Positions 1-64,000 of a stretch of 64,000 nucleotides of DNA are shown one piece after another. The notes below the pieces were generated by a model. It was not told the DNA's origin. It saw nothing but the letters and a program-made list of their open reading frames with translations, and did not search any database. Source of the DNA: Candidatus Woesearchaeota archaeon (GTDB lineage Archaea > Nanobdellota > Nanobdellia > Woesearchaeales > B72-G16); assembly GCA_003650545.1 (NCBI GenBank), contig QMQO01000002.1, positions 16,485 to 80,484 on the forward strand, given 5' to 3'. The position numbers and the translations under genes were made by a program. How positions within the stretch are numbered: the stretch's first letter is position 1; the number at the start of each line of letters is the position of its first letter.

Positions 1-114
1 CAAACAATTGCCAAACCAATAAGCTGGTTTAAAAGAAAGGTATTAGGTAAGAAAAAAAAATCTCCAGATCATGTTTACGATAACATTAACAGTTTCCAAG
101 ATAATATAGATCAG

Positions 115-1554
<1,440 letters not shown>

Positions 1555-1582
1555 TTTTCAATTTTAATTTTCAATATTAGAT

Positions 1583-1624
1583 GCAACAGACAGAGTTTTT
1601 TGTGGGGGGGCTCTGTCTGCTTGC
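1583..1624. terminator. hairpin (cagacagag / ctctgtctg stem) with flanking T/G runs between convergent genes
   Basis: A 9-13 bp inverted repeat is visible between the stop of the 115-1554 ORF and the stop of dph5. T-rich flanks are present on both strands. Confidence 0.35.
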
Positions 1625-1645
1625 ATTATTATATTTTGGACGAAC

Positions 1646-2395
1646 CTAGATACCTAAAAATTCTTTCTCCATAAAGTGAAGCTCTCCTGGAACAATTAAG
1701 CATTGCATTCCTTGCTTAAATCTTTTCTTTAGAATCTCAGAAGCTTTGCCAGCGATGACCTGGTTGTTAGCCCCCAAGCATGAACAGCCAACAACTAATG
1801 TGTTCCTTGTGAACACATTTTCCTTTCTTTTATTTTCTATCCTCAACAAAATATCAATCGCTTCGCCAATAGTCATATAACGCTTTTTTTCTGCATGAAT
1901 GTCGAGCAGACATAATGTGTGCAACTTATTTTTCAGATTCATCTTAATAGTATCATAAGCTGATTCCGGGAAATAGCTTTGCTGTGGGAACACGATGGAG
2001 GTTGTCTTGCCGAATTTATATAATTGTAAACCTGTTATTCCAACTGCAGTAAGAATGCTCGCATTGAAGACAACATTCACCTCAACCTTTAGCTCACGGG
2101 CACGCAGAATTAAATCAATATGGGTTGTTGCTGACAAAGGATCCCCCACAATCAGCAGAGCAATGTCTTCTTTTTTTGCTCTTTGCAGCATCACCTCAGG
2201 ATTTTGCTCAACCAGAATACGGTCTGCTAACCTGATTCTCTTCTTATATAGTTTTTCTAATGTTTGTTTGCTACAGTTCAGCTTGGAGGTGTAGCTCTCG
2301 AGATAGATCTGTTTACATTTTTTAATTATGTCAAGGCCTCGCAACGTTATATCACGTTCGTCATTCAGACCAAGACCGATGATATGAAATGTCAT
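1646..2395 (-). CDS. dph5: diphthine synthase (diphthamide biosynthesis methyltransferase)
   Basis: N-terminus MTFHIIGLGLNDERDITLRGLDIIKKCKQIYLESYTS matches the conserved Dph5 tetrapyrrole-methylase-like signature. Length about 250 aa. Confidence 0.85.
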   Translation of the reverse strand: MTFHIIGLGLNDERDITLRGLDIIKKCKQIYLESYTSKLNCSKQTLEKLYKKRIRLADRILVEQNPEVMLQRAKKEDIALLIVGDPLSATTHIDLILRARELKVEVNVVFNASILTAVGITGLQLYKFGKTTSIVFPQQSYFPESAYDTIKMNLKNKLHTLCLLDIHAEKKRYMTIGEAIDILLRIENKRKENVFTRNTLVVGCSCLGANNQVIAGKASEILKKRFKQGMQCLIVPGELHFMEKEFLGI

Positions 2396-2517
2396 AACCT
2401 AAAAAATAATGTGAGAATATAAAAAGATTTTGTATAATGATTAAGTCATGGTTAAGATCCTTGCTTTCTGCCATGTTTCAGTCACTCAGCCACAAGATGC
2501 AGAATTCTAAATATTAA

Positions 2518-2555
2518 CTTATTTAATTAGCACACATATTTAATTAGCACACATA
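2518..2555. repeat. tandem direct repeat, 2 x 18 bp (atttaattagcacacata)
   Basis: Read directly. Lies in the divergent promoter region between dph5 and the NFACT-R gene. Confidence 0.7.
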
Positions 2556-2695
2556 GGTTGACGTACCTTTATAATGTATAAAATGTAAAGCGCTTTCAAT
2601 CCATGTTGATTATTCATCCTGATTATTTGCAATTATTATTTAAGCAGTATTCTTGAACCAAAAACTATAATAACGATGAATAACATCTCAGACCC

Positions 2696-3478
2696 ATGAG
2701 AGTAACAATCAGTCTAAAAAAGTCAGTTGGGGATAACGCGAGTTCATATTATGAAAAAGCCAAAAAAGCAAAAAAGAAAATAGAAGGTGTTAAAAAAGCA
2801 ATAGCCATTGCAGAAAAAAAGATAGAAGAGATTAAAGCAAAAAAGATCGAAGTTGAGAGAAGAGAAAGGAAAGTCAAACGCAAGCCAAACTGGTACGAAA
2901 AATTTCGCTGGTTTGTTAGCTCAGAAGGTTTCTTGTGCATTGGTGGTAGAGATGCAACAACAAATGAGATCATAATCAAAAAGCACACAGACAAGAATGA
3001 TCTTATTTTTCACACAGATATGGCTGGTTCACCTTTCTTTGTTGTAAAAAAGGATAGTGTTAAGGATAGGGAGATTGGTTCTGCTACACTAAAAGAGGTT
3101 GCCCAAGCAACTGCTTCATATAGTCGTGCATGGAAACTAGGTATGTCCAGTATAGAAGTTTTTTATGTTAGACCAGAGCAGGTAAGCAAAAAAGCTAAAG
3201 CAGGCGAATATCTTCCTAAAGGAGCATTTATGATTCAAGGTAAAACAACTTACCTCAAGCCCATAATAGAACTAGCTGTTGGAATATGTAAAGACGGGAG
3301 CGTGATGGGCGGTCCTGTTGATGCTGTTAAAAAGAATTGTGAGAAATTTGTCGTGATTCAACAAGACACAAGGGCGAAGACAAGCGATACAGCCAAGTCT
3401 ATACAGAAAATCATAGGCGGAGAAATCGACGATATTATACGAGCGCTTCCAACTGGAGGTGCTAAGATAAAGAAATAA
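2696..3478 (+). CDS. NFACT-R (DUF814) domain protein with N-terminal lysine-rich coiled coil; RqcH/NEMF C-terminal-like
   Basis: Motif WFVSSEGFLCIGGRDATTNEIIIKKH...IFHTDMAGSPFFVVK...ATASYSRAW is typical of NFACT-R. A TATA-like ctataataa lies about 27 nt upstream of the ATG, suggesting a leaderless transcript. Confidence 0.65.
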   Translation: MRVTISLKKSVGDNASSYYEKAKKAKKKIEGVKKAIAIAEKKIEEIKAKKIEVERRERKVKRKPNWYEKFRWFVSSEGFLCIGGRDATTNEIIIKKHTDKNDLIFHTDMAGSPFFVVKKDSVKDREIGSATLKEVAQATASYSRAWKLGMSSIEVFYVRPEQVSKKAKAGEYLPKGAFMIQGKTTYLKPIIELAVGICKDGSVMGGPVDAVKKNCEKFVVIQQDTRAKTSDTAKSIQKIIGGEIDDIIRALPTGGAKIKK

Positions 3479-3594
3479 ATGTGTCAACATCCATTATTCA
3501 TTCAAACTTCATTTCTTCATCATATCAAAATATTTTGAATTTGAATTTAATAAATAAAAATAGAACTGAAAATAGAAAATTAAGATGGATTTTT

Positions 3595-5670
3595 TTACCA
3601 CAAGATTGCGTCTTTAATCTTATAAATGCCAGTATTTTTATTTTCCATGATGATTTCAGCATCTTTTATAACTATCTTTTGTTTAAACATGGGACAATCA
3701 AGTACAAGGGTTTCAGCTTCACCGCCTTCCAATGCCACATTCAGACCAATCCTTTTATTAAGTTCAACTAATTTATCAACATCTTTCTGTAACATCTTTC
3801 TTCCTAGCCAAGATTTATCCAGGCCTTCTGCAGCAACAGAACTAAATATAACCTCAAAACCTTCTGTGATCAGCTGTCTCATCTCATATTCTTGATCAAT
3901 ATGCCACAGCGGAGAGAAAATTTTTAATCCAAGGGAATCAGCAATCTTCTCGATTCTGTCACGTTGGTAACTAGAATATAGTGCGCCAGTAATAACACCT
4001 TCGATCTTATACTTCTTTTTTGCATATGCAAGAGCTTTCTTCAGATCTTTAAGCTCTTCTTCTTTTTCACCTTTTGTTTTTTCAATTACGTATGGCAATT
4101 GCATTGCTCTTGCTTGCAACGCAACAAGTTGAACATTTGGCGTGTGAAACATATAGCTTTCAGGATTCTCAGAGATGATAGTGACAACACACCCAACTTT
4201 GTAGTTTTGCTTCAACATCACATACATCGCAAACAAGCTATCTTTGCCACCACTAATCAAAGCTGCAAGATTTAGATTGTGACTAGGATAGAATTGTCTA
4301 AGATACTCAGATCTTAATCCAAAGCCACGTTTCTTTGATAGCTTTTTTACAGCTTTATCTATGTTACTGCCATATTGTGCAGCATCTTTTTTTCTGCTTG
4401 CAAACTTCATAGGAATGCCTAAATCCTGAGCAACCATCCTAAGAATAATTTTATCCTGCTTCTCATCTAACTTTAGCTTTGCCGGAATTCTCAATGCGTG
4501 CTCAACAAGATACCTATCCAAAAATGGAACCCTCAATTCAAGATTATTAGCCATTGTCACAACATCGTCTCTGTAGAGATCACGTTCATACATTTTTAAT
4601 AATCCAGAGATGCATTCTTTATTAATATCTTGACTTTTCTCGTGTCGATAATAACCTGCAAAAATCTCTTCACTTCCCAAGCCTGATAAAATAACCTTAC
4701 AGCGGTCCTTCTTTGCTAGCTCACAAGCAGCATATAGTGTGAGTGCAACCTCTACTTTGACAACATTATTATCCTCAATTAATGGCACGACTTTTTTTAG
4801 ATAGCCTTCAACATTTGAAAGCTTTATTTTATTAATCTTGAGCTCAAAGCCAAGCTTTTCTGCAACTCTTTTTGCATAGACGATGTCTGGGGGTTCTCTA
4901 AAACCAGGATGGTCCACAACAGCAGTATAACATGTAAACTTTTTGCCTAACATTTTACAGATAAAAGATAAAGTAGTGCTATCTATGCCACCTGAAAAAA
5001 GAATGCCTAGTTTTTTGTTAGGTAGTCTTTTTCTAACAGCATCTATCAATAGTTTTTTTGTCTCTTCTAAGACATAACTGCTTTTCTTTTTGATAGTTGG
5101 GGTTATCTTAAAAAAATCGCGTTCAATAAACTTAATATTATTTGTTTTAATATCATAACTGACAATCTTTCTAGGATTTAATTCTTGAATATCAATGTAA
5201 CCCATTTTTTCCAGGGCTTTTTTTTCAGATGCAAATGCCAGACCTTCTCTATAGGAAAACCATAGAGGTTTAACACCAATTATGTCACGAGCTAATATTA
5301 GTTTATCTCTGAACAGATAAGCAAAAGCATAAACACCGTCAAGTTGCTCAAGAACTTCTTTAATCTGAGCAACACCTTTTTTATCAAGCAATTTTAATAA
5401 TAACTCAGCATCATTTTTAGCGTCAAGTTCTTCTCTCTCGTTTAGTTCTTTCCAGTTGTAGATTTCACAATTAGAAATAAGCAAACCTTTTCCAAGTATT
5501 GGCTGCTTTACATGCCCAACAACAGCATGTAGCAAATGACCAATAGCAGCAGTATCATTTACAGCGTCAACACATCTTGCATCCTTGCCGCGGTGTTTTA
5601 TTACAGCCATGCCTTTTCTAACTAGCTTTTCAGCATCCTGTTTATTAAAAACCCCGATTATGCCGCACAT
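3595..5670 (-). CDS. asparagine synthetase-like (class II Gln amidotransferase + AsnB PP-loop domain) fused to C-terminal diphthine-ammonia ligase-like (Dph6/MJ0570, DUF71) domain
   Basis: N-terminal MCGIIGVF (Ntn Cys). Mid-region LGILFSGGIDSTTLS (AsnB PP-loop). C-terminal about 225 aa carries ALISGGKDSLFAMYV...GALYSSYQRDRIEKIADSLGLKIFSPLW, typical of Dph6. There is no stop codon between the domains. Confidence 0.7.
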   Translation of the reverse strand: MCGIIGVFNKQDAEKLVRKGMAVIKHRGKDARCVDAVNDTAAIGHLLHAVVGHVKQPILGKGLLISNCEIYNWKELNEREELDAKNDAELLLKLLDKKGVAQIKEVLEQLDGVYAFAYLFRDKLILARDIIGVKPLWFSYREGLAFASEKKALEKMGYIDIQELNPRKIVSYDIKTNNIKFIERDFFKITPTIKKKSSYVLEETKKLLIDAVRKRLPNKKLGILFSGGIDSTTLSFICKMLGKKFTCYTAVVDHPGFREPPDIVYAKRVAEKLGFELKINKIKLSNVEGYLKKVVPLIEDNNVVKVEVALTLYAACELAKKDRCKVILSGLGSEEIFAGYYRHEKSQDINKECISGLLKMYERDLYRDDVVTMANNLELRVPFLDRYLVEHALRIPAKLKLDEKQDKIILRMVAQDLGIPMKFASRKKDAAQYGSNIDKAVKKLSKKRGFGLRSEYLRQFYPSHNLNLAALISGGKDSLFAMYVMLKQNYKVGCVVTIISENPESYMFHTPNVQLVALQARAMQLPYVIEKTKGEKEEELKDLKKALAYAKKKYKIEGVITGALYSSYQRDRIEKIADSLGLKIFSPLWHIDQEYEMRQLITEGFEVIFSSVAAEGLDKSWLGRKMLQKDVDKLVELNKRIGLNVALEGGEAETLVLDCPMFKQKIVIKDAEIIMENKNTGIYKIKDAILW

Positions 5671-5733
5671 AAGATATTTATATTTCAGGAGACTTATAAA
5701 GGTTATCTATACTGGTTAATATGAGGACAGATT

Positions 5734-6561
5734 CTATAACAAATCAAAAGGACTTTTGACCTTCAACAGTGCTAAGGAAGCAGTATGCAGATAAACCTTT
5801 GTGCTTTTTAGAGTAGTATGCCCAAGAAGAGATTGTGCAGTAAGTAAGTCATAACCATTTTCAATCAAATGCGTAGCAAACGAATGTCTAAGTGTGTGCG
5901 GATGTATATTCTTCTTGATATTAGCTTTTCTTGTAGCTTTTCTGATAATTTCTTGGACAGTTCTTTGACAAATATGTGTTCTTTTATTTCCTTCAAACAA
6001 CCAATCGTCATGATTAAGTTTATTATCTTCAATGTATTTGAAAATTTCTTGTTTCAATTTATCTGCTATGATAAATGGTCTATCTTTATTTCCTTTACCA
6101 TTTCTTACCCAGCCAAGGTTTTGGTTTAATTCAATGTCTTTAACTTTTAAATGAACAAGTTCACTTAGCCTAAGACCAGCAGAATACATTAATTTTAACA
6201 TTAGTTTATGTTTAACATTACTAACAACATTAAAGATTTTTAGGATTTCATTCTTAGTGAGGACTATAGGAAGAGCTTTAGGTCTTTTTGAATATTTCAG
6301 TTTTAGATTTATTCTTTTCTTCAATACTTCAATAACCAAAAATTTGATCGCGCTAAGATAAACATTAATAGTGCTGCCTGTTGCATTTGTATCAACAAAT
6401 TTGTTCATAAACTCTTTTATAGCTTTCTTGGTCAATCTTGCTGGTTCTATCTTGCAATAATCCAAAAACCGTCTAACACAGTAAAGATATGTCTTTGTGG
6501 TTCTTGGGCTATATTTTCTGCGAAGCAGCTCTTTTTTCATTTCGTATATGGGGTCTATCAT
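5734..6561 (-). CDS. tyrosine recombinase / integrase (XerA/XerCD-like)
   Basis: C-terminal HTLRHSFATHLIENGYDLLTAQSLLGHTTLKSTKVYLH gives the R..H..R..Y catalytic signature. Length 275 aa. Confidence 0.8.
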   Translation of the reverse strand: MIDPIYEMKKELLRRKYSPRTTKTYLYCVRRFLDYCKIEPARLTKKAIKEFMNKFVDTNATGSTINVYLSAIKFLVIEVLKKRINLKLKYSKRPKALPIVLTKNEILKIFNVVSNVKHKLMLKLMYSAGLRLSELVHLKVKDIELNQNLGWVRNGKGNKDRPFIIADKLKQEIFKYIEDNKLNHDDWLFEGNKRTHICQRTVQEIIRKATRKANIKKNIHPHTLRHSFATHLIENGYDLLTAQSLLGHTTLKSTKVYLHTASLALLKVKSPFDLL

Positions 6562-6689
6562 ATATCAATCAATGTAAACTTGCTTTATATAGTTCACGTC
6601 TAGATGTCCAGTGTCCAGTGCCAACACCTTTAAAAATATATTAAAAATATATACTTCCAGACACAGTTTATATACATTCTATAATTTAA

Positions 6690-6833
6690 GTCTATATAGA
6701 CTCGTATAGAGTTTTGCGTTTATAATTTAATGGTTTTTAGAATTTCGTATTATAATTCGTAGTCTGTATAGAATCGTGTAGAGTTTCGCTTAAGTTTTAT
6801 AATTTAATAGTTGAGTTTCGTATTATAATTTAG
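6690..6833. repeat. direct repeat, 2 x about 72 bp (tctatatagactcgtatagagttttgcg...tattataattcgtag)
   Basis: Two adjacent imperfect copies read directly in the intergenic region downstream of the SDR gene and upstream of the integrase. Confidence 0.7.
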
Positions 6834-6859
6834 TTTTAAGTTTTTGAATTAACAATTGC

Positions 6860-6986
6860 TAGATATTTATTATATACTTATAGACATTTATTATAATAGA
6901 TATTTATTATATACTTGTAGATATTTATTATAATAGATATTTATTATATACTTATAGACATTTATTATAATAGATATTTATTATAG
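6860..6986. repeat. tandem repeat, about 3.4 x 37 bp (tagatatttattatatacttatagacatttattataa), each unit built of two about 18-bp half-repeats
   Basis: Read directly. Nearly perfect copies with 1-2 substitutions. Confidence 0.85.
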
Positions 6987-7105
6987 TTTTTAATATTTCA
7001 TTGATACAGCCTTTAAAACCTATGAATCTCTCAAACTTCGCATATAATATGTTATGTGCAATTCGAAAACCTGCCTAGAAATTATTTCTTTTTAGGGGCG
7101 GGGCG

Positions 7106-8029
7106 TTATGAGCCTTCATTTGGAAATTGTCCCTTTGCAACTAAGTTTAAGGAAGGTATATGTGCAGGTGTTGTAAATACATAATTTATTGCTTCTCCTA
7201 CTGCTGTTGGTGGAGCTAATCTTATTCCTTTATTTCTCCAATCACATTGGTATTCGTCTGCTGCGTCTTTTACTGCTTCTTGAACAACAGGATTATCGTA
7301 CATACCAGTATCTACCCCACCCGGTCGTATTGTGGTTACAAAGATATTCTCCTTGTATAGCCCTAACATACAAGCATTTGCATACCTGTCTATTGCTCCT
7401 TTGGCTGCACAATGTGTTGCCCCATAAGAATATCCTCTTATTGCGCTCATTGAAGTAATTAATGCTATTCTTGTTTCATCTTGTTCTCTGAATGTTGGCA
7501 AAAGTTCTTGCATCATTAAATGAGTTGCTCGTAGAACAATCTGAGATTCTTTTTCTATCAGTTCAAGAGGTATCTTTTCAATTGGCAGATATGGATTGTC
7601 GTCTTTTAGTTTATAACTTCCTGCTCCTAAACCAACAGATTGTACCCAGTAGATTGGTTTATCTCTCGGTAAATGCTCAACAAATCTTTTTACTTGATCC
7701 TCATCAAGTAAATCTAATGCAGAATATTCTATTAAATGGTCGTCAACAAATTCTGCTAAACATTTTTTTATATTCTTTAATTTACCCTCAGATCTTGAGA
7801 CCATATGAACCGTGGCACTATTTAGTGCAAGGACTCCTGCTACAGCCGAACCTATGTTTAATTTCATCTCTTGTCCTTCTACTTCTATTGAATCATGGCT
7901 TGGCTCTCCTGTTGTTATGTCATAAAAGATATGTTTAAGAGGTTTGTAACCACAGCCAGTTATGATTATTCTTTTTCCTTTCAATCTTTCAGATTTAACT
8001 ATGCGTTCTAATCTACTCATTTTAACCAC
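7106..8029 (-). CDS. short-chain dehydrogenase/reductase (SDR) family oxidoreductase
   Basis: N-terminal KRIIITGCGY glycine-rich dinucleotide-binding segment. Active-site YGATHCAAK (Y-x3-K) and IRPGGVDTGM are present. Confidence 0.6.
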   Translation of the reverse strand: MVKMSRLERIVKSERLKGKRIIITGCGYKPLKHIFYDITTGEPSHDSIEVEGQEMKLNIGSAVAGVLALNSATVHMVSRSEGKLKNIKKCLAEFVDDHLIEYSALDLLDEDQVKRFVEHLPRDKPIYWVQSVGLGAGSYKLKDDNPYLPIEKIPLELIEKESQIVLRATHLMMQELLPTFREQDETRIALITSMSAIRGYSYGATHCAAKGAIDRYANACMLGLYKENIFVTTIRPGGVDTGMYDNPVVQEAVKDAADEYQCDWRNKGIRLAPPTAVGEAINYVFTTPAHIPSLNLVAKGQFPNEGS

Positions 8030-8074
8030 TAAGAAATAGTTATAACCATAACTATAATTAACTTTACCCGATAA

Positions 8075-8797
8075 TTATCGGTATCTAAGAAAATAGTCTA
8101 TAATCTTATTTTCCGCTTTTCTTAAGTTTTCTTGGAAAGTAGAGTAAGATCTCTTAATAGTTTTGGCAAGCCTTTGCAATGTTAATTTTCTTGGATATTT
8201 ATAGTATCCTGCCTTATACGCTATTCTTAATGCTTCTAATTGTTTTTCTGTTAAAAGAGGTGTCAATTCAAGACTTGTAACACTTCTAAGTGTTTCTTTT
8301 TTAATAGAAAATAATTCTCCATGATAATATCTTGTTGCTGCTTGAATTATCTTATTTAATTCTTTGCGGTTTAAAGAAGCAATCTCCCAATATTCCCATC
8401 CATCGCTTGCTACATGAACTGGCTTTACCCTAATATATTGAGGATTATAAAATATTCTAATTTCAGCTTTTGATTCTCTTGAAAGAGGATGCTGGACATG
8501 GACAAGAATAAAATCATGGTGTTTTTCTACAGTCTTAACTCGTTTATCTTTTTTTACTTCTTGAATAAATTTTCTTTTATTTTCTTCAGAACCAGAAATA
8601 GTTCCACCAACAAGAAGATTAATTTTTTTGTTCTTAATAAAATTCGTGTAGGGAACCGCAAAAAACTCTATTCTAAATTTTTTACATAAAGGACTATAAA
8701 TATCTTCATCATCTTTTAATTTAAATTTAGCAACCCACATAATCCGATAATTGTCGGTTAAGTATATAAATATTACGCCCCGCCCTTTATTGATCAT
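8075..8797 (-). CDS. HTH_10 (Bat/bacterio-opsin-activator-type) transcriptional regulator
   Basis: C-terminal LTEKQLEALRIAYKAGYYKYPRKLTLQRLAKTIKRSYSTFQENLRKAE helix-turn-helix. TATA-like atttatatac and a GC-rich 11-mer lie just upstream. Confidence 0.55.
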   Translation of the reverse strand: MINKGRGVIFIYLTDNYRIMWVAKFKLKDDEDIYSPLCKKFRIEFFAVPYTNFIKNKKINLLVGGTISGSEENKRKFIQEVKKDKRVKTVEKHHDFILVHVQHPLSRESKAEIRIFYNPQYIRVKPVHVASDGWEYWEIASLNRKELNKIIQAATRYYHGELFSIKKETLRSVTSLELTPLLTEKQLEALRIAYKAGYYKYPRKLTLQRLAKTIKRSYSTFQENLRKAENKIIDYFLRYR

Positions 8798-8839
8798 AAA
8801 TCACTTGAAATTGGCAGGTTTTCGAACTCTGCGGGATTT

Positions 8840-8975
8840 CTGCCTACGGCAGAACCGTTGCACTATCCCTTGGTCTTTTCTTCGAAAAGACGCACATAAC
8901 ACGGCTTATGCGGTTCACTCACCTTGCAGGTTCGTTCACCCAAATTTCCCTTCGGGAAACTTCGCATAAGCCGAT
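8840..8975. repeat. structured repeat element, copy 1
   Basis: Enclosing stem cggcttatgcgg / cgcataagccg, internal tttccc-ttcg-ggaaa hairpin, linkers ccaaat and cttcg, 3-prime atatgtta. An upstream hairpin tctgcctacggcaga is shared with copy 4. The region to 9250 also holds a second degenerate copy. Confidence 0.6.
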
Positions 8976-9249
8976 ATGTTAGCCAAAATTTTCTTACTGC
9001 CTAGAAGGTGCATACGCTTACGCTATTTCCGAAAATCATTCTGATAGGTGCCTTCGTTAAATCGATTAAAACAAAAACGGTTTTTCAATTGCTTCGCAAC
9101 TAAACCTAACATTGATTTAACGACTTCATTTCATTCCATCCAAATTTTTACTTACTTTATAGACGAGAGAGGGGGCTTAGTTCTTCGGACAGATAGACTT
9201 TTATTGCGTAAAAGAAGATTTTAAGGAAGAGAAAAAACTACATAAGGAT

Positions 9250-10167
9250 TTAACTCAATTGTTTTTGTATGCCCAGTTGACTAGCATTCTCAATAATAAC
9301 TTTAACTACTTGTTTTATACCACTAATGTACTTATCAAAATCTAATATTCCTTCCTTTGCGATGTCTTTTACTTTATCCCTAAAACTTTCTTCATTCAGT
9401 CCCGATTGATATAGCTCTTTATATTGTTTGTATACATAACCAATCGGTAATTTAATGTTTTTTCCAAAATCAATGATAATATTGTAAAACGTTGCAACTA
9501 TCCCAATATATGGTACTAAAACTGTTAATTTCATATCCCTAATTAATGTGCGGTAAGTTTCCTTAAAAACATCACTTAGTAATCTATTCAATATTTTGTT
9601 TCTGTTTCCTTTTCCAATTTCTCTCTCAAGTTTTGAGATATATTTATTATCTAAAGTGATGATATCTTTTTCTTTCCTTAAATAACCAAAATCAATCAAA
9701 AATTTGATATACCTTATTTGCTTCTTGTCAAAAGACTTAGATAATGAATCTGCATGATGATCTTTCCTATAAAATGCATCTAGAACTATTCTAAGCGGAG
9801 TTAAAGCCTGATGAATTCCAGGTATTCTCACGATTTGGCTGGAAAGTAATCTTATTATTATTCTCTCTCTTAATTTATGTAATTCTTTATATTTTTCTAG
9901 CGCATTATATACGATTTCCTTTGAGTCGGAATAATTCATTAAACCGCCTTTGTTATCTAGTTTAATAAGACCAACATTTCTTAATTTGATAAAATAAACA
10001 AATTCAGTGTTTAATTCTTGATCAAAAATCCTTTTTGGAACTAAGAAGTCTAGATATATTTCTATCTCGTTCTTCAATTTGGTTACATCTTTGTTTAGAC
10101 TGATGCCATTCCAATATTTCTTTACGACTATTTCTCTTGCCTTTTTTAGTATTAATTCTTGTTCCAT
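9250..10167 (-). CDS. hypothetical protein, last gene of the Type III R-M operon
   Basis: Start is 1-2 nt from the stop of the upstream gene. No recognisable motifs. Confidence 0.5.
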   Translation of the reverse strand: MEQELILKKAREIVVKKYWNGISLNKDVTKLKNEIEIYLDFLVPKRIFDQELNTEFVYFIKLRNVGLIKLDNKGGLMNYSDSKEIVYNALEKYKELHKLRERIIIRLLSSQIVRIPGIHQALTPLRIVLDAFYRKDHHADSLSKSFDKKQIRYIKFLIDFGYLRKEKDIITLDNKYISKLEREIGKGNRNKILNRLLSDVFKETYRTLIRDMKLTVLVPYIGIVATFYNIIIDFGKNIKLPIGYVYKQYKELYQSGLNEESFRDKVKDIAKEGILDFDKYISGIKQVVKVIIENASQLGIQKQLS

Positions 10168-10168
10168 T

Positions 10169-10849
10169 TTAAGTTAACCATTGATTTAGAGATTTTTTCT
10201 CACTTTTTTCTATAGGTTCAAACCAATAAACCCTATTTAAAAATGTACTTGCAAACCTACTTAGAACATGATGGGGAGTTTTAACTCTTATATTTTTCAA
10301 ATTCAGCACCTCTTTTTGATGATTATATACTAGATCTGGATCATAGATATAAAAATGTTCCGAATCAAAACCATGTATTACCACCGCATGAAGATAATCA
10401 GGATCCTCGCCTCTTACTTCAATTTTGTGAGGGTTAATTACTATACTATTATTAATATATTTTGGATTTATTAGTAAAATTGGGTAAACCCCACTTTCAA
10501 TCATAAATTTGAGATCATCCAACGAAAAATCAACTTTAAAACGTAAGACAATATTAGCTGTTTTTAAATTTTGATTAAGTTTCAGATGAAATTTATCTAA
10601 TTCAAACACACCATGATACATTTCTTTAAGCAAACGTAAATCTCTCCCGCTTAACTTAGCCATTCTTTTTGCGACACTGTTTGGGTTATAACCCACCCAA
10701 TTTTTTATTTTTCTATAATTAATGTGTTTTAGATTTACTCTCTTATCTTTTTTAAATTGATTTAATATAATTGTGTATAATACACAAGGTAAGCATTGTT
10801 CGTCAGTCTGTTTCCGTGGCTTACTTATTTCCAAAACTTTTTTTTCCAT
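10169..10849 (-). CDS. hypothetical protein; Cys...His-Val-Val...Asp-Pro pattern reminiscent of papain-like (C39-type) peptidases
   Basis: QCLPC near the N-terminus, then HAVVIHGFDSEHFYIYDPDL. This is a pattern resemblance only. Translationally coupled to res (TAA-n-ATG). Confidence 0.35.
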   Translation of the reverse strand: MEKKVLEISKPRKQTDEQCLPCVLYTIILNQFKKDKRVNLKHINYRKIKNWVGYNPNSVAKRMAKLSGRDLRLLKEMYHGVFELDKFHLKLNQNLKTANIVLRFKVDFSLDDLKFMIESGVYPILLINPKYINNSIVINPHKIEVRGEDPDYLHAVVIHGFDSEHFYIYDPDLVYNHQKEVLNLKNIRVKTPHHVLSRFASTFLNRVYWFEPIEKSEKKSLNQWLT

Positions 10850-10850
10850 C

Positions 10851-13445
10851 TTAATCTAATCTTAATTTTTCATTGAACACATTAATAAAATCAGCTTTCA
10901 TACCTTCATTATAGAATGGCATACCTATAAGTTTATAACTTTCATTTTCTGCTAAAATCTGTAATTGACAATTACCTTCAATCTCTTTCAAAAATTCTTC
11001 TTTCCATTCGTCTGTTTTTAACAAGTGAGTTCCCTTCGGTTCAATAAATAATTGATATTGAATTAGTTTTTGTTTCCCTTTTTCTTTCAGGAATAAAACA
11101 AAATCCGGCTCTGTCGGCCTTCCGTCTGAGAATCTGTATAGCTTGAATAAATTGGCGTTCCTAACAAGATAAATCTCCGAATATTTTTTGCTTAATTTAT
11201 CCATCACTCCATGCAAAAACTGAATAAAGTGCTTTTCTTCGGATGTTCCGTAATTTTCGTTATAAACATACCATTTCTTATCAGATAAATTTAATCTTAG
11301 ATTCTCTTTTGTTGTTTCACTCATTGCGATACCGAATTCTTGGTCTGAATAATCACCTACATTAATGTTTAATGTCTTATCTTTTACAACATCTTTAATT
11401 CTGTGCTGAACAAATAATTTTGTTCCTTTATAATCTGTATAACCAGCTCTTATTTGTGATTCTAATTGTTTGAGGATGTTTAAACATACTTCAAGTTTAT
11501 CATCAGGGCTTAAATTGTCCAGTCTTGTTTTTGAGCTTCTTATATCTACTTTTATTTGTTTTAATGATTCAATGAATTCATTAATTGAGTTTAACTTTGG
11601 GAAATACTTTTTAAGATTGTCAAATTTATAAAAGTCAAGTTTTGAGAGTGCTTTTCTTAGTACAGCTTCATTAAAACTCTTTAATTCAAATGGTTTAGTT
11701 ATTCTATCTTCTTCTGCTTTTATTTCATCTACAAAAATAGTTCTGTCTTGTGTAAAACCACTTCTTAAATTAAATGGACCGAAATTTTTTGAAACATCAA
11801 TATCGCTTATATCTTTTATTCTTGACCTGTCAGCTTCAACTCTTTGGTTAATGAAAATAAAACCTTTTTTCCAGAAGTCAGTTTTTTTAATATCTTCTTT
11901 AACTTTGAGATGAATTATTTTTGGTTCTTGCGGCGGCATTATTCCAGTGTCCCTTAGAGCAGTTTTTAATTCCTGAATATATCTTGGATTATGTGTGCTA
12001 TGATAATACAACTCTTCAATAATCTTCAAATCATTTTCCAAATCCTGATCAAATTTTCTTCTGAATTTATCTTGTTCATCATTTAGTTTAAATGGAAAAT
12101 ATCTTGCTCCTCTTCCTATCAGCTGGGCTTCAGCTATTGTTGTTTTTCCCGGCCTGTTTCCTTTGCTGTCTCTTGTATCGTATAATCTAACAATATCAAA
12201 TAAGTTTAGAACATCCCAACCTTCATTTAGCATATCAACAGCAAAAATAGCTCTTATCTCATTGTTTTTATCTTCAAGAGAATTTAGTTTTAATTGTTTT
12301 TCCTCATCGATATTATTTGAATCAAGGAGCATACATTTCTCTTCTGAAAAATCTTCTTTTAATTCTGTAACTAAGTTATCAAATGATATTTTTTCTTTCT
12401 CAAAATATTCAAATGCTTTCTGTAAAACACTTCCATTTGCTTGTGATTTTATTCTTTGAATATCTCTTATAGTTAAATTTCGTATTTTTTCAAGAAATTC
12501 CTCATAATTTTTTTCAGATTCTTTTATTGTTTTTGATTTAAACAAAATTACCGGTTTTAAATGGACTTTATTTTTTTCTGCTATTTTCCTTCTGTATTGG
12601 CTTAAAATCATTGCTTGAAGCATTCTGTCAAGATTATCCAAATCTGCTTGTAAAACTTTTACTTCTTTTGAATATCCATCTTGTCTAAATTCTTTTAATG
12701 TGTATTCAAAAATAATCTTATTTTGATATTTCTCATAAATAGCAGGATTATCCAAATCAACGGTTGCAGTGTATTCCAGCATTATGTTTTCTGTATTTGA
12801 GTTAAAAATATTGTTTACTGTATGCTCCCATGTGGTTTTGGCTATCGTTTCCTCTTTTCCTAACTTATTTTTTGTCCATGCGTTTATGTGATGAGCTTCA
12901 TCTGAGATTATGACTATTTTTTTGTCTTTAAAATCTTCATAAGTTAAACTATTCTCTTTTGGCATATTCATATTAGAATGAAGCCCCTGAATTGTCGTGA
13001 AAAGAATATTTATGTCATGATTATTTGATGTTTCAAAATTATTAACTTCGTTTATTTTTACTTCCTTATCCTCAAACTTGATTTTTTCATTAAAGAGATA
13101 TTTTGATGAATTAGGATTAAGAAAATTATCTTTTGTTTTTTCTATGATGTTAGTGCTGTTTACGAAAAACAAGAAGTTTCTGTATCCTTTATTGTAAAGA
13201 TAGAGTATATTTGCGGCCATTAAAAGAGTTTTTCCTGAACCTGTTGCCATGTGAAACAAAAGCTGAGAAGGTTTTATTCTTTGAGGATAATTTTCAAGAT
13301 AATCAATAAAACGAGCTATTGCTTCTTTTTGGTATTCTCTTAATTCAAAAGCAGGATTTAAATTATGGATTATAAACTTCGGGATTTCCTTGTTTAATCT
13401 TCCAAGTTTTGAGAGTGTATCATAATCCTGCCTTAGAGTAGTCAT
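10851..13445 (-). CDS. res: Type III restriction enzyme Res subunit (SF2 helicase + C-terminal PD-(D/E)XK nuclease)
   Basis: Motif I MATGSGKTLLMAA, motif II IISDEAHH, motif VI QLIGRGARY. C-terminal FIEPKGTHL (ExK nuclease motif). Length 864 aa. Confidence 0.8.
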   Translation of the reverse strand: MTTLRQDYDTLSKLGRLNKEIPKFIIHNLNPAFELREYQKEAIARFIDYLENYPQRIKPSQLLFHMATGSGKTLLMAANILYLYNKGYRNFLFFVNSTNIIEKTKDNFLNPNSSKYLFNEKIKFEDKEVKINEVNNFETSNNHDINILFTTIQGLHSNMNMPKENSLTYEDFKDKKIVIISDEAHHINAWTKNKLGKEETIAKTTWEHTVNNIFNSNTENIMLEYTATVDLDNPAIYEKYQNKIIFEYTLKEFRQDGYSKEVKVLQADLDNLDRMLQAMILSQYRRKIAEKNKVHLKPVILFKSKTIKESEKNYEEFLEKIRNLTIRDIQRIKSQANGSVLQKAFEYFEKEKISFDNLVTELKEDFSEEKCMLLDSNNIDEEKQLKLNSLEDKNNEIRAIFAVDMLNEGWDVLNLFDIVRLYDTRDSKGNRPGKTTIAEAQLIGRGARYFPFKLNDEQDKFRRKFDQDLENDLKIIEELYYHSTHNPRYIQELKTALRDTGIMPPQEPKIIHLKVKEDIKKTDFWKKGFIFINQRVEADRSRIKDISDIDVSKNFGPFNLRSGFTQDRTIFVDEIKAEEDRITKPFELKSFNEAVLRKALSKLDFYKFDNLKKYFPKLNSINEFIESLKQIKVDIRSSKTRLDNLSPDDKLEVCLNILKQLESQIRAGYTDYKGTKLFVQHRIKDVVKDKTLNINVGDYSDQEFGIAMSETTKENLRLNLSDKKWYVYNENYGTSEEKHFIQFLHGVMDKLSKKYSEIYLVRNANLFKLYRFSDGRPTEPDFVLFLKEKGKQKLIQYQLFIEPKGTHLLKTDEWKEEFLKEIEGNCQLQILAENESYKLIGMPFYNEGMKADFINVFNEKLRLD

Positions 13446-14069
13446 TTACAACCCTCCTGCAATTGCTTGAGCAATTAAGTTCGTTAAAACATTTAATGGG
13501 ACTTGTCTCAAAAAATCTCTTCCTTTTTGTTTAAGTTCATTCAATAAAGCATTTATTTTAGATTTCTGGATGTTGTCTTTTTTTGTCTCTTCTTCTATCT
13601 CTTTTATTATCCTTTTTATTTGCTCTTTATTTTGAAAATTATTTTTATCTAAAATATTATGAACATCACTAAATGAGGTTATGGTGATATTCATTTGATT
13701 AAGATTTTGATTTAAGTTGGTGTTTGTTATATTTATGTTAGGAACAGGAGAGTCTATATTTACTTCTTTATTTTTATCAAATTTTCCTAATTCATAATTA
13801 TCCTTTATTATTTGAATACCACCTAAACAAGATTCTATATCTCTGTCATAAAAAGCAAATTCTTCAGCAGGTGCGAAATAAAATGGATAAAAAATACCTT
13901 GAAAAAGTTTTTTTATTTCTTGTTCTGAATAAAGTTCTACAATTATACTTTTAATTTTTCCTCGTATCGCATACATTAAATCTTGATTTTCTTTTGAAGG
14001 TCTATTTTTTATTTCATTAAGTTGATTTTCATAATCTTCAAGTTTGGATATTACTTTTTGAATATCCAT
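13446..14069 (-). CDS. hypothetical Asn/Lys-rich coiled-coil protein inserted between mod and res
   Basis: Start refined to MDIQKVISKL with a ggaggt SD 8 nt upstream. The mod stop TAA is 1 nt before this ATG. The gene abuts the res start. Confidence 0.5.
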   Translation of the reverse strand: MDIQKVISKLEDYENQLNEIKNRPSKENQDLMYAIRGKIKSIIVELYSEQEIKKLFQGIFYPFYFAPAEEFAFYDRDIESCLGGIQIIKDNYELGKFDKNKEVNIDSPVPNINITNTNLNQNLNQMNITITSFSDVHNILDKNNFQNKEQIKRIIKEIEEETKKDNIQKSKINALLNELKQKGRDFLRQVPLNVLTNLIAQAIAGGL

Positions 14070-14070
14070 T

Positions 14071-16047
14071 TTATAAACCTCCATAAAATTTTTTATTAAG
14101 CTCAACATCCTCTTTGCTTATTTTATATTGCTTGTCTTCTATTTCGCTGTAATTGGTATATAGGTTATTTGCATCAAGACATTCAATAAGAAGTTTCTTC
14201 TGTTCTTCTGCTGATAATTTCTTAAAGTCTTCAATATTTTCGTCAAAAAGTTTAGGATCTACACGATAACTCAAAAATGCGTGTTGCTTCATATCTTCCC
14301 AGATTTTAAGAAGCTCTTTTGTATCTTTTGCTTTCTTAATCTTCCGGACAAATCCTTCATTAAGTTCTTTTAGCTCCATATAAACAAAATCTCCACCGCC
14401 CTTCCAACCAACAGCTTTTGAGATGCCTGTTTGATCTCCATTGATTACATTTTTCAATCTCACAACAGCACTATTCTCTCCATAATCCAATTGCTCAACA
14501 CCAATATATTGTCTGCCCATTTTGTGAGCTACTGCACAAGTTGTTCCGGATCCTAAATGGTAATCTAAAACTATATCTCCTTCTTTTGTAGCCATGTCTA
14601 ATATCTTTTTCATTAATTTTTCTGGTTTTTTACCCGCTTTTAGTTCAACATTCCCTTCTTTAGCTATTCCTTGATGTAAATTTTCTACCCAGAGATTGTC
14701 ATTTTTAATTAATTTCAATACACTTTTTCCTTCATTACTTTTAATTGCACTATCCCTTAACCATACAATTAATGAACCATCTAAGAAATAATACCTATAA
14801 ATTTGTCCAGCAGATTTACCTTTTGTAGGAATGTATTCAATAGAGTAAAGACCTCTTTTTGGAATATGAGGCATTATTCTCTGCATTAAACCCCCTTGTG
14901 GATTAGTAGTTCTAAAAATCTTCTCAAAATACTTATAATAATTTTCATCAGTTCTATCTTTTGTTAGTAATGTTTCAACATTAAAATTTTCATGCTTGAA
15001 AACTTTTATTTTACCAACATTTCCACCGTTTATATCTTTAACATAGTTCTCCTTACCAAAATCTGTTAAAATTTTATTATACACCCTTTTGAAATTATCT
15101 CCTAGTTCTCCTTCAGCAAACGGTTTATAATTTTCAATTTTACTGCTATCTTTAGCATAAATTAGAATATACTCACAAATATCAAATAAGAAACTTTCTT
15201 GCCCTACACCCCCTCCTGCTTTTGCTTTTAGGGTTATCATCGTCAAAAAGTTCTCTCTACCAAATATCTCATCCATTAGCACTTTTAGATATGCTTGCTC
15301 TCTGTTATCAATCTGAACAAAAATAACCCCATCATCCCTTAACAAGTCTCTCGCAACTTCTAACCTGTTCTTCATAAAAGTTAGCCAAGTGGAATGATTA
15401 AAATTATCATTATACTTAAACTCATCATTTCCTGTATTATACGGTGGATCAATATAAATCAGCTTTACTTTTCCGGCAAATCTTTTCTTTAAAGAATGTA
15501 AAACCAAAAGATTATTTCCTTTTATGATTAAGTTGTCTGTTGGTTTGATTTCTTTGACTTTATGCTCTCCTTTGGCGTCAATTCTTTTAAAGTTTGTAAA
15601 TACTTTTGGGTCTAATAATCTATCAATTTCATCCGGAGCAAGAATTTCATTGTGAAAAATCTCTTTTCTTTTTTCGTCAGATTTCTCTTGTCCACCTTCT
15701 AATATACAATCTTTGTATGGCCAAGCTAAAACAACTTCTTTACTTTTTGAGATATATCGGTCATCATCCGTAATTAAACCAATTTTGTTTTTAAAAGCAG
15801 TGTAAGAATCAGGCAGGAACTCTTTATTATCAACAAATTTCATGAATTTTTCTTTGTCAAAAATTAATGTCCCTTCAACTTCAGTGAAAAAATGCTCCTT
15901 AATTTTTTTGTTGGTCAGAAGAAGCTTGATCAAATCTTTATCTAATTTTAATGCCAACTCTACAATCCTATTTTTTAACAATTCCCCATCAGATACCAAT
16001 CTTTCATCTTTTTTTAAAAGTGATTTTAATTCATCTAAAAGTGTCAT
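14071..16047 (-). CDS. mod: Type III R-M Mod subunit (beta-class N6-adenine/N4-cytosine DNA methyltransferase)
   Basis: Motif IV LIYIDPPYNTGND precedes motif I DYHLGSGTTCAVAHKMGRQYIGVE. Length 658 aa. Confidence 0.8.
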   Translation of the reverse strand: MTLLDELKSLLKKDERLVSDGELLKNRIVELALKLDKDLIKLLLTNKKIKEHFFTEVEGTLIFDKEKFMKFVDNKEFLPDSYTAFKNKIGLITDDDRYISKSKEVVLAWPYKDCILEGGQEKSDEKRKEIFHNEILAPDEIDRLLDPKVFTNFKRIDAKGEHKVKEIKPTDNLIIKGNNLLVLHSLKKRFAGKVKLIYIDPPYNTGNDEFKYNDNFNHSTWLTFMKNRLEVARDLLRDDGVIFVQIDNREQAYLKVLMDEIFGRENFLTMITLKAKAGGGVGQESFLFDICEYILIYAKDSSKIENYKPFAEGELGDNFKRVYNKILTDFGKENYVKDINGGNVGKIKVFKHENFNVETLLTKDRTDENYYKYFEKIFRTTNPQGGLMQRIMPHIPKRGLYSIEYIPTKGKSAGQIYRYYFLDGSLIVWLRDSAIKSNEGKSVLKLIKNDNLWVENLHQGIAKEGNVELKAGKKPEKLMKKILDMATKEGDIVLDYHLGSGTTCAVAHKMGRQYIGVEQLDYGENSAVVRLKNVINGDQTGISKAVGWKGGGDFVYMELKELNEGFVRKIKKAKDTKELLKIWEDMKQHAFLSYRVDPKLFDENIEDFKKLSAEEQKKLLIECLDANNLYTNYSEIEDKQYKISKEDVELNKKFYGGL

Positions 16048-16187
16048 TTTTCATCCTCCTCTTTAAGCTGTTCTTCCATCATTATTTCAAACTGTCTTGA
16101 TATTAATAAACCCTTTTTCTTGCAGAAATTTCTATATTTATCATATAATTCTGAATTAACCCTTAAAGTGATATTTTTTGATTCCAT
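16044..16187 (-). CDS. small ribbon-helix-helix (CopG-like) protein, putative controller of the R-M operon; not in supplied ORF track
   Basis: Minus-strand translation MESKNITLRVNSELYDKYRNFCKKKGLLISRQFEIMMEEQLKEEDEK (47 aa). Its stop overlaps the mod start codon (ATGA). The beta-strand ITLRV plus two helices fit an RHH fold. Confidence 0.5.
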   Translation of the reverse strand: MESKNITLRVNSELYDKYRNFCKKKGLLISRQFEIMMEEQLKEEDEK

Positions 16188-16205
16188 TTTGCACCCCTTT
16201 TTATT

Positions 16206-16231
16206 ACAAATATATTCATTTGTATATAAAT
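16206..16231. promoter_or_regulatory. near-palindrome acaaatatattcatttgt overlapping a TATA-like box upstream of the RHH gene (candidate operator/promoter)
   Basis: Outer 6+6 bp inverted repeat ACAAAT...ATTTGT read directly. TATA tatataaata lies about 35-44 nt upstream of the minus-strand ATG. Confidence 0.35.
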
Positions 16232-16469
16232 ATTTCTATCCTAATGTTCTTTTTCAGAAAAAGAACCAAAAACAGCCCCCTCTCTCGTCTTTCAGACATG
16301 CTCAAAAATGGAACATTTTTGGCATCCTAAAAATCTTTGATTTTTATGATATTGCCTGCTACGCAGTTATTGATATCAAAGTAAGTAAAAACTACGGCAC
16401 CTATCTGATTTTCGGCAGTAAGAAAACTCAAAAATTTAATGTTCCTTGCGGAACTTAAATTTTTGGATT

Positions 16470-16640
16470 TGCTAACGCAAATCTCGGCTAACACGCATTA
16501 AGCGGGAAATTAGCCTAACCACACCCGCCCCTAATTTCCCCAAATTTTGAGTCCAGCTCTGTTCCGCTCAGGTTTTGTGGGTTGCCTCAAAACCTTCGCT
16601 CCACGAGGGACTCAAAACTTCGCTTAATGCGATATGTTAA
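16470..16640. repeat. structured repeat element, copy 2
   Basis: Enclosing stem acgcattaagcg / cgcttaatgcg. Hairpin A gggaaattag...ctaatttccc. Linker ccaaat. Hairpin B gagtcc...gggactc. Linker cttcg. 3-prime atatgtta. Confidence 0.65.
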
Positions 16641-16682
16641 TTGCAATTCAGAAATCAGCCTAGAAAGTTTAGGGGGCAAAAT

Positions 16683-17195
16683 TTAAAAGTCTCTTGTAAT
16701 CTTATGTTCTTTAGAGAATTTTATTTCCAATTGGTCATAGAAGTCATTACAAGATTTTATTTTTTCTTCATCTGTCCTTTGAATTCCTTTCCTCTTTAAT
16801 TCAAGATATTCTTTCAGCCATTTCTCCCAAGCATTTTTAGCTTCAGGATTCTCTTTAAAGTATCTTCTTAAAGTTTGCTTAATCTCTTTAGCAACTCCCT
16901 GTGGGTCAAAAAGTATTTTTTCCTCTAAATATGGATATGACAAGAACGGATACTTTTTGATACGATTAAGCAATTTCTTTTTTGGCCAGAATTCAAAGTC
17001 CACTTTAATTCCATAACGATATTCATGAGTATCTTTATATCGTCCACCATCATAAATAATCTCAATATCAACATCTGAATCTTTATGAGCTGTTCCTCTC
17101 GCTATACTTCCAAAAAGTAAGATACTCACTACTTTTGGATCTTTCTTCTTCTCTTCTATGACCTCTTTTATTATTTTTCTATGAATACTTAGCAT
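16683..17195 (-). CDS. minimal nucleotidyltransferase (Pol-beta superfamily)
   Basis: LFGSIARGTAHKDSDVDIEII gives the GS-x9-DxD NTase signature. Flanked by inverted copies of ttagggggcaaaat. Confidence 0.7.
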   Translation of the reverse strand: MLSIHRKIIKEVIEEKKKDPKVVSILLFGSIARGTAHKDSDVDIEIIYDGGRYKDTHEYRYGIKVDFEFWPKKKLLNRIKKYPFLSYPYLEEKILFDPQGVAKEIKQTLRRYFKENPEAKNAWEKWLKEYLELKRKGIQRTDEEKIKSCNDFYDQLEIKFSKEHKITRDF

Positions 17196-17294
17196 ATAGG
17201 AATAAATAAAATTCTTAGAATATAAATTTTGCCCCTTAATTGTTTTGTTTGATGTATCGCTTCGCTCATAAGATGACGGCTGATTTCTGAACTC

Positions 17295-17440
17295 ACTTCG
17301 CTACGCTTCGTGCCACGCTGCGCTCTCGCCTTCGGCTCGGGGCAATTAACAGGAATTTAACGGAAAAATGCTCAGCTCGCATTTTTCCCAAATCGTTCGC
17401 TACGCTCACGACTTCGTTAAATTCCAATGTTATGCTCAAT
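17295..17440. repeat. structured repeat element, copy 3
   Basis: Enclosing stem ggaatttaacgg / cgttaaattcc. Hairpin A ggaaaaatgc-tcagctc-gcatttttcc. Linker cccaaat. 3-prime aatgttatgctcaat. Upstream about 55 bp is alignable with copy 4. Confidence 0.65.
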
Positions 17441-17499
17441 CCGCCCGCTCGCCTCTTTTCAGAAAGAATTAAATATAATTGTTCTAAACTATTATTATT

Positions 17500-18327
17500 A
17501 TGATGAGATTCAAAAAGATTGTTTTGTATGATTTGAGGTCAAAACCTCTTGAAAAAGAATTTGTTGATAAACTAAAACAGTTTGCAGAATCTATAAAGGT
17601 TGTTTTTGCTAAAGGAGAATATCTAAAAGTTTTGAAATTGTCAGATTTGGAAGATGCTGATGCTTTAATCACACGCATCTTTGATTATTATGATGATTCA
17701 TTATTTGAAAATTCAAATTTGAGATATATTGGTGCAATGCATACTGATGTTTCACACTTTAATATTCAACTTCTTAATAGAAAAGGAATTACATTAACTA
17801 ATATTCCTGGCTATGCTACTGAAGCAGTAGCTGAATTAACAATTTCTGCATTGCTTAATATTTCTAGACAAACTCATGACGCAATGAATTTTGTTAAACA
17901 AGGCAACTGGGGTTTTGAAAAGTTTTTGGGCTGGGAATTGGGAGGAAAGACCTTGGGAATAATTGGCTTAGGAAGAATAGGAAGCAGAGTTGCAGAAATT
18001 GCTCAGGGATTTGGAATGAATATTATTTATTATTCTAAAGAGGAAAAAGACGTTTCTTATAAATTTGTTGAATTGGACAATTTATTAAAGCAAAGCGATG
18101 TTGTAAGTTTGCATTGTAATTTAACTGATGAAACAAAAAATATCTTAAATAAAAAAAATCTGAAATTAATGAAGCAAGGAGCTGTTTTACTTAATTCTGC
18201 TAGAATGGAATTAGTTGATTTAGAAGCTTTATATGAACTTTGTAAAGAAAGAAAGATTTTTGTTTGGTTTGATGAACTTCAGGATGCCTTCTCTCTTCTT
18301 ATTTGTGAGATAATCTCTATTGTATAA
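17500..18327 (+). CDS. D-isomer-specific 2-hydroxyacid dehydrogenase family protein, apparently C-terminally truncated
   Basis: NAD-binding GIIGLGRIGSRVAEIA. The ORF ends after the NAD domain at ...KIFVWFDELQDAFSLLICEIISIV without the usual C-terminal catalytic His segment. Repeat element copy 4 lies immediately downstream. Confidence 0.6.
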   Translation: MMRFKKIVLYDLRSKPLEKEFVDKLKQFAESIKVVFAKGEYLKVLKLSDLEDADALITRIFDYYDDSLFENSNLRYIGAMHTDVSHFNIQLLNRKGITLTNIPGYATEAVAELTISALLNISRQTHDAMNFVKQGNWGFEKFLGWELGGKTLGIIGLGRIGSRVAEIAQGFGMNIIYYSKEEKDVSYKFVELDNLLKQSDVVSLHCNLTDETKNILNKKNLKLMKQGAVLLNSARMELVDLEALYELCKERKIFVWFDELQDAFSLLICEIISIV

Positions 18328-18514
18328 CAGCCATGCACTACACCAAATAATCTTATCATCTTACCCCTCTCAAAAAAATATCTAAGATTTATTCACTTCT
18401 TAATTTTTTGGAATAATGTCAATCTTAAAAACCTTTCGGAATAGAGGGAGTTCCTGACTCTAAATTTAGTCTGCCTTCGGCAGTTATTTAATATTAAAGT
18501 GAAAATTCGACTCT

Positions 18515-18661
18515 CTCCGCTTCGCTCCGAGCCACGCTACGCGCTCTCGCCTACAGCTCGGGTCGGCTAACAGGCATTATCCGAGAAATCCCTCGGCTCG
18601 GGATTTCTCCAAATTTTTGCTAACGCAAAAACTTCGGATAATGCCATATGTTATGCTCAAT
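18515..18661. repeat. structured repeat element, copy 4
   Basis: Enclosing stem ggcattatccgag / ctcggataatgcc. Hairpin A gagaaatccc-tcggctc-gggatttctc. Linker ccaaat. Hairpin B ttttgc-taac-gcaaaa. Linker cttcg. 3-prime atatgttatgctcaat. Confidence 0.65.
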
Positions 18662-18722
18662 AAAAAATCGGCTAAAAATAGAAAGGGTCGGCTCTTGAAA
18701 ATAGTCTCACTTCGTGAGAAAT

Positions 18723-19688
18723 TTATCTATTCAAAATGTAGGCTCTTGCTTTGCCCTCTTTAAATTCAAGAATTCCAGCAGCAGGTTTTAAGTTTCTACC
18801 AACATGGTCATAAACTGCTCCAGGATTGAAGTCAAGTCTATCTGATAATTCTCCCTGTTTAACAGGTTGCTCATCAGGAGTTATTAGTCCATATGCTTCA
18901 TGAATGTGTCCGCTCACAGCAAATTTAGAACCAATTGCTTTTCTAACTCTTGCTAAATCAACTCCGCCAACATTAATTCCTCTATCAATAACATCCAATC
19001 CTCTTTTTGTCCTGTATTTTTGAGGAATATGTGTTGCAATCAAAAGAGGTTTATCACATTGATATTGTTTTGCTAATTCTCCTAATCTTTCAAAATCTTC
19101 TCCATTTCTTAAATATCCATCTGGAACACAAAATCGAGAATTTGCATTTCCACCTAAAGCAACAATAGTCAAATCATCTAAATCAGCAACAGGAACTTTT
19201 TCCATATCTACAACATTTGAATATTTTGATGTCAAATGTTCTAATGCTTTGTCATAGGCTCTTTTTTGCTCGTGATTTCCTGGAACTGCTAAAACAAGTT
19301 TTCCTGTTGCAGCTACTGGCTCAACAACGCTTAAAATTTCATTAAAATCATCTTTTGCTCCTTCGTAATCCCCAAAAGAATGCGATAAATCTCCTGCTAA
19401 AAAATAAACATCAACACCTTCTTGATTTAGCTGATTTGCAAAAAATTGAGAATTTCCTTGATGAGCATGAAGATCAGCCATTACGCCTAATTTTATTTGT
19501 CCATCTCCTCTTGTTGCTTGACTAATAACTCCATCTTGAATTTGATATTCAATACCTTTAAGATTTATTGTTTTAGGAGAATCTGACTTTTTACTGCAAC
19601 CTGTCAAAGGCAATCCTGAAGCTACTGCTCCAGCAACTAAAGCCCCTCTTCCAAGCCATCCTAAAAACTCTCTTCTATTCATTCTCAT
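18723..19688 (-). CDS. calcineurin-like metallophosphoesterase, Tat-secreted lipoprotein
   Basis: MRMNRREFLGWLGRGALVAGAVASGLPLTGC (twin-arginine signal plus lipobox Cys). GDLSH and GNHE phosphoesterase motifs. Confidence 0.75.
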   Translation of the reverse strand: MRMNRREFLGWLGRGALVAGAVASGLPLTGCSKKSDSPKTINLKGIEYQIQDGVISQATRGDGQIKLGVMADLHAHQGNSQFFANQLNQEGVDVYFLAGDLSHSFGDYEGAKDDFNEILSVVEPVAATGKLVLAVPGNHEQKRAYDKALEHLTSKYSNVVDMEKVPVADLDDLTIVALGGNANSRFCVPDGYLRNGEDFERLGELAKQYQCDKPLLIATHIPQKYRTKRGLDVIDRGINVGGVDLARVRKAIGSKFAVSGHIHEAYGLITPDEQPVKQGELSDRLDFNPGAVYDHVGRNLKPAAGILEFKEGKARAYILNR

Positions 19689-19956
19689 ATAATATGGTTA
19701 AAACTACCCCTTTATAAATGTTTCGTCATTAGAAAGTAGTTATGACGGATTTTCAAAAAAGCGTCATAATGTCGCTGAAGAGTAAATAAGCCGAAAAGCC
19801 CGAATTTCAGGGTTTCAGGCTCTAAAACGCTAATTCTGAAAAAATGAGATGAAACAAGGCAATTTGACAACTTTCAGGAAAATCCACGAATTTTGGCCTT
19901 GATTTCTGGTGGAGAAGGGGAAGCCGAATCGATTGAGTTTGAGGAGGTGAACCCCA

Positions 19957-20229
19957 ATGAAAGACCTGCAAACGGTTGAGAAATTCCAGCAAGCCCAGGC
20001 AGAAAAATGGGCAAAGAAAGAGAAAGACATACACCTGCAAGTCTGCTTCAAGAAAGCAGTTGATGTTGAGATACACCTCATCCAAGGCGCACAAGCCCTA
20101 GATGAGTCAGAAATCACAGCAAGAATTCTGAAGCGAGCAGAGTATTATTTCCTGGGCTATGAGAAGCTGAAAAGCAAACTCATTGACGGAATTTCTGAGG
20201 AGGCGGATCAGGATGAGCCAAGCAGATGA
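19957..20229 (+). CDS. hypothetical protein (first gene of viral block)
   Basis: ORF with gaggaggtga SD. Confidence 0.4.
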   Translation: MKDLQTVEKFQQAQAEKWAKKEKDIHLQVCFKKAVDVEIHLIQGAQALDESEITARILKRAEYYFLGYEKLKSKLIDGISEEADQDEPSR

Positions 20230-20398
20230 GATCCGCCAGGAACTTGAGAGAAGAAACAAGGAAACACGCCAGAAAATCAAGAAGCAACAAGATGAAAAGG
20301 AATTCAGAGAATACCTTGATGATCTTGGCATAGAAAGGATTGATGCTCCTAAAAAGGAGAAAAAATTGACCCACAGCGGTCGGAGGTCCCGAAAATGA
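20213..20398 (+). CDS. hypothetical basic coiled-coil protein
   Basis: Start chosen at MSQADEIRQ, with a gaggagg SD 10 nt upstream. Confidence 0.35.
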   Translation: MSQADEIRQELERRNKETRQKIKKQQDEKEFREYLDDLGIERIDAPKKEKKLTHSGRRSRK

Positions 20399-20874
20399 AA
20401 ATGGAAGTATCTGACAAGGTAGCAGTGCCTCAAAAGAGGCCACACATAAAGAAAGGCTTCTATCACGCCAGACTGGTGGAAGTCAAGCCAAAAAAGACAG
20501 AAAGCAAGTACGGCAAGAAGATCGTGCTGCTCTTCGAGATTCTGAACGATGCCTTCAAGCAGAATGGAAAGTATCTGCAACTGGCAACAGAGGCATATTA
20601 CGAATACAAGCAAGATGATGGCTCGTACAGGACAGCAGTGACTCCAAACTCAAGGATAACTCAGATTTTCCAAGCACTGGGCTGGAAGTTCACAACGCAG
20701 GGCCTTGATACGAATGACTTCATTGGAGCTGAAGCAGAAGTTCTGGTTGATGACTATGAGTATGAATACACAGATCCAAACACGAACAAGACTGAGATAC
20801 TCAAGGCAAGCACTATCAACGATGTGAACAAATGGGAAGATCAGCCAGAGGTAGTTGAAGAGGTTGTCGAGTGA
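20395..20874 (+). CDS. hypothetical protein with acidic C-terminus
   Basis: ATGA overlap with the upstream gene. A ggaggt SD is present. Confidence 0.45.
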   Translation: MKMEVSDKVAVPQKRPHIKKGFYHARLVEVKPKKTESKYGKKIVLLFEILNDAFKQNGKYLQLATEAYYEYKQDDGSYRTAVTPNSRITQIFQALGWKFTTQGLDTNDFIGAEAEVLVDDYEYEYTDPNTNKTEILKASTINDVNKWEDQPEVVEEVVE

Positions 20875-21076
20875 AATGACAAGTGCAGTTGTTGTTACTA
20901 TGCAGTACGATATCCCAGAAAGTGGGGGAAAGACACACATTAAACACGATTTTTTTGTGAGGGGTCTTCCTCACTTTTTCAAATATCGTACTAAGCAGTA
21001 GTAATTATTGATTGAGTTTGAAGGAAAACTGCACTCACATAGCGATAGCTCTCCAAAAAGGAGGTGAACAAACAAA

Positions 21077-23131
21077 ATGGATAGCAAATCATTCCTAACA
21101 ATCCTGAAATACATAGAAGACTCTAAACTACCAAGAGAAGTCATAAGCAAGTTAAGAAGCAAGTGCGTAGACATATCAGGAGAACTTCTGCCATCAACAA
21201 CAGACAGAAACATAAAACGTAATATCAAACTTATCAATGAATTAGAAGAACTGTTCAAATCAGTTGCAGAAAAGCACAACACAGATTTCCCTGACATATT
21301 CTGCTTCTTCAAAGGATACAAAGACTCAGTGATCATACACGAAAGCATAGAGGAAGATAGCAGAGTTCCAGCTGCAATGATTGAATCACTGCAGATAAGA
21401 TGTAAGACAAACAGCGTCATCAAGATATCCGAGAAGTTCAATTATCAACAAATAAAGGTCATTACAAGAAGAATATTTGATGCTCATCCTAACTCACCTC
21501 TTGTCTTTCCGATAACAAAATACCATCACATAGAAGGAAAAGTCATCGGAGAAATAGAACAAAGAAAGATCAAGATACCTGTTGCGTGGAAAGTAGAAAT
21601 AAGCACCAAAGAAGACAAAACATACGTGCCTTACTTATTTGGAGAGAAGATACCTAAAAGAACAAAGATTGTCGATGAAGTAAGCGGAGAATTCTATCTT
21701 TACAGGTTCTTATCAAAAGAAAGAAAGGAGTATGCTCTGATCAGTACGGACAGGCTGAAGCTTGACGATTATTCCATTGACGGCATTAGCATAGAAGTTG
21801 AAGATTTCAAGATCATAGGAGATGCTTATAGGCTCATAAACAAGTTCACTGTTTTCTTTGTTCACACAGCAAAAAGCCACATCTGTCAATTGCAAAATCA
21901 TAAACAGTTGTTTGAACATGCAGATAAACTCAAACTTACAGGAAATAGGCTCTACCAATACTTAAGCAGTTACAGAAAGAACGGTTCAATACAAGTTTTG
22001 GAGCATCCTAAATGGTTCTTGAAATTAACTTCCGCTTTTCTCTTCCACAAAAAGAAAGGGGACACTGCTGAATACCCTATGCACATTCTTTGGATCTCTG
22101 AAAGAGGTGCTGGTAAAACCACTTTTATGGAATCTCTTCACCAAAAAAGCGGTGAGACTCAAGAAATAATCGCTGGGAGTGCCTCAACAATAAAATATCT
22201 CATCCCGAGTTTCAAAGAAACTAACAGGCCAGACATGGGTGCTCTTGCAAAAGCATCAAGACTTTGCATAATAGACGAGTTCTTCAGGATTCTTCGAACA
22301 AGCCACAAAGAAAGAGAAGATGAAAGCGGTCGGATGAATGACTTGCTTGAACACAAAGACAGGCAAGCAGGAAGCGGCCAAGGGAAAGTAAGAACCAGCA
22401 TGACTGCAAGGCTTTTTGCAGGAACAAATCCTATCGCAGGAACTAACAATATTGTGAATCTTGTTGAAAAATTCGATGACTCCTTCCTTAGCAGGTTCTT
22501 GATATATTATCAAACAGACGATCACGTAAAACTTGTCCATCAAAAGAAAAAAGAAGCTAAGGTTTACACAACTGAGTGGATAGAGGTTAATGATTTTCTG
22601 AGCATCCAAGATTATCTCCAAAGTTTTGATGCGAAATACAATCGGGAAAGGCTTGTCAAAATCTTTGACAAATTTTTGATTTTCTTCAATGAAGAGGTCA
22701 AGGGAATTTATGAGGCAAGATATCTTCATCATCTTGAATGCCTTATTGATGGCATCATAAAAACAAGATGCTTGATAACGAGAGATCCTTCATTCAAGGC
22801 AAAAGAAGAGGATTATCAAGAAGCGGAATACATTTGGGCAATAATAATCAAGGGATGGTTCAGGCAAAACCTTGATGACATTCTTCGTGATCTAAGCATC
22901 CCGATAGAGTCAAGAGCAAGATTCTTGCCGGAAAACGCTGTTTATCTTTTGGAAAAACTTGCTTCTCTTGGCTACAAAGCCAAGCTTGGCGATTTGAGGG
23001 ATAAATGCAGGGGTGAACTTCACGCTCCAAGCATCGCTTTCTATCTTTCCTTGTTGAAGGAAGGAGCGTTTGTCATAGAACGGGATGGATATCTCTATCA
23101 TCATGAATGGGAGGCGATAGAAAGAAAATGA
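21077..23131 (+). CDS. replicative P-loop NTPase, SF3-helicase-like
   Basis: Walker A WISERGAGKTTFMESL, Walker B LCIIDEFFRI, and a downstream FAGTNP sensor-like Asn. Strong aaaggaggtga SD. Preceded by a T-rich hairpin. Confidence 0.55.
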   Translation: MDSKSFLTILKYIEDSKLPREVISKLRSKCVDISGELLPSTTDRNIKRNIKLINELEELFKSVAEKHNTDFPDIFCFFKGYKDSVIIHESIEEDSRVPAAMIESLQIRCKTNSVIKISEKFNYQQIKVITRRIFDAHPNSPLVFPITKYHHIEGKVIGEIEQRKIKIPVAWKVEISTKEDKTYVPYLFGEKIPKRTKIVDEVSGEFYLYRFLSKERKEYALISTDRLKLDDYSIDGISIEVEDFKIIGDAYRLINKFTVFFVHTAKSHICQLQNHKQLFEHADKLKLTGNRLYQYLSSYRKNGSIQVLEHPKWFLKLTSAFLFHKKKGDTAEYPMHILWISERGAGKTTFMESLHQKSGETQEIIAGSASTIKYLIPSFKETNRPDMGALAKASRLCIIDEFFRILRTSHKEREDESGRMNDLLEHKDRQAGSGQGKVRTSMTARLFAGTNPIAGTNNIVNLVEKFDDSFLSRFLIYYQTDDHVKLVHQKKKEAKVYTTEWIEVNDFLSIQDYLQSFDAKYNRERLVKIFDKFLIFFNEEVKGIYEARYLHHLECLIDGIIKTRCLITRDPSFKAKEEDYQEAEYIWAIIIKGWFRQNLDDILRDLSIPIESRARFLPENAVYLLEKLASLGYKAKLGDLRDKCRGELHAPSIAFYLSLLKEGAFVIERDGYLYHHEWEAIERK

Positions 23132-24246
23132 GGCTTTGCTGCACTCAACAGGAAGAGGACTTTTGGCTTGGCGAGCCACTCTATGAAGAAGACAAATCAG
23201 TAGGCTTTCATAGAATGTGGTTCCTGGAAGTTCTTGCCAGGAAGACTGATTTCAAGATAAGCCTTCAAAGCAAAGAAGGATATTACACTAAAAGAATACA
23301 CTGGTCTGATTTCCACTATGAGAAAAAACTCAGAGCATACATAATACACAGAGAATTGTTATCAAATGAAATAGTGCTTGATTTTGATGCTCCAACTTAC
23401 GAAAAGAACGTGAGCAACTTCAAGGACATTTATCCTTTTCTTAAAAGAAAGGGGTTTGTTCCTTACATCTACTTTTCAGGAAACAAAGGATTGCATGTCC
23501 ACTTCTATCTAACCTTTAAGCCCTTAGTCAAAGAACTTGAAATGAAAATTCAGGAAGACATAGTGAACCATTTCAGAAAAGCAGCAACATTTGAGAAGAT
23601 GTTCACAAGATTCATCGCAAAGAAGCTTGAATGGTTATACACTCATTTTTCAATTGATGGGAATCTCAATCATACAAACCATCTCATAAGGTCAGAAGGA
23701 AGTCTTAACAAATTAGGCTTCAAGACTTTTTTAGGCCATACTCCTGAAGACATACCTATCATTGCTCCTATTTACAACATAGAAAACAAGTCTTATCCGA
23801 AGTTTCCTTTTCATGATTACACAAACTCTCTGGATGACATAAAATATTCAGCCTTAACTGACCTTGTCAAACTATGCAAGGAATTTGTTAAGGTAAAAAA
23901 GATTGGTAAGAAAGAGCCAAAATACTTATCTCTTAAGGATTTCTTCCAGAAACCGAGAGTTAATTCCGAGAAGCCGTGCATAAAGTTTCTGGAGAGCCAA
24001 GAGTTTGGAAATATAGGTGAGGGAAGAAAAAGGGCTTTGTTCGTTCTTGCTTCTCATTACAATGATGATCCTCAACAAGTTGCCAAACTCAAAGAATGGA
24101 ATGAGGTAGTTCTCAATAATCATCTTTCAAGTTTTGAGATAGAAAGTTCTGCAAAGAGCACGACAGGAAAAGTAGGTTGCAGGTACATTAAGGAACTTCT
24201 CGGTTCAATAGGTTATGGTCACATATGCAAGGGGTGTTCAAAATGA
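23128..24246 (+). CDS. primase-polymerase (archaeo-eukaryotic primase superfamily) with C-terminal Cys cluster
   Basis: AEP motif I VLDFDAP (DxD) and motif II YFSGNKGLHVHFY (sG.G.H). C-terminus GKVGCRYIKELLGSIGYGHICKGCSK. ATGA-coupled to the helicase. Confidence 0.6.
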   Translation: MRLCCTQQEEDFWLGEPLYEEDKSVGFHRMWFLEVLARKTDFKISLQSKEGYYTKRIHWSDFHYEKKLRAYIIHRELLSNEIVLDFDAPTYEKNVSNFKDIYPFLKRKGFVPYIYFSGNKGLHVHFYLTFKPLVKELEMKIQEDIVNHFRKAATFEKMFTRFIAKKLEWLYTHFSIDGNLNHTNHLIRSEGSLNKLGFKTFLGHTPEDIPIIAPIYNIENKSYPKFPFHDYTNSLDDIKYSALTDLVKLCKEFVKVKKIGKKEPKYLSLKDFFQKPRVNSEKPCIKFLESQEFGNIGEGRKRALFVLASHYNDDPQQVAKLKEWNEVVLNNHLSSFEIESSAKSTTGKVGCRYIKELLGSIGYGHICKGCSK

Positions 24247-24482
24247 AAAAAGAGCCAAAAAATGCGGAAGGGTCGCAAAGGACCTTGGTCAACTTGTATG
24301 ACAAGAGAAACTCTTCAAAGCAACTCAAGACAGTAATTTTCACAAAGCACGTTCCTAAATTCGTTGACCTTGACCTTAAGACTATTGGACCTTTCAAGCC
24401 TGGAGACATTCTCAGAACTCATATTGACATTGCTAATCTGCTTATTTTGAAAGGCAGAGCAAAGGAGTTCGATATAGATTGA
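24243..24482 (+). CDS. hypothetical protein
   Basis: ATGA-coupled to the PrimPol gene. Confidence 0.35.
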   Translation: MKKEPKNAEGSQRTLVNLYDKRNSSKQLKTVIFTKHVPKFVDLDLKTIGPFKPGDILRTHIDIANLLILKGRAKEFDID

Positions 24483-24498
24483 CGGGAGGTGATTCAAG

Positions 24499-24665
24499 TG
24501 GGTGAAATAGAAAACATCAGGAAAAGAATCCTTGCGGACATAGCCGCAATGAAACAAGACAACAATTCCTGGAAAAGGCAAATCCAGGAGAATGAGAGAA
24601 AAATAGCGGAACTTGAGCAAGCAGCTGAAGTTCTAGGAAAGATAAGCGGAGGTGCTGAACAATGA
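24499..24665 (+). CDS. hypothetical small coiled-coil protein (GTG start)
   Basis: A ggaggtga SD lies 5 nt before the GTG. Translation VGEIENIRKRILADIAAMKQ. Confidence 0.3.
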
Positions 24666-24820
24666 AACCGCTAAAGAGAAGGTACGTCTATGAAGAAAAC
24701 TTTGAAGAAATAATGGCGTGGGCTCATTCAAGAGGCATAAGAGCTCCAAACAGGAAGGATAACTTCCCTTATTTTCTCGATGCCTACTTGAAAGAACTGA
24801 AAGGAGAATCAACACAATGA
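24662..24820 (+). CDS. hypothetical small protein
   Basis: ATGA overlap. Translation MKPLKRRYVYEENFEEIMAWAHSRG. Confidence 0.3.
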   Translation: MKPLKRRYVYEENFEEIMAWAHSRGIRAPNRKDNFPYFLDAYLKELKGESTQ

Positions 24821-24841
24821 ACTTGTTGGAGGTAGAACAAT

Positions 24842-25789
24842 ATGTGGAAAGGGTATGAAGCACTGCCAAGTTATTTTGGCGGAAAAAGAAAATTAGCCAG
24901 GAGAATACTCAGCTATGCAGAAGGAAAAGTTTTCATCGATGCGTTTTTAGGAGGTGGCAGCGTTTCCTTATTGGCAAAAGCAAAAGGCTTCAAAGTAATA
25001 TGCAATGACATTGCTGAGAGGTCACGAATTGTTGGAAAGGCCATTATAGAAAACAAGAACAAGAAATTAACTGATTATGACATTTACTCATTGTTTAAGG
25101 AAACTGATAATAATTTCATACGAGATAATTTTCCGAACCTGGCTCTTGAAAAAGACGTGAAGTTTCTTGACAACGCTTTTGCTAATGCCAAGACAGACCT
25201 TCAGAAACTACTGCTCATCAAGTTTCTCTTCAAATATAAACCATTTAGCATGTTGTCAAACAAAGTTCCTAAGGACTTGTCAAACTGCAATTTAAAGGTC
25301 ATAAAGCCGCACTTGAAATATATGTTTAAGCCGATAAGAACCTTGAAAAGAATAAAGGAACAAATTAATTATGGAATATTTGATAATGGCCAAGACAATG
25401 AGTTTCATCAAAAGGATGTTTTTGAATTCTTGAGAAACGTAAAGGGAGATACTATTTATTTTGATCCTCCTTACGCTGGCAGTCAGAGTTATGAGGAGTT
25501 CTACAATATACTTGATAGCATTCTGATGCAGAAGAAGATACCTGTTAAGAAAAGCAAGTTTAACTCTGCTGAAGCAGAAAAGTTTCTTCACAGGTTGCTT
25601 GACGAATCTATGCACATTAAGAAAGTAATATTCAGCTTTGGCGGCCCTAAGATTGACGGGCAGCAATTGTTGAAAATAGTGCAGGAGCATCGCCCTGCTG
25701 AACTGTATGAGATTAAGCATAAATGGTCTATCACGGCCAGCAAGGAGCAGATGCAAACTGCAACAGAAATATTGGTGGTGACAAAATGA
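24842..25789 (+). CDS. Dam-family (alpha-class, D12) DNA N6-adenine methyltransferase, orphan
   Basis: N-terminal YFGGKRKLARRI...DAFLGGGSVSL (Dam motifs X and I) followed by IYFDPPYAG (motif IV). No cognate endonuclease adjacent. Confidence 0.8.
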   Translation: MWKGYEALPSYFGGKRKLARRILSYAEGKVFIDAFLGGGSVSLLAKAKGFKVICNDIAERSRIVGKAIIENKNKKLTDYDIYSLFKETDNNFIRDNFPNLALEKDVKFLDNAFANAKTDLQKLLLIKFLFKYKPFSMLSNKVPKDLSNCNLKVIKPHLKYMFKPIRTLKRIKEQINYGIFDNGQDNEFHQKDVFEFLRNVKGDTIYFDPPYAGSQSYEEFYNILDSILMQKKIPVKKSKFNSAEAEKFLHRLLDESMHIKKVIFSFGGPKIDGQQLLKIVQEHRPAELYEIKHKWSITASKEQMQTATEILVVTK

Positions 25790-26451
25790 AAACTGAAAAA
25801 ATACCAATGGAGTTAATCGAAGAAAACAACTACAATCCAAATGAGATGGATGAGAACAAGTTCAAGAAACTTGTCTTGAACATAAAACGCAAGGGTTTCA
25901 GGAAGCCTATTGAAGTGAGGAAAGTAGGGGAGAAGTACGTTATAATTGACGGAGCTCATAGATTCAGGGCTTGTAAGGAATTAGGTTACACCGAAATTGA
26001 TTGCATAGTTGATGATGTTGATGAAACTGAGGCCATGATTGACACCCTCAACGCAAACATTCATGGCACCCATAATCCTTACAAGGAGGCGCAAATATTC
26101 AAGCAGATTCACGAGAGGTACACTCTCAGGGATATTGAGAAGTTGACTATTTTTAATCAGTCTGAGATTAAGGACAGGCTTGAGTTGCTTAGTCTTTCTC
26201 CTGCAATACAGAAAGAGATTGAGAAAAGGGAGAAGGCTGAAGCGAGGGAGGCGCCAGTAGTTCTTACTTTTATGATTAAGGAAGCCGAGAAAGAGATTGT
26301 AATGAAAGCTCTTGATCTTTGCGAGAACTCTTCAGACAAGAACAAGGCCCTGGTAGAGTTATGCCAGAAATCGCTTAATTTTATGGAGGTGAAAAACGTT
26401 GGAGAAGAAAGCGAGCAGTCAAACGAGCAGTCAACATCCAAAACTGCGTAA
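25786..26451 (+). CDS. ParB/Srx-like nuclease domain protein
   Basis: KPIEVRKVGEKYVIIDGAHRFRACKELGYTEIDCIV. ATGA-coupled to the methyltransferase. Confidence 0.6.
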   Translation: MKTEKIPMELIEENNYNPNEMDENKFKKLVLNIKRKGFRKPIEVRKVGEKYVIIDGAHRFRACKELGYTEIDCIVDDVDETEAMIDTLNANIHGTHNPYKEAQIFKQIHERYTLRDIEKLTIFNQSEIKDRLELLSLSPAIQKEIEKREKAEAREAPVVLTFMIKEAEKEIVMKALDLCENSSDKNKALVELCQKSLNFMEVKNVGEESEQSNEQSTSKTA

Positions 26452-26508
26452 CTTTAAGGGAAACATTCACACATTAACGGAAGAGGACAGGAGGAAGGCA
26501 GGGAAAAC

Positions 26509-26992
26509 TATGACGCCAAAAAGAAGGCTTGCTAACACGCTTAATCCTATGAAGACTGGCAGGTACTCCAAAAGAGTTCCTCACTGCCATACTTGTGTCT
26601 TCAAAAACAGATGCAGTGCCTATGATCCTAAAGACCCAAAAGCAGCATGCAAAGTAATTGATATTCCTAACTATTTTCATCTTATGAGTGCCTTGACTTT
26701 TCGCACAGAAGAAGATTTTGATGATTTTGTGAACAAACTCACTCAAAGATTGTATCTGAAGAATATGACCAGTGATGACTGGGACAAAATGAAAGACTTC
26801 TTGTTGATATTTCTAAGGGTCAAAGACTCAAAATTCAGGAATCCCAGAGAACAAACAGTCAACATCCAGATCAATAATTTTCATGAGGAGTTCAACTTGT
26901 TCAAAGATGTCACTTTGAAAGTGCTGAGAAAACATCCTGAAGTTATGAAGGAATGGAGGAATGCTCTTGATGCTGCCAAACAATCCGATTGA
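26509..26992 (+). CDS. hypothetical protein, positional candidate for terminase small subunit
   Basis: Position immediately upstream of TerL. Basic N-terminus. No motif support. Confidence 0.3.
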
Positions 26993-28436
26993 AACAGCGC
27001 TCTTTGAAAGTTTTAAAGAGCCGACTTATGAGAACTTCATAGGATTTGTGAAGAGGTATCTCGCTCCTTATATGGAACAAGAATTTGTGGAAGAAGACTA
27101 TTACAAGGAGTGGTTTGAACTTGAGCAAAAATACCAATACAATGCGATTGAAGCGCCAAGGGGACATAGCAAGAGTGAAAACTTCACAGTTTGGTTTACT
27201 ATTTATTATGCTGTTTATGATCTCAAACACGAACAAATAATCTCATCTGTAAGCGGAGATCAGACAAATGAATTATTTGACAGGATTAAATATTTCTTCT
27301 ATGTAAGTCCTTATCTTAATAGGAATTTTAAGCCAGAAGGAGCTGACAAGAATGTCAGTTTAAGTTCCTGGAACTCAAAAAAGATCGTTCTCAAGAATGA
27401 TGCTGTAATTCATGCGAGAAGTATTGCTGGCAAGTGGAGAGGTCTTCACGTTGACAGGATTGTTTGTGATGACATCATTACAGAAGACAGCACGTTAAGC
27501 GATAAGCAAACCATTAACAAGTTTTATTCAGCCGTGTTTAATTGCTCAACCGCAAAGAAAGGAAGCATAACTGTAATTGGGACTCCCTTGCGTTATTCAG
27601 ACATACTTTTTGATCTTAAGGCCAATAAGCAATTTAATTTCAAGGTTTACCCTGCTATTCTTAACTTTGAGGAGAGAAAGGTATTATCTCCTAAAAGAAA
27701 ATCTTTTGATGAATTGATGAGGATCAAAGAAACCATAGGTTCTTTGAGGTTTCAGTGCGAGTTCATGCTTAATCCTATCGATGATCACAGTTCTATCTTC
27801 AAGAGGGCTTGGCTGAGAAGGGCAAGAAATGAGAGCATAGAACTGATTAGGAACAGAAGGGAACTTCAACAGTACGGTTTTGAAGTCACGTCTATTATGT
27901 GCGGTGCTGATTTCGCTTTCTCTGAAAGGAAAAGCGCAAACTATTCAGTGTTTTTGACATTAGCAAGACTGACTGATGGCAGACTCTTGCTTTGTGATTT
28001 TTTCAGGAAAAAAGGAATGACTGGCCAGCAACAGATTGACAAGTTAAGAGAACTTCATTCAGCATATGATTATGATGTTATGGCATTGGAAGAAAACAGC
28101 ATTATGGCAATAAGCAGGGATATCAAGAACATTGGCTTGCCCATAAAGACCCTTAGGACAGGAACAAGGGACACAGACGTTTCAATCTCAAAAACAAATG
28201 CGATCTTAAGGATGACCACGTGGTTTGAGAATAATCAAGTTGTCATACCTTATGCGAGTGAAGAAGCTAAAGAAAAGTACGAACTTCTTGAGCAAGAGTT
28301 CCTGAGTTTTGCTCTTGAGGATGGGAAGATTACAGAAATAGGAGTTCATCCAGACATTCCAATAGCTTTTGTTTATGCAGCTGAAGCTGTGAAAAGAACA
28401 ACCCCCACAGGTTTTGTCACAAGCATAGTCAGATAA
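26961..28436 (+). CDS. terL: terminase large subunit
   Basis: Walker A-like IEAPRGHSKSENFTVW, Walker B-like LHVDRIVCDDII, and a C-terminal nuclease-type region. Length 491 aa. Confidence 0.75.
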   Translation: MLLMLPNNPIETALFESFKEPTYENFIGFVKRYLAPYMEQEFVEEDYYKEWFELEQKYQYNAIEAPRGHSKSENFTVWFTIYYAVYDLKHEQIISSVSGDQTNELFDRIKYFFYVSPYLNRNFKPEGADKNVSLSSWNSKKIVLKNDAVIHARSIAGKWRGLHVDRIVCDDIITEDSTLSDKQTINKFYSAVFNCSTAKKGSITVIGTPLRYSDILFDLKANKQFNFKVYPAILNFEERKVLSPKRKSFDELMRIKETIGSLRFQCEFMLNPIDDHSSIFKRAWLRRARNESIELIRNRRELQQYGFEVTSIMCGADFAFSERKSANYSVFLTLARLTDGRLLLCDFFRKKGMTGQQQIDKLRELHSAYDYDVMALEENSIMAISRDIKNIGLPIKTLRTGTRDTDVSISKTNAILRMTTWFENNQVVIPYASEEAKEKYELLEQEFLSFALEDGKITEIGVHPDIPIAFVYAAEAVKRTTPTGFVTSIVR

Positions 28437-28459
28437 AAAAAAGGAGGTAAGGAAACAAG

Positions 28460-28834
28460 ATGTTTGAACCAGATAAACTATCCAAGCGAGACAAGAGAAT
28501 ACTGAAAGCCCTGTTGTACTTTTATCCCAGGAAGAAAAGCGCTGCTCAAATCCACAATTACATCTCAAAATATTGGCAGAAGAGCGGCATAAGGAATGCG
28601 AAAGCATTAGGACATATTTTGATGAGGTTTCCTGTTGATTCTGAATTAACAGTGATCAGTTCAGTGACTAAAACTGGGATAATAAACAGCAGATATTTGA
28701 GGATTTATGTTCTCAAAAAGAACTTCGTGAAGAAATATTATAAAGAAAAAAATGACCTGATAAAATTGGGAAATAAGAAGTCACGACGCAGTTCAAAGGC
28801 TAAAAAAGATGGAAGAACAAAAAGAAAAAAGTAA
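28460..28834 (+). CDS. hypothetical basic protein
   Basis: aaaggaggtaagg SD. Lys/Arg-rich C-terminal tail. Confidence 0.4.
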   Translation: MFEPDKLSKRDKRILKALLYFYPRKKSAAQIHNYISKYWQKSGIRNAKALGHILMRFPVDSELTVISSVTKTGIINSRYLRIYVLKKNFVKKYYKEKNDLIKLGNKKSRRSSKAKKDGRTKRKK

Positions 28835-30893
28835 GCATTTTATGGTTCTGTCGCAAGTTAATGAAGGTGTACGGCAGACTGCGATCACAGTAGATTATTC
28901 TATCGTAAATTATGCCAAGCTTGAAAGCATTTACAAGACAGACCAAATGATCTTCCAAGCAATAAATATCATCAGCACATTCGCAATATCAAAAGGTTAC
29001 GAGTACATAGTCAGCGAGAACACAGATGAACAGCTTGAAATGAAAGAAAAGATCCTTTCTTTCGATGCAAAAGTCGGTCTTTCGAAACTGTTGACAGATG
29101 TTGTGAGGCATCTGCACATTTATGGCAACGCATATCTTGAAATAGTTTATTCTAAAACAGATAAGAATAAAGTTGTCGATCTCGCACTTATTGATCCTAA
29201 AACAATATCCTTCAAGAAAAGAGGAAATGGGGAGATTGATTTTGATGAGAGTGGAAACATTAAAGGTTATGTGCAGAAAGTAAATGCCAAGACAGTGGAT
29301 TTGTCACCAGATCAGATAATTCATTTCAGAATAAACACGATTGCGGACTCTCTTACTGGAACAGGAATTATAGAACCTTTAATAAAAGTCATTGAAGCAA
29401 AAAGAAACATTGAGATTGGACTTGCAGAAGCAGTGTATCGCCACGGTTTTCCTCAGTTTCATGTAAAGTTAGGTGATTCTGATCACCAGCCAACAACCGA
29501 TCAAGTGACTGAGGAAAGCGAGAAGTACAAGAGAATCAATTCAAAATCTGAATTTGTCACGCCATATTATTACGATATAAAACTCTTGGAAGCTCCTTCC
29601 TTAAAGGGCGGCGAGAGTTATTTGAAATACTTCATAGATCAAATTGTTGCAGGCACAGGAGTTCCTCAAAGCATATTATTAGGAACAGGAGAAGGAAGCA
29701 ACAGAGCCACTTCATTCACTCAGCAACAGAATTTCTTTCTTTACATAGGCGGAGTGCAGATGCTATTAGCTGAAACGCTTCAGAAAAACTTGTTTACTAA
29801 ATTGCTTGGCGTTGATGAAAGTCCTGTGTATATGGTCTTTAATTCTCTGCAAACAAAGACTGATCTCGAATTAGCGCAAGAAAGGGAAATCTATCTGAGA
29901 AACGGTGTTTTGACTCCTGATGAGGTCAGGCAAGAGATGGGTCTGGAACCTATTTCTTCACCCCCAACAACTGAGCAGAACATCTCTGATGATTCATCAG
30001 GAGATTTTATTTTTTCAGAGAATGAGTTTCTCAGCAATAAAGACCTGATGCTTGAAGAGGACGATGACTTTGAAAAAGTCTTTGGTCCTTATGCAGATAA
30101 TTTCAAGGCAGCTGACAACCTTGATTTCGGAGGGATACTTCAAGAACTGGGAAAACCAATAAGATCACGTTTCATAAAAGATCAACACATACTTACTCAC
30201 AGGATTAATAAAATCATGGACAGATCAAGAAAGAAGATACTTAACTTAATCGATGAAGCGCTTGGAGATAAGGATAAAAAACTTGCAGCAGAAGACTTGG
30301 TGATTGATCCTGAACTTCTTGCTCCTGAAAGGGATGCTTTGATAGCTGCCGTGTTCCTTGATTCAAAGAAGAAATTCAAGCAAGGAATTAAGCTTGGAGA
30401 GGAGTTCATAAAGAAAAAACATCCTGTAGTCGCAGGAATCAAAGTCAAAAGCACAGTTAATGAGCAGGCAATAAAAGCGCTTGATCTCCGTTCAACTCAG
30501 CTTGCCAAGACTGTTTCTGGAGATCTTTTGAAAGCAACCCAAACAGTTATACGTGAAGGACTCCAGGCAAGGAAAGGAGCAAGACAACTCAAGGAAGACA
30601 TTGAGAAAGTATTTGAAAGGTTCGGAGGGACTCCAGGAAGATTTAACAAGATAGGCACAAGGGCAGAACTAATAGCAAGGACAGAACTGCACAGGTCATT
30701 TATTGATGGAACTCTTCAAAGTTTCAAGGAATTAAGGGTTGAAAGACTCAGAATGATAGTCAACGTTGGTGCTTGCGAGCAATGCTTGGATGTGGCGGCA
30801 GACAATCAAGAAACACCCATTCATTTATCTGACGGAATAATTCCTGTTCATCCAAGATGCAGATGCGGGTGGGTGGCCAAAACCATTAGATAA
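28809..30893 (+). CDS. portal protein with C-terminal Mu-F/SPP1-gp7-like head-morphogenesis region and terminal Cys motif
   Basis: Position after TerL. Length 694 aa. C-terminal ...ARTELHRSFIDG...GACEQCLDVAADNQ...HPRCRCGW. Confidence 0.55.
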   Translation: MEEQKEKSKHFMVLSQVNEGVRQTAITVDYSIVNYAKLESIYKTDQMIFQAINIISTFAISKGYEYIVSENTDEQLEMKEKILSFDAKVGLSKLLTDVVRHLHIYGNAYLEIVYSKTDKNKVVDLALIDPKTISFKKRGNGEIDFDESGNIKGYVQKVNAKTVDLSPDQIIHFRINTIADSLTGTGIIEPLIKVIEAKRNIEIGLAEAVYRHGFPQFHVKLGDSDHQPTTDQVTEESEKYKRINSKSEFVTPYYYDIKLLEAPSLKGGESYLKYFIDQIVAGTGVPQSILLGTGEGSNRATSFTQQQNFFLYIGGVQMLLAETLQKNLFTKLLGVDESPVYMVFNSLQTKTDLELAQEREIYLRNGVLTPDEVRQEMGLEPISSPPTTEQNISDDSSGDFIFSENEFLSNKDLMLEEDDDFEKVFGPYADNFKAADNLDFGGILQELGKPIRSRFIKDQHILTHRINKIMDRSRKKILNLIDEALGDKDKKLAAEDLVIDPELLAPERDALIAAVFLDSKKKFKQGIKLGEEFIKKKHPVVAGIKVKSTVNEQAIKALDLRSTQLAKTVSGDLLKATQTVIREGLQARKGARQLKEDIEKVFERFGGTPGRFNKIGTRAELIARTELHRSFIDGTLQSFKELRVERLRMIVNVGACEQCLDVAADNQETPIHLSDGIIPVHPRCRCGWVAKTIR

Positions 30894-30943
30894 TTTAGGC
30901 TTCTACTAAAATAATATTAAGAAAAAAATAGATTTCTCAACTT

Positions 30944-32164
30944 ATGAGCGATCAACTAATTCAAGAGATAAACAGTTTTATCAGTTTGTTGGATGTAACA
31001 GCTGAAACGTTGAATTCTAAGGAACTCATAGATAGTTTTATTGCTCACAATGACGCAACAGTTCAAGAGATTAACCAATTCATTGAACTTATTCAAGATT
31101 TTGAAGAGAATGCCGTTGATCAATCATTCTTCAAAGGAAGGCCAGGACTTCCTAGAAAGCAATTGCCAGACGCTGCTTTTGCAGTAGTTGAGGAAACAGG
31201 AAAGAAAGATGAGGAAGGAAGAACTATTCCTGACATTGCAAGGCATTTGCCTCATCACACAGATGCTGTGAGGGATGGGACAGAAAATGACACTCTGGAC
31301 ATTGCAAGGTATAGAAACGCATTGGCAAGGGTCAGCCAGATAAAAGCAACGCAAGGAGGATCAACCGCTGAACTGATTGAAAAGGCAAGGAAACATCTGG
31401 AATCTCATAGGGAAGCACTTAACCCACCCGAAGATAATGAAAAGTTAATCCAGACATTTGAAGAGACAGAAAATGAGGTCACCTTTCTTCTTGAAGAACC
31501 ATCTGCCTTTTTAGGCAACACTTTCAAAAGAAGGAATCTCGGAAACGGAATATCAATCATACTTGGAATGCTTAAGGATGTAACAAGGGCCAGCTTAGCA
31601 CTCCAGAGTTTCAGGTTCAGCAAGAAAGAACCTTGGAACTGGACAATAGACCGAGCAAAGGCGTGGCTGCAAGGAAGAAGAATAATTGAGAATCAAGAAC
31701 TCATAAGCAAACATCTTCAGTATGTCAAGATAAGCGATGTCAAGATTGAGCAGGTCCTAAGAGAAGGCACTGCTCTAAGGATCACAGGCATTGCCATAAG
31801 CGAAGGGACTTGGAACGGAATATTTTATCCTGCTGAAGAACTCAAGAAAGGCCATAAATCTTTGGAAGGGAAACCTCTAAGGATAGATCATTCAAGCAGC
31901 ACTCGTGACATCGTTGGAAAAGTAATCAAGTCAACATATAATCCGCATAAGAAATGGATAGAGTTTGAGGCTATTGTTACAGACGAAGACATTGCTCAGA
32001 AGCTGCTTGACAAGCTTATCGATTCTGTTAGTGTTGGAGTCCTCATAGATAATGAAGAAGAGGATGGCCGCCAGGTAGCACGCAACTTGGAGTTTAAGGA
32101 ATTGAGTTTGGTAGATGATCCAGCATGCAAAGATGCGAAAGTGAGTCCTGTAAAGAAAAAGTAA
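30944..32164 (+). CDS. HK97-family prohead protease with N-terminal extension
   Basis: C-terminal half LRITGIAISEGTWNGIFYPAEELKKGHKSLEGKPLRIDHSSS fits the S78 prohead protease pattern, including the conserved His. Confidence 0.55.
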   Translation: MSDQLIQEINSFISLLDVTAETLNSKELIDSFIAHNDATVQEINQFIELIQDFEENAVDQSFFKGRPGLPRKQLPDAAFAVVEETGKKDEEGRTIPDIARHLPHHTDAVRDGTENDTLDIARYRNALARVSQIKATQGGSTAELIEKARKHLESHREALNPPEDNEKLIQTFEETENEVTFLLEEPSAFLGNTFKRRNLGNGISIILGMLKDVTRASLALQSFRFSKKEPWNWTIDRAKAWLQGRRIIENQELISKHLQYVKISDVKIEQVLREGTALRITGIAISEGTWNGIFYPAEELKKGHKSLEGKPLRIDHSSSTRDIVGKVIKSTYNPHKKWIEFEAIVTDEDIAQKLLDKLIDSVSVGVLIDNEEEDGRQVARNLEFKELSLVDDPACKDAKVSPVKKK

Positions 32165-32180
32165 AGGAGGAGATGATCAC

Positions 32181-32643
32181 GATGGAAGAACCTAAAGAAA
32201 TGAAACACGCAAAGTCTCTTTTGAAGAAAGCCTCTGAAGAACTTGCGCAAAAGAATCAAGAGATTGGAAAACTCAAGGAAGAACTTGCCAAGAAAGACAA
32301 GCTTATCTCAGAATTGACTGCCAAGCAAGAGAAATTGGCAAAGGAGTTTGAGGCTGTATCAAAAGAACTTAAGCAAATCAAACAAGAAGCAAGAGACGTT
32401 GTGCTCAAAGAACAAATTGAAGCTGAAGAAAAACTTGGCATTCTTGAAGTGCCCAAGGAACAAAGGCTTGCTGAGTTGAGGGAACTTGACGAAGCAGGAG
32501 GGTTTGATCTGTATGCCAAACAGACAAAGAAAATGCTTGAACTTCACAAGAGCATTGGCGACAGGAAAACTCTGATCAATAATTCAAACCAGTCAGCTGA
32601 CCGAAAGCAAGAGATTGCCAAGGCACTGGGCATAGAATTGTAA
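32181..32643 (+). CDS. scaffolding protein (coiled coil)
   Basis: Start refined to MEEPKEMK with an aggagg SD. Lys/Glu-rich heptad-like sequence between protease and capsid genes. Confidence 0.5.
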
Positions 32644-32658
32644 AGGTGGTGAAACAAA

Positions 32659-33033
32659 ATGACATACGACATTCAAATTGATGATGGAAGAAATCCCAGC
32701 ATGCTCGTTGCAGCAGCAGACCTGCAGAAAGGACAGTTCGTTGGTTTGGACCTTCAACCAGCAGCTGCTCAAGCAGACATCTTAGGCGTGTGCTTGAAAG
32801 ACTCTGCTCAAAACAACCCAATCTCACTGGGTGCGATCGGAACGTTTTACGTTGACGTGGAAGTGGGAGCTTCAGCAGTTCTCAACGTTGGAGACGAACT
32901 GGAAGTGAAGGATGCAAGCACGTTGCAGGCAAAAAACACAGGAGTGACCGTTGCCAAGGCTTACGAAAAAGTTGACAACAGCGCAGGAGGCAGTGCGGTC
33001 GTGAAAAAAATCCCTGTGAAGATCATAAAGTAA
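32659..33033 (+). CDS. hypothetical head-associated protein
   Basis: Position between scaffold and capsid genes. Confidence 0.35.
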   Translation: MTYDIQIDDGRNPSMLVAAADLQKGQFVGLDLQPAAAQADILGVCLKDSAQNNPISLGAIGTFYVDVEVGASAVLNVGDELEVKDASTLQAKNTGVTVAKAYEKVDNSAGGSAVVKKIPVKIIK

Positions 33034-33050
33034 AAGGAGGAGAGAGCAAG

Positions 33051-33857
33051 ATGAAAACAATGCAAGAACTATTTTCAACGCAAGATGCCGCACCCCTCAT
33101 AAAAGAAGTAATTGACTCCAACGTCTTCAAGGTAGCTGAAAGAGAGAGGGTTGGCAGGAAACTTTTGCGAGTTATCTCCCTGAACGAGGGTTCAGCTTTG
33201 AAGATTCCCAAGATGGGAGCAGGACAAGCATACGTCATCCCTGAATTAGGTTCAATTCCTCTGGATGTAAGCACATTCAGTGAAGTGGTCATCACGCCAT
33301 ACAAGATTGGGAAGGCATTCGCAATCTCAAAAGAATCAATTGAGGATTCTGCTTTTGATGTCGTTAGACTTAAGGCTGATATGGCTGCAGAAGACGTGGC
33401 CAGGAAAGAAGACGCTGAGATCTTCAGAGTGCTTGTCCAGACTACTAACACTGTCTCTCCAAAGACAGCTGGCGAGTTTGTCCAGGAAGACGTGATAACC
33501 TTGAGAAATGCAGTGAACAAGCATAACTACAAGGCGAAATGGCTCGTGGCTCACCCAGATGATCTTGCCAAGCTTGAGAAAGACCTTATCAGCAAAGGGT
33601 ACAAGGCTTTTGACAGGCTTGACGAAACAGGAATCATCGGGAATGTCGCAGGTCTTCAAGTCTTGGAGACAACCGCCCTGGACCCAGGAACTGTTCTCGC
33701 TCTTGACAGCAGAGCAGTTGTGTTGGTAGAAAGAAGGCCACTCTCAACAGAGAACTTCACAGATCCTTTGAGAGACCTAGCAGCTGGAGTCACAATCACG
33801 GAAAGGGTTGCACCTGCTGTGCTTGATGACAATGCAGTCGCTAAGATGACCTTGTAA
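33051..33857 (+). CDS. major capsid protein, HK97 fold
   Basis: aaaggaggag SD. Motifs KWLVAHPDDLAKL and C-terminal LALDSRAVVLVERRPLSTENFTDP...ERVAPAVLDDNAVAKM are typical of HK97-type capsid proteins. Confidence 0.6.
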   Translation: MKTMQELFSTQDAAPLIKEVIDSNVFKVAERERVGRKLLRVISLNEGSALKIPKMGAGQAYVIPELGSIPLDVSTFSEVVITPYKIGKAFAISKESIEDSAFDVVRLKADMAAEDVARKEDAEIFRVLVQTTNTVSPKTAGEFVQEDVITLRNAVNKHNYKAKWLVAHPDDLAKLEKDLISKGYKAFDRLDETGIIGNVAGLQVLETTALDPGTVLALDSRAVVLVERRPLSTENFTDPLRDLAAGVTITERVAPAVLDDNAVAKMTL

Positions 33858-33886
33858 GGCCAGCCAACTGAAAATGGAGGGGCAGT

Positions 33887-34624
33887 ATGGACCTAAGTAG
33901 CTTGAAGACTCAAATAATTGTGGAAGCAAACAAGTTCAGGCTAGGTCCAAGGCTCCTGAGGCTTCAAACGCAGACAGAGGGTTCTGCAACAAAAATCACA
34001 AAAATAAAGAACGTGAACGGAGCGATAGTTCCCAGCTTGGGAGCAGCTCCTGTTTCGCTTTTAGAACTCGATTCAGTTATTGTGTTTCCCCTTACAATCA
34101 AATTGCCAATTCTTTTCGCAATTGAAGATTTTGAAGACAACGCACTCAATGACATCCTTCAAAGATCATTCAAGGAAAGTTTTCATTTCGCAGACATTGA
34201 GAATAGGCTTGTAGTTGAAACGCTTATTGCTGGAGCTGGCAAAACCATAACAGCACAAGCGAAACCTGACGTGAGAGAAGTTCCAATAATAGATAATTTT
34301 CTGGAAGCAATAAGATTCATAGAAGATAACGGATATGCTCCAAACAAGATTCTTGTCAATCCTGACATTGCCGAATCATTGAGGCAAAGAGAGGAATTGA
34401 AAGAGAAACTCATAGCATACGCCATTGAAGTGATAATTAACATAGCAGTTCCATCTCAAACAGTTATCATTCTTGACAGTAACCATGCTGGCTTGCTAAT
34501 TGAGAGGGTTTCTCTTGAGATAAATGATTATATCGATCCTTGGCAGGGGAAGAAAGGTTTTCTTTTGAGAGAAAGGGTTGCTCCTGTTGTGATCAACGGA
34601 AACGCTGTGGCGGTGATACAATAA
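33887..34624 (+). CDS. second HK97-fold capsid protein, paralogue of the upstream gene
   Basis: Alignable with the preceding gene: KILVNPDIAESL vs KWLVAHPDDLAKL, and ILDSNHAGLLIERVSLEINDYIDP...ERVAPVVINGNAVAVI vs the MCP C-terminus. Confidence 0.55.
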   Translation: MDLSSLKTQIIVEANKFRLGPRLLRLQTQTEGSATKITKIKNVNGAIVPSLGAAPVSLLELDSVIVFPLTIKLPILFAIEDFEDNALNDILQRSFKESFHFADIENRLVVETLIAGAGKTITAQAKPDVREVPIIDNFLEAIRFIEDNGYAPNKILVNPDIAESLRQREELKEKLIAYAIEVIINIAVPSQTVIILDSNHAGLLIERVSLEINDYIDPWQGKKGFLLRERVAPVVINGNAVAVIQ

Positions 34625-35418
34625 TGGGTGTCGAGATTGAATTATTGGAACAAGTAAAAGCCGCTCTTGGTGAGATTAAGGCAGTCGCCAATGCGTTAAA
34701 CATTGAGCCAGATGGGAGCATAAACGTCAATAACAACAATCTTGCGGAATCTGTTTCAATCAAGGACGGAGCAGATCCTACAAAGAAAGCAATTGTTGAT
34801 CAAGATGGAAGACTGCTTGTAAGAACTCAGCAAGCAGGAACAACAGAAACAATCATAATCGATCCGAATAATCAAAATTTCAAAGCTCAAGTAGATTCTA
34901 ACGGAAGGCTTCTTGTGAGTGCCGCTTCTGGCTCAAGCGGTTTACTGGGTTCTGTAAAGTTAGAAGATGCCTTTGATTCAAATAAAAAAGTATTTGTTGA
35001 TGCTTCAGGAAGACTGCTTGTTGCCTTGCCTCCACCCAGCCCTCCAGCTGGAACAACAGAAGTGAAGAGAAGCAAGTTTAATGATGTTTTTGGCAACAGC
35101 GCAGATTACGATTATTATGTAATCCCAAATGGAGAGACTTTGAGGATTCAGAAACTGCTTGGTTCTTCAGAAGACAGAAGCAAGGACACTTATGTTGCCT
35201 TGTGGCTTGACAACAATGGGGACACTCCATCTCCCACTCAACGTGACGGCCACCCTAACTGGGTACTCATTGCTATGGCCTTCACTAATGTCAGCAATGT
35301 GAACTTCGATCTTAACGAGGAAATTGTTGGAGACGGAATTAAAAGAATAGTTCTGCACAGGAGAAGAATGGAAGCTGGAAGAAGGCTTGTTTTTGCCAGG
35401 TGGCAGGGGTATTACTAA
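34625..35418 (+). CDS. hypothetical protein with three internal about 35-aa repeats (D-x-[DNS]-G-R-L-L-V)
   Basis: Start refined (TAATG overlap). DQDGRLLVRT, DSNGRLLVSA and DASGRLLVAL are read in the translation. Confidence 0.45.
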
Positions 35419-35420
35419 AA

Positions 35421-35816
35421 ATGACAGCTGAAAAATACAAGGGAAGGCTTGAATTGTACAATCCAAGCAGTCCAGTAACCCTAACAACTGCTTATGCTAC
35501 CATATTCAACATATCTGGAGAAGGTTTCATTGATATGATGAAACTTGCTTTCACTAACATCACCGATGTTTTTGTCAAGGTAACCATAGACAATGAAATC
35601 TATTATGAGATTAATCTTTCAGACTTGAAGAACAGGGTCAAGTTGACAAAGGATGAGCAGGATACGTTCCTCAATACTGCTCACAATGCTTTTTCAGATT
35701 CGTATCCTGTGCCTTTGTTCTTTGAGAGTTCCCTTCAAGTGGAAGTAAAGAAAGACACGGGAGCAAAAAGAAAGATCAAAGGAGGAATCATAAGGTACAG
35801 GTTGAGAGGTGATTGA
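35421..35816 (+). CDS. hypothetical protein
   Basis: ORF in the structural block. Confidence 0.4.
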   Translation: MTAEKYKGRLELYNPSSPVTLTTAYATIFNISGEGFIDMMKLAFTNITDVFVKVTIDNEIYYEINLSDLKNRVKLTKDEQDTFLNTAHNAFSDSYPVPLFFESSLQVEVKKDTGAKRKIKGGIIRYRLRGD

Positions 35817-35818
35817 TT

Positions 35819-36055
35819 ATGGTAACTGTTCAAGAAAAGATGGATGCTATTGAAAGCGGACCTAATTATGTTCACGGCTCGCTTATCATTAAGAGTTATG
35901 ATGACAGGGGTGTTGTCCTCAAGTGGCTTGAACAGTCCAGCGGTGTTGCGGAAAGGAAGGAGCACTTCATTGAACTTAACGAGGATGAGTCAAATATGCC
36001 TCTTGAGAACAGGACTGCGGTCAACGATATTGAAATAGAACCACCAAGCGGGTAA
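35819..36055 (+). CDS. hypothetical protein
   Basis: Start refined to ATG with a gaggtga SD. Confidence 0.4.
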   Translation: MVTVQEKMDAIESGPNYVHGSLIIKSYDDRGVVLKWLEQSSGVAERKEHFIELNEDESNMPLENRTAVNDIEIEPPSG

Positions 36056-36060
36056 TCAAA

Positions 36061-36216
36061 ATGGCAGTATGGAAGTACAAGGTCGTGCACAGGAGAGTGA
36101 AGAACATTTCAGAGAGAGCTCTGAATCTGTTAGGCAATAATGGCTGGGAGTTGATCTTTATGACTCAACTCTGGAACGGCAAGGTTTTGGCCGTATTCAA
36201 AAAACAAGTGAGGTGA
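36061..36216 (+). CDS. hypothetical small protein (51 aa), not in ORF track
   Basis: MAVWKYKVVHRRVKNISERALNLLGNNGWELIFMTQLWNGKVLAVFKKQVR. Fills the gap between flanking genes. Confidence 0.3.
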   Translation: MAVWKYKVVHRRVKNISERALNLLGNNGWELIFMTQLWNGKVLAVFKKQVR

Positions 36217-36221
36217 AAACA

Positions 36222-36458
36222 ATGGCAAAGAGAGTTATAGTGCAACCAGCAGAATATGACCTTAAGCTAAGGCTCAAATTAGGCGTTAAGAGGTTCCTTA
36301 AAGGACTCGGCGCTTCGCTTCTCGTTGCAGGAGTGCAATATGCCGCTGAGTTTTTGCAAAACAGCAAGGACTTGTTTCCTCAAGAATACACTTTGTATGT
36401 TGGACTTGTGGTGTCAGCGTTGCTTGGAATAGAAAAGGCAGTCCAAAGGCAAAAATGA
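36222..36458 (+). CDS. hypothetical membrane protein
   Basis: gaggtga SD. Hydrophobic segments GASLLVAGVQYAA and LYVGLVVSALLGI. Confidence 0.4.
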   Translation: MAKRVIVQPAEYDLKLRLKLGVKRFLKGLGASLLVAGVQYAAEFLQNSKDLFPQEYTLYVGLVVSALLGIEKAVQRQK

Positions 36459-36534
36459 GGTTTAAGAAAAGAATGGAAATTGAATTCGCCTTGCTAGCAG
36501 GCTGGGTGGTTGTCAAGTACAGGAAGATGAAAAA

Positions 36535-37017
36535 ATGGCTCAAACAGAATATACGACTGTTGCGATTGTAAAAGCAAGAGTTGGAGAGAACAACATTGGA
36601 TCAGATGTTCAAGATAGTGAGATCTCTCAATGGATTCAAGAAGCGAGCAATTTCATAGACCTTTCAACAAAAAAGGTGGGTGTTGGCTTTGAACAAACAG
36701 ATCCTCTCTATCCAACTGTGCAGCAAATAGTGACTGATTTAGCAGTCATAAAACTTATCCTGAGAATGAGCGGAGCTGGAAAGGCAACAACAGCGGGATT
36801 GTCGTACAGGATTGGAGAGTTTTCTGTTGACAAGAAGAACATAGATTCATCTTCTGCCAAGGAAATTCAAGTCTATGAGAAGAGCGCCAAGGACAGCTTG
36901 AAAGCATTAAAGGAGTATCTGGGAATTGACAATGGTGGTTTTACAGGGGCAGCAGTCATAGAGGGAGAACCTGCACCCACAACAAACTTCGGAGAAAACA
37001 CGCCTCAACAACCATAA
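36535..37017 (+). CDS. putative head-tail connector protein
   Basis: Position and size only. Confidence 0.35.
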   Translation: MAQTEYTTVAIVKARVGENNIGSDVQDSEISQWIQEASNFIDLSTKKVGVGFEQTDPLYPTVQQIVTDLAVIKLILRMSGAGKATTAGLSYRIGEFSVDKKNIDSSSAKEIQVYEKSAKDSLKALKEYLGIDNGGFTGAAVIEGEPAPTTNFGENTPQQP

Positions 37018-37021
37018 GAAA

Positions 37022-37399
37022 ATGATAGGCATAAGCAGCGAGGATTTCGAGAAAGTAGTTGACCTTGACCTTGGAATAGATGTGATTCTCAGAAGAAAGA
37101 CGCAAAGCATAGATCCAGATTATGGAAGCCTCGTGTCCGACTCTTATCAGGACACTCCCATAAAAGTAGTGTGGCAAGAAGTAACAGGGGAAGAAGAAAA
37201 CTTCAGGCCGGAGGGGGAGTTCAAGATAGGAGACATCAAGTGCTTCACAAAACCATCATACGATAATGGCAACATAGTCCCTAATAGGGAAACAGACATT
37301 ATCGTCAAGGATGGAAAAGAACACAAGATAATCAAAATAACCTCAAAGACAGTTGGCAACTCAGTAGTTTACAGGTTGCTCCAACTAAGGCTGAAATAA
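37022..37399 (+). CDS. putative head-tail joining protein
   Basis: Position and size only. Confidence 0.3.
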   Translation: MIGISSEDFEKVVDLDLGIDVILRRKTQSIDPDYGSLVSDSYQDTPIKVVWQEVTGEEENFRPEGEFKIGDIKCFTKPSYDNGNIVPNRETDIIVKDGKEHKIIKITSKTVGNSVVYRLLQLRLK

Positions 37400-37428
37400 T
37401 ATAAAGAAAAAAACACGATTCAAAATTA

Positions 37429-37791
37429 ATGGTCAAGATCACAATACTCAGTCCCGACCTGAAGAAGTTCAAGGATAAAATAACCAAACTTCGAGACAAG
37501 GGATTCAAAAAAGACATTCACGAAGGCATAAGGAAAATCCTTCCAAAAATCCACAGGGACGCTTTCCTGGCTGCTCCAAAGAAAACGGGAGCATTGGCAG
37601 CATCACTCCACGTGGGTTTTGAGGATGAAACAACAGGTTTCATCGCGGACGGAGTATTTTATGGAGTCTTTCAGGAAGAAGGAACACGCTACATAGAACC
37701 TAAGCATTTCATGCGTAACGCGGTCAACAAACATTTCCCAAGCGTGGGAAGTGAAGTCACGAAAATCGTAAAGAAGCAATTCAACCAATGA
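37429..37791 (+). CDS. HK97 gp10-like tail-component protein
   Basis: AAPKKTGALAASLHV...FYGVFQEEGTRYIEPKHFMRNAV resembles the gp10 family signature. Confidence 0.5.
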   Translation: MVKITILSPDLKKFKDKITKLRDKGFKKDIHEGIRKILPKIHRDAFLAAPKKTGALAASLHVGFEDETTGFIADGVFYGVFQEEGTRYIEPKHFMRNAVNKHFPSVGSEVTKIVKKQFNQ

Positions 37792-37828
37792 AAATTGGGC
37801 ATCTCTTCAAGAGCGAGGAGGCCAAGAA

Positions 37829-38290
37829 ATGGAGAAAGAACCGATAATCATAGTTCAGGATCTCTTGAGAGATCAATTGTATGACTACAATACTTCTCGC
37901 ACTACTGAATGGATATACCCTGACTTTCCGAACGTGAACTTGGGGAATGATTCTTATCCGAGGGTGTCTGTAACAGATTCAGATGAGCCCGCATCAAGAA
38001 TGACTGTCGGAACAAAAGATGAGATGCAAACAGTAGACATAGACATCAATGTATGGGTCAAGTCTGGAATCATCTATGAACGAGATGGCGAGCAGTTTGA
38101 AGGCGCAAAACTCAGGGATGCTATTGCCAGAGAAGTGGTTGAAGTGTTGAGAACGCATCAGGATACTCTGGCAGCATATGGGTTGAACAATTATGAAAGG
38201 ATTGGAATGAAGACGATTAACTCAGAAGTTGCTGAAGGCGTGTTAAGAAAACAGATCACTGTCCGATTCGCAAGGCCAGTAATGGATTGA
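37829..38290 (+). CDS. putative tail completion/terminator protein
   Basis: Position only. Confidence 0.3.
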   Translation: MEKEPIIIVQDLLRDQLYDYNTSRTTEWIYPDFPNVNLGNDSYPRVSVTDSDEPASRMTVGTKDEMQTVDIDINVWVKSGIIYERDGEQFEGAKLRDAIAREVVEVLRTHQDTLAAYGLNNYERIGMKTINSEVAEGVLRKQITVRFARPVMD

Positions 38291-38340
38291 GTTTCAAAGA
38301 AAAGGATAGAACCAGAATAAACAAAGGAGGATGATCAAGA

Positions 38341-38808
38341 ATGGCAATATTTTTTGGAACTCAAGGAAGCATTACGATTGACGGTGTTCAATCACAAAAC
38401 ATAACCGAGTGGAGTTTATCAACAAGCGCTGACGTTGAGCAGATCAAGACAATTGGCAATTTCACAATATTTGATGAAAAACCTCTTGATTTGCTTGAGG
38501 GAAGTTTGAGCATCATAACAGATGATGCTAGCTTCATCGCTAAACTATTCGGGAACGTTGCAACGCAACCTGACACTCCTAATGTTGGAGACACCACAAC
38601 CACAGTCACCCTTGGAACTACAAGGATCAAGTTTGACGCAGAGTTCAGATACACTGATGCGAGTGGCAACGAAGTTAAGATAACCTGCATTGATTGCATA
38701 GCAACAGATCACGAGTTTAGCAACGAGGCAGAAGGCATCTTTGAAGAAAGTTTCAGTTTCAACGTGAAGCCTGAAAACGTGACTATAACTCATGTGAAAA
38801 AAGCATAA
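38341..38808 (+). CDS. putative major tail protein
   Basis: aaaggagga SD. Position upstream of the chaperone pair and tape-measure gene. Size 155 aa. Confidence 0.4.
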   Translation: MAIFFGTQGSITIDGVQSQNITEWSLSTSADVEQIKTIGNFTIFDEKPLDLLEGSLSIITDDASFIAKLFGNVATQPDTPNVGDTTTTVTLGTTRIKFDAEFRYTDASGNEVKITCIDCIATDHEFSNEAEGIFEESFSFNVKPENVTITHVKKA

Positions 38809-38832
38809 GGTAACATCATAAGATCAAGTTCA

Positions 38833-39168
38833 ATGGAATCAGAACAAACAAAAAAGGAGAATGAAAGCGAGGAAAAGAGTCCGCAGGAAAGGTTTGAACA
38901 GCATGAGTTCCGCAACATAACCATATATCACATGCACAAGGAATTGGTTAAGGAATTCAAGGAATGGTGCAAGATTCATGCTGGCAACAAGTTTCCTGCA
39001 GGGATTCAACTCTTGCTTTCAAGAGCCAAGGCATTTGACCTGCTAACAACAATGGAAAGCAGGATAAAAGCTTTGGAACAACAAGTCGCCCTGCTATCTC
39101 AAGGGCGCAAGAGTGTCGAGGAACACTCAGAACAAAAAACAGAGGTAAAGACTATTGGAGGGAATTAA
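38833..39168 (+). CDS. tail assembly chaperone (first of pair)
   Basis: Position immediately upstream of the tape-measure gene. Confidence 0.4.
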   Translation: MESEQTKKENESEEKSPQERFEQHEFRNITIYHMHKELVKEFKEWCKIHAGNKFPAGIQLLLSRAKAFDLLTTMESRIKALEQQVALLSQGRKSVEEHSEQKTEVKTIGGN

Positions 39169-39499
39169 TATGACAAACAGATACACGCTTCAAGAATTAT
39201 TGGCAAAATCAGGCGAAAAGAAAAGGATAGAAGTTCCTTACGAGGACGGCATAGTGGAGATGGAAATAACGCCAGTGACATTTGGACCTGTCAGCAGGAT
39301 TCAGAATGATAAAACTGATGATACTACAATGACAAGAGAGATGATCAAGACAGCAACTGGCCTGACGGATGAGCAAATTGACAAGCTGCCACTAGGTTTT
39401 GTCCCAGCGCTTGGAGAAGCAATATCAAAAGCCTCAGGGCTTGACAAAGTGACTCAAAAACGTGCGGAGCGTTTTCCAAGTCCTCAGAAGGAAAACTGA
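39155..39499 (+). CDS. tail assembly chaperone with candidate -1 frameshift extension ORF (39497-39649)
   Basis: An about 50-codon ORF (LIYILLRHYGMSWDEIRNLTMPQVYFMLAAYNED...) follows in the -1 frame. Its start overlaps an A-rich stretch gaaggaaaactga at the stop. Confidence 0.45.
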   Translation: MEGINMTNRYTLQELLAKSGEKKRIEVPYEDGIVEMEITPVTFGPVSRIQNDKTDDTTMTREMIKTATGLTDEQIDKLPLGFVPALGEAISKASGLDKVTQKRAERFPSPQKEN

Positions 39500-39686
39500 T
39501 CTACATCCTTCTGAGGCATTACGGGATGAGCTGGGATGAAATAAGGAACTTGACAATGCCGCAAGTATATTTCATGCTAGCAGCCTATAATGAGGACATA
39601 AAACAAAGGAACAAGCAAATGAAAAAAGCAAGGAGAAAGAGATGATATTCCTGCGAGGTCGGGTGAACTAAAATGAGTCGTGAAAC

Positions 39687-42600
39687 ATGGTTGAATCAGT
39701 ACGCATCAAGTTCAAGGGAGAAGACAGCGTCTCACCAGCACTGTCAAGAATCAACGCAGGAATTAGTAGATTAAGCTCTAAAATAGGCAGTGTTGGAAAA
39801 ACTTTCTCCAGCTTCAACAAAAAACTCCTTCTCGGTTTCACGGCAATAGGAACCGCACTAACAGCGCTGGGAATAAAAGCCATAAAGAGTTTCGGAGAGT
39901 TTGACAGGCAAATAAAGAGAGTTCAAGTCCTGGCTGGAGGGACGGAAAAAGACTTCAAAAGGCTTGCTGATACCGCATTCAAATTAGGATCAAGCACGGC
40001 TTTTTCAGCTCAAGAAGTTGCTGAGGCGTTTGAAGAATTTGCCAAGGCAGGATTTTCTGTCAATCAGATTCTTGACGCTTCAGAAGCAACTCTCGGTTTG
40101 GCAACTGCTGGGAATCTCAGCCTTGCTGAAGCAGTCAATATCGCGGTGGCTGCTTTGAATGCTTTTGGAAGAGAAGCAGAAGATATGAACAGCGTTGCCA
40201 CAATACTTACAACAGCATTCACAAATTCCGCTCAAACACTGCAAGACTTGGGACAAGCGTTGAAGTTCGTCGCTCCTTTGGCTTCAAGCCTTGGCATAAG
40301 CCTTGAAGAAGTAAGTGCGGCTCTTGGAGCTCTTGCTCAGGTCGGAATAAGAAGCAGCATAGCTGGAACAAGCTTGAACCAGGCATTGTTGCAATTGTTA
40401 AGGCCAACTGCTGAGTCATCAGAGATTATGGAGGATCTCGGAGTTTCTTTTTTCACTTTGAATGAAGCAGGCCAAGCTGCAAGGGCAACCATTCAAGCAA
40501 CAAAGGATGAGTTCAACGCTTTGAAAGAGAGAGTAAGAGAAAGCGATATCGAGGTTGCTGAGTTAGGGTCTAAACTGGCAGAAGCGAAAAGGCAGCTGAA
40601 AGCCTTTGGCGGTGAGACAGGAAGTTCAGAGAGCTTGTCAAAGAGTCTGAAAGTGCTGCAGGCTCAGTTTGACGAGGCAAGACTGAGAAACAAGGAACTT
40701 CGTGATTCATTAGAAGCTCAAGAGAAAACATTTGAAAGTCTCAGGAGACAAGTAAGGGAAGGCTCTCTTGAGTTCGTGGGATTAAGAGACGCTGCCAGGC
40801 AATTGAATGAGGCATTCAAGAAAATGGATGCTTCAACGATACAGAAGGCAACAGCGCTTGTTCAAATTTTCAAGGTCAGGGGAGCAAGATCCTTTCTTAC
40901 TCTTACAAAAGAACTTGAAGAGTTTGACAGGCTTTTCAATATCATCGCTGCAACTGAGTTAAGGACAGAACTTCTTGACGAGGGCAGCCTTAAGGCAGCT
41001 CTTTCCGCCCAGGACAGTTTCGCAAGGCAGTTCGGCATAACCTTTGAGAAGCTTGTCGCCAATGCTACCAAAGTGCCTGAAGGTGTTGACAAGGCACTGA
41101 GGGATGCAAAACTTGATGAGAGGGCAAGGGACATATTCAGAAACCTGAGGAACGAGATCAAGGCTCTGGGCTTGGAAAGCGAAGCAATAGAAGCGGTTCT
41201 TTCTGACTTCTTGCCTTTGGATGCTGTCAAGGATTTCAGAAAGATCATTCAACTTACAGATGAGGACTTTGAGAAGTTCCTTGAGAACATTAATGCTGCT
41301 AATCAGGATGCTCAAACATTGAACAAAACGCTTCTTCAGAATCTTGGAAGTGCTTTGGAAGAGTTGCAGGACACAATAACGACCACTTTCATCAGGATCG
41401 GCGGAGCGATAGCCGAAAGACTTGACCTTAGCGATGTAGTGAGAAACATCCAGCAATCCATAGAAGATTTCTCAACAGGAGGCGGAGTTGAAAGACTTGC
41501 TGACAGATTAGTCTCTGTTTTCAGGACAATAAGCTCTTTCTTCAAAGGCATTGGAAAAGGGTTCAAGCAAGTTTTCACACCAGACATTGTAGCGAACCTT
41601 AAGAACGCATTTGTCAAGAACTTTGGAACTATTCAGAAAGAGGCATCTAACTTTGGCACCATCCTGGGAAGGATATTCGGAAGCATAGTCAAAGGAGGAG
41701 CAGAACTCATCACAAGAATTCTTAATGCTAACCTCATAGAAAACGCTAGCACAGCCTTCAAGAAACTTGGAAACGTGCTTGAGAAGATAGGGCCTGTTAT
41801 TGGGGCTGTTGCTGCTGGATTTGTGATATTGTCTCCTGTTCTTGGACCTCTCTTTTTCATTCTCAGCAAAGTAGTCGGAGTTTTTGGCTTGTTAATAAGA
41901 GGGCTTAGTGGAGCCGGGAAGGCAATTGCTTCCTTGTTTGGAGGAGTTGGAAAACTTTCATCTTTGTTTGGAGGGGTTGCTGGGAAAGCTGCGAGCGTTG
42001 GTTCTGCTGCCGTGAGTGCCACTACTGGCACGACAGGGTTCTTGGCTAAATTAAGCGCTTTGGGTTCTACCATTAGCAGCATATTCTCTGCGATAGGAAG
42101 CGCATTAGGAGTTACTGCCGGAACAGCAGCTGCCATTGTTGTTGCAATAGTTGGCACAATAATAGGGTTCATCAATCAAGTAAGGCAGAATTTTCTCGGG
42201 CTCGGAGATGACTTCAAAGTTATTTTTGGGGCAATAATCAATGTTTTCAAGGCCATTGGCAGTGCGATCATTGAGAATTTTGTTGATGTTGGCAAACTCT
42301 TGAAACCAATATGGGATGGCATAAAAGAAACTTTCAATGGGTTAGGCAAGATTCTGGCAAGCCTGGTGGCAATAGTCATCAAGCCCTTTGCTAACGGATT
42401 AAGGGAAGCAGGTCAGCAAGGCATTAACAGCTTTGAGATTATAAAAGCACTTGTTTCAATATTGTTCGCCCCATTGAAATTAGTTCTCACTCTTGTCGGA
42501 AGCGTACTCAAGGCAATAGGAGCGATAGTCAATTTCATAGGCGACTTAATAGGGGGCATTGTCGAGTTCGGATTCGCAGTGGCAGATGCTTTCAAGAGAT

Positions 42601-43799
42601 TCAGGGAAGAAGGATTCTCAGCCTTTAATGAAGTAGGCGACTTGGCAAAGAAAATAGGGCTGTCAATTCTCAAATCATTCATAGGAGCTATTGATTCAAT
42701 GATTAACATCTTCATTGATCTTATCAATGAATTGATCAATGTTGCTCGAAAGATTCCTCTCTTGAACAAGCTAATTGGTGACAATTTCAAGATAGACAAG
42801 AATGTCCTAAGCAACTTGCTCGGATTCACTAAGGAAGCTGAAAAAGCAGTTCTTCCAACCGTTGAACAAGGAAAGTCTGCTGGTTTTTCGTTTGCTTCAT
42901 CAGCAAGAACAACCTTGACAGCAGAGAGCGGAGCAGTAACAGAAGCTGCAATTCAACCATTCAAACAGGCAAGCGCAGACGTTACTGAACTTGGTTTTCA
43001 GACTGTGTCAAATTTCACTTTGCCTTTCAAGGACCCAGTGAACGTTAATGCTGCCAGAGCAGATGTCATGAGCATATTTCCTGATCAGGCTCAAGCATCT
43101 CAAATGGGAAGAGATTTTGGAAGAGCGTTCTTCACAGGTCTTGCTGAAGGAGTTCAATCTTTGGCAGAAATTTTTCAGGAAAACATAAAGCCCGTCTTTA
43201 TCACTATGAATGACGCATTGAAAGATTTCATTGCATTGTTCCTGAGAAACTTGTTCACATTAAAACTTGTTCCTGTATTCTTGCAGAACCTTGCTGCCAG
43301 AATGTTTGACATATTTGTTGGAGGATGGCACGCAATGTTCACTGCAGTGATTGACATTACTGAGAATTCCATTAACACAATGCTTTCCAATCTTCAGAAA
43401 TTTTTCAATCAGCTTGTCTCTGTTGTGAACAGGCTGATTGCAGAATACAACAGAGCTGCTGCCGTTCTCTCAAGAGATATCACAAGAACAAGGATAAGGA
43501 GAGTCAGGAGAAGAACGAAGTCTGGGAAGATAAGGACCAGGATCATAAGAACCAGAGAAGTGCTGTTCAAAGGAGTGAACATTCCGAGACTGAGAGCATT
43601 TTCTCCAGTGAACCTGACTCCTCTCCAATTGGAGAGGCCAGAACTTCCAACGCCACCGCAAGGAGTTTCTGTCAATGCAGGCGGTTTCACTGTCAACATA
43701 GAGAACTTCAACGCATCTTCTGAGGCTGATAAGCAGAAACTGTTTGCTGAGATTGACGCATTCATAGCAAGAAAACTTGGGGAATTGGTGAGACTATGA
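39687..43799 (+). CDS. tape measure protein
   Basis: 1370 aa. Ala/Gly/Leu-rich with multiple hydrophobic G/A-rich segments. Lies between the chaperone pair and the baseplate genes. Confidence 0.8.
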   Translation: MVESVRIKFKGEDSVSPALSRINAGISRLSSKIGSVGKTFSSFNKKLLLGFTAIGTALTALGIKAIKSFGEFDRQIKRVQVLAGGTEKDFKRLADTAFKLGSSTAFSAQEVAEAFEEFAKAGFSVNQILDASEATLGLATAGNLSLAEAVNIAVAALNAFGREAEDMNSVATILTTAFTNSAQTLQDLGQALKFVAPLASSLGISLEEVSAALGALAQVGIRSSIAGTSLNQALLQLLRPTAESSEIMEDLGVSFFTLNEAGQAARATIQATKDEFNALKERVRESDIEVAELGSKLAEAKRQLKAFGGETGSSESLSKSLKVLQAQFDEARLRNKELRDSLEAQEKTFESLRRQVREGSLEFVGLRDAARQLNEAFKKMDASTIQKATALVQIFKVRGARSFLTLTKELEEFDRLFNIIAATELRTELLDEGSLKAALSAQDSFARQFGITFEKLVANATKVPEGVDKALRDAKLDERARDIFRNLRNEIKALGLESEAIEAVLSDFLPLDAVKDFRKIIQLTDEDFEKFLENINAANQDAQTLNKTLLQNLGSALEELQDTITTTFIRIGGAIAERLDLSDVVRNIQQSIEDFSTGGGVERLADRLVSVFRTISSFFKGIGKGFKQVFTPDIVANLKNAFVKNFGTIQKEASNFGTILGRIFGSIVKGGAELITRILNANLIENASTAFKKLGNVLEKIGPVIGAVAAGFVILSPVLGPLFFILSKVVGVFGLLIRGLSGAGKAIASLFGGVGKLSSLFGGVAGKAASVGSAAVSATTGTTGFLAKLSALGSTISSIFSAIGSALGVTAGTAAAIVVAIVGTIIGFINQVRQNFLGLGDDFKVIFGAIINVFKAIGSAIIENFVDVGKLLKPIWDGIKETFNGLGKILASLVAIVIKPFANGLREAGQQGINSFEIIKALVSILFAPLKLVLTLVGSVLKAIGAIVNFIGDLIGGIVEFGFAVADAFKRFREEGFSAFNEVGDLAKKIGLSILKSFIGAIDSMINIFIDLINELINVARKIPLLNKLIGDNFKIDKNVLSNLLGFTKEAEKAVLPTVEQGKSAGFSFASSARTTLTAESGAVTEAAIQPFKQASADVTELGFQTVSNFTLPFKDPVNVNAARADVMSIFPDQAQASQMGRDFGRAFFTGLAEGVQSLAEIFQENIKPVFITMNDALKDFIALFLRNLFTLKLVPVFLQNLAARMFDIFVGGWHAMFTAVIDITENSINTMLSNLQKFFNQLVSVVNRLIAEYNRAAAVLSRDITRTRIRRVRRRTKSGKIRTRIIRTREVLFKGVNIPRLRAFSPVNLTPLQLERPELPTPPQGVSVNAGGFTVNIENFNASSEADKQKLFAEIDAFIARKLGELVRL

Positions 43800-44179
43800 A
43801 ATTAATGGATGAAAATCAAACGCAGGACCTTTTCGTTTTCAACAATACTGACAAGGCTATAACAAGCCTTGAAACAAAGGATAAGATCATATGGATAGAA
43901 CATGAAATTCCAAACAGGACAGGCAACATAAGGCACTTTATGGGAACGGGAGATGGAGACATCGTATTGACTGGCAAGCTTCTTGGGACGCATCAGGACA
44001 AGGTAAACAACAAGGAAACGCTAAGAAATCTTGCTCTTGCTGGGACTATCTTGTATCTTGATTCAGAAGGGTATGCTGACAACCTCAATGGCAAGTATGT
44101 GATAACTGAAATCGAGATTCCTGAAAGGGGAGGGGAGCCTTGGGATTTCACAATTGTGCTGACGCAATTCAATAATTGA
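43796..44179 (+). CDS. putative distal tail protein
   Basis: ATGA-coupled after the tape-measure gene. Confidence 0.4.
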   Translation: MKLMDENQTQDLFVFNNTDKAITSLETKDKIIWIEHEIPNRTGNIRHFMGTGDGDIVLTGKLLGTHQDKVNNKETLRNLALAGTILYLDSEGYADNLNGKYVITEIEIPERGGEPWDFTIVLTQFNN

Positions 44180-46737
44180 AAATGGTAGAACCTCACAAAC
44201 CCGTTTTCAAAGTCTATGTTGACAATGGGAACGGATGGCAAGACGTAAGCGACAATGTTGTTAAATGGGACTCTTCAGTAGCTGTAACTACGAAGACCAA
44301 TACTGCATCACTAACTTTTGATTATGGAGTTCTTCAGCAAGTTCAGCAGCTTGATTCCTCTGCAAAAATCAAGATTGAGGCGGGTTATGACAGCAACAAC
44401 CTCAAGCTTATCTTTGATGGCTTAATAAGAAACATAAGGAAGAGCAACACGAAAGAGGATTTTGATGTTGACGCTGATGATTATTCTGTTTTTATGCTTG
44501 ATAGGTTCATAACCGATGCTTTTGAGAATATCAAGGCTGTGGATATCATTAAGGACATTCTTTCTGAGAAAATTCCAGAGTATGTTTGGGATGCTGATTC
44601 CTTTGATGATCACGAATTCATTGTTGAGAAGATAGCTTTTGAAGACAAGCCAATAATCGAGATCATAGAGTACCTCGCAGAACTCATTGGCTTTGATTTT
44701 TGGGTGGAAAGCGATGGCAATGGAACTATCAAGTTCTTCTGCAAAGTTAGGAAGAGCATAGAATCTGATTTTGTTCTTGAAAGAGGAAAAAATCTCAAAA
44801 GCCTTATATTCATAGAGGACAAGAGCCAAATGTTTAATAGGGTTATTGTTGAAGGTGACAAAAGAGAGTTTTCCACGAAAGAAGACTTCACAGGGGATGG
44901 GACAACAAAAGATTTTGTCCTAAGGTTCAGACCTCATAATGTTCGGGTGATTGTTAATGGAACGATTCTTCAGGGAGGAGTCGAAGGCATATCGCAGAAC
45001 CCTGATTTCTTTGTTGATTTTTTCAACAAGAAAGTTACTTTTGTGAATGCTCCTCAAGCAGGATCGAGCATTGAAATAGAATACGCTTATGACATTCCCA
45101 TTAAGGTAGAAGTTACTGACTTTGCTTCAATCTCTAAATATGGTGAAAGGGTTCAACTGATAAAAAACAAGAACATTAAGGAAAAAGCAGAAGCAAAGAG
45201 ATTTGCCAGGGAGTACATCAAAAGGTACGGTAAGCCCTTGTTCATAGCAGAAGCTGAAGCGCCAGCAAGTATAGATTTCAGTGTGGGAGATGTCATTACA
45301 GTAAAGGACTTGGCAAAAGGAATAAATAATTCAATGCAAGTGTTGGAATGCACTTATTCTTATTCAAAGACGGAAGGATTCAATTCATCCCTGAAACTTG
45401 CTCAAACAGAACAAACAGGATCAAACGTTCTCAAGGATATAATATTGAGACTTAAGCAACTTGAAGAACTTCTTAAGGGAGATGTTGAGGTAGTAACAAA
45501 ACTCACAACTTTTGAGGAAACAATAACTATCAGAATAAAGAGAATCACGGCAAAGAAAAGGCAGCTTCTTGAAGGGTTCAGTTGGAGCAGGGACGGAGTT
45601 TGGAGCGGGAATGATTGGGGAGTCGACAATTTCGTGAGTTATGAAACATTCTTTGAGTATGGAGATAAGGATGTCCTGCAAAAAGATTTCAATGTCATCC
45701 GGGAAGAAGAACTAAGGGTTGAGGTTCTGTTCAGTCCAGAACTTGATAAGATTCTTGTATGGTCTCTTGGAGATTGGACTAAGGATTCTTGGTCAGGAGA
45801 AACTGAATTCATTGTTCCAACACCGACTTTCCTTAAGGAGATAATTGACGAACTCAAGAGCGATCTTGAAAGGACGGCTTTCAATCTTTCAGTGCACCCA
45901 GATTACAGTTCAGCAACCATTTGGAGCTTGAATGGAGGCAGTCCGCCTTATTGGTCAAAAATAGGATTCACAAGAACATTGTCTCCAGCAGGGCCAACCC
46001 AGCAGACGCATGATAAGGCAGTGACAGATCTGGCTTCATCTGATGAAAGACTTGGATTCGAGTTAAGAATTGAACCTGCACTTGATGATAAGACTCCTGT
46101 CTGGAGCATGAATTATGTATGGAGTGAGACTGGAACTGAAGCAGCAATAAGTGTTCCTGAATTCAAGAAATATGCTTCTGAATTGCTCAATGCCAGTGAA
46201 AGATTAACGCTTGCTCAGGAATTCCTGTCATTCCTTGATGATGAACTTGCTTGGAGCAGATCAAGATGGAGCAAGAGTCCAGCAATTGAGTTCGTGGAAA
46301 CAGAAAATGTTATTTTGAAAGAAATAGATGATAATATCATAAGCGGGGAGAAAATCTCCTTCAAGCTTAACGAACCAGAAGACGGGTTCTTCTGGAGCAT
46401 GAGGGCCTGGAGCACGGATGACTGGGGGAACATCCCTCAAAATCTTGCTCAGCAGGACATACAGAATAGAATCGTAAGCGATGATTTGGTTTCTGAAGAC
46501 AGCATAAAGATGGAGCTGTCGCTTGATTCATCCTTCCACGGATGGAGTCTCAAGATTTGGAGCAAAGACGGATGGATTAAGTTTGAGCAACCAGCACCTC
46601 AGCAAAGCACTCACTTGAAGACTGAGGAAGAATTGCTGGCAATAACAGAGAGGAAAGGGTTTGAGAGCATATTGAGTCTCAACCCGCAAACAGAGTTAAT
46701 CAATACAAAATCAAAATGGAGTGAGGCAGCATGGTAG
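44176..46737 (+). CDS. tail/baseplate structural protein (853 aa), Trp/Ser-rich C-terminal repeats
   Basis: Position. Repeated W-S-x-D/W-G motifs. Confidence 0.45.
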   Translation: MKMVEPHKPVFKVYVDNGNGWQDVSDNVVKWDSSVAVTTKTNTASLTFDYGVLQQVQQLDSSAKIKIEAGYDSNNLKLIFDGLIRNIRKSNTKEDFDVDADDYSVFMLDRFITDAFENIKAVDIIKDILSEKIPEYVWDADSFDDHEFIVEKIAFEDKPIIEIIEYLAELIGFDFWVESDGNGTIKFFCKVRKSIESDFVLERGKNLKSLIFIEDKSQMFNRVIVEGDKREFSTKEDFTGDGTTKDFVLRFRPHNVRVIVNGTILQGGVEGISQNPDFFVDFFNKKVTFVNAPQAGSSIEIEYAYDIPIKVEVTDFASISKYGERVQLIKNKNIKEKAEAKRFAREYIKRYGKPLFIAEAEAPASIDFSVGDVITVKDLAKGINNSMQVLECTYSYSKTEGFNSSLKLAQTEQTGSNVLKDIILRLKQLEELLKGDVEVVTKLTTFEETITIRIKRITAKKRQLLEGFSWSRDGVWSGNDWGVDNFVSYETFFEYGDKDVLQKDFNVIREEELRVEVLFSPELDKILVWSLGDWTKDSWSGETEFIVPTPTFLKEIIDELKSDLERTAFNLSVHPDYSSATIWSLNGGSPPYWSKIGFTRTLSPAGPTQQTHDKAVTDLASSDERLGFELRIEPALDDKTPVWSMNYVWSETGTEAAISVPEFKKYASELLNASERLTLAQEFLSFLDDELAWSRSRWSKSPAIEFVETENVILKEIDDNIISGEKISFKLNEPEDGFFWSMRAWSTDDWGNIPQNLAQQDIQNRIVSDDLVSEDSIKMELSLDSSFHGWSLKIWSKDGWIKFEQPAPQQSTHLKTEEELLAITERKGFESILSLNPQTELINTKSKWSEAAW

Positions 46738-47192
46738 AAGGAAAAGACACTCTTAAGGCAAAAGGAACTGTGAACATCAAGGTCATCCAAAAAGATGGCA
46801 AGGTCATTGAGAGCATGACCATAAACAAAGTTGTTGATTTGGGCATTGAGGCATTGCTTCAACACATTAATGGAAACTATTCCAGTCTTATCAGCCATTT
46901 CAAGATCGGAACTGGAACAACTGCTCCTGCAGGAACTGACACTGATGTTGAGAACGGTGTTGAATTTGACACAGGAATAACCACAAAGGCATTTGACAAC
47001 GTCAGTTTTCCCTCAGCGAAAGAAGTCAAGTATCAATTAACAGTGGACTTCACTGAAGGCAATGGCAACACGCTGAGCGAAGTGGGATTGTTCTTCGCTG
47101 ACAACAGAATGTTTTCCCGTTTTGTGCATCAGGGAATTAACAAGACGAGTTTCATCAAGATAGTGTTCCAATACACGATCAAGATAGAATAA
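46731..47192 (+). CDS. hypothetical tail protein
   Basis: Position only. Confidence 0.35.
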   Translation: MVEGKDTLKAKGTVNIKVIQKDGKVIESMTINKVVDLGIEALLQHINGNYSSLISHFKIGTGTTAPAGTDTDVENGVEFDTGITTKAFDNVSFPSAKEVKYQLTVDFTEGNGNTLSEVGLFFADNRMFSRFVHQGINKTSFIKIVFQYTIKIE

Positions 47193-47204
47193 GGAGGCTA
47201 AGAA

Positions 47205-47552
47205 ATGGTATTCACCAATGCTGGCAAGCAACAAATCCTGGAAGCGCTAAAGAATCAGATCACTCACGTGGCATTAGGGACTGGACAAAATACCGACACG
47301 GAATTCGCTACAAGTCTGGGGAACGAAACTTTCAGGAAGCCAGTGACAGACAAAACAATAGAGACTGAAACCAATAGCATTGACATAGAATGCTTCTTGG
47401 GTTCAAGCGAGGGGAACGGAAATGATTTCTCTGAACTTGGGCTGCTTGACTCTCCTAGCGGAGGAAACTTGTTCGTGATCACTAATTTCCCTCCAGAAAG
47501 CAAAACCCCGCTTCTTGAGTGGTTAATAGACATCGTGATTGAGATAAAATAA
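47205..47552 (+). CDS. hypothetical tail protein
   Basis: aaggagg SD. Confidence 0.35.
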   Translation: MVFTNAGKQQILEALKNQITHVALGTGQNTDTEFATSLGNETFRKPVTDKTIETETNSIDIECFLGSSEGNGNDFSELGLLDSPSGGNLFVITNFPPESKTPLLEWLIDIVIEIK

Positions 47553-47581
47553 CATAAAGAAAGAAATATGAGGTGATTATT

Positions 47582-50251
47582 ATGGCATACGAAATCAAAA
47601 ATAATGAAATCGCTTGGGCTGCTGCTGTTGAGAACATCAACCGAGGATATAGAGTTTTCGGCGTGAGCGAAGATAATGCATTCAAAGTTCTTCCATTTGA
47701 AGGCATGACAATTCATCTTCCTAATGGCGGCCAATGTTGGATTAATGACGAGCGGAGCGTATGGACTGATCATATTCAGGATGATTTCGAAGGTGGAGTG
47801 AGTGATTGGAAAACTGATTCTGATACTACAATAAGTGAAGAGACTAGCATAGTGTATGCTGGCACTAAGGCCATGAAAATAGTCTGGAATCATGATGGTG
47901 TTACTCAATTCAATAATCGTGTGTACAAAGAATATAACTCGGTTGACATTAAATATAGGAATAAACTGATCTTACAGTTTTATCCAGAATCAGCACTTCA
48001 AGATGACCTATATATTAAGTATAAGAATAACAATAGCGAATTCATCCTTACTCAAATACCTGCAGCATCATTAACTCCAGGGCAATGGAATAGGATTCTT
48101 GTTGATTTGCCTGCTAATGATGTCCAAAAAAATAAATTTCAAGCATTAATCTTTGAGTTTGACGGGCTTCAATGGAGTTCTGGAACGCATACATTCTATA
48201 TTGATCTTGTGGAGTTTGACACTCAAATTGACATTCCTGATGCAGATCCTAATGATGAAAGAAAAGACTTGATCGTTGTAGGAGCAGATGGCAAGGTTGA
48301 ATTAATTCAGGGCACACCTCAAAGCCAAAACCCTGTAGAACCACCTGATCTGCCCGTTGATAAACACGCTCTTGCAATCGTGACTGTGCCAGCAGGATTA
48401 ACAACTATCACTTCTGCCCAAATATTTGATACAAGAGTTCCTAATACCTTTGCAGTTAATGCGGACAAAACTAAAAATGAATTAACAGTGATTAAAAGTC
48501 AAATTGTTGATCTTGCACTTGCTGACATAGAACAAAATGCTCTCCTTGGCCTTCCAAGCGACATTCCTTTCAGCAACATGGTTGTTGAGAAATTTTGGGA
48601 TAGAGATGGTTTGAATAACACTGTTGAGACTGTGAATGAAGGAGAAAACATGCATGGTTTCTATGAGGCTATTGACGTGGCAAGAGGGCAAATAAATGTT
48701 AGTGGTTTGCCTGATATATCTGGCCTTGGTGGAACTGGCTGGACTGAGGCTACTTGGAGAACAAGAGCATATTATTGGAGAGGAAAGATCTGGACCTGGA
48801 TGAAGAGAAATTCATCTTACGATGAAATGGGGTGGGGTATAGCAAGCATAAATCCCATAACTGGGGCAAAAATATTTGCTAACATATGGACTGATGATTG
48901 GCAAGCGGATCCCAATGATAATACGCCCAATGGCAGCAGGCAATTTAGTTTCTTTAAAGACAATAGCACAACATGGTGCGCGCATCCTAAAGACTGGTGT
49001 CACGACGAAAACTATTTGTACGTGCCTGTTTATGTAAGCGCCACCCCCATAGGATGGTATAGCAGCCAAGTAGTCATATTAGTTATAGATGAGGATGGGC
49101 ATGTTGTTAGATCAATCCAAGCAGAGGAAACAAACGGGCCGTTTCATGATTGGTATGGGATTCAATCATTTTATTATGATGTGAACCTTAAGGCATTTCT
49201 CTTATGGCATAATGGCAGAAGATATACTGACTGGGGCCATTATTATGTGCCTGTAATGTATGATAAGAATTGGAATGCTATCTTTTCAGGTAATCTGCAA
49301 ACTACGGAATATTACCCATATCTATTTGCGTATCTGCCAGATAATCAGTACCTCTATCAACTTTCATGGAGGCAAGCAAGCGGCAATTATAGAATATACG
49401 CTTACAGGTGGAGAATAGTTAAAGACATTAATGGAAATTTGAATATAACGAATGCTGGCAGCTACACAACAACGAACCATTCCAACACTAATGGTCGGCC
49501 AATTTGGTTCAATCAAACAACTATCTGTAACCAGAAAGACAGGATTTGGATGTGTTACAGAGATAACGAGTACCATATAAGATGTCTGTATATACAAGCA
49601 GGGTATAATGATGATTGGTGGCAAAATTACAATATAGGAGACAATCCTCTTGATAGAGGGATAATAGTAGAGTCAAACGTAGAATCCTCACAAACAAACG
49701 GAATTCCTTTTGTTTCATGGGCTGTGGCATATGGAAGCGATACAGCATTTTATGGATTTGGAGATAAAACGTATAAACTCGAAGGAGGGAAAGCAGTTCC
49801 AGGGGAGGTTGTTGCCGCAGGTTCTTTTGCTGGAAGACGTGGCGTGAGCATCGTCGGAAGAAATTCAGTTACTTTTTGGGACACGACAAATGATGCTTTT
49901 TATATTGCAGACTATTCTAACGCATTGACCGGGAGAGAACAGATTGGCTTTGATATAGTGACAAAGACATTTAATTTTGAGAACACCAAAGGAATCTATG
50001 TAACTGCTAAAGTTGCTGGAAGAGGAACAACAGCCTTATTATCAAAAATCAAGGTTGACATATTAGATTCTCTTGGCAATCCTATAACGGGATTAACTGA
50101 TCTTGCAGTTGACACTTATCATCCCATTCCTGTTGATGCTCAACCGCTTGATCAGTTCAAACTGAGAATCTATTATGTGCCAGATGGTGTTGATAACATA
50201 CTTGCTCAATTCCATGAATATGGCGTTTTTGTGGATAATGAGGTGGCTTAA
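47582..50251 (+). CDS. tail fibre / receptor-binding protein (about 890 aa, aromatic-rich)
   Basis: gaggtga SD. Very high Trp/Tyr/Asn content. Largest distal tail gene. Confidence 0.5.
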   Translation: MAYEIKNNEIAWAAAVENINRGYRVFGVSEDNAFKVLPFEGMTIHLPNGGQCWINDERSVWTDHIQDDFEGGVSDWKTDSDTTISEETSIVYAGTKAMKIVWNHDGVTQFNNRVYKEYNSVDIKYRNKLILQFYPESALQDDLYIKYKNNNSEFILTQIPAASLTPGQWNRILVDLPANDVQKNKFQALIFEFDGLQWSSGTHTFYIDLVEFDTQIDIPDADPNDERKDLIVVGADGKVELIQGTPQSQNPVEPPDLPVDKHALAIVTVPAGLTTITSAQIFDTRVPNTFAVNADKTKNELTVIKSQIVDLALADIEQNALLGLPSDIPFSNMVVEKFWDRDGLNNTVETVNEGENMHGFYEAIDVARGQINVSGLPDISGLGGTGWTEATWRTRAYYWRGKIWTWMKRNSSYDEMGWGIASINPITGAKIFANIWTDDWQADPNDNTPNGSRQFSFFKDNSTTWCAHPKDWCHDENYLYVPVYVSATPIGWYSSQVVILVIDEDGHVVRSIQAEETNGPFHDWYGIQSFYYDVNLKAFLLWHNGRRYTDWGHYYVPVMYDKNWNAIFSGNLQTTEYYPYLFAYLPDNQYLYQLSWRQASGNYRIYAYRWRIVKDINGNLNITNAGSYTTTNHSNTNGRPIWFNQTTICNQKDRIWMCYRDNEYHIRCLYIQAGYNDDWWQNYNIGDNPLDRGIIVESNVESSQTNGIPFVSWAVAYGSDTAFYGFGDKTYKLEGGKAVPGEVVAAGSFAGRRGVSIVGRNSVTFWDTTNDAFYIADYSNALTGREQIGFDIVTKTFNFENTKGIYVTAKVAGRGTTALLSKIKVDILDSLGNPITGLTDLAVDTYHPIPVDAQPLDQFKLRIYYVPDGVDNILAQFHEYGVFVDNEVA

Positions 50252-50408
50252 AATGAGAGTTTATAGAAGAAGACTATCAAAAGCTCAAATGATTCAAGCA
50301 AGAGCCAGACTGGCTGCTCAAAAAGCCGAATACGTTGCAGGCTCAGAAGAAGAAGCAAATTGCCAGGTAATGATTGACCGTTACGACCAATTGATTAACG
50401 CAGCTTAG
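50252..50408 (+). CDS. hypothetical small basic protein
   Basis: MRVYRRRLSKAQMIQARARLAAQKAEY. Confidence 0.3.
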
Positions 50409-50420
50409 GAGATGTAAAAA

Positions 50421-50936
50421 ATGAAAGAAATAGACGATTTTGATAAAGAATTTGCTATTGAAGGCAGATGGACGGAACGTCAGAAGGAATTAATGTCATC
50501 CTTAATGGATGAAATTATTGTTGTTTTAAAAAAAAGATTTCCTGATGTTGTAGAACAAATCAAATTAGATTATTTTTTCCCAAAGGAAAAGATAGGGATT
50601 AAGTTTAAGACAAAATTTTTAGCAACTAACGAAAAATATCTTGGAGAACTTCAATCTCTTCATCTTTTGAATGCTTTTAAGGAAGAACCTGATGCTACTG
50701 AAAATTTATTGAAAACATTGTTTAACAACCATGCAGTTATGCTCTATGAAGAAACAATTCATTATGTTCTTTCTAAATTGCTTCGTTATCTTGTCAAGAG
50801 AGCCAATGATGAGGATGTGGAGCAGGATGGTTCCTGGATTGCAGAAGGTATGAAGATTATTCCTGTCTTTGAAGTTCCTGAAAACGTGATTATTATGAAT
50901 GCAAACACTTTTGATAAATTTAAAGATAAAAGGTGA
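50421..50936 (+). CDS. hypothetical protein
   Basis: ggagatg SD. More AT-rich than the structural genes. Confidence 0.4.
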   Translation: MKEIDDFDKEFAIEGRWTERQKELMSSLMDEIIVVLKKRFPDVVEQIKLDYFFPKEKIGIKFKTKFLATNEKYLGELQSLHLLNAFKEEPDATENLLKTLFNNHAVMLYEETIHYVLSKLLRYLVKRANDEDVEQDGSWIAEGMKIIPVFEVPENVIIMNANTFDKFKDKR

Positions 50937-51265
50937 TGCTAATGAACCAACAAGAACAACTAAATAAAATCAAGGAAATACTTGAAGAGGTTAAGAAAGA
51001 GATAAACACGGAAACCCCTGTGTCAGTTTCTCTTGAGTCTCGCAACAATGGAGGAAGGATTTCTTTTGCGTTGCGAGGAAGGATTTGTTTTGAAGAAGCA
51101 TCAGAGTTCGGCACCTCATTGAGTTCTGCTTTTGAGGAAGAAGATTACGATGCTGTTAAGCAAGAAGTGAGCAGTGCTTATAGGGAATTGATGCAGAACC
51201 TCTTAAGGAAAGTATCTGAGACAGTTGAAACAGGTGATGCAGAAGATGGCGACTCCGAAGCTTAA
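50933..51265 (+). CDS. hypothetical acidic protein
   Basis: ORF coupled to the upstream gene. Confidence 0.4.
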   Translation: MMLMNQQEQLNKIKEILEEVKKEINTETPVSVSLESRNNGGRISFALRGRICFEEASEFGTSLSSAFEEEDYDAVKQEVSSAYRELMQNLLRKVSETVETGDAEDGDSEA

Positions 51266-51572
51266 TGGCAAGCATGGAGTGATGATCACAAAGATGTATG
51301 GCCAGATCGGAGTGCTTATCACTGATGTTGCTAATATCAAGGAGTCTCAGAAGGAGCTGAAGGAAGACATTGCTCAAATTCATGAAAGCGTAACCGATCT
51401 TAAGATTAGCGCTAAAGGTTCTGCGGAGAAATTAAGAGCTGTCAGCGCTGCTCTTGATGAGCACAAGAGAGCTCATGAGCGATTGTTTAGCAGGGTCCTT
51501 GGAATCATTGGGATCATCACAACCATTGTTTCGTTGGCAGTTTCAGTCATATTTAATCTTTTCAAACGCTAA
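51225..51572 (+). CDS. hypothetical protein with C-terminal transmembrane helix
   Basis: C-terminus LGIIGIITTIVSLAVSVIFNLF. Confidence 0.4.
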   Translation: MKQVMQKMATPKLNGKHGVMITKMYGQIGVLITDVANIKESQKELKEDIAQIHESVTDLKISAKGSAEKLRAVSAALDEHKRAHERLFSRVLGIIGIITTIVSLAVSVIFNLFKR

Positions 51573-51704
51573 TTTTTTGTCAAGTCCAAAAAGGTGCTGA
51601 AGTGCTGAAATAGACGATATTTTGCGTTTCAGAGTTTTTGTATTGCTTGTACTTGACACGCAGACGAAAACTATTTATAAAAGCTGGAGATATTTCTGAT
51701 AAGG

Positions 51705-52757
51705 ATGCCTCTTTTCCGCGATATGCTTCACGCAGATGAATCTCTGCTCAAAAATGAACAAGTGCTTGACTTCGACTATCAACCGAAATTGGTTAAGTAT
51801 AGGGAAAGTCAACAGTTTGCAATAGCTGACTGTATGAAACCCTTGTTCAACAAGCGTGATGGCGATAACGTTCTTGTTTATGGCACATCTGGAATTGGCA
51901 AGACACTTGCTTGCAAGCATATTCTTCAAGAGTTGGAACAAGAAACTGACGCTATAATACCCATTTATGTGAATTGCTGGGAGCACAACACGACATATAA
52001 GATAGCCTTAAACATCTGCGAGCAATTGCAGTATCCTTTCACTCCAAACAAGAAAGGAGTTGAGTTATTCCAAAAGATTGCTGAAAGGCTCAACAAGAAA
52101 AGCGCCGTTTTTGTTTTTGATGAAATTGACAAGGCAGAAGACTTTGATTTCCTATATTTCATCAGCGAGAAAATATTCAGGAATTCCATTGTGCTGATCA
52201 CAAACTTCAAGAGCAAGCTTTTTTCTATGGACAAGAGGCTCAGATCAAGGTTGTTCTTGGAGTTTGTGGAATTCAATAAATACACCTTTGAGGAAACGAG
52301 AGGCATCCTGCAGGAAAGGGTGGATTATGCGTTCTTCAAGGATGTTTGGACAAAAGAGGCATTCGATCTCGCAGTCCAGAAGACATTTGAGATGGGAGAC
52401 ATACGTTGCGGCTTGCTCATCCTTAGGAAGGCCGGAAAATTGGCAGAAAACGAGTCAAGCAGGAGCATTGAGGTGAACCACGTTGAGAAAATCCTTGACA
52501 AAGTTGACAAGTATGCCGTCAAGGGAAGTTCTGACCTAGATGGTGAGACCAGGAACATCCTTCATTTGATAAGGGACAATAGCGGATCAACAATATTTGA
52601 CGTTTTTAAGATGTATCAGAAGAAGAAAGGAAAACTCGTGTACAGGAGTTTTTATAGAAAGGTCAAGCACTTGGAACTCAACAAATACGTGCGCATAAAG
52701 AAAATTTATGGGGGTAAGAAAGGGAACACTTCAATAGTTGAATATTTAGGACTTTAG
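51705..52757 (+). CDS. Orc1/Cdc6 AAA+ replication initiator
   Basis: Walker A LVYGTSGIGKTLACKHI, Walker B VFVFDEID, and a C-terminal winged-helix region. TATA tttataaa lies about 30 nt upstream. Confidence 0.8.
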   Translation: MPLFRDMLHADESLLKNEQVLDFDYQPKLVKYRESQQFAIADCMKPLFNKRDGDNVLVYGTSGIGKTLACKHILQELEQETDAIIPIYVNCWEHNTTYKIALNICEQLQYPFTPNKKGVELFQKIAERLNKKSAVFVFDEIDKAEDFDFLYFISEKIFRNSIVLITNFKSKLFSMDKRLRSRLFLEFVEFNKYTFEETRGILQERVDYAFFKDVWTKEAFDLAVQKTFEMGDIRCGLLILRKAGKLAENESSRSIEVNHVEKILDKVDKYAVKGSSDLDGETRNILHLIRDNSGSTIFDVFKMYQKKKGKLVYRSFYRKVKHLELNKYVRIKKIYGGKKGNTSIVEYLGL

Positions 52758-53551
52758 GAATCTTCAGTTTCCTGTTCATATTCGTGGCACGGGCATTTCT
52801 CTTTTAATTGCTTACAAAGATAACCTTCATTTTGAGGATAATCTTTAATATCATCGGATTTAGTTTTTTCAAAGACCTTTTTGCATTGTTCTTCTGCGTA
52901 TTTTAGCATAGCGTCATCCACAGAGATTAAATGAAGCCTTTCTTTTAAGAAATAAATACCTACTTTGTCTGGTTTCCTGCCGTATTTTTTTTCGTATAGC
53001 AAAGCATATATTGCCAGCTGTAACTTGTATTCTTTGGTTATCTCAAATTTTGACGAGGTTTTATAATCTATTATTCTAATTTCGCCATTCACGTTTTCAA
53101 TTGCATCTATAAATCCTTTGGTGTCATATTCTTCAAGATAACATTCATCTTCGGTTATAGGTTTGAGTTTATTAAAGGCGCTTTGAAAATTATCGCCTGT
53201 CTGTTCAATGCGTTTTAAGAAATCTTGAAGCCAATGATTCAGCATATCCCAACATTCTTCATAATGTTCTTTGAGTTCTTCTTTAGACATTCTTAATTTT
53301 GCTATCTCATTTTTCTTCCCGTTCCATGCTCTCATAAACATCTTTTTCAAAGTTTTAGCAGCCCAAAACTGATAATTTTTTTCAAATAAGGGAGGTTCTT
53401 CTGAAAAAAAACTTTCTAATGCCTTGTGCACAACATTCCCTTTTATGAATATTATATTAGGACGGGCTTCTCTTTTTTCTTTGTAAATATGATAGTATAA
53501 TCTTGGACATTGATTGTAGATAATTATGCTTGTTGGTGAGTTTCGCGCCAT
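52754..53551 (-). CDS. Cas4-like PD-(D/E)XK nuclease with 4-Cys Fe-S cluster ligands, stand-alone
   Basis: N-terminal QCPRLYYHIY, then GFIDAIE, IIDYKTS, QLAIYALL (RecB motifs), and C-terminal CKQLKEKCPCHEY. Confidence 0.7.
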   Translation of the reverse strand: MARNSPTSIIIYNQCPRLYYHIYKEKREARPNIIFIKGNVVHKALESFFSEEPPLFEKNYQFWAAKTLKKMFMRAWNGKKNEIAKLRMSKEELKEHYEECWDMLNHWLQDFLKRIEQTGDNFQSAFNKLKPITEDECYLEEYDTKGFIDAIENVNGEIRIIDYKTSSKFEITKEYKLQLAIYALLYEKKYGRKPDKVGIYFLKERLHLISVDDAMLKYAEEQCKKVFEKTKSDDIKDYPQNEGYLCKQLKEKCPCHEYEQETEDS

Positions 53552-53669
53552 ATCTTTTATTAAACTCTTTTTATTTAAAAAAGTTCTGAAAAATAGTCTA
53601 ATTTCAACTAAAACTGTTTAGTGAAAATCAGGGGAATATTTATAAATGTCCAGTGATTATTAGTAAAGT

Positions 53670-54419
53670 ATGGCAAAGATTGTAATATCTTCACTATTCA
53701 CATACGATCCTTTAGTTTGCGGTTTCCAGTCAGGGAGAGATCTTTCTGAAACAGATTATAACGAATTAAATCCTTCTGAAGAAATCGACTTGGATATTGC
53801 TAGAGCAGTACATCATAGATTAAGCAAGAGAGTTATAAAAGAATTGGTCGATTCAGTTATGCTGTGCGTTATGAAAAAAGAGATTGATAATCTTATTCTG
53901 CTAATGGACAACCGAACAGATCCTCTTCAAGAAGAAGCCCTCAAAATTTTGCAAAGCAGAATAGGGGATAGCGCTCAAATAGAAATAATTCGAGTGAATG
54001 GGAATGATACTTTATCAGTTGCGCGTGAAGTAGTTAATTCAATTGATTCATTTGATCCAAAGACAGATGAAATAAGAATTAACATATCTTCTTTAAAACA
54101 TACAAAAACTCTGGGAATGATTTATGGATCATATGTAAGATCTGAAAAGGTCAAAGAAATAATGTATGTTGAAAAAGAAGACAGAAGAGTTGTTAATATC
54201 CCAAAACTCTCTTTAACTCTAACAAAAAACCAAAGAAAAATTTTGCAATATTTTAAAGATTTAGAATGCGGGAAAATAGAAAAACCTAAGAAAAAGTTGT
54301 ATGACTTATTTAAAGTTGACAAATCCTCTTTCTATTACATAATCAACCTTTTGAAAGACAAAGGGCTCCTTGATGATGGCAATAAATTAACAGATATGGG
54401 GGAAGTTGCTTTATTGTAA
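53670..54419 (+). CDS. winged-HTH transcriptional regulator (C-terminal MarR-like wHTH; N-terminal region possibly a Rossmann-like sensor domain, Csa3-like architecture)
   Basis: C-terminal KNQRKILQYFKDLECGKIEKPKKKLYDLFKVDKSSFYYIINLLKDKGLL. The gene A start lies 2 nt after its stop. TATA atttataaat lies about 27 nt upstream. Confidence 0.4.
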   Translation: MAKIVISSLFTYDPLVCGFQSGRDLSETDYNELNPSEEIDLDIARAVHHRLSKRVIKELVDSVMLCVMKKEIDNLILLMDNRTDPLQEEALKILQSRIGDSAQIEIIRVNGNDTLSVAREVVNSIDSFDPKTDEIRINISSLKHTKTLGMIYGSYVRSEKVKEIMYVEKEDRRVVNIPKLSLTLTKNQRKILQYFKDLECGKIEKPKKKLYDLFKVDKSSFYYIINLLKDKGLLDDGNKLTDMGEVALL

Positions 54420-54421
54420 AA

Positions 54422-56896
54422 ATGGAAAAAAACAAAAACTGGGTTGAGGAAAATTTAGAAGATATTGAATGCGTGCTTTGCTGGAGTTCTGACAGCGACA
54501 TCCTCAATCATAATGGAACGCACATAATTTTCCATACAGTTGACAGAACAATACTTTTTCTGGAAGAAGCTCTAATAAATCACGAAAAAAATGGGGTGCT
54601 CGTTTATCCAGTAACCAAAACAGAAGTTACAGTGCCTATGTGTGTGGAAGCTTTATATTCATTGATGAAAAATAAAACTGTAAGAAAAAAAGTTCTTCTT
54701 ATCAGCCAGAATATTGCGGTAAGAGAATTATACTGGCAGCTTAAAGTAAACTATTTGAGACTTAATGAAGTTTTTCCATTGGGAATAATAAAGATGGATG
54801 GAACAGTTAAGCCTCAACTGAAAACATCAGACGTTTCAAGGATCTCTGATGTTCAATGTTCTTTTTTGCATACAAGCAATCCGAAATTCATGCCAAATGA
54901 AGATATTGCTAAAGAAATAGGGTGCATAATTGTTGATGCTGCAGGTTACGATAAAAACTTGCTCAAAGAAATCATAGAATGGTCTGAAAAAAACGGAGTG
55001 CTGTCATTAATCATCCTAGAGAGCAACCCTTACTCTGAAAATTTTGATCTTTTCAAATCTTACGGGATTCCTGTTTGGGGGTGGGATAGCAATAGCCTAA
55101 GCGCTGATTTTGAGAATGATCTTGAAGAGTTAGAAAAAAACCCGCAAAAATATTACAATCCTTTTTCTCTGTCAGTGTTTCATATTCGCAATTGGCTGAA
55201 AGGCATAAAACGAGAATTTATAGAAGTTAAAGATGAGGAAATAACAAACGCCCTTAACGAAGCTTTGCAATTATATTTTGATATAAAAAAGCTTTGCAAA
55301 AATACAAAAAACGAGGCGCTTTCAAGAGCTCTGATTACTTATCTGTCATGCAAATATGCTTTTGAAAGGATGCTTGCGCCTTTAGAAATTACTGAAAATG
55401 AATGCAAAATGACTTTCCTTGCTAAGACGATAGAGAAAAGAATAGAAAATTTAGAATATTGGCAAAACATTCTTTCAACACAAGACCCTTATTTTGGCAG
55501 CTTCTGGGGAAAGACCTACAGTTTAATAAAAGTTTTATATCAAAAATTCATTTCAAGAGGAAATCCTAAATACGAACAAATAAAAAAGATCATCAAAGAA
55601 TCGATAAACAACAACGAAAAAATTTTAATCTTCAATTATAGCGAGCCTTATGCTAGGGCTTTGAAAACCGCTTTAGAAAAAGATTTTGCCTTATCTGATG
55701 AAGAACTTCAAGAAAAAGGAATTTTTATCACAAGCATAAATGAAAGGCATGTTGAAGCGGATTATGATAAATGCATTATTTTTGGCCAAATGCCTTTTCG
55801 GGCTTCTTGGTTATTAAGAACTGCTTGCGCTCATAAAGTTATTTTCTTGGTTTATCCCTCAGAAAAAGCATTATTAAAGTATCAATTTGAGAGCGAAGAA
55901 AAAAAATTCACAGATTCTTTTGGAAGAGGCACCAGGATTAATTTTCTTAAAAGGATATTGAAAAAAGAAGACCTTAAAAGATTGCCCCCGCCTCCAAAGC
56001 CCGGGGCTCAAAACGTTTTCTCTTTAAAGCTCGATGAGAAACAGATTAAGGACGAAGAGAAATTAAAACCTCTCTTGTCTGACATAGAAATAGATGATGA
56101 GCTAATATTAGAAGAAGAAATAGATTTTGAAGATGAAAATGAGCTTGAAGAAACATCAATAAATGAAGAGGGAAAAGTCGTTGTCAAATGTTGTAAGATT
56201 GTTTTGGAAGATGGCGGAGTAATGTACGTCAGACCTTCCCGGAAGATACCAATATTTAAAAACGGAAAAAGGCTGGAGTATGTAAGCGTACAAAAAGCGC
56301 GAGAAGGAGATTTGTTAATAGTGGTCAAAAACAACATAAAGAACAGTTTAGCTCAAGAAATAATAAAAAAAGCGGACAATCACCCCAGCATGCAGAAATT
56401 AAAGTTTCTTGTGAATTCCTGGGTCGTTGCTTTAAGGAAAGGCATGGCAGAGCATAATGACAGCGTTCATAAATTCTTGGAAAAATTGCAAGCAGAACAA
56501 AAGAAAGAGAATTCGCCAGTAATAACTAATTGGCTGACAATACAATTATGGAAAGAAGGATTGGTCATAGGACCTCAAAATTCTAAAAACATTAAATTCA
56601 TAGGAAAGATATACAATCAGCAATATCTTGTGGATCATTATAGGGAAATTGGCGCAGCAATAAGCAGGTTAAGAGGAATACACCATAGGTTGCTGAGAAA
56701 ATTAAATGACATGGTTTTAAGAGCAGGATTAAAAAGCATTAGCGGCTCCATCCAAGATGAATTAATTGACGAAGAATTTAATTTATACGTCGAAGATTTT
56801 GCTGATATAATCTCGATAGAGAAAATAAAATCGATATCCTTGAATGAATCTGCTGAAAGGTCAAAATTAGATAAAATAATGAGGTATGAAAAATGA
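54422..56896 (+). CDS. large uncharacterised protein (824 aa), gene A of candidate defence operon
   Basis: No recognisable catalytic motif. Internal PPPPKPG linker and acidic stretch separate two regions. ATGA-coupled to the helicase gene. Confidence 0.5.
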   Translation: MEKNKNWVEENLEDIECVLCWSSDSDILNHNGTHIIFHTVDRTILFLEEALINHEKNGVLVYPVTKTEVTVPMCVEALYSLMKNKTVRKKVLLISQNIAVRELYWQLKVNYLRLNEVFPLGIIKMDGTVKPQLKTSDVSRISDVQCSFLHTSNPKFMPNEDIAKEIGCIIVDAAGYDKNLLKEIIEWSEKNGVLSLIILESNPYSENFDLFKSYGIPVWGWDSNSLSADFENDLEELEKNPQKYYNPFSLSVFHIRNWLKGIKREFIEVKDEEITNALNEALQLYFDIKKLCKNTKNEALSRALITYLSCKYAFERMLAPLEITENECKMTFLAKTIEKRIENLEYWQNILSTQDPYFGSFWGKTYSLIKVLYQKFISRGNPKYEQIKKIIKESINNNEKILIFNYSEPYARALKTALEKDFALSDEELQEKGIFITSINERHVEADYDKCIIFGQMPFRASWLLRTACAHKVIFLVYPSEKALLKYQFESEEKKFTDSFGRGTRINFLKRILKKEDLKRLPPPPKPGAQNVFSLKLDEKQIKDEEKLKPLLSDIEIDDELILEEEIDFEDENELEETSINEEGKVVVKCCKIVLEDGGVMYVRPSRKIPIFKNGKRLEYVSVQKAREGDLLIVVKNNIKNSLAQEIIKKADNHPSMQKLKFLVNSWVVALRKGMAEHNDSVHKFLEKLQAEQKKENSPVITNWLTIQLWKEGLVIGPQNSKNIKFIGKIYNQQYLVDHYREIGAAISRLRGIHHRLLRKLNDMVLRAGLKSISGSIQDELIDEEFNLYVEDFADIISIEKIKSISLNESAERSKLDKIMRYEK

Positions 56897-59800
56897 CAAT
56901 AGATAATAATTTAAGAAGAAAATTTGTAAAACATGTTTACAAAAAATTAAAGGAAAGATTAAGCGGTTCGGGTTGCGATAGAGTTTATGGGGATAAACCG
57001 CAAATCAAATTTTTTGTTGGATCATTGTGCAGTCAAGATCCGAAGAGTTCTTTAGGCAGCATAAGAACAAAAGTTGCGCCCGTTAGAATGGGAGTGGAGT
57101 TTCTTTTAAACAAAGACGATGTGGCAAATGCAACTTTGAAGATTAAACCAAAAGCATCCGTCTTTTTTAAAGTGATCCCCGATTATGAAGAACAACTTGA
57201 AGCAGCTGTAAAAAAGAGCAAACTTTCAAGAGAAGAATTCATTAAAGAAGTAGAGAAACAAAAAAAATTAGCTGAAGAAGGCAAAGAAGATATAAACTTA
57301 GGCATCAAACCGCTTACAGTTTTCAAAAAGCATAAAATAAAAGATGCTTTGTTGACTTGCAAAATTTCTGAAGTTGTAGAAAAAGATTTTGAGGGAGAAT
57401 TTGAACTTCCTGGCGTGAAAGAACTTGTAGAAGACGCGCACAATGCTTACAAATCAGAGGAAAGATTATACCGTCCGAAAAAAAGAAAAAAAGATGAGAT
57501 GGAATCTAAAATACCTCTTTCTGTTCTCTCATCTGAAGAAGATTATTACAAATTCATGAGCGAATGGGGAGAAAAAGATGTTTATCCTTCATGGGATTTC
57601 AAAGTTGTTGTAAAAACAACAGAGTTTAATGACTCTCAAATAAAAGTGAGCGTTCTATTCGAAAATACTTGCGTAGCAAAGGAAAATGATCATATTGACA
57701 ATTTTCTCTTTGACACGCATCTTGACGTTGAAGTGGAGGGTGCTGACATCCAGAATTTTATAATCGATTATCTTAATGATCATTACAAATACAATGGAGA
57801 TATGGGCGCCAGCGGAATAAATTGCGAAGCCAAAAGAACAGGCAACAAAATCGTAACGGAACACATGCCTTTTTTTGAACAACTCAGGCTTAAAACTAAT
57901 GACAGATTAAAAGCAAAGTTTGAAGATTTAGCCTCAGACAGAGCTGTTGAAGTGCTGGAAAAAATAGCAAAAGAAATGAGGAGATATCTTGAAGAAGAAT
58001 ACAAACGTTTTGGAAAAGAAGCTGTTTTCAAATCAGAGATAGGCAAGAAAAGATTTGAGGAAGATATGAATGCTTTTGAAGATGAGATAAAGAGATTCGA
58101 GTATGGAATTGAAATTCTCAAAAAATATCCTTTAGCCATGAAAGCATTTAAAAAAATGAATTTGAGTTTTTTAAATTCTAGCAAGAGCAAAGCGTCTGAC
58201 AAGAAATATGATTCATGGAGAATATTTCAAATAATCTTTATCGTAATGAATGTGCCCGATGTCGTTTCAACCGAATATCCTGAGGTCAAATCAAATTTTG
58301 AAAGAGTTGAAGTCCTTTATTTTCCAACAGGCGGAGGAAAAACAGAAACCTATCTTGGGCTTGCAATATTCACTTTATTCTTTGATAGATTAAGAGGCAA
58401 GAAATTTGGCGTGTCAGTTATGACAAAATTTCCACTTAGGCTTCTTTCTCTTCAACAAATTCAAAGAATAGCGAATATCTTAGCGCAAGCAGAACTTATT
58501 AGGAGAGAAGATCCGGAAACAAACAGTGAGGGTTCTGAAGAATTCTCACTAGGATACTTTGTTGGAGATAGAAACACGCCTAATAAACTCATGAGCAAAG
58601 GAACAATATTCGGCGGGCAAGATAAGGATCTTCTTACTCCGATAGTAACTGAAAGAAATCAGATTCTAAAAGGAGAACTTAAATTAGATGATGAGAATTT
58701 AGAAGGTAGAAAATACCTCATTATCTCAAAATGTCCCTTTTGCGGAAGTAAAGAGATAATGATTGATGCAGATGTTGAAAAGATAAGGCTAATGCATAGG
58801 TGTATGAATAAAGAATGCCAAGAAGATGTTTTGCCAATTTACGTCTCTGATATGGAAATTTACAGATATCTCCCTTCTTTCATTATTTCAACTTTGGACA
58901 AGATCGCCATATGCGGGCTTCAGAAGAACTTTAGAAATCTATTCGGACAAGTAACCCATAAATGCCCTCTCCACGGATACAGCAATTCTTCTGAGTGCAC
59001 TGAAAAATGGTTATGCAAAGCAGACAAAGAGAAATTTGAAAAAGTAACACCTTATGATCCTGTTCCAACGCTCCAAATACAAGACGAAATGCATTTAGTA
59101 AGAGAGTCCTTAGGAACTTTTAACTCTCATTATGAAAGCTTTTTAGAACACTATGAGAAAATGCTTACTAAAGGGAAACGCAGCATGAAAATACTAACCG
59201 CAACTGCAACTATATCCGAATATAAGATGCAAACAGATCATCTATATGCTAAAGATGCGTGCCAGTATCCTTCTCAAGGACCAAAGATCTCTGAGTCTTT
59301 TTATGCTTCTGTGGACAATGATGATTTAAATAGACTCATAATAGGGATAACTCCTCACTTCAAAACGATGATATTTTCTGTTCTTGACGTAATCGAAACA
59401 TATCATGAGTTGATTCAAAGATGGCATTCCAATCCTCAAGAATTAATTGCTGAGTTAGGCGTAGAAGTAACTAATGAAGAAATTAAGGAAATGCTAAAAG
59501 ACTATATGATAAAATTATCTTATCATCTTGCAAAAAGCGACGGAGATAGCATATCAAACTCAATAAGGACTATGACAAATAGGTCTTTGAGAGAAAAAGG
59601 GATACCAGAAATAAAACAAAGCCCGCTTACGGGGGACGTATCCTTCAATGATGTGAGGATAGTCCTTGATAAAATTGAGAATCCTAAAACAGAGGAAGAC
59701 ATGGTTGATTTAATTATTGCCACTAGCATGATATCTCACGGGGTGGATATCGACGCCCTAAACTTCATGGTATTCATGGGAATGCCTCATAATACTGCAG

Positions 59801-60408
59801 AATACATCCAAGCTAGCAGTAGAGTAGGAAGGAAATACCCTGGCATTGCAATTGTAATATTTAACCCGACCAGAGAAAGAGATCAAAGTTATTTCAAATT
59901 TTTTACAAAATTCCATGAATATAAAGATTTGCTAGTGGAAGCAGTTCCGATTAACAGGTGGGCTAAATTTAGCATAAACAGAACTGTGCCGGGCATATTT
60001 AGCGCCTCAGTTTTAAATTATTTTGATGCCATTGCAAGCCCCCAACTAAAAGGCAAATCTTTAAACATGAGCAAGGTTTTTGAAAAGGCCATTGATGAAG
60101 GAATTATCAATGAAGAGGAAATAAAGCAGTTTCTTCTTGAAAGTTACAAAGTGAACAAGGATACTATTGGATTTGGTTTTGATAAAGTTATAGAGGATAA
60201 AACAGAAACATATATCCATGAGATTACTCAAACTTTAGGAAACGAGTTTATTACAAGACCCATGTCCGATAAACCTATGACAAGTCTGAGAGATGTTGAC
60301 ACGCTCATAGACATTAATCTGTCACCCGACGGGATGATGATTTTGAAGAACATAAAAGCAAGCAGAACTCCTGTCTTTGATGAAGAAGAAAATGAGGAGG
60401 ATGAATAA
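56893..60408 (+). CDS. SF2 DExH-box helicase (1171 aa) with about 480-aa N-terminal extension and embedded zinc ribbon
   Basis: Motif I YFPTGGGKTETYLG, motif II LQIQDEMHL, motif III ILTATATIS, motif VI QASSRVGRKYPG. CPFCGSK...HRCMNKECQ is inserted between motifs I and II. Confidence 0.75.
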   Translation: MTIDNNLRRKFVKHVYKKLKERLSGSGCDRVYGDKPQIKFFVGSLCSQDPKSSLGSIRTKVAPVRMGVEFLLNKDDVANATLKIKPKASVFFKVIPDYEEQLEAAVKKSKLSREEFIKEVEKQKKLAEEGKEDINLGIKPLTVFKKHKIKDALLTCKISEVVEKDFEGEFELPGVKELVEDAHNAYKSEERLYRPKKRKKDEMESKIPLSVLSSEEDYYKFMSEWGEKDVYPSWDFKVVVKTTEFNDSQIKVSVLFENTCVAKENDHIDNFLFDTHLDVEVEGADIQNFIIDYLNDHYKYNGDMGASGINCEAKRTGNKIVTEHMPFFEQLRLKTNDRLKAKFEDLASDRAVEVLEKIAKEMRRYLEEEYKRFGKEAVFKSEIGKKRFEEDMNAFEDEIKRFEYGIEILKKYPLAMKAFKKMNLSFLNSSKSKASDKKYDSWRIFQIIFIVMNVPDVVSTEYPEVKSNFERVEVLYFPTGGGKTETYLGLAIFTLFFDRLRGKKFGVSVMTKFPLRLLSLQQIQRIANILAQAELIRREDPETNSEGSEEFSLGYFVGDRNTPNKLMSKGTIFGGQDKDLLTPIVTERNQILKGELKLDDENLEGRKYLIISKCPFCGSKEIMIDADVEKIRLMHRCMNKECQEDVLPIYVSDMEIYRYLPSFIISTLDKIAICGLQKNFRNLFGQVTHKCPLHGYSNSSECTEKWLCKADKEKFEKVTPYDPVPTLQIQDEMHLVRESLGTFNSHYESFLEHYEKMLTKGKRSMKILTATATISEYKMQTDHLYAKDACQYPSQGPKISESFYASVDNDDLNRLIIGITPHFKTMIFSVLDVIETYHELIQRWHSNPQELIAELGVEVTNEEIKEMLKDYMIKLSYHLAKSDGDSISNSIRTMTNRSLREKGIPEIKQSPLTGDVSFNDVRIVLDKIENPKTEEDMVDLIIATSMISHGVDIDALNFMVFMGMPHNTAEYIQASSRVGRKYPGIAIVIFNPTRERDQSYFKFFTKFHEYKDLLVEAVPINRWAKFSINRTVPGIFSASVLNYFDAIASPQLKGKSLNMSKVFEKAIDEGIINEEEIKQFLLESYKVNKDTIGFGFDKVIEDKTETYIHEITQTLGNEFITRPMSDKPMTSLRDVDTLIDINLSPDGMMILKNIKASRTPVFDEEENEEDE

Positions 60409-60409
60409 G

Positions 60410-62287
60410 ATGATGAGAAGAGGTAAAAATCAAGTTCTTTTTAAATTTCTTCCAGGAAAACCCATAGATTATAATCAAGGGAATGCAATTGCTCTGGTTG
60501 AGAGGTGGTTCAGTCATAAAGTTGATGATGTTAATAAAACAAGGATCATAAAGGAAGTCTATAATGCTATAAGATCATTTAAGTCAAAAAGAGGATATCC
60601 TAGAATTGCAAGTCCAGATTCCTTTGAATTGTTATCTCCTGTATTTGTAGAAGCCGAGTTATTCCCATTGACTTTTATTTGCGATTCATGTAGCAGAGCT
60701 TACAGTTTTGGTTCTGTGCAACAACTTAACAGAGTGTTAAGAAAACACAAATGTATTTCTTGCGGTGGGAAATTAACGCAAATGGATCTGGTATATACCC
60801 ATGAATGCGGGCATTTATGGGCTCCGAAAATTGCGCCATGCAAAGAACACGGATTTGAAAAAATCATTCTTAATAAACATGGCAGTAATTCTCCAAAAGA
60901 TTGGCGTTGGGAGTGCGGAATATGCAAGAGGGAAACATCCTCCTTAAACAGTTGGTGCCCTGCTTGCAAAGGAACATCAAATTCTCAAATTTGCTATCCA
61001 AAACCATTCAGGCAAACAAGCGTTTTCACACCGCATTCATTAACTCTTGTCAATCTTCAAAATTTGAATGAAGATAGGATTTACGAAGATGATATCTTCA
61101 AAAAGTTGATATTAGCCAAATACATGGATTTGTTTAAGAAGCATAATTCAACTTTTCAAGAATGTTTAGATGTTTCTCCGAAAGACGATAATAAGCTTGA
61201 TCAATTGATTAAGGAGCTCAAAGCGAAAAATATGTCCGAAGAGATGATAAATCAAGTTCTGGAATCAATGAACAAGGTTAATCCGAACAAGAAAGGCGTT
61301 AGGGATGCTATAATCAAAGAGGTTGAAACATTGATTTCACCTCCAGAAGGAGATATGTCTGGTGTAGCCTTAAAAGCATATGAATTTATGGAGACTTTAG
61401 ATTCTTCTGCTTCAGTTCATATAAAAAGGATTGTAGAAAGTTCAGAGAGAAAGAACCATCCTAAAATAGAACAAATAAGAAAATTTCCTAAAAAATTAGA
61501 AGAAATCGGAATTAAAAATGCATATGTGCTTAATGATCTCTCCATAGTTAAGTTAGTCTACGGTTACACAAGGGGCGCTCCTGACAATAAATCAAATGAG
61601 GATAAAAGGACTTTGAATAGATTTGCTACTGATAAATCAACTGACCAAGGAAAAACCCCCATTTATCTTAATAAAGCAAATACTGAAGCGATTTTATTAG
61701 AATTTGATAGATGGAAGATTCTGACCTGGTTAAAAGAAAATGGTGTGATAGATGAGGTCCCTTCTAAAGATGATGAAGCGGCATTAAAGGCTTGGTTTCT
61801 GAACAATGTGCAAACAGACAGAATCTCTCCTTTTAGAGAGATTGATCCGCAACTTAAAAAAACAAAAATGGTATATAAACTTCTGCATTCTATAAGTCAT
61901 GCTCTATTGACGACTTGTTCTGTTGAGTGCGGAATGGATAAAAATTCTCTGGCAGAACTTATCTTCCCATCCATTCCTGCGATAATCATTTATTGTAGCA
62001 ACGTTCAAGAGTTCCAAATCGGCGGGATGTTCACTTTATTTGAGAATAATATAATCCCATGGGTTGAGAAAACACTCACCAAAGTTGGAAGTTGTATATA
62101 TGATCCTGTTTGCATGGATCATCAATCAGCTTGCCATGCTTGTTTGCATTTAAGCGAGATTTCTTGCGTACATTTCAATTATGATCTTGGAAGGGATATT
62201 TTAATTGGAAAGAAAAATAGCAATGAAGAAATAATCGGTTTTTGGAGTAAAAAATTCCTTAGAAAGGTCAATGTTGAAAATGGTTGA
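60410..62287 (+). CDS. multi-zinc-finger protein (636 aa), possibly DUF1998/MZB-like
   Basis: Cys clusters CDSCSRAY...HKCISCGG, HECGH...CKEH, WECGICKRETSSLNSWCPACKG, and C-terminal CIYDPVCMDHQSACHACLHLSEISC. A gaggagga SD lies before the ATG at 60410. Confidence 0.5.
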   Translation: MMRRGKNQVLFKFLPGKPIDYNQGNAIALVERWFSHKVDDVNKTRIIKEVYNAIRSFKSKRGYPRIASPDSFELLSPVFVEAELFPLTFICDSCSRAYSFGSVQQLNRVLRKHKCISCGGKLTQMDLVYTHECGHLWAPKIAPCKEHGFEKIILNKHGSNSPKDWRWECGICKRETSSLNSWCPACKGTSNSQICYPKPFRQTSVFTPHSLTLVNLQNLNEDRIYEDDIFKKLILAKYMDLFKKHNSTFQECLDVSPKDDNKLDQLIKELKAKNMSEEMINQVLESMNKVNPNKKGVRDAIIKEVETLISPPEGDMSGVALKAYEFMETLDSSASVHIKRIVESSERKNHPKIEQIRKFPKKLEEIGIKNAYVLNDLSIVKLVYGYTRGAPDNKSNEDKRTLNRFATDKSTDQGKTPIYLNKANTEAILLEFDRWKILTWLKENGVIDEVPSKDDEAALKAWFLNNVQTDRISPFREIDPQLKKTKMVYKLLHSISHALLTTCSVECGMDKNSLAELIFPSIPAIIIYCSNVQEFQIGGMFTLFENNIIPWVEKTLTKVGSCIYDPVCMDHQSACHACLHLSEISCVHFNYDLGRDILIGKKNSNEEIIGFWSKKFLRKVNVENG

Positions 62288-62684
62288 TGTATTCAGCAAA
62301 GAGAAAAGAAGCTGGATTATGTCCAGAATAAGATCGAAAAACAGTAAATTAGAAGTGTCTTTCAGAAAAATTCTTTGGCGTGAAGGCTTTCGATACAGAG
62401 TTCATTATAAGAAGCTGCCTGGCAAACCAGATATCGTTTTTACAAAACAAAAAGTCGCTGTCTTCATCGATAGTCATTTTTGGCATGGTTACGACTGGGA
62501 AAAGAAAAAGAAAAAACTAAAAAGCGAATATTGGCAATGGAAAATTCCATACAATATGGAACGTGACAAGAGGGTTAATAAAGAATTAAAAAAAATGGGC
62601 TGGAAAGTCTTGAGGTTCTGGGAGCATGAAATCAAAAAAAATCCTTACGCATGCATAGATAAGATTAGGAAAGCTCTTCTCTAA
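62280..62684 (+). CDS. vsr: very-short-patch-repair endonuclease
   Basis: IMSRIRSKNSKLEVSFRKILWREGFRYRVHYKKLPGKPDIVFTKQKVAVFIDSHFWHG is the canonical Vsr signature. Its start overlaps the end of the zinc-finger gene. Confidence 0.85.
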   Translation: MVDVFSKEKRSWIMSRIRSKNSKLEVSFRKILWREGFRYRVHYKKLPGKPDIVFTKQKVAVFIDSHFWHGYDWEKKKKKLKSEYWQWKIPYNMERDKRVNKELKKMGWKVLRFWEHEIKKNPYACIDKIRKALL

Positions 62685-63801
62685 TTTTATCTAACATAGA
62701 TTTGTTTAATCTCCCATGAGATATTAGCCTAAGTTCTCTTAAGAAATTTATTATATCCATTCCGCTAATCAATTTAATTGGATAACTGTCTTCAAATAAC
62801 TCTTCTTGTGCTTGTATTGAAAAATATGATGTTGTAATAAATAACCCATACTCCCCCCTATTCAGCTTGGCAGCTAATCTTGAGAGGTCTTTCGGACCGA
62901 CAGCGTTATTAGGTCCGAATTTTTTGGCTTCGCCTTTAAAGAATATTGTATAATTTAGAGGATAAGGCAGTGTGAAATGGCCAAAAAAGTCGAATCCTTT
63001 ATCTTTTACAAATCGAGTATTCATAATAGAATGTTTTATCCCTTTTATGCTTTCAATGAGATAAACTGTAAACCTTTCGAACTCTTTGGGTTTTAACCTA
63101 TGAATCTCTTCCAGAATTTTATACTCTGAAGAATTCTTAGCAGGAAGCTGTTCTTCTTTTGATTTAATATTCTTTCTCCATACTTTCAAATAAGCTGGTT
63201 TTTTCCCAGAAGTATAATCATTCCAGATTTTAGGAGGCGTATATTTCTCTCCTTTGACTTTTTTATGAATCCAATCTAAATCTACTGAATCAATGTCTAA
63301 TATTTGAAGAACGGCTCTATAATTTCTCACTGGTTTGCCTTTATCTTCAAACCAGGTTCGTTCAAGATTCTCCATAACGCATAAGCCTTCAAATATAATC
63401 TTCCCTCTTTCAGGTTTTGAGAAAAACAATATTGGAGGAATTTCTTTTAAGTTTCCTTCTAAAATCTTATCATGAACTTTTTTCAATATTTTGTTTCCCA
63501 TGAAGTCTTCGCATTTGCGTTTTTGATCGGCTTTTGCATCACCCCAATAATAAATAACTCCGTTGTTTCTATCTATCACGTCTTCCCAAGGATTATGATA
63601 AGAACTCGAAGCTGTTTTTGTAATCAAAATCAGTGCGGCTGGCAATTCTTTTTTATCTTTATAACGCAACCACCTAATCCCTGGTGAATTCATCATTCCA
63701 GAAACTCCAGGTATATTAATCCAGCGCATAAACTGATCTTCTTCAAAGTTGGGGTTGCCTTTGTCTACATATTCTTTTCCAATCTCAAAAATACGCTTCA
63801 T
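62665..63801 (-). CDS. restriction endonuclease with C-terminal Mrr-cat-like PD-(D/E)XK domain, probable Type II partner of adjacent C5-MTase
   Basis: C-terminal FVKDKGFDFFGHF...IFFKGEAKKF...GLFITTSYFSIQA (D...ExK plus the liTTs.Ft..A motif). Its start lies 9 nt downstream of the methyltransferase stop. Confidence 0.55.
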   Translation of the reverse strand: MKRIFEIGKEYVDKGNPNFEEDQFMRWINIPGVSGMMNSPGIRWLRYKDKKELPAALILITKTASSSYHNPWEDVIDRNNGVIYYWGDAKADQKRKCEDFMGNKILKKVHDKILEGNLKEIPPILFFSKPERGKIIFEGLCVMENLERTWFEDKGKPVRNYRAVLQILDIDSVDLDWIHKKVKGEKYTPPKIWNDYTSGKKPAYLKVWRKNIKSKEEQLPAKNSSEYKILEEIHRLKPKEFERFTVYLIESIKGIKHSIMNTRFVKDKGFDFFGHFTLPYPLNYTIFFKGEAKKFGPNNAVGPKDLSRLAAKLNRGEYGLFITTSYFSIQAQEELFEDSYPIKLISGMDIINFLRELRLISHGRLNKSMLDKIREELS

Positions 63802-63809
63802 GATCCTGG

Positions 63810-64000
63810 ATTAATAATATTCTTTTAATATATGCTTTGCTATCCTTTCTGCTAATGCTGGAGGGACCGCATTCGCAATTTGCTGCGATACTGCTTCTAA
63901 TGTTCCTTCAAACACAAAATTATGAGGGAAAGTATGCAATGTAGCCTTCTCTCTGTTCGTAAGATATCTGTCTTCATCGGGATGGATGATATAATTATTT
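63810..64000 (-). CDS. DNA cytosine-5 methyltransferase, C-terminal fragment (continues beyond window)
   Basis: Minus-strand translation ends ...RYLTNREKATLHTFPHNFVFEGTLEAVSQQIANAVPPALAERIAKHILKEYY, which gives C5-MTase motifs IX-X. Confidence 0.65.

Follow-up and report, generated by a model that had tools for sequence, protein, structure and literature searches.

Folded intergenic elements beside a Xer-like recombinase gene as probable cassette recombination sites in a woesearchaeal contig

Integrons, the classic means for bacteria to gather and reshuffle accessory genes, are defined by an integrase with an extra domain together with attC hairpins. Integron integrases read extrahelical bases through the IntI-specific domain. 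The single-stranded DNA of CTX-phi integrates at Vibrio cholerae dif1 via XerCD; in that case the incoming DNA is a phage genome, the enzyme is the host XerC/XerD pair, and the fold is a simple forked-stem hairpin. The pdif modules of Acinetobacter plasmids and the IMEX arrays at dif are bounded by simple duplex sites of 28 bp, which often alternate in orientation and are not known to carry covarying hairpins. Among archaea, integrons have been reported from Nanoarchaeota and Aenigmatarchaeota, where most are arrays in which no IntI can be detected (Ghaly et al. 2022, PMC9668308), and the dif of Thermococcales is a single site with 11-bp arms and a 6-bp spacer that lies apart from xerA (PMC2958812, PMC3646895).

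We analyzed a stretch of 64,000 nucleotides (hereafter the window) from contig QMQO01000002.1 of a Candidatus Woesearchaeota archaeon, which carries four folded elements in an array next to a tyrosine recombinase gene. These elements are, in our judgment, probably the recombination sites of mobile gene cassettes and functional analogues of integron attC sites, with the array served by the adjacent, divergent Xer-like recombinase. Together with more than 270 relatives, the locus suggests that ultra-small archaea follow integron logic by means of an ordinary Xer-type recombinase and a more elaborate folded site, and as judged from sequence the system appears to be a new variant of the integron/Xer theme.

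The array shares several traits with integrons, including a divergent tyrosine recombinase and an adjacent insertion site with a GTT(A) crossover box. Its units share one orientation, measure roughly 0.8 kb, and mostly hold one gene; the sites are conserved in structure over sequence and have TAAC...GTTA outer boxes; the inner (R'') box of a site is matched by complementary bases at the start of its own cassette; and the cargo is of accessory, defence, and toxin–antitoxin types. Unlike in integrons, the recombinase has no IntI-specific domain around patch III and scores as XerA, the orientation of open reading frames (ORFs) is weakly biased, and some cassettes reach 7.7 kb. The sites also differ, being conserved three-way junctions in which the linkers CCAAAT and ACTTCG are invariant and to which a 5' accessory module is attached. 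Where attC has an unpaired central spacer, extrahelical bases, and a variable terminal loop, they have a continuous 11-bp L stem and a one-sided bulge of 2–3 nt.

Integration of CTX-phi at dif1 is similar in using a Xer-type enzyme without the integron domain and a folded single strand that mimics a duplex target, so that one strand exchange would suffice. In contrast to that system, gene cassettes in arrays are found here, and our site motif had zero matches in 2.9 million viral contigs. With pdif modules and IMEX arrays the locus has in common discrete gene modules between Xer-type sites and tandem build-up at one locus. Protein family and length are those of archaeal XerA, and the recombinase is collinear with P. 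abyssi XerA (PDB 4a8e); unlike in the archaeal XerA/dif pair, the core site is always 100–490 nt upstream of the gene, with cassette arrays after it.

Folded elements in the window

The original prediction described a family of at least four structured elements in one orientation, and the four copies that it listed are all present, each on the + strand. Its structural reading (a conserved architecture, covarying helices, conserved linkers, and elements that bracket genes) was borne out. From 5' to 3' an element reads (5–9 variable nt)-TAACA-[11-bp stem 5' half]-[hairpin A]-CCAAAT-[hairpin B]-(A)ACTT-[CG + 9 nt stem 3' half]-ATA or AA-TGTTA-N5-AAT, with a bulge of 2–3 nt between the 3' half of the stem and TGTTA. 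The enclosing-stem sequences had been quoted correctly, and the shared helices and linkers stand, though hairpin A is weak in copy 1 (4 + 2 bp), the CG of the linker read as CTTCG belongs to the enclosing stem, and the 3' motif of copy 3 is AATGTTA rather than ATATGTTA. To this description we add that the TAAC and GTTA flanking the enclosing stem also pair. A GC-rich 5' module of 40–65 nt precedes each core, which is why the elements had initially been given longer extents. The ORFs at 8751–8969 and 16120–16458, suspected in the original prediction of being spurious, may well be so.

The core of site 1 spans 8889..8989 (+ strand; model R1, 86.3 bits, E = 5e-20; fold z-score −4.4). Its 5' accessory module (8825..8888, + strand) consists of GGGAT..ATCCC around a hairpin and CCGTTGCACT, then a second small hairpin; the motifs of this module were met again in 239 upstream flanks, whose GC is 0.48–0.52. 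Site 2 (core 16481..16647, + strand; R1 68.6 bits, R2 76.7 bits; z-score −7.3) has a hairpin B expanded to about 75 nt and a 5' module at about 16440–16480. The core of site 3 is at 17339..17440 (+ strand; R1 93.4 bits; z-score −5.1), preceded by its module at 17295–17338, and that of site 4, the last of the array, is at 18560..18661 (+ strand; R1 97 bits, E = 7.6e-23; z-score −7.3) with its module at 18510–18559. As originally noted, the copies are GC-richer than their surroundings (local GC of 0.42–0.475 against 0.27–0.32). An anchored pattern matched three times in the window against 0.00 expected, and a covariance model scan of the other 45 kb of the window found no further full copy.

All four copies fold into three-way junctions; relative to dinucleotide shuffles on either strand, their z-scores range from −4.4 to −7.7. 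The compensatory changes that had been claimed for the helices are real: among 14 sequences, both partners vary in 20 of 28 pairs, and the value obtained was attained by 0 of 500 shuffles. With more copies (145 distinct sequences) the covariation was upheld, at 88.2 per cent of cells paired versus 27–45 per cent for slid partners and a covariation score of 0.571 versus 0.139 for the control, figures that come with the bias of covariance-model alignments towards the model's own structure. Pairing in the L stem reaches 94 per cent of cells, with compensatory changes in ten of its eleven pairs. Folding is about equal on both strands, and the mismatch spectrum gives an indirect hint that the bottom strand would be the one to fold: the + strand has 114 A.C against 52 G.T mismatches, and an A.C there is a G.T on the bottom strand.

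Recombinase gene and core site

The tyrosine recombinase gene (5734..6561, − strand) encodes a Xer-like protein of 275 aa that matches Pfam Phage_integrase (1.7e-42) plus SAM_4, and its transcription is directed away from the array. It passes the NCBIfam equivalog model recomb_XerA_Arch (NF040815) narrowly, at 222.5 bits for a cut-off of 220 (relatives score 197–273 bits), and falls below the cut-off of the integron integrase model TIGR02249 (203.8 bits for a cut-off of 265), as do nine relatives. The closest solved relatives are the integron integrase VchIntIA (5e-40) and XerA (1e-38). Aligned to VchIntIA (2a3v), the protein has no IntI-specific domain: its residues 183–192 (10 aa) stand opposite IntI residues 187–237 (51 aa), and the alignment splits in two. 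Lacking the domain that reads extrahelical bases, the recombinase cannot act exactly as IntI does.

Recombinases linked to arrays are 258–293 aa long, and array-associated and other homologs have similar scores on the XerA model. The family is near-ubiquitous in these archaea, and its main role may be that of a chromosome-dimer resolvase. Detectable sites occur at seven of the 81 genome loci with this recombinase family, the window included, and many of the flanks are cut short. A direct repeat, GTCCAGTGTCCAGTG (6606..6620, + strand), lies 45 nt upstream of the recombinase start and is a candidate operator or accessory site; of 77 genome loci, 16 have the motif 40–85 nt ahead of the recombinase, compared with a background density of 0.05 per kb.

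A fifth item, which the original prediction lacked, is an attI-like double-strand core site at 7032..7062 (+ strand), 470 bp from the recombinase start. Its sequence, CAAACTTCG-CATATAATA-TGTTA-TGTGC-AAT, resembles the 3' half of a cassette site minus the 2–3-nt bulge, and we propose on these grounds that it is the insertion point and the start of cassette 1. Homologous core sites lie 100–490 nt upstream of the recombinase in at least twenty-two genome loci and in most metagenome loci. They are conserved as ACTTCG-N9-TGTTA-N5-AAT; the metagenome loci were picked by a motif that includes ATGTTA-N5-AAT, which makes the conservation of those letters partly circular, while the N5 used in the junction rule below was unselected. 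A clear symmetry of the arms could not be demonstrated. The 5-mer TGTGC of the core site in the window is the reverse complement of the GCACA that precedes TAAC in site 1. Comparing core-site 5-mers with the first detected site in this way gave a match at 5/5 positions in eleven of eighteen loci and at 4/5 in two more, over distances of up to 5.2 kb.

Relatives, proposed mechanism and alternatives

Extra copies exist well beyond the window, with more than 270 found in more than 120 other contigs. In total there are 276 sites at 125 loci, of which seventy-four hold at least two sites, and none of these seventy-four mixes orientations. Sites are spaced at a median of 814 bp, and a unit most often holds a single ORF. 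In 7/7 genome loci and in 11/11 metagenome contigs that were found by the site motif alone (18/18), the recombinase sits upstream of the array in divergent orientation. Cassette genes in the relatives are of accessory types (methyltransferases, GNAT acetyltransferases, glyoxalase, NERD, GmrSD), and their ORFs are oriented with the array in eighty-six cases and against it in fifty-one. In 30 of 80 loci the contig breaks off within 1.5 kb on the upstream side of the recombinase, versus two on the downstream side (P = 2.5e-7), as would be expected of a repeat-rich or strain-variable array. In the paper library that was searched, we found no description of this widespread site family.

The flanks of neighboring sites obey a simple rule, by which the 5 nt that follow GTTA in one site (n−1) match, as reverse complement, the 5 nt that precede TAAC in the next (n). 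Of 124 unique pairs of adjacent sites, 76 (61 per cent) match at 5/5 positions and 25 (20 per cent) at 4/5. Complete matches are found in 2.7 per cent of pairs from other loci, 5.9 per cent of pairs within the same site, and 6.6 per cent of non-adjacent pairs from the same locus. By position, agreement is 0.83–0.90 at positions 1–5, then 0.04, 0.02, and 0.34. This complementarity is the mark of cassettes that circularize at TGTTA.

We infer that recombination occurs at these sites, with folded single-stranded DNA rather than a cruciform or a duplex as the substrate. A cassette would exist transiently as a circle, in which the five variable nt before TAACA pair with the cassette's first five nt after TGTTA. 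One strand of the site would then form the 11-bp L stem and a 10-bp R stem (TAACA/TGTTA plus five variable bp), parted by the one-sided bulge of 2–3 nt and capped by the three-way junction of hairpins A and B with the linker CCAAAT. So folded, the site would mimic the bulge-free duplex core site by the recombinase gene. Strand exchange by the recombinase would take place inside the invariant TGTTA, leading to insertion when a folded site meets the core site and to excision when two folded sites meet, and the outcome would be an array of independently mobile cassettes with accessory and defence genes. The enzyme would be either a dedicated integrase or the cell's housekeeping XerA.

An alternative that dispenses with the hairpin as a substrate is that the core site is dif, at which chromosome dimers are resolved, the enzyme is the housekeeping XerA, and small elements hitch-hike by serial integration through duplex recombination, much like IMEX elements at bacterial dif or pdif modules on Acinetobacter plasmids. 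We consider this unlikely, but it does agree with the recombinase scoring above the XerA equivalog cut-off, with the like scores of array-associated and other homologs, with the missing IntI domain, and with a family present almost throughout these archaea. The whole core is also present in duplex form at each junction (ACTTCG-N9-(bulge)-TGTTA-N5-AAT). However, duplex exchange has no need of the 5' half of the element or of its covariation with the 3' half, which is what the near-complete pairing of the L stem reflects, and complementarity between the 5-mer before TAAC and the cassette's own start would be superfluous. The 2–3 extra nt in the junction copy would shift the duplex register, whereas in the fold they are simply bulged out. 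Nor does dif adjoin xerA in Thermococcales (PMC2958812).

There is very little chance, we believe, that the elements are a structured non-coding RNA family, or cis-regulatory or terminator RNAs between genes. Strong covariation with conserved single-stranded linkers, UUCG-like loops, and GC-rich islands within an AT-rich genome speak for this reading. Against it, the + strand shows no excess of G.T wobbles, genes on either strand flank the elements, and an RNA structure would not account for the fixed geometry to the recombinase gene. Nor would it account for the junction rule, which relates flanks hundreds to thousands of bases apart and is the strongest signal in the data. A comparison with Rfam, suggested with the original prediction, gave no match at the gathering score in the window, and an Rfam scan of 16300–18800 returned nothing at E ≤ 1.

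Less credible still is a canonical integron of the kind already reported for Archaea, with the recombinase as IntI and the elements as ordinary attC sites. Its divergent integrase, attI-like site, same-orientation array, TAAC/GTTA R box, and cassette-start rule would all be in place, and integrons are known in Nanoarchaeota and Aenigmatarchaeota (PMC9668308). The integrase domain already contradicts this reading, with 10 aa in place of the 51 of VchIntIA, as do the subthreshold TIGR02249 scores and the short array-linked recombinases. CCAAAT and ACTTCG are part of the conserved three-way junction that the sites form, while the published archaeal attCs (Data S9, PMC9668308) look like bacterial-type single hairpins, and CCAAAT appears nowhere in that supplement.

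A MITE or other transposon-derived repeat spreading by transposition is the least probable reading and already contradicted, for although the elements are repeated, palindromic, about 100–170 bp long, and intergenic, there are no dispersed copies (none in the window outside the array), the sites occur only in single-orientation arrays adjoining a tyrosine recombinase gene, no transposase is nearby, viral contigs lack the motif, and the flanks show cassette-type complementarity instead of target-site duplications. For the most part, then, the functional reading originally offered lacks support; its phrase 'hairpin-dependent mobile element' comes close, as the sites would mobilize the genes between them.

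Returning to the cassette reading, we are evenly divided over a wider proposal: that such arrays form a large unrecognized class of DPANN gene-capture platforms (Woesearchaeota/Nanoarchaeota, Pacearchaeota-like, Aenigmatarchaeota), built on a plain XerA-type recombinase without the integron domain and folded three-way-junction DNA sites, and representing either an independent invention of the integron or a surviving 'proto-integron' that links Xer/dif to IntI/attC. This class would account for part of the archaeal 'attC clusters without integrase'. If true, the origin of integrons from Xer-like systems would become directly testable, and the accessory regions of DPANN genomes that are hypervariable and hard to assemble would gain a mechanism, their cargo including restriction–modification and other defence genes. 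The sequence and structure signature could serve to annotate arrays that current integron finders would miss or call integrase-less, and the compact pair of recombinase and site might serve as a tool.

Gene cassettes in the window

With boundaries set by the junction rule, the window would hold four cassettes, each ending in the site of the same number. Cassette 1 (7055..8981, + strand, 1927 bp) carries, by Pfam, a short-chain dehydrogenase (7106–8029, − strand) and an HTH_10 regulator (8075–8797, − strand). Cassette 2 (8982..16639, + strand) is 7658 bp long and contains type III restriction–modification genes and partners (9250–16047, − strand) with Pfam matches to ResIII, N6_N4_Mtase, and TypeIII_RM_meth. 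It starts with GCCAA, which agrees at 4/5 positions with GCCGA, the reverse complement of the TCGGC that precedes TAAC in site 2. Cassette 3 (16640..17432, + strand, 793 bp) holds a nucleotidyltransferase (16683–17195, − strand; Pfam NTP_transf_2), and its start, ATTGC, is the exact reverse complement of the GCAAT before TAAC in site 3.

Cassette 4 (17433..18653, + strand, 1221 bp) carries a D-2-hydroxyacid dehydrogenase (17500–18327, + strand) that is truncated at its C-terminus, the match to Pfam 2-Hacid_dh_C covering only profile positions 2–147 of 178. Three of the four junctions in the window obey the rule at 4–5 of 5 positions, and the one exception (TGCTC where GCCGA is expected) is that of cassette 4, where it coincides with the truncated gene. 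Cassette 4 is probably a chimera of two cassettes, to judge from this coincidence.

The leader of cassette 2 also includes a permuted or partial site (9049..9150, + strand), which reads CTTCGTTAAATCG ... TAACAttGATTTAACG...CCAAAT and is without the 3' half. The first cassette of locus L002 starts with a homologous segment.

Structured elements and the layout of the array

The original prediction described four elements built on one plan, and all four were found on the + strand, with cores at 8889-8989, 16481-16647, 17339-17440 and 18560-18661 (sites 1 to 4). The 5′ side of an element consists of 5-9 variable nt, TAACA and an 11-nt stem half with CG at its end. In the centre, CCAAAT links hairpins A and B and (A)ACTT follows; the 3′ side runs through the complementary 11-nt stem half (starting CG), 2-3 unpaired nt (AA in copy 3, otherwise ATA), TGTTA, five variable nt and AAT. 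Because TAACA is complementary to TGTTA, the element as a whole forms a three-way junction with two stacked closing stems: the 11-bp L stem and an R stem of TAACA/TGTTA plus five variable base pairs. DNA folding of either strand gave a three-way junction for every copy (z-scores of −4.4 to −7.7 against shuffles), and an anchored pattern matched three times in the window against 0.00 expected. The elements are also GC-richer than their surroundings, as had been reported (0.42-0.475 versus about 0.29). Hairpin B of copy 2 is expanded by 75 nt, and hairpin A of copy 1 is eroded.

Directly 5′ of each core lies a GC-rich module of small hairpins, 40-65 nt long (8825-8888, 16440-16480, 17295-17338 and 18510-18559), which accounts for the longer coordinates originally assigned to the elements. 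Its motifs (ACTCTkCGG, CGTTGCACT or CGCTGCGCT, and GCTTCGCTC, along with small hairpins) recur in 239 upstream flanks elsewhere. The module of site 1 is enclosed by GGGAT..ATCCC, where relatives have GGAAT..ATTCC instead. Hairpins A and B, the invariant CCAAAT and this module may bind accessory factors or fix the geometry of the junction.

A diphthamide synthase fusion, NFACT and an HTH_10 regulator give the window an archaeal character. A tyrosine recombinase gene (5734-6561, minus strand, 275 aa) lies upstream of the first element and reads away from the elements, and between the two is a half-site, CAAACTTCG-CATATAATA-TGTTA-TGTGC-AAT (7032-7062), resembling the element's 3′ half minus the bulge. 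The elements had been said to bracket the nucleotidyltransferase gene and to lie next to an apparently truncated dehydrogenase gene, and discrete gene sets do lie between them: a short-chain dehydrogenase with a regulator, a 7.7-kb type III restriction-modification block, the nucleotidyltransferase, and a truncated 2-hydroxyacid dehydrogenase. Integrons are ordered as an integrase gene, an insertion site adjoining it (attI), and cassettes that each end in a hairpin recombination site (attC). Recombinase, half-site and gene sets each ending in an element have this same layout.

If cassettes are excised as circles by exchange inside TGTTA, the first bases of a cassette should be complementary to those preceding TAAC in the site that ends it. 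In the window, GTTATGTGC of the half-site is the reverse complement of GCACATAAC at site 1, the GTTAGCC that follows site 1 matches GGCTAAC at site 2, and GTTAATTGC after site 2 matches GCAATTAAC at site 3. The rule is broken between sites 3 and 4, where the cassette carries the truncated gene and is probably a chimera.

The leader of the restriction-modification cassette (8982-9220) shares homology with the beginning of the first cassette at L002, another locus of this kind, where it lies upstream of the recombinase; the genes differ. This leader contains a permuted half-site (9049-9150), with CTTCGTTAAATCG first and then TAACA, a stem half and CCAAAT, without the 3′ half. A small minus-strand ORF of ~45 aa (MESKNITLRVNSELYDKYRNFCKKKGLL..., about 16045-16186), immediately 5′ of the type III methylase gene, may encode a ribbon-helix-helix regulator; since it overlaps the supplied + strand ORF 16120-16458, the latter is doubtful.

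The recombinase and its core site

The best solved relatives of the recombinase are the integron integrase VchIntIA (5e-40) and XerA of P. abyssi and Thermoplasma (1e-38). The alignment with XerA is collinear, whereas that with VchIntIA splits in two, with ten residues opposite the 51-residue integron-specific segment of IntI; the window's recombinase lacks this segment, the defining feature of IntI. In NCBIfam the protein scores just over the XerA equivalog cut-off and under that for integron integrases. Nine relatives, array-linked or not, behaved the same way, and the scores did not separate array-linked recombinases (258-293 aa) from the others. The array-linked recombinases may share a C-terminal (K/R)SPLD motif with IntI.

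At least 22 genome loci have a core site, (C)AAA-n-TTCG-N9-TGTTA-N5-AAT, at 100-490 nt upstream of the recombinase start, as do most metagenome loci carrying the recombinase gene. The 3′ half of the cassette site consists of the core's ACTTCG-N9 and TGTTA-N5-AAT with 2-3 extra nt; these are bulged out in the fold, so that the folded site keeps to the helical register of the duplex core. On the opposite strand, the 5′ half reads as a bulge-less copy of the junction expected in a circular cassette. The arms vary among sites yet agree within each site, for which base pairing, rather than reading by a protein, would be the natural explanation. Arm symmetry in the core site, which was sought by eye, was not established.

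Between the gene and the core site, 45 nt upstream of the recombinase start, is a repeat, GTCCAGTG / GTCCAGTGTCCAGTG (6606-6620). At 16 of 77 genome loci the motif is found 40-85 nt upstream of the recombinase, compared with a background frequency of 0.05 per kb. This repeat may be an operator or an accessory binding site, much like the direct repeats in attI1. In Thermococcales, dif does not adjoin xerA (PMC2958812). The enzyme may be either a dedicated integrase or the housekeeping XerA; the adjacency of site and gene, with the conserved GTCCAGTG repeat between them, suggests a self-contained module. A 37-nt AT-rich tandem repeat of about 3.4 copies (6860-6985) also separates the gene from the attI-like site. 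An independent 1284-nt Logan short-read contig with the same recombinase (L081) ends within this repeat, not at the attI-like site, and is uninformative on cassette variability.

Relatives, covariation and the junction rule

Homologs of the recombinase (270-300 aa) number in the thousands across Woesearchaeota, Nanoarchaeota, Pacearchaeota and Aenigmatarchaeota, and we fetched 80 genome loci around them. The motif exactly as first described occurred in only two of these loci. We built a covariance model from six copies of similar length, since the insertion in copy 2 upset the centre of a four-copy MAFFT alignment. The model found no further full copies in the window and detected sites at six of the 80 loci; in each case they were upstream of the recombinase gene and on the other strand from it, the arrangement seen in the window. 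Most recombinase relatives thus have no detectable array in the sequence examined. A generic 'AAC-stem...stem-GTT' scan was too noisy at ≥9 bp; at ≥11 bp it returned the true sites along with three relatives.

Scanning metagenome contigs with a stringent motif identified at least 120 of them, in which the covariance model found at least 265 sites; the same stringent motif had no match in 2.9 million viral contigs. The extra copies on whose existence the original prediction had been staked are therefore present. The overall total is at least 276 sites at at least 125 loci, of which at least 74 carry two or more, with mixed orientation at none of those listed. Among the matches listed, an Xer-like homolog (≥30 per cent identity) was upstream and divergent in all 11 metagenome contigs that had one, and these contigs had been chosen by the site motif alone. 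The median unit length was 814 bp among the matches listed, usually with one ORF covering ~70 per cent of the unit; eighty-six of the listed ORFs ran in the same direction as the site and fifty-one were opposed. Cargo included methyltransferases, GNAT acetyltransferases, radical SAM, NERD, GmrSD, HAD, MFS and glyoxalase.

Compensatory changes in the helices, the core of the original prediction, held up across 145 distinct sequences. Base pairs were intact in 88.2 per cent of cells versus 27-45 per cent with slid partners, and the covariation score was 0.571 versus 0.139 in shuffles; the alignment was fitted to the model, which biases these numbers in favour of the structure, although the margin is wide. 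The L stem was 94 per cent paired, with compensatory changes at ten of its eleven pairs, and the base of hairpin B was 98 per cent paired.

Among the matches listed, 124 unique adjacent junctions could be scored for the junction rule, and agreement was five of five in seventy-six and four of five in twenty-five. Full agreement was found for 2.7 per cent of sites from other loci, 5.9 per cent of comparisons between a site's own two flanks, and 6.6 per cent of non-adjacent sites at the same locus. By position, agreement was 0.83-0.90 at positions 1-5, which lie outside the selection motif, and collapsed over positions 6-8, which show conservation of AAT instead. The 5-mer of the attI-like site matched that of the first detected site fully at 11 of 18 loci, over distances of up to 5.2 kb.

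Contig ends fell within 1.5 kb of the recombinase thirty times upstream versus twice downstream in the 80 genome loci (P = 2.5e-7), as would fit a region rich in repeats or variable between strains. The genes neighbouring the array in the window showed practically no synteny with the other loci. When single cassettes were sought in more than one array context, only intra-contig duplicates and two cross-contig identities with uninformative neighbours emerged, which is not direct evidence of shuffling. One metagenome contig (L146, 6128 nt) is a 2846-nt unit repeated twice, each unit holding four cassettes of 1328, 444, 630 and 444 bp; this is either an artefact of assembly or a small circle consisting of cassettes alone. 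At another locus (L049), the array-adjacent recombinase (9968-10804) has an in-frame stop after 88 codons, and the same MAG holds a second, intact paralog with no site nearby (L075).

Proposed mechanism, alternatives and the rest of the window

On wholly computational grounds, we propose that the elements act as cassette sites under integron logic without the integron domain. One strand of the site in a cassette circle would fold, or a cruciform would be extruded, and the Xer-like enzyme would bind the L and R stems like the two sides of its duplex core. Strand exchange within TGTTA would give capture when the partner is the core site and excision when it is another folded site. On the + strand, A.C mismatches outnumber G.T (114 versus 52), and a + strand A.C is a G.T on the other strand. 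This hints that the bottom strand is the one folded, as in integrons, though the sequences counted are related to one another and mutation bias could also give such a spectrum.

Cassettes that merely hitch-hike on duplex Xer/dif recombination would account for the enzyme family, but this would leave both the covarying 5′ half and the junction rule unexplained, and we consider it improbable. A functional RNA or MITE, as first suggested, is contradicted by the junction complementarity, the one-orientation arrays of the relatives and the statistics. Rfam gave no match at the gathering score or at E ≤ 1, nor did tRNA and tmRNA scans; a sigma-70 promoter and terminator scan was uninformative because the host is an archaeon. 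A canonical integron is contradicted by the absent IntI domain and the site architecture.

The published work that we found deals with archaeal integrons that have canonical IntI and attC, reviews archaeal tyrosine recombinases or classifies the family. The archaeal attCs published by Ghaly et al. resemble bacterial-type hairpins (PMC9668308), and the string CCAAAT is absent from the supplement to that study. Our literature search, whose incomplete coverage leaves room for a prior description, found no account of Xer-type recombinases accompanied by cassette arrays whose sites are three-way junctions. Some of the 'attC clusters lacking integrase' reported in Woesearchaeales could be these arrays.

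Directly after the last cassette and a Metallophos gene, a head-tail provirus-like block begins on the + strand (19700-51000), with a terminase (26961-28436), a portal (28809-30893), a tape-measure-like protein (39687-43799) and tail proteins. The block has a GC content of 0.36-0.47 versus 0.29 in the host part, and to our knowledge a tailed provirus is unusual in a DPANN-type genome. A defence island (54422-63801) contains DISARM-like genes (DrmE C-terminal domain, helicase, MZB/DUF1998-type protein) and, after them, an AspBHI/Mrr-type restriction enzyme (62665-63801, minus strand). At the other end of the window, ORF 115-1554 contains a long (E/P)-rich repeat coded by a 6-nt periodic CCAGAA-type tandem repeat (1219-1348).

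Follow-up and report, generated by a model that had tools for sequence, protein, structure and literature searches.

The window analysed here, a 64,000-nt stretch of DNA from a Candidatus Woesearchaeota archaeon taken over its whole length, carries on its minus strand, from 16187 to 9250, six co-oriented and tightly packed ORFs, all of them where a preliminary description of the sequence had placed them. From the 5' end, and on the minus strand as are all features below, they encode a 47-aa ribbon-helix-helix (RHH) protein with weak Arc-like/RelB matches (16044-16187); Mod, a 658-aa Type III N6-adenine DNA methyltransferase with the beta-class motif order (14071-16047); orfX, a 207-aa helical protein that forms the cargo of the mod/res slot (13446-14069); Res, with 864 aa, an SF2 helicase/ATPase and a C-terminal PD-(D/E)xK nuclease (10851-13445); orfY, a 226-aa candidate papain-fold (C39-like) cysteine peptidase (10169-10849); and orfZ, with 305 aa, an alpha/beta N-terminus, a long helix and two winged-helix domains (9250-10167). 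The coupled character of the block, also proposed earlier, holds when the junctions are read from the sequence: the RHH stop lies within the mod start (ATGA overlap), mod and orfX meet at TAA-a-ATG, orfX and res at TAAATG, res and orfY at TAA-g-ATG, and a 1-nt gap separates orfY from orfZ. The junctions flanking orfX carry SD sequences, and its start is the ATG 1 base past the mod stop, an alternative upstream ATG giving 220 aa. The G+C content of the block is 27-31%, against 33-45% in the rest of the window. Purifying selection on orfX, orfY and orfZ (dN/dS 0.08-0.21) means that these genes are not degenerate pseudogenes, as they might have proved to be.

The preliminary description was right to see in Mod and Res the genuine subunits of a Type III R-M system. 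Mod matches Pfam N6_N4_Mtase (1.7e-46) and TypeIII_RM_meth (6.8e-27), PADLOC MTase_III (2.6e-198) and, among PDB sequences, Mod 6k0w (1.2e-33) and EcoP15I Mod 4zcf (1.8e-28); the DPPY motif reported for it is there and comes first, while the accompanying FxGxG is not, the AdoMet motif that follows reading HLGSG. Res matches Pfam ResIII (2.5e-32) and PADLOC REase_III (2.8e-138) at residues 18-860, its full length, and has the motifs GSGKT, DEAHH, QLIGRGAR and a C-terminal PD...EPK. The pair thus resembles known systems (EcoP15I/EcoP1I; HI_1054-type Res) in a Mod with DPPY, TRD, AdoMet motif and TypeIII_RM_meth N-terminal domain, in a Res with SF2 helicase motifs and a C-terminal PD-(D/E)xK, in the position of mod upstream of res in one transcription unit, and in the match of both proteins to full-length PADLOC Type III models. 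Unlike the canonical two-gene systems, the locus adds the 47-aa RHH gene, two post-res genes and orfX, which keeps mod and res from being adjacent, as had been noted; orfX, orfY and orfZ are missing from its nearest relatives. Type III Mod enzymes methylate a single strand of a short asymmetric site, and in Mod2Res the Res ATPase links two inversely oriented unmodified sites, with cleavage nearby.

A search for Res relatives in species-representative genomes returned 233, of which 80, 49-85% identical, were kept. The RHH-mod-res core is also found in other archaea with mod abutting res directly: the mod/res gap is 0 nt at loci L019, L021 and L023 and 1 nt at L017, a Pacearchaeota locus which holds the closest Res relative (85% identical) and has neither orfX nor orfY/Z, nor any gene coupled 3' of res. 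In 28 of 72 relatives more than 300 nt are inserted at the mod/res junction, and this cargo is unrelated to orfX, encoding RhuM, AAA_13, Bro-N, MNT+HepT, AAA_14, Fic, SLFN_AlbA_2, AAA_15/21, PIN_3 and unknowns. An ORF coupled 3' of res was seen in 15 of 70 (about 13, as two look spurious), with products that include Cas4/DUF2779, Piwi and RhuM. The two slots have cargo families in common. The relatives' cargo consists for the most part of toxin, abortive-infection or guardian-type genes. Judging from these gene neighbourhoods, the mod/res junction and, less often, the post-res position serve as sites for exchangeable cargo in this Type III family.

The small RHH gene that was said to overlap the mod start is present, and homologues with 67-86% identity keep its position directly 5' of mod in L010, L017 and L023. 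Its profile matches are weak (PHROG 0.002; TIGR02384, 0.066), and its dN/dS is 0.11. A role as controller is plausible, and the gene is probably a transcriptional autoregulator and a portable 5' leader gene. The candidate promoter/operator (16205-16232) consists of a TATA-like TTTATATA (16232-16225) abutted by the palindrome TACAAAT-N6-ATTTGTA (16224-16205). When the 70-nt AT-rich leader was shuffled 5000 times, a palindrome arm of equal length arose in 271 cases; the palindrome alone is therefore not significant, and it is not conserved in the homologous leaders of L010, L017 and L023. The comparison with C-protein R-M systems made in the preliminary description is therefore reduced to an analogy: a small DNA-binding-type 5' gene overlaps the next gene and a palindrome lies beside the promoter, but C proteins belong to Type II systems and have an Xre-type HTH rather than an RHH, and in L025 a member of this RHH family precedes an SLFN_AlbA_2 gene that is unrelated to R-M.

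The two genes downstream of res form a pair with a distribution of its own. The papain/C39-like signature attributed to orfY, with the order Cys...H-x-V-V...D-P (here Cys...HAVV...DP), was confirmed: C19, H154 and D170, together with Q18, H159 and G160, are invariant across five homologues with identities down to 32%. All four family members examined gave sub-threshold matches to DUF3335 (best 5.6e-5) and Peptidase_C39_2 (best 9.4e-4); the AF2 model has a pLDDT of 39 and is unusable for the fold. We regard orfY (dN/dS 0.087), from its invariant residues and these sub-threshold matches, as a candidate Cys-His-Asp papain-fold peptidase. It is similar to these clan CA families in its Cys at the N-terminus of a predicted helix and in a His-Asp spacing of 16 residues, and differs from them in scoring under the Pfam gathering thresholds, in lacking an ABC-transporter fusion or a double-glycine leader context, and in having a cytoplasmic winged-helix protein as its partner. 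That partner, orfZ, is a tandem winged-helix protein and is obligate.

The preliminary description had proposed orfY and orfZ as possible components of the R-M system that might always accompany mod and res, an idea that the search for homologues did not support. The pair occurs at 32-43% identity in three other lineages (L001/L002, L005 and L016), where neither mod nor res adjoins it, although these loci were read from short contigs of 1.4-3.2 kb, or 15.8 kb for L016, where an N6_N4 methyltransferase gene lies on the opposite strand two genes from orfZ (~0.9 kb). Conversely, neither gene was found in any of 85 loci carrying Res relatives. In L006-L008 a conserved upstream flank is followed by ~60 nt of promoter-like sequence, a frame-broken res remnant of ~140 nt, derived from the 3' end of the gene, and an intact orfY-orfZ, which is under strong purifying selection in comparison with the window pair (dN/dS 0.08-0.09). 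The 1-nt res-orfY junction and the res remnant in this R-M-less relative indicate that the adjacency of R-M and orfY-orfZ is ancestral to both lineages and not a very recent accident. On this comparative evidence, orfY-orfZ appears to be a separate conserved two-gene module for which the R-M system is only a neighbour, and it most likely belongs among independent cassettes of the defence or addiction type.

A narrower version, in which orfY-orfZ is a toxin-antitoxin-like (TA) addiction module that stabilises the cassette and is linked to restriction purely by position, seems unlikely to us. It draws on the two-gene unit with its 1-nt gap, on a small gene found 5' of the pair in L005 (weak RHH_1 match) and in L016 (AbrB-like, by eye only), on surroundings rich in defence and TA genes (MNT adjoins in the window; MNT, AAA_14 and DUF3800 are present in L016), and on the prominence of TA modules, the most frequent class among the cassettes of archaeal integrons (PMC9668308). 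Against this, the two proteins, with 226 and 305 aa, exceed the size usual in classical type II TA systems, and no known toxin or antitoxin family was matched in the libraries scanned.

The case of orfX is different. The protein has a helical N-terminal module, an Asn-rich linker and a helical C-terminal module with an amphipathic tail, and matched no family in any profile library scanned. It is rare, with two strong 50%-identity clusters among 1.84 billion representatives, and each of its homologues (P0009-P0012, 49-76% identity) is flanked by mod and res. The expectation that orfX would always co-occur with mod/res was thus borne out in five of five independent contexts (the window, L010, L011/L012, L013 and L097), and no strong similarity was found outside this slot. 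This constancy, the SD-bearing and translationally coupled junctions, as tight as those of a subunit would be, and a dN/dS of 0.13-0.21 could be taken to mean that a small sub-class of Type III enzymes has orfX as a third, integral subunit, for example a Mod2Res assembly or bridging factor. We find that rather improbable. In a quick NJ tree of Res built without bootstrap, orfX-positive and orfX-negative systems are intermingled, and every Res from an orfX-positive system has as its sister or a near neighbour one from a system without orfX, such as L017 for the window (85%) and L018 for L097 (82%); orfX is not present in L017-L025. Mod and Res fit full-length PADLOC models with no domain missing, the slot in relatives is filled by unrelated toxin/Abi-type genes, and the divergences of orfX and Res are decoupled: in L097 Res is 81% identical and orfX 49%, and in the same genome pairs the dS of orfX (0.73-0.79) is below that of Res (1.6-1.8), which suggests a separate and more recent exchange of orfX.

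Because it is absent from the closest Res relatives and occupies a cargo hotspot, we see orfX as an optional embedded passenger; being rare, selected, bound to mod/res, patchy and housed in a slot shared with unrelated cargo, it has the attributes of an R-M-embedded accessory gene. As such genes are already known, what appears to be new is this particular gene. Its all-helical build, Asn-rich linker, amphipathic C-terminal tail and lack of enzymatic motifs argue against a catalytic subunit. Its location makes a second-line accessory role, tied to the R-M system, the most likely one for orfX, which could act as a backup for that system, a sensor of its failure or a modulator of the complex. Accessory genes inside R-M operons have been described before (PMC3710099, PMC12707154), and a HEPN survey ties AAA_13, an ABC-ATPase family, to PrrC/RloC. 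Like these 'guardian' genes (PrrC in EcoprrI; RloC and restriction-linked ORFs; HEPN, RhuM, Fic), orfX is patchy, exchangeable and intra-operonic, and the same slot in Type III relatives holds AAA_13, RhuM, Fic and MNT+HepT. Unlike them, orfX shows no recognisable effector domain, be it ABC-ATPase, HEPN, Fic or another, and it sits in a Type III operon, exactly at the mod/res junction, whereas the classical cases are in Type I loci.

The distribution of the genes also largely refutes the view that the three extra genes are joint parts of a BREX- or DISARM-like elaboration, with RHH, Mod, orfX, Res, orfY and orfZ as one obligate six-component defence system, which we hold to be very improbable. 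Co-orientation with 0-1-nt gaps or overlaps, purifying selection on all six genes and their position as a single unit between two attC-like repeats would agree with it, but the six-gene order was found nowhere else, relatives with orfX lack orfY-orfZ, those with orfY-orfZ are without mod, orfX and an intact res, neither orfX nor orfY-orfZ accompanies the closest Res relative, and PADLOC detects no BREX or DISARM component. That faulty assembly or binning produced this arrangement, conceivable for a MAG, is hardly credible given that the reading frames abut precisely, that two contigs, of which the longest has 110,590 nt, encode products identical to orfY and orfZ and a contig of 91,699 nt encodes one identical to orfX, and that the independent assemblies L006, L007 and L008 join the res 3' remnant to orfY at the same junction.

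We therefore consider it probable that the block combines three layers, an RHH-Mod-Res core, the orfX passenger and the orfY-orfZ module, which would be co-transcribed here. In the first layer, Mod would recognise a short asymmetric site and methylate it on one strand, and Mod2Res would cut near two inverted unmodified sites, while RHH would, most likely, repress its own promoter and so set the level of expression. In the second, orfX would be translated between Mod and Res by way of its SD-bearing TAA/ATG junctions. In the third, orfY-orfZ would fill the post-res slot and be expressed through read-through from res, and the putative peptidase orfY might act on, or be controlled by, its DNA-binding partner orfZ.

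As a whole, the 7.6-kb unit may be a horizontally acquired cassette, which fits its low G+C content and its position between attC-like structured repeats within a cassette array. The repeats were located with the covariance model R1: copy A (16483-16641; 79 bits, E 8e-18) bounds the block at its upstream edge and copy B (8891-8983; 89.7 bits, E 1.7e-20) at its downstream edge. The outer stem of the repeat shows 100% pairing, and 6 of its pairs are compensatory. Archaeal integron arrays and CALINs, whose cassettes are enriched in TA modules and methylation/restriction genes (Ghaly et al. 2022, PMC9668308), are similar in their tandem, mostly single, co-oriented genes between structured repeats of ~95-160 nt, in the covarying stems and ...AAC / GTT... 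ends seen in the window repeats, in the TA- and R-M-type cassette content and in the presence of a tyrosine recombinase nearby. The array differs from them in that the window recombinase scores as XerA, with no IntI bearing the integron-specific extra domain, in its R boxes, which agree with 6 of 7 consensus positions, in a repeat that folds as a three-way junction, and in that a six-gene unit of this size far exceeds a typical cassette.

Just 5' of the RHH promoter lies a leader element of ~56 nt (16244-16299) with T-runs and a perfect 9-bp hairpin (GTTCTTTTTCTGAAAAAGAAC). It is 90-93% identical in L006-L008, where it stands 5' of orfY, before the promoter-like AT-rich stretch and the res remnant, and L003 has a copy 3' of orfZ.

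The six genes lie co-oriented on the minus strand in the order RHH (ribbon-helix-helix; 16187..16044, 47 aa), mod (16047..14071, 658 aa), orfX (14069..13446, 207 aa), res (13445..10851, 864 aa), orfY (10849..10169, 226 aa) and orfZ (10167..9250, 305 aa), and both the ORF listing and a direct reading of the strand bear out the tightly joined block of the preliminary description. RHH and mod overlap at an ATGA, the following junctions read TAA-a-ATG (mod/orfX), TAAATG (orfX/res) and TAA-g-ATG (res/orfY), the gap between orfY and orfZ is 1 nt, and the starts of orfX and res are each preceded by a GGAGG-like sequence. The G+C content of the block is 27-31%, against 33-45% elsewhere in the window save for its lowest value, 26% at 6001-7000. 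The identification of Mod and Res as a Type III pair also stands. Mod matches Pfam N6_N4_Mtase (1.7e-46) and TypeIII_RM_meth (6.8e-27), PADLOC MTase_III (2.6e-198) and, in a search of PDB sequences, EcoP15I Mod (1.8e-28); it carries the N-terminal domain of Type III Mod proteins, and its motif IV (DPPY, in IDPPYNTG) precedes HLGSGTT, the order of beta-class N6-adenine methyltransferases. Res matches ResIII (2.5e-32) and, across residues 18-860, PADLOC REase_III (2.8e-138), with no match at E<=1e-3 among PDB sequences, and its translation contains GSGKT, DEAHH, QLIGRGAR and EPD...EPK, that is, an SF2 helicase/ATPase and a C-terminal PD-(D/E)xK. Type III systems hemi-methylate an asymmetric site, and to cleave they need ATP and a pair of unmodified sites in inverse orientation. 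The locus departs from the two-gene Type III layout in that mod and res are not adjacent, orfX (624 nt) lying in between.

A likeness to BREX or DISARM had been suggested for this arrangement. A PADLOC scan of the six proteins gave significant matches to MTase_III and REase_III only, and PglZ, BrxC, BrxL, DrmA, DrmB and DrmC were all lacking; nor do the comparisons described here support a single elaborated multi-component system, orfX being optional and orfY-orfZ being kept in relatives that lack the R-M system. We conclude that a canonical Type III R-M system with a leader RHH gene here carries within it a new and rare cargo gene, orfX, and adjoins an independent pair, orfY-orfZ, of a candidate peptidase and a winged-helix protein; the functions ascribed to orfX and to the pair are putative.

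Searches of Pfam, NCBIfam, PHROGs, PADLOC and PDB sequences found neither a family match for orfX nor any recognisable effector domain in it (ABC-ATPase+HEPN, Fic, RhuM and similar). A word-indexed search returned three relatives at 70-76% identity, and with HMMER, run exhaustively over 1.84 billion representatives, the strong matches came to only two 50%-identity clusters. The order mod-orfX-res is found in every readable context, namely the window and four other lineages (loci L010, L011/L012, L013 and L097), and this, together with a dN/dS of 0.13-0.21, argues that orfX is a real, selected and R-M-linked gene. It was absent from all 80 loci that we kept and fetched from at least 233 Res relatives (49-85% Res identity; archaea and many bacterial phyla), and is optional despite that link. 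In the Pacearchaeota locus L017, which has the closest Res relative (85%), the order is RHH-mod-res with a mod/res gap of 1 nt, and a quick NJ tree of Res mixes orfX-positive and orfX-negative sequences. At L097 the identity to the window is 81% for Res and 49% for orfX, and within the same genome pairs the dS of orfX is about half that of Res, which indicates that the two have been exchanged separately.

The position of orfX turns out to be a recurrent site of insertion. Among 72 relatives with a readable mod, sampled from species-representative genomes, mod is directly adjacent to res in 44, and 28 (~39%) carry an insert of more than 300 nt, as a rule tightly joined to its neighbours. These inserts are mutually unrelated and include RhuM, AAA_13, Bro-N, MNT+HepT pairs, AAA_14, Fic, SLFN_AlbA_2, AAA_15/21, PIN_3 and many unknowns; at least ten insert families in loci L017-L096 had no Pfam match (e.g., L037, L046, L069, L073/L078 and L083). 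An ORF coupled directly after res was found in 15 of 70 relatives, of which two look spurious, leaving about 13, and the products include a Cas4/DUF2779 nuclease, a Piwi-domain protein and RhuM. The same cargo families can occupy either slot, as in two cross-slot pairs of 53% identity each (L024 8548-9036 and L039 5477-5989; L093 8591-9631 and L036 4958-5998); L063 (8604-10670) and L023 (8600-10045) are further loci with cross-slot or post-res cargo. R-M operons are known to harbour embedded genes of accessory, toxin or guardian type (PMC3710099; PMC12707154), and a survey of HEPN proteins has linked AAA_13, an ABC-ATPase family, to PrrC/RloC. The cargo described here is likewise embedded, with the difference that it sits at the precise mod/res junction of Type III systems. 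Like PrrC/Rlo-type genes, orfX lies inside an R-M operon, is patchy among close relatives and occupies a slot common to other cargo, and given this correspondence the most fitting reading is that it adds a new, rare gene to the R-M-embedded cargo class. Res proteins 75-85% identical to that of the window occur in MAGs of Pacearchaeota, Methanophagales, Scalindua (Planctomycetota), Atribacteria, Gemmatimonadales and Caldisericales, a range of archaea and bacteria which implies recent cross-domain horizontal transfer of the Type III system.

Two other origins for orfX can be set aside. A domain split off from Mod or Res is rejected, both proteins spanning full-length PADLOC profiles, and a HEPN protein, an idea prompted by a weak match to the mod/res insert of L042, which has Rx4H, is rejected because orfX lacks the Rx4-6H motif. 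The orfX sequence has two helical modules, one N- and one C-terminal, joined by an Asn-rich linker, and the C-terminal one ends in an amphipathic tail. Its weak matches (E 4e-8 to 7e-4) have only the N- or the C-terminal module in common with it, and one of them, P0017 (L098), lies in a non-R-M context and may be no true homologue. The two modules seem to occur apart in other small proteins (P0013, P0014, P0016, P0018, P0023): the C-module (N-rich ... SF..IY ... NKEEI..I.E.E.E..KE.I.KSKI) comes behind N-terminal regions judged by eye to resemble winged helices and has a hydrophobic tail end, and the N-module is paired with a C-terminal transmembrane helix. As a lead only, this may suggest that each orfX module also exists on its own, joined to segments that are winged-helix-like (judged by eye) or transmembrane.

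The orfY-orfZ pair has a different history. An orfY homologue (32-43% identity) stands directly ahead of the orfZ homologues P0005-P0007 (37-42%) and of the one in metagenome locus L016, with a gap of 1-2 nt, the exception being the short contig L004, which has just 138 nt upstream; it is the pair that is conserved as a unit. In its distant contexts (L001/L002, L005, L016) mod and res do not adjoin it. At L001/L002 it is followed by a membrane protein that weakly matches TrbL_3 and T4SS_pilin; at L005 it is preceded by a 56-aa gene whose match to RHH_1 is weak; and at L016 it is preceded by a 57-aa gene, AbrB-like by eye and without a family match, in surroundings that include MNT, AAA_14/DUF4143, DUF3800 and, on the opposite strand, an N6_N4 methyltransferase. 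Both genes were also absent from all 85 Res-relative loci. The expectation that the accessory genes would always accompany mod and res thus holds for orfX wherever its context is readable and fails for orfY-orfZ.

The closest relatives of the pair (L003, L006-L009; 83-86% identity) are the most informative. They lack RHH, mod, orfX and the greater part of res, and show in succession the conserved flank, ~60 nt of promoter-like sequence, a ~140-nt remnant of the res 3' end, whose frame is broken by 17-nt and 1-nt deletions, and an intact orfY-orfZ; the sequence upstream of the RHH promoter in the window (16428-16356, 16299-16244) is 90-93% conserved in them. The adjacency of R-M system and orfY-orfZ is accordingly ancestral for the lineages of the window and of these relatives. 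Against the closest relative, dN/dS is 0.087 for orfY and 0.080 for orfZ, i.e., strong purifying selection, and as with orfX this shows that the accessory genes are not degenerate. Since the pair is still under purifying selection where the R-M genes have been lost, it does not depend on the R-M system.

Matches below threshold to the C39-like DUF3335 and to Peptidase_C39_2 were found in all four orfY-family members scanned (23.2 bits against a DUF3335 cut-off of 25, Peptidase_C39_2 being also below its cut-off). Residues Q18, C19, H154, H159, G160 and D170 of orfY are invariant in 5/5 sequences, with the Cys opening a predicted helix and the His and Asp lying on consecutive strands at a spacing of 16 residues, a layout compatible with a papain-fold peptidase. 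No PDB sequence relative of orfY was found, and an AF2 model from a two-sequence alignment (pLDDT 39) is too poor to judge the fold. For orfX, orfY and orfZ alike, PHROGs, NCBIfam and PADLOC gave no meaningful matches, profiles against PDB sequences gave nothing credible, and scans of viral contigs found none of the three, so that a proviral origin is unsupported. A putative protease with a DNA-binding partner, sometimes behind a possible repressor gene, would resemble addiction or defence modules in architecture, by analogy only.

The RHH protein, with weak Arc/RelB-like matches, had been proposed as a C-protein-like controller acting at a palindrome beside a TATA-like box. C proteins, unlike this one, are of the Xre HTH type and act at conserved C-box palindromes upstream of their own gene. 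An equally good palindrome arises in 5.4% of shuffles (p about 0.054) and that of the window is not conserved in the leaders of L010, L017 and L023, and we reject the C-box as unsupported. RHH homologues (67-86% identity) do lie directly upstream of mod in these three loci, and the dN/dS of the gene is 0.11. At L010 it abuts an upstream DUF5655 gene, leaving no separate promoter region and hence no conserved promoter or operator. At L025 a homologue (13213-13380, 75% identical) overlaps the start of an SLFN_AlbA_2 gene (13377-13727) and not mod, which is how a portable leader module would behave. The RHH gene therefore appears to be a portable leader or regulator and no Type III-specific controller.

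The non-coding flanks contain structured repeats of ~95-160 nt with conserved ends (TAACA...TGTTA), a variable branched centre, an 11-bp stem that covaries between copies and RNAfold z-scores of -3.3 to -7.4. A covariance model seeded with three window copies and one from a relative has an outer stem of 16 bp, 100% paired and with 6 compensatory pairs, whose score was reached by 0 of 500 shuffles. It matches four window copies, all on the minus strand: 18562-18655, 17341-17434 (outside the seed, E 1e-11), 16483-16641 (copy A) and 8891-8983 (copy B). These delimit mostly single-gene units, with a 2-hydroxyacid dehydrogenase and an MNT nucleotidyltransferase, and the six-gene block. The MNT-type gene (16683-17195, minus) has weak MntA and HalB matches and no adjacent HEPN partner; an HTH_10 (bacterio-opsin-activator-type) regulator (8075-8797, minus) has its predicted start ~95 nt downstream of copy B. 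Further copies flank the R-M units of L017 (5095-5193, 5743-5830 and 6543-6635, the first ~230 nt after res), L025 (809-924, 8738-8830, 9646-9743, 10904-11001) and L018 (2674-2757). By inspection, the repeat ends (...AAC / GTT...) match RYYYAAC/GTTRRRY R boxes at 6/7 positions each; Rfam gave no match for the flanking repeats, and no tRNA that could serve as an integration site lies nearby. A 275-aa tyrosine recombinase (5734-6561, minus) is co-directional with the array and 2.3 kb from its last copy. The array is not accompanied by an IntI with the integron-specific additional domain: the recombinase scores as an archaeal XerA (NF040815, 222.5 bits, cut-off 220) and falls short as an integron integrase (TIGR02249, 203.8 bits, cut-off 265). 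The G+C minimum of the window adjoins the recombinase region. Judged by structure and ends, the repeats form an array similar to the archaeal integron cassette arrays (CALINs) of Ghaly et al. (PMC9668308), whose annotated cassettes most often carry TA and methylation/restriction genes, and it is a supported lead that an attC-like cassette array of CALIN type encloses the whole unit.

Taken jointly, these observations could be read as a Type III family that serves as a chassis, with slots at mod/res and after res that here both hold undescribed second-line defence effectors, the unit being mobilised as a giant cassette; we consider this combined reading rather unlikely as a whole. Under it, the helical orfX protein with its amphipathic tail would sense the R-M complex or act as its backup, the orfY-orfZ module, a cysteine peptidase with a tandem winged-helix partner, would trigger growth arrest or DNA-directed defence, and the giant cassette would belong to an integron-like array of archaea. 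Our findings at this locus do not overturn current views. They make a seemingly exotic six-gene defence operon interpretable as a standard Type III R-M system with exchangeable passengers, and point to the exact mod/res junction as a cargo hotspot in a widespread, cross-domain family. The genes found there overlap with the toxins and guardians familiar from Type I loci, and scanning this slot offers a cheap harvest of new candidate defence or abortive-infection genes. Two very rare, well-conserved and unannotated DPANN families, orfX and orfY-orfZ, now have a testable context, and the presence of R-M units of at least three archaeal lineages in covarying attC-like repeat arrays lends support to the idea of archaeal integron-like platforms moving whole defence operons.

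Two further features lie between the attC-like copies. A conserved leader element of ~56 nt (GTCCGTAGGAC...GGGGGCTGTTTTTGGTTCTTTTTCTGAAAAAGAAC; 16244-16299, minus), with two T5 runs and a perfect 9-bp hairpin, stands ahead of the RHH promoter in the window and, in the R-M-less relative L006 (291-346), upstream of orfY and ahead of the res remnant; at L003 (1452-1508) it follows orfZ, ahead of a different gene with a weak HSDR_N match. Possible readings of the element are a terminator/promoter boundary and a recombination joint. Imperfect inverted repeats (8989-9177 and 16274-16426) bracket the six genes inside both attC-like copies, with 100% matches of 17 nt (9161-9177 / 16274-16290) and 14 nt (9145-9158 / 16378-16391); each arm has an insertion of ~88 nt at a different place, and L006-L008 show 90% conservation of the right arm.

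Follow-up and report, generated by a model that had tools for sequence, protein, structure and literature searches.

Haloarchaeal and methanogen tailed viruses and proviruses that encode MCM exist. The DNA analysed here appears to be that published as QMQO01000002_pro (QMQO01000002@36197-91651), a provirus of 55,455 bp on a 91,911-bp contig (Xu et al. 2024, Microbiol Spectr, PMC11705971). The published 55 kb also takes in Cdc6, a Cas4-like gene, Csa3, DISARM, AspBHI/Dcm, a small integrase element and a terminal recombinase, and its gene 63 is a tyrosine recombinase at window-equivalent 74,023-74,991, 176 nt from the published right border (PMC11705971). The published left border falls at window position 19713, the direct repeat of the provirus is not shown in that paper, and a class 2 DISARM and a Dnd system are given there for this provirus and QZIT01000006_pro jointly, with the carrier of each unspecified (PMC11705971). 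Relative to the window, the whole stretch of 64,000 nucleotides analysed here, the published provirus corresponds to window-equivalent 19,713-75,167. Its gene coordinates convert with a constant offset of 19,712 for genes 1, 3, 4, 38, 45 and 54, its strand column disagrees with the strands found here for several genes (PMC11705971), and published genes 1-37 are the block studied here. We find in this block an intact, temperate virus of the head-tail type (class Caudoviricetes), hosted by a Woesearchaeales (DPANN) archaeon, and place it in the published lineage of 'Woesearchaeales tailed proviruses'. The virus is ordinary in kind and previously published; some mechanistic detail is added here.

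The 31.9-kb block (window 19,71x-51,57x; 31,857 bp) holds 39 genes, all in one direction, and is 95.6% coding. GC content per 2-kb window is 0.37-0.455 over 20-52 kb vs 0.28-0.36 in the flanks, and the per-gene values are 0.414 in the block vs 0.327 in the flanks for GC and 0.422 vs 0.261 for GC3 (Mann-Whitney p ~1e-8). A Shine-Dalgarno motif was found upstream of 26/39 block genes as against 3/20 flank genes (Fisher p=2.5e-4), and leaderless TATA-type starts are nearly all outside the block. These values bear out the initial annotation, which had described a GC-richer, one-directional, Shine-Dalgarno-rich block between leaderless, TATA-bearing flanks and had read it as an archaeal head-tail provirus of about 32 kb, a size and type with which the extent and gene set agree. 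It had also placed a defence island to the left; the block indeed sits among such islands, with Type III R-M on the left and DISARM DrmE/A/B on the right (PADLOC).

The provirus is not an assembly artefact. Identical DNA (99.995-100% identity) occurs in two differently named assemblies, ERZ27227320 (k141 contig) and ERZ1742239 (NODE_110), Logan contigs of SRR6823441 also match the block DNA, and an NCBI record of 91,911 bp encodes an identical MCM protein. A chimera in which the assembler joined free virus to host DNA might be suspected from the metagenomic source and from Logan contigs that break at 19711-19740 and 52,665, but the junctions are identical in the two long assemblies, the published NCBI record shows the same gene order, and relatives are integrated within contigs of 85-665 kb, which makes such an origin barely conceivable.

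The viral genes recognized in the block are as follows.

19957..20398, plus strand: two small early genes (90 and 61 aa), conserved in all relatives and kept in the remnant L020 and the near-identical copies L019 and L021; no family matches in Pfam or PHROGs
20395..20874, plus strand: SSB-like OB-fold protein, 159 aa (AF2 pLDDT 88; Foldseek matches PrgE, SsbA)
21077..23131, plus strand: divergent MCM replicative helicase by predicted structure, 684 aa (AF2 pLDDT 84; full-length Foldseek matches to archaeal/eukaryotic MCM, E 4e-15 to 1e-13)
23107..24246, plus strand: AEP primase-like protein (weak Pfam LigD_Prim-Pol and PHROG primase matches)
24225..24482, plus strand: GINS protein (Gins51_C, Gins51 C-terminal domain; PF22090, 1.3e-8, above cutoff)
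24842..25789, plus strand: Dam-type N6-adenine methyltransferase (PF02086, 1.2e-17)
25723..26451, plus strand: ParB N-terminal domain protein (ParB_N; PF02195, 2e-16)
26399-26992, plus strand: putative small terminase, called from position only
26961-28436, plus strand: large terminase TerL (Terminase_6N match just under the Pfam cutoff)
28809..30893, plus strand: portal protein (PF04860, 1.8e-18)
30944..32164, plus strand: probable head maturation protease (weak phrog_80 match, 1.5e-5)
32659-33033, plus strand: cement or scaffold-like protein (PF09956, 2e-5)
33051-33857, plus strand: HK97-fold major capsid protein (PF05065, 5.5e-22)
33887-34624, plus strand: second capsid-like gene, the capsid call coming from published HHpred only (PMC11705971)
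36535..39499, plus strand: head-tail connector, tail terminator, tail tube and chaperone genes (weak HK97-gp10-like match; collinear with all relatives; published PHROG calls, PMC11705971)
39687..43799, plus strand: tape measure protein, 1370 aa (PF10145, 1.8e-42)
43796..50251, plus strand: GpU-like baseplate hub, Prophage_tail/YQBQ tail protein, fibre and baseplate proteins (PF06995, PF24032, PF06605)
50421..51572, plus strand: three small late genes (weak PHROG hemolysin and spanin matches)
51246-51572, plus strand: holin-like gene, the last late gene (C-terminal transmembrane segment; published call holin, PMC11705971)

The Dam, ParB, portal, HK97 capsid and 1370-aa tape measure calls of the initial annotation are thus matched by Pfam. 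Its TerL call also holds: the protein is 25.6% identical (E=1e-36) to Bacteroides phage genes whose sole annotation is hypothetical protein, has weaker matches to annotated phage large terminases, and is given as terminase large subunit (100) in the HHpred table of Xu et al. 2024 (PMC11705971). Among deposited phage and archaeal virus genomes none is close, with identities of <=27% for TerL and <=34% for capsid and all matches to bacterial phages. The helicase had been called SF3-like, an identity that we dropped because the predicted structure is that of a full-length MCM; Pfam returns no MCM match and a weak AAA match for it, and the published HHpred table has it as MCM4 (99.98; PMC11705971). 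On its structural model, the 684-aa protein is a divergent MCM. The earlier AEP PrimPol call is weak in Pfam and PHROG here but agrees with the published HHpred entry AE_Prim_S_like (99.87; PMC11705971). From the earlier S78 protease, we retain a head maturation protease, listed as phrog_3244 (99.44) in the published table (PMC11705971), the S78 family being an earlier label only. In distant relatives the SSB-like gene accompanies MCM and the primase-like gene. The virus carries replication genes of its own (MCM, GINS protein, AEP primase-like, SSB-like) and neither an initiator nor a recombinase; the mode of replication we infer in part.

Relatives are collinear with the virus at 35-92% amino acid identity, all genes being full length, and viral genes have dN/dS values of 0.03-0.15. 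Together with the hallmark genes, this conservation shows a real virus whose genes have been maintained. The fibre is a mosaic when relatives are compared (39-81% identity), and its similarity does not follow host relatedness. The surroundings vary: the left flank differs in every related genome, with seven different host genes adjoining the left end, and the defence cargo differs between lineages. The right part of the 55 kb occurs without the virus in L105, L106, L025, L026 and L027, and in L020 and L022 the virus has decayed independently of the right part. Between L024 and L059, dS is 0.9-1.25 for viral genes and 0.9-1.5 for Orc1, CARF and UvrD-like genes, all under purifying selection.

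The left end is defined by two features.

19711..19719, no strand assigned: left junction, TATA-box core TTTATAAAT, common to the host phosphoesterase promoter and the element end
19720..19767, plus strand: att-type arm, a BRE-like TGTTTCG (reverse complement CGAAACA) followed by three alternating 6-bp boxes, CGTCAT (19724), ATGACG (19742) and CGTCAT (19762)

Comparison with related genomes, which the initial annotation had suggested for finding att sites, pinned the left junction to 19711-19720, where seven independent left junctions set the border between TTTATAAA and TGTTTCG. This lies inside the promoter that serves the phosphoesterase gene, whose start codon at 19688 the block had been said to abut. 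Host homologues L016 and L017 align with the window as far as the TATA core and then diverge, the viral relative L015 aligns from the TATA core rightwards, and all seven independent left flanks join at T[TA]TATAAA[TC]G. The window contains the three-box architecture a single time and 30 shuffles contain it 0 times; each related provirus has one copy, at its left end. In the arm's inverted repeat, 92% of cells are paired across six proviruses, with one compensatory pair. These comparisons show the viral left end to be an att-type arm. Integrase elements L026, L105 and L106 carry the same three-box arm on their left ends, at ~130 nt from the terminal integrase gene of the small integrase element in L026 and ~110 nt in L106. 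Box variants match as well, CGTCAT being found in the window virus and in the L105/L106 element, and CGTTAC in the L100 virus and the L026 element. In virus-free relatives the small integrase element occupies the same position, directly upstream of an inverted repeat and the Orc1-CARF genes. An att-type arm at the viral left end that is common to small integrase elements upstream of Orc1 in virus-free genomes is new here, and because virus and small integrase elements bear the same arm, the 55-kb unit looks composite and not like one coherent virus.

In agreement with the initial annotation, no recombinase was found in the block. Its ORFs of >=61 aa, including a 115-aa ORF at 47205-47552, gave no integrase, transposase or serine recombinase in Pfam, nor did ten of them against PHROGs and three against NCBIfam, and tblastn of the block with four recombinases as queries returned nothing. 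The predicted structure of the conserved 159-aa left-end protein is an SSB-like OB-fold. To the left of the block lies the following recombinase.

5734..6561, minus strand: host XerA-type recombinase, outside the element (NCBIfam NF040815 (equivalog), 222.5 bits vs a cutoff of 220)

The initial annotation had raised the possibility that 5.7-52 kb is one composite element, which this recombinase, 13 kb to the left of the virus, would have mobilized; in a variant resembling IMEX, the virus would exploit host XerA at a dif-like site, and a site of dif geometry (11-6-11, 9/11 complementary) does lie at 19741-19768, inside the viral left end. Both forms are very improbable. The protein passes the XerA equivalog cutoff, only chance-level k-mers tie 5-7.2 kb to either virus end, including the right end where repeats had been proposed, and the left flank is conserved with the virus in no relative. 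The right junction has no dif-like site, sites of 9/11 or better occur at 0.31 per kb, and a 2021 review of archaeal tyrosine recombinases mentions no Xer-exploiting element (PMC8371274).

To the right, the virus is followed by these features.

51577..51659, no strand assigned: inverted repeat TTGTCAAGT - 66 nt - ACTTGAC, upstream of Orc1, not viral; arms invariant, spacer freely varying
51663..51681, plus strand: BRE/TATA promoter of the leaderless Orc1 gene, whose reverse complement resembles the viral left end
51705..52757, plus strand: Orc1/Cdc6-family AAA+ protein, a neighbour of the virus (AAA_22 and Cdc6_lid domains; under NCBIfam cutoffs)
52754..53551, minus strand: Cas4-like PD-(D/E)XK nuclease, between Orc1 and the CARF gene (PF12705, 3e-21; PADLOC Cas4)
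53670..54419, plus strand: CARF and wHTH regulator (HFX_2341_N, Csa3-like; PADLOC CARF3, 1e-37)
54422..62287, plus strand: DISARM class 2 core DrmE, DrmA, DrmB (PADLOC 2e-48, 1e-215, 1e-94)

The right end had been placed near 51.6 kb, before Orc1/Cdc6, and the border found here, 51572-51576, agrees; the virus ends with the holin-like gene, at its stop codon (51572). L104 has three minus-strand genes lodged between that codon and the inverted repeat. Ten related loci with a close Orc1, including the virus-free L025, L026 and L027, share the pattern TTGTCAAGT-N(50-80)-ACTTGACA. The inverted repeat and the Orc1 and CARF-wHTH genes also occur without the virus. By synteny, the CARF gene always lies behind Orc1 and is followed by interchangeable defence cassettes; the Cas4-like insertion between them is found in this genome only and is absent there in all relatives.

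Orc1/Cdc6 and the inverted repeat, as an origin, might themselves be viral, serving as loader and origin for the viral MCM, with the right end at ~52.76 kb where GC falls. GC is 0.39-0.45 through Orc1 and falls at ~52,750, the GC3 of Orc1 is 0.51, a Logan contig breaks at 52,665, and the virus encodes MCM with no initiator. Orc1 also adjoins every full provirus with a visible right end (window, L024/L023, L059, L104) and the remnants L020 and L022, and its subclade (62-78% identity) is always found beside a mobile element. Yet Orc1-CARF is present without virus in L025, L026, L027, L105 and L106, Orc1 is intact in the two independent viral deletion derivatives L020 and L022, the three genes in L104 are foreign and separate the virus from the inverted repeat-Orc1 pair, distant relatives keep MCM, primase and SSB with no Orc1 within 10 kb, and the gene has a host-style leaderless TATA start, unlike the mostly Shine-Dalgarno viral genes. 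A viral Orc1 is accordingly quite improbable; judged by these gene neighbourhoods, Orc1/Cdc6 is a neighbour and not viral cargo.

Beyond the right edge of the window, this genome has an integrase of the small-element family at window-equivalent 67,221-68,066, a 281-aa PF00589 protein read from L008 and also found in the published gene list (gene 54). It is 71% identical to the L026/L027 element integrase, and the ~2.9-kb elements are syntenic. The published element extends rightward, not leftward, and since its 55 kb include tyrosine recombinases, the different integration route that the initial annotation allowed for is not needed as stated.

As the best explanation, which we consider somewhat probable, the virus entered by tyrosine-recombinase recombination as the integrase-distal part of a composite island. 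Entry would most likely have been site-specific, with the integrase gene outside the virus, and the island would comprise the virus, Orc1/CARF, DISARM/R-M cargo, the small integrase element and the terminal integrase. The whole island may have integrated at a BRE/TATA promoter, and the flanking host gene would thus keep a promoter made of the TATA core and an element-supplied BRE.

Several observations sit uneasily with such an island. The 55 kb is not one coherent virus, in that the right part exists alone and the virus decays alone. No TATA-core or box repeat matching the left arm was found elsewhere in the 74 kb read, which stops short of the ~74-75.2 kb end. The target specificity is odd, seven host genes at the left end pointing to low specificity (promoters in general) or repeated rearrangement. 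The similar dS of viral and flanking genes (L024 vs L059) also fits long vertical residence and not repeated integration.

A possible but doubtful alternative is that the 31.9-kb virus moves by itself, using in trans an integrase encoded by a co-resident small element and inserting at a BRE/TATA promoter between host gene and Orc1; attR would then be the Orc1 promoter (CGAAAAC-TATTTATAAA) and the unit would run from 19,71x to ~51,68x. The shared arm with its matching box variants, the same element family in this genome, the mosaic, host-incongruent fibre and the alternative occupancy by virus or small element of the site upstream of inverted repeat and Orc1 all suit this reading. So would the likeness of the Orc1 promoter reverse complement, TATAAATAGTTTTCGTC, to the left end, TATAAATGTTTCGTC, but it is at shuffle level, as two strong archaeal promoters would give. 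Moreover, the virus would then enclose the inverted repeat, which occurs in virus-free loci and apart from the virus in L104, and no integrase is seen <=10 kb from Orc1 in L020, L024 or L059.

The dS values also bear on whether the provirus is grounded, that is, vertically inherited here and kept by host selection, able to excise or not, and perhaps replicating in situ from Orc1 and the inverted repeat. Purifying selection throughout, a constant position relative to Orc1 in lineages with a visible right end, the existence of remnants (L020, L022), and a block without a recombinase are consistent with it. We regard it as unlikely, given that one and the same nucleotide is the joining point of seven different left flanks, fibre similarity is incongruent with host relatedness, the genes for replication, packaging and lysis are retained as a complete set, and the att arm is conserved.

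Among the closest known systems are the classical pNOB8/SNJ2-type archaeal tyrosine-integrase elements, in which an integrase gene adjoins one att site, integration is site-specific and the integrases are PF00589. Here, the apparent target is a BRE/TATA promoter-like core at many different host genes and not a tRNA gene, the window containing no tRNA genes, and the integrase is >=15 kb from the viral genes. Like other MCM-encoding archaeal tailed viruses, this virus is of the head-tail type and brings an MCM-based replication module of its own, but its MCM is very divergent and is accompanied by GINS, an AEP primase and an SSB-like protein. The defence system resembles DISARM class 2 in having DrmE, DrmA and DrmB (PADLOC) with a C5 methylase nearby (L008); it differs as cargo beside the virus, outside the viral unit, and in relatives its place after the CARF gene is taken by DUF262 and UvrD-like or by SNF2, MTase and ResIII cassettes. 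QZIT01000006_pro is locus L102, on a 421-kb Woesearchaeales contig, with a left-end protein 76% identical, collinear genes and the same arm architecture; its published left border (210,221) is exactly the L102 junction found here (PMC11705971). Its host family is UBA9642 vs B72-G16 for this virus, and the left flank of L102 is an exosome-proteasome operon. With QMQO01000002_pro, our left border and our MCM, primase, GINS, Dam, ParB, TerL, portal, capsid, tape measure and holin calls agree; there 55,455 bp are treated as one provirus, whereas here the virus itself measures 31.9 kb within a composite-looking 55 kb.

The block of viral genes is a head-tail provirus of 31.9 kb, intact and precisely bordered, in the genome of a Woesearchaeales archaeon; it has no recombinase gene of its own and is close to the provirus of about 32 kb that the initial annotation had proposed. 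Two-kb windows within 20-52 kb have a GC content of 0.37-0.455 vs 0.28-0.36 outside. Per gene, GC is 0.414 in 39 block genes vs 0.327 in 20 flank genes, and mean GC3 is 0.422 vs 0.261 in the same sets (Mann-Whitney p about 1e-8). A Shine-Dalgarno motif accompanies 26/39 block genes vs 3/20 flank genes (Fisher p=2.5e-4), and leaderless starts of the TATA type are typical for the latter. Because of these differences in GC, GC3, Shine-Dalgarno motifs and leaderless starts, the compositional and translational contrast that had been described by eye is real. The window DNA is contained in contig k141_289523 (91.7 kb) of ENA ERZ27227320, and ERZ1742239 NODE_110 (110.6 kb) has DNA that is 99.995-100% identical, as do SRR6823441 Logan contigs; identical proteins carry the NCBI names DRJ17_00700, DRJ17_00705 and DRJ17_00875 ('Candidatus Woesearchaeota archaeon'). 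A chimeric assembly is very unlikely as the source of the junctions.

Pfam confirmed several of the genes that had been named from the sequence, namely Dam, ParB_N, portal (PF04860, 1.8e-18), the Caudoviricetes HK97-fold major capsid protein (PF05065, 5.5e-22, above cutoff) and the 1370-aa tape measure protein (PF10145, 1.8e-42), together with a cement-like protein, an HK97-gp10-like protein, a GpU-like hub, a Prophage_tail/YQBQ tail protein and a Gins51 C-terminal domain protein. TerL falls 0.8 bit under the Pfam cutoff; the protein shares 25.6% identity (E=1e-36) with genes of Bacteroides phages that carry a hypothetical-protein label, has weaker alignments to annotated phage terminases, and is a large terminase (HHpred 100) in a published gene table (PMC11705971). 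Both terminase and portal, the pair that marks Caudoviricetes, are present. The putative maturation protease has only a weak PHROG match on its C-terminal third (phrog_80 at 1.5e-5), although published HHpred supports the assignment (PMC11705971). None of the deposited phage or archaeal virus genomes is close (TerL <=27%, capsid <=34% identical), and the TerL and capsid matches among them are all to bacterial phages. Queries of IMG/VR with the portal, tail protein, MCM, Orc1, and the SSB-like and MCM alignments returned provirus fragments and distant relatives, and no free, circularly permuted viral genome. One related virus there (L010, IMGVR_UViG_3300037424_003016) has a 7.6-kb insert (6971-14584) between the portal and protease genes, containing a 558-aa reverse transcriptase (RVT_1 and HTH_40) and four minus-strand genes without family matches; the reverse transcriptase could belong to a diversity-generating retroelement or be a defence reverse transcriptase.

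The helicase assignment did not hold. The 684-aa protein called SF3-like has only a sub-threshold AAA match and no PDB relative by sequence. It was modelled by AF2 from an alignment of 31 homologues (pLDDT 84), and Foldseek aligned the model over its full length with archaeal MCM (8q67, 6mii) and Mcm2-7 (E 4e-15 to 1e-13). All 50 listed structural matches were MCM, the family scans gave no SF3 or D5 match, and the predicted fold is that of an MCM, with N-terminal domain, AAA+ core and C-terminal helical domain. A conserved 159-aa left-end protein gave an SSB-like OB-fold model (pLDDT 88). From these sequence and model assignments, the replication module comprises an SSB-like protein, MCM, an AEP primase-like protein and GINS. 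Distant viral relatives, whose MCM is 28-38% identical, also have MCM, primase and SSB as a conserved trio, with no Orc1 found within 10 kb. On P0176, a 46-kb contig of a Candidatus Heimdallarchaeaceae MAG, a protein homologous to the viral MCM is annotated, with 33% identity across 66% of its length; relatives of the replication module may exist outside DPANN, or that contig may be mis-binned.

The same DNA is listed as a 55,455-bp provirus of the Woesearchaeales family B72-G16 on a 91,911-bp contig (QMQO01000002@36197-91651; Xu et al. 2024, PMC11705971). Coordinates in its gene table are shifted against the window by a constant 19,712, and its left border equals window 19,713. A second listed provirus, QZIT01000006@210221-261764 on a 421,023-bp contig (PMC11705971), has a left border that coincides exactly with the junction in our related locus L102 (200,898 + 9,324 - 1 = 210,221). 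The strand column of the table conflicts with the strands seen for the Cas4-like gene, DrmE, AspBHI and the integrase, and is therefore unfit for gene orientation at the far right end (PMC11705971).

Published features of QMQO01000002_pro (PMC11705971); window-equivalent positions extend the window numbering rightwards
19957-20229, gene 1, hypothetical
21077-23131, gene 4, MCM
51246-51572, gene 37, holin
51705-52757, gene 38, Cdc6
54.4-62.3 kb, genes 41-43, DrmE, DrmA, DrmB
62665-63801, gene 45, AspBHI
67,221-68,066 (window-equivalent), gene 54, integrase
74,023-74,991 (window-equivalent), gene 63, 'Tyrosine recombinase XerA'
75,167 (window-equivalent), right border, outside the DNA read here

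The borders of the viral unit were set by comparison with relatives drawn from IMG/VR, JGI metagenomes and long Woesearchaeota contigs. These are L015 and L013, together L024 (85-kb contig), L059 (178-kb), L100 (665-kb), L102 (421-kb), L103 and L104, all collinear with the window at 35-92% amino acid identity. On the left, similarity between the window and the host phosphoesterase homologues L016 and L017 runs from the start codon to the TATA box TTTATAAAT (19711-19719) and is lost beyond it; the match of a viral relative begins at the same TTTATAAAT and runs rightwards. The end that had been placed against the phosphoesterase gene thus lies at this TATA box. Seven independent left flanks meet the viral end at T[TA]TATAAA[TC]G, with the adjoining host gene on the opposite strand in 7/7 junctions.

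Host genes at left junctions
Window: phosphoesterase
L015: 217-aa gene
L020: 231-aa gene beside putative Suf-type iron-sulfur assembly genes (judged from N-terminal sequences)
L100: Big_9 surface protein beside aaRS and PurA
L102: small gene beside the exosome-proteasome operon
L103: pentapeptide protein beside ribosomal protein S3Ae

The first viral bases, TGTTTCG, read CGAAACA on the other strand, which is BRE-like and adjoins the TATA box, so that an outward-facing promoter would be formed at the junction. The idea that the TATA box had been duplicated as a target site, with inverted repeats at the termini, fails in the relatives. An RNA gene or tRNA as target was likewise rejected, as the window has no tRNA and no Rfam match. 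The search for an empty site via phosphoesterase homologues yielded three genome-collection contigs (two labelled Nanoarchaeota, one Methanosarcinales) that are not syntenic on either side. In SRR6823441, the Logan contigs L002 and L007 meet exactly at the left junction, the first reaching to 19740 and the second beginning at 19711, with 30 nt of overlap; this break hints at a graph branch, such as occupied and empty forms in that sample; further Logan contig breaks inside the virus weaken this idea.

On the right, GC stays high through Orc1/Cdc6 and falls at about 52,750, and Orc1 was therefore at first suspected to be viral; the comparative loci argue otherwise. Upstream of Orc1 (AAA_22 and Cdc6_lid domains; full-length NCBIfam Orc1 alignments below cutoff, 166.5 vs 181.3 and 197.8 vs 354) lies the inverted repeat TTGTCAAGT-66 nt-ACTTGAC (51577-51659), with invariant arms and a variable spacer, and BRE/TATA begins 14 nt past its right arm. 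The repeat lies at the same position in L013, L019-L021, L023-L027 and L059. A CARF-wHTH gene (53670-54419; PADLOC CARF3, 1e-37) is always the next gene after Orc1 (window, L020, L024, L059, L022, L027, L104, L105). This module adjoins a full virus in the window, L023/L024, L059 and L104. In L020 (5843-9867; also L019 and L021) only three left-end genes, a fibre fragment and the last genes are kept, and in L022 (1-970) only an N-terminal MCM fragment remains, fused 28 nt upstream of Orc1; these are two independent deletion derivatives of the virus, with the Orc1-CARF pair intact in both. The virus is absent from L025, L026, L027, L105 and L106, where a small integrase element lies in its place. 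In L104, three minus-strand genes separate the stop codon of the last viral gene from the repeat. Because the module occurs without the virus, with its remnants and apart from it, the right end, which had been placed just before Orc1/Cdc6, is set at the stop of the holin-like gene (51572), and the inverted repeat, Orc1 and CARF form a conserved neighbouring module that is not viral.

Amino acid conservation is 92-96% for Orc1, CARF and a UvrD-like gene vs 39-91% for viral proteins. The argument that Orc1 diverges like the host and not like the virus is, however, a weak one for separate histories, since synonymous divergence is similar for viral and flanking genes (dS 0.9-1.5); all genes are under purifying selection (dN/dS 0.03-0.15), and a long co-residence of virus and module is possible. 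Two groups can be told apart among the Orc1 homologues: a small subclade (62-78% identity), always found beside a mobile element, and hundreds of clusters (48-54% identity) from chromosomal contigs as long as 731 kb. The virus-adjacent Orc1 may be an accessory copy linked to mobile elements and not the main initiator. No truly empty site upstream of Orc1 was found, as every member of the subclade has a mobile element there. The inverted repeat may be a binding site of Orc1 (ORB-like) or of a regulator. L025, L026 and L027 have additional GACTTGACA boxes in tandem, and exact copies also lie inside the virus at 36510 (+) and 39548 (-).

The claim that the virus lacks an internal integrase was upheld. 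Pfam searches of block ORFs of at least 61 aa (47205-47552 included) found no integrase, transposase or serine recombinase; PHROGs (10 proteins), NCBIfam (3 proteins) and two structure models revealed no integrase-type gene, and tblastn of the block DNA with four recombinases gave no match. A Mu-like transposable virus, with a DDE transposase and variable flanks on both sides, was rejected: family scans found no transposase, and at every locus with a visible right end the virus is followed by the inverted repeat and Orc1, in L104 after the three interposed genes. The initial annotation had suggested that 5.7-52 kb might be one composite element served by the tyrosine recombinase at 5734-6561. 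That protein (PF13495, an N-terminal SAM-like domain, and PF00589) marginally passes the cutoff of the archaeal XerA equivalog NF040815 (222.5 bits vs 220), and no repeats linking it to the virus were found, which speaks against the proposal; comparison of 16-21 kb, 5-7.2 kb and 50-54.5 kb yielded only chance-level 11-13-mers as direct or inverted repeats. An Xer-exploiting (IMEX) route would rely on dif-like sites. A single site of dif-like geometry (11-6-11) lies inside the left end (19741-19768) and none at the right junction, against a background rate of 0.31 per kb. A 2021 review of archaeal tyrosine recombinases makes no mention of Xer-exploiting elements (PMC8371274). We give the XerA route little weight for the virus.

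Immediately within the left end of the virus, three boxes of 6 bp alternate in orientation.

Boxes at the viral left end
19724, CGTCAT
19742, ATGACG
19762, CGTCAT

The boxes co-vary by lineage (CGTTAC/ATAACG/CGTTAT and CGCTAC/ATAGCG/CGCTAT), and pair counting across six proviruses gives modest support (92% of cells paired, one compensatory pair). The architecture occurs once in the window vs 0/30 shuffles. The same order of TATA, TTTC[CG], box, inverted box, 13-14 nt and box is present at the outer end of virus-free integrase elements, and box variants are common to viruses and elements. In L026 the arm sits between host ribosomal protein L1 and a terminal integrase, about 130 nt from the integrase gene, and the L105 and L106 elements also carry it. 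These elements (about 3-4 kb) encode a HARE-HTH protein, small ORFs, a 281-294-aa tyrosine integrase and a Zn-ribbon protein, some with RadC or LemA in addition, and L026 and L106 have a second, terminal integrase at the outer end (355 and 315 aa).

Small integrase elements
L008, DNA reaching past the right edge of the window, 4451-7376 (window-equivalent about 66.4-69.4 kb)
L026, 2433-5282
L105, 5410-8981
L106, 1603-5174

In virus-free genomes the element lies directly upstream of the inverted repeat and Orc1, and in the window genome about 15 kb right of Orc1, in inverted orientation. Its 281-aa integrase (PF00589; window-equivalent 67,221-68,066), in a small gene cluster that includes the HARE-HTH protein, is 71% identical to that of the L026/L027 element directly upstream of the inverted repeat and Orc1, and the elements, of about 2.9 kb, are syntenic. 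From sequence comparison, we read the three boxes as a putative att arm of this integrase family. A second copy of the arm was not found in the window or in the 10 kb read beyond it. Other candidate att repeats were rejected: AAACGCTAATT (19825/51564) and TTTATAAATGT (19711/53639) are at chance level, and in all relatives the latter is the consensus TATA promoter from which the CARF gene starts; the TTGTCAAGT box lacks a conserved copy at the viral left junction and resembles in its behaviour a paired protein-binding site that belongs to the Orc1 module.

Since two tyrosine recombinases are published to the right of the window (PMC11705971), of which the terminal one at 74.0-75.0 kb is taken from the published table only, a block without an integrase need not mean an unusual route. 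We infer integration by a distally encoded tyrosine recombinase, the virus being either the integrase-distal part of a mobile 55-kb composite or a separate unit that uses the integrase of a co-resident element in trans. A virus without its own integrase would ride on that of the element of about 3 kb, which has the same three-box arm and occupies the same site elsewhere. The att core would be the TATA box between BRE-like inverted repeats (CGAAACA/TGTTTCG), so that insertion would rebuild a working promoter for the flanking host gene; these motifs suggest promoter targeting that keeps the gene expressed. More speculatively, the viral MCM, GINS and primase set might depend on the neighbouring inverted repeat as origin and on Orc1/Cdc6 as loader. 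That promoter targeting, a shared att arm, a borrowed integrase and a borrowed origin all hold together seems to us unlikely.

Defence islands lie on both sides of the virus (PADLOC). To the left, a low-GC island (0.28-0.31; 9250-16047, minus strand) contains a Type III restriction-modification system and three further genes with weak annotation or none, one of them for a C39-like peptidase.

Type III restriction-modification genes
14071-16047, minus strand, Mod
10851-13445, minus strand, Res

The system to the right is DISARM class 2, with DrmE, DrmA and DrmB (PADLOC 2e-48, 1e-215 and 1e-94) and a C5 methylase (PF00145; L008 8975-9991). It is one of several interchangeable defence-like cassettes that start 0-4 nt after the CARF-wHTH stop codon; elsewhere these are a putative DUF262 protein (715 aa, from N-terminal sequence) with a UvrD-like helicase, SNF2 with MTase and ResIII, or a 401-443-aa protein. 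The CARF-wHTH gene looks like a conserved anchor for cassette exchange. Only in the window genome is a Cas4-like PD-(D/E)XK nuclease gene of host-like GC (52754-53551, minus strand) inserted between Orc1 and CARF, and family scans of the window found no CRISPR-associated gene.

The Orc1-CARF pair marks a place where mobile elements and defence cassettes repeatedly dock in Woesearchaeales. A promoter-like putative att end is shared by a virus and a small integrase element of DPANN archaea, a group with poorly known mobile elements. Of the published 55-kb provirus, which is probably composite, 31.9 kb form the viral unit proper; delimitation by 'integrase + repeat' in pipelines can swallow neighbouring islands. 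As the published table maps onto the window, the provirus, including MCM, primase, GINS and DISARM, had already been described in 2024 (PMC11705971); relative to this known provirus, the new details are modest: the architecture of the att arm, the composite character of the 55-kb unit and the docking site at the Orc1-CARF pair.
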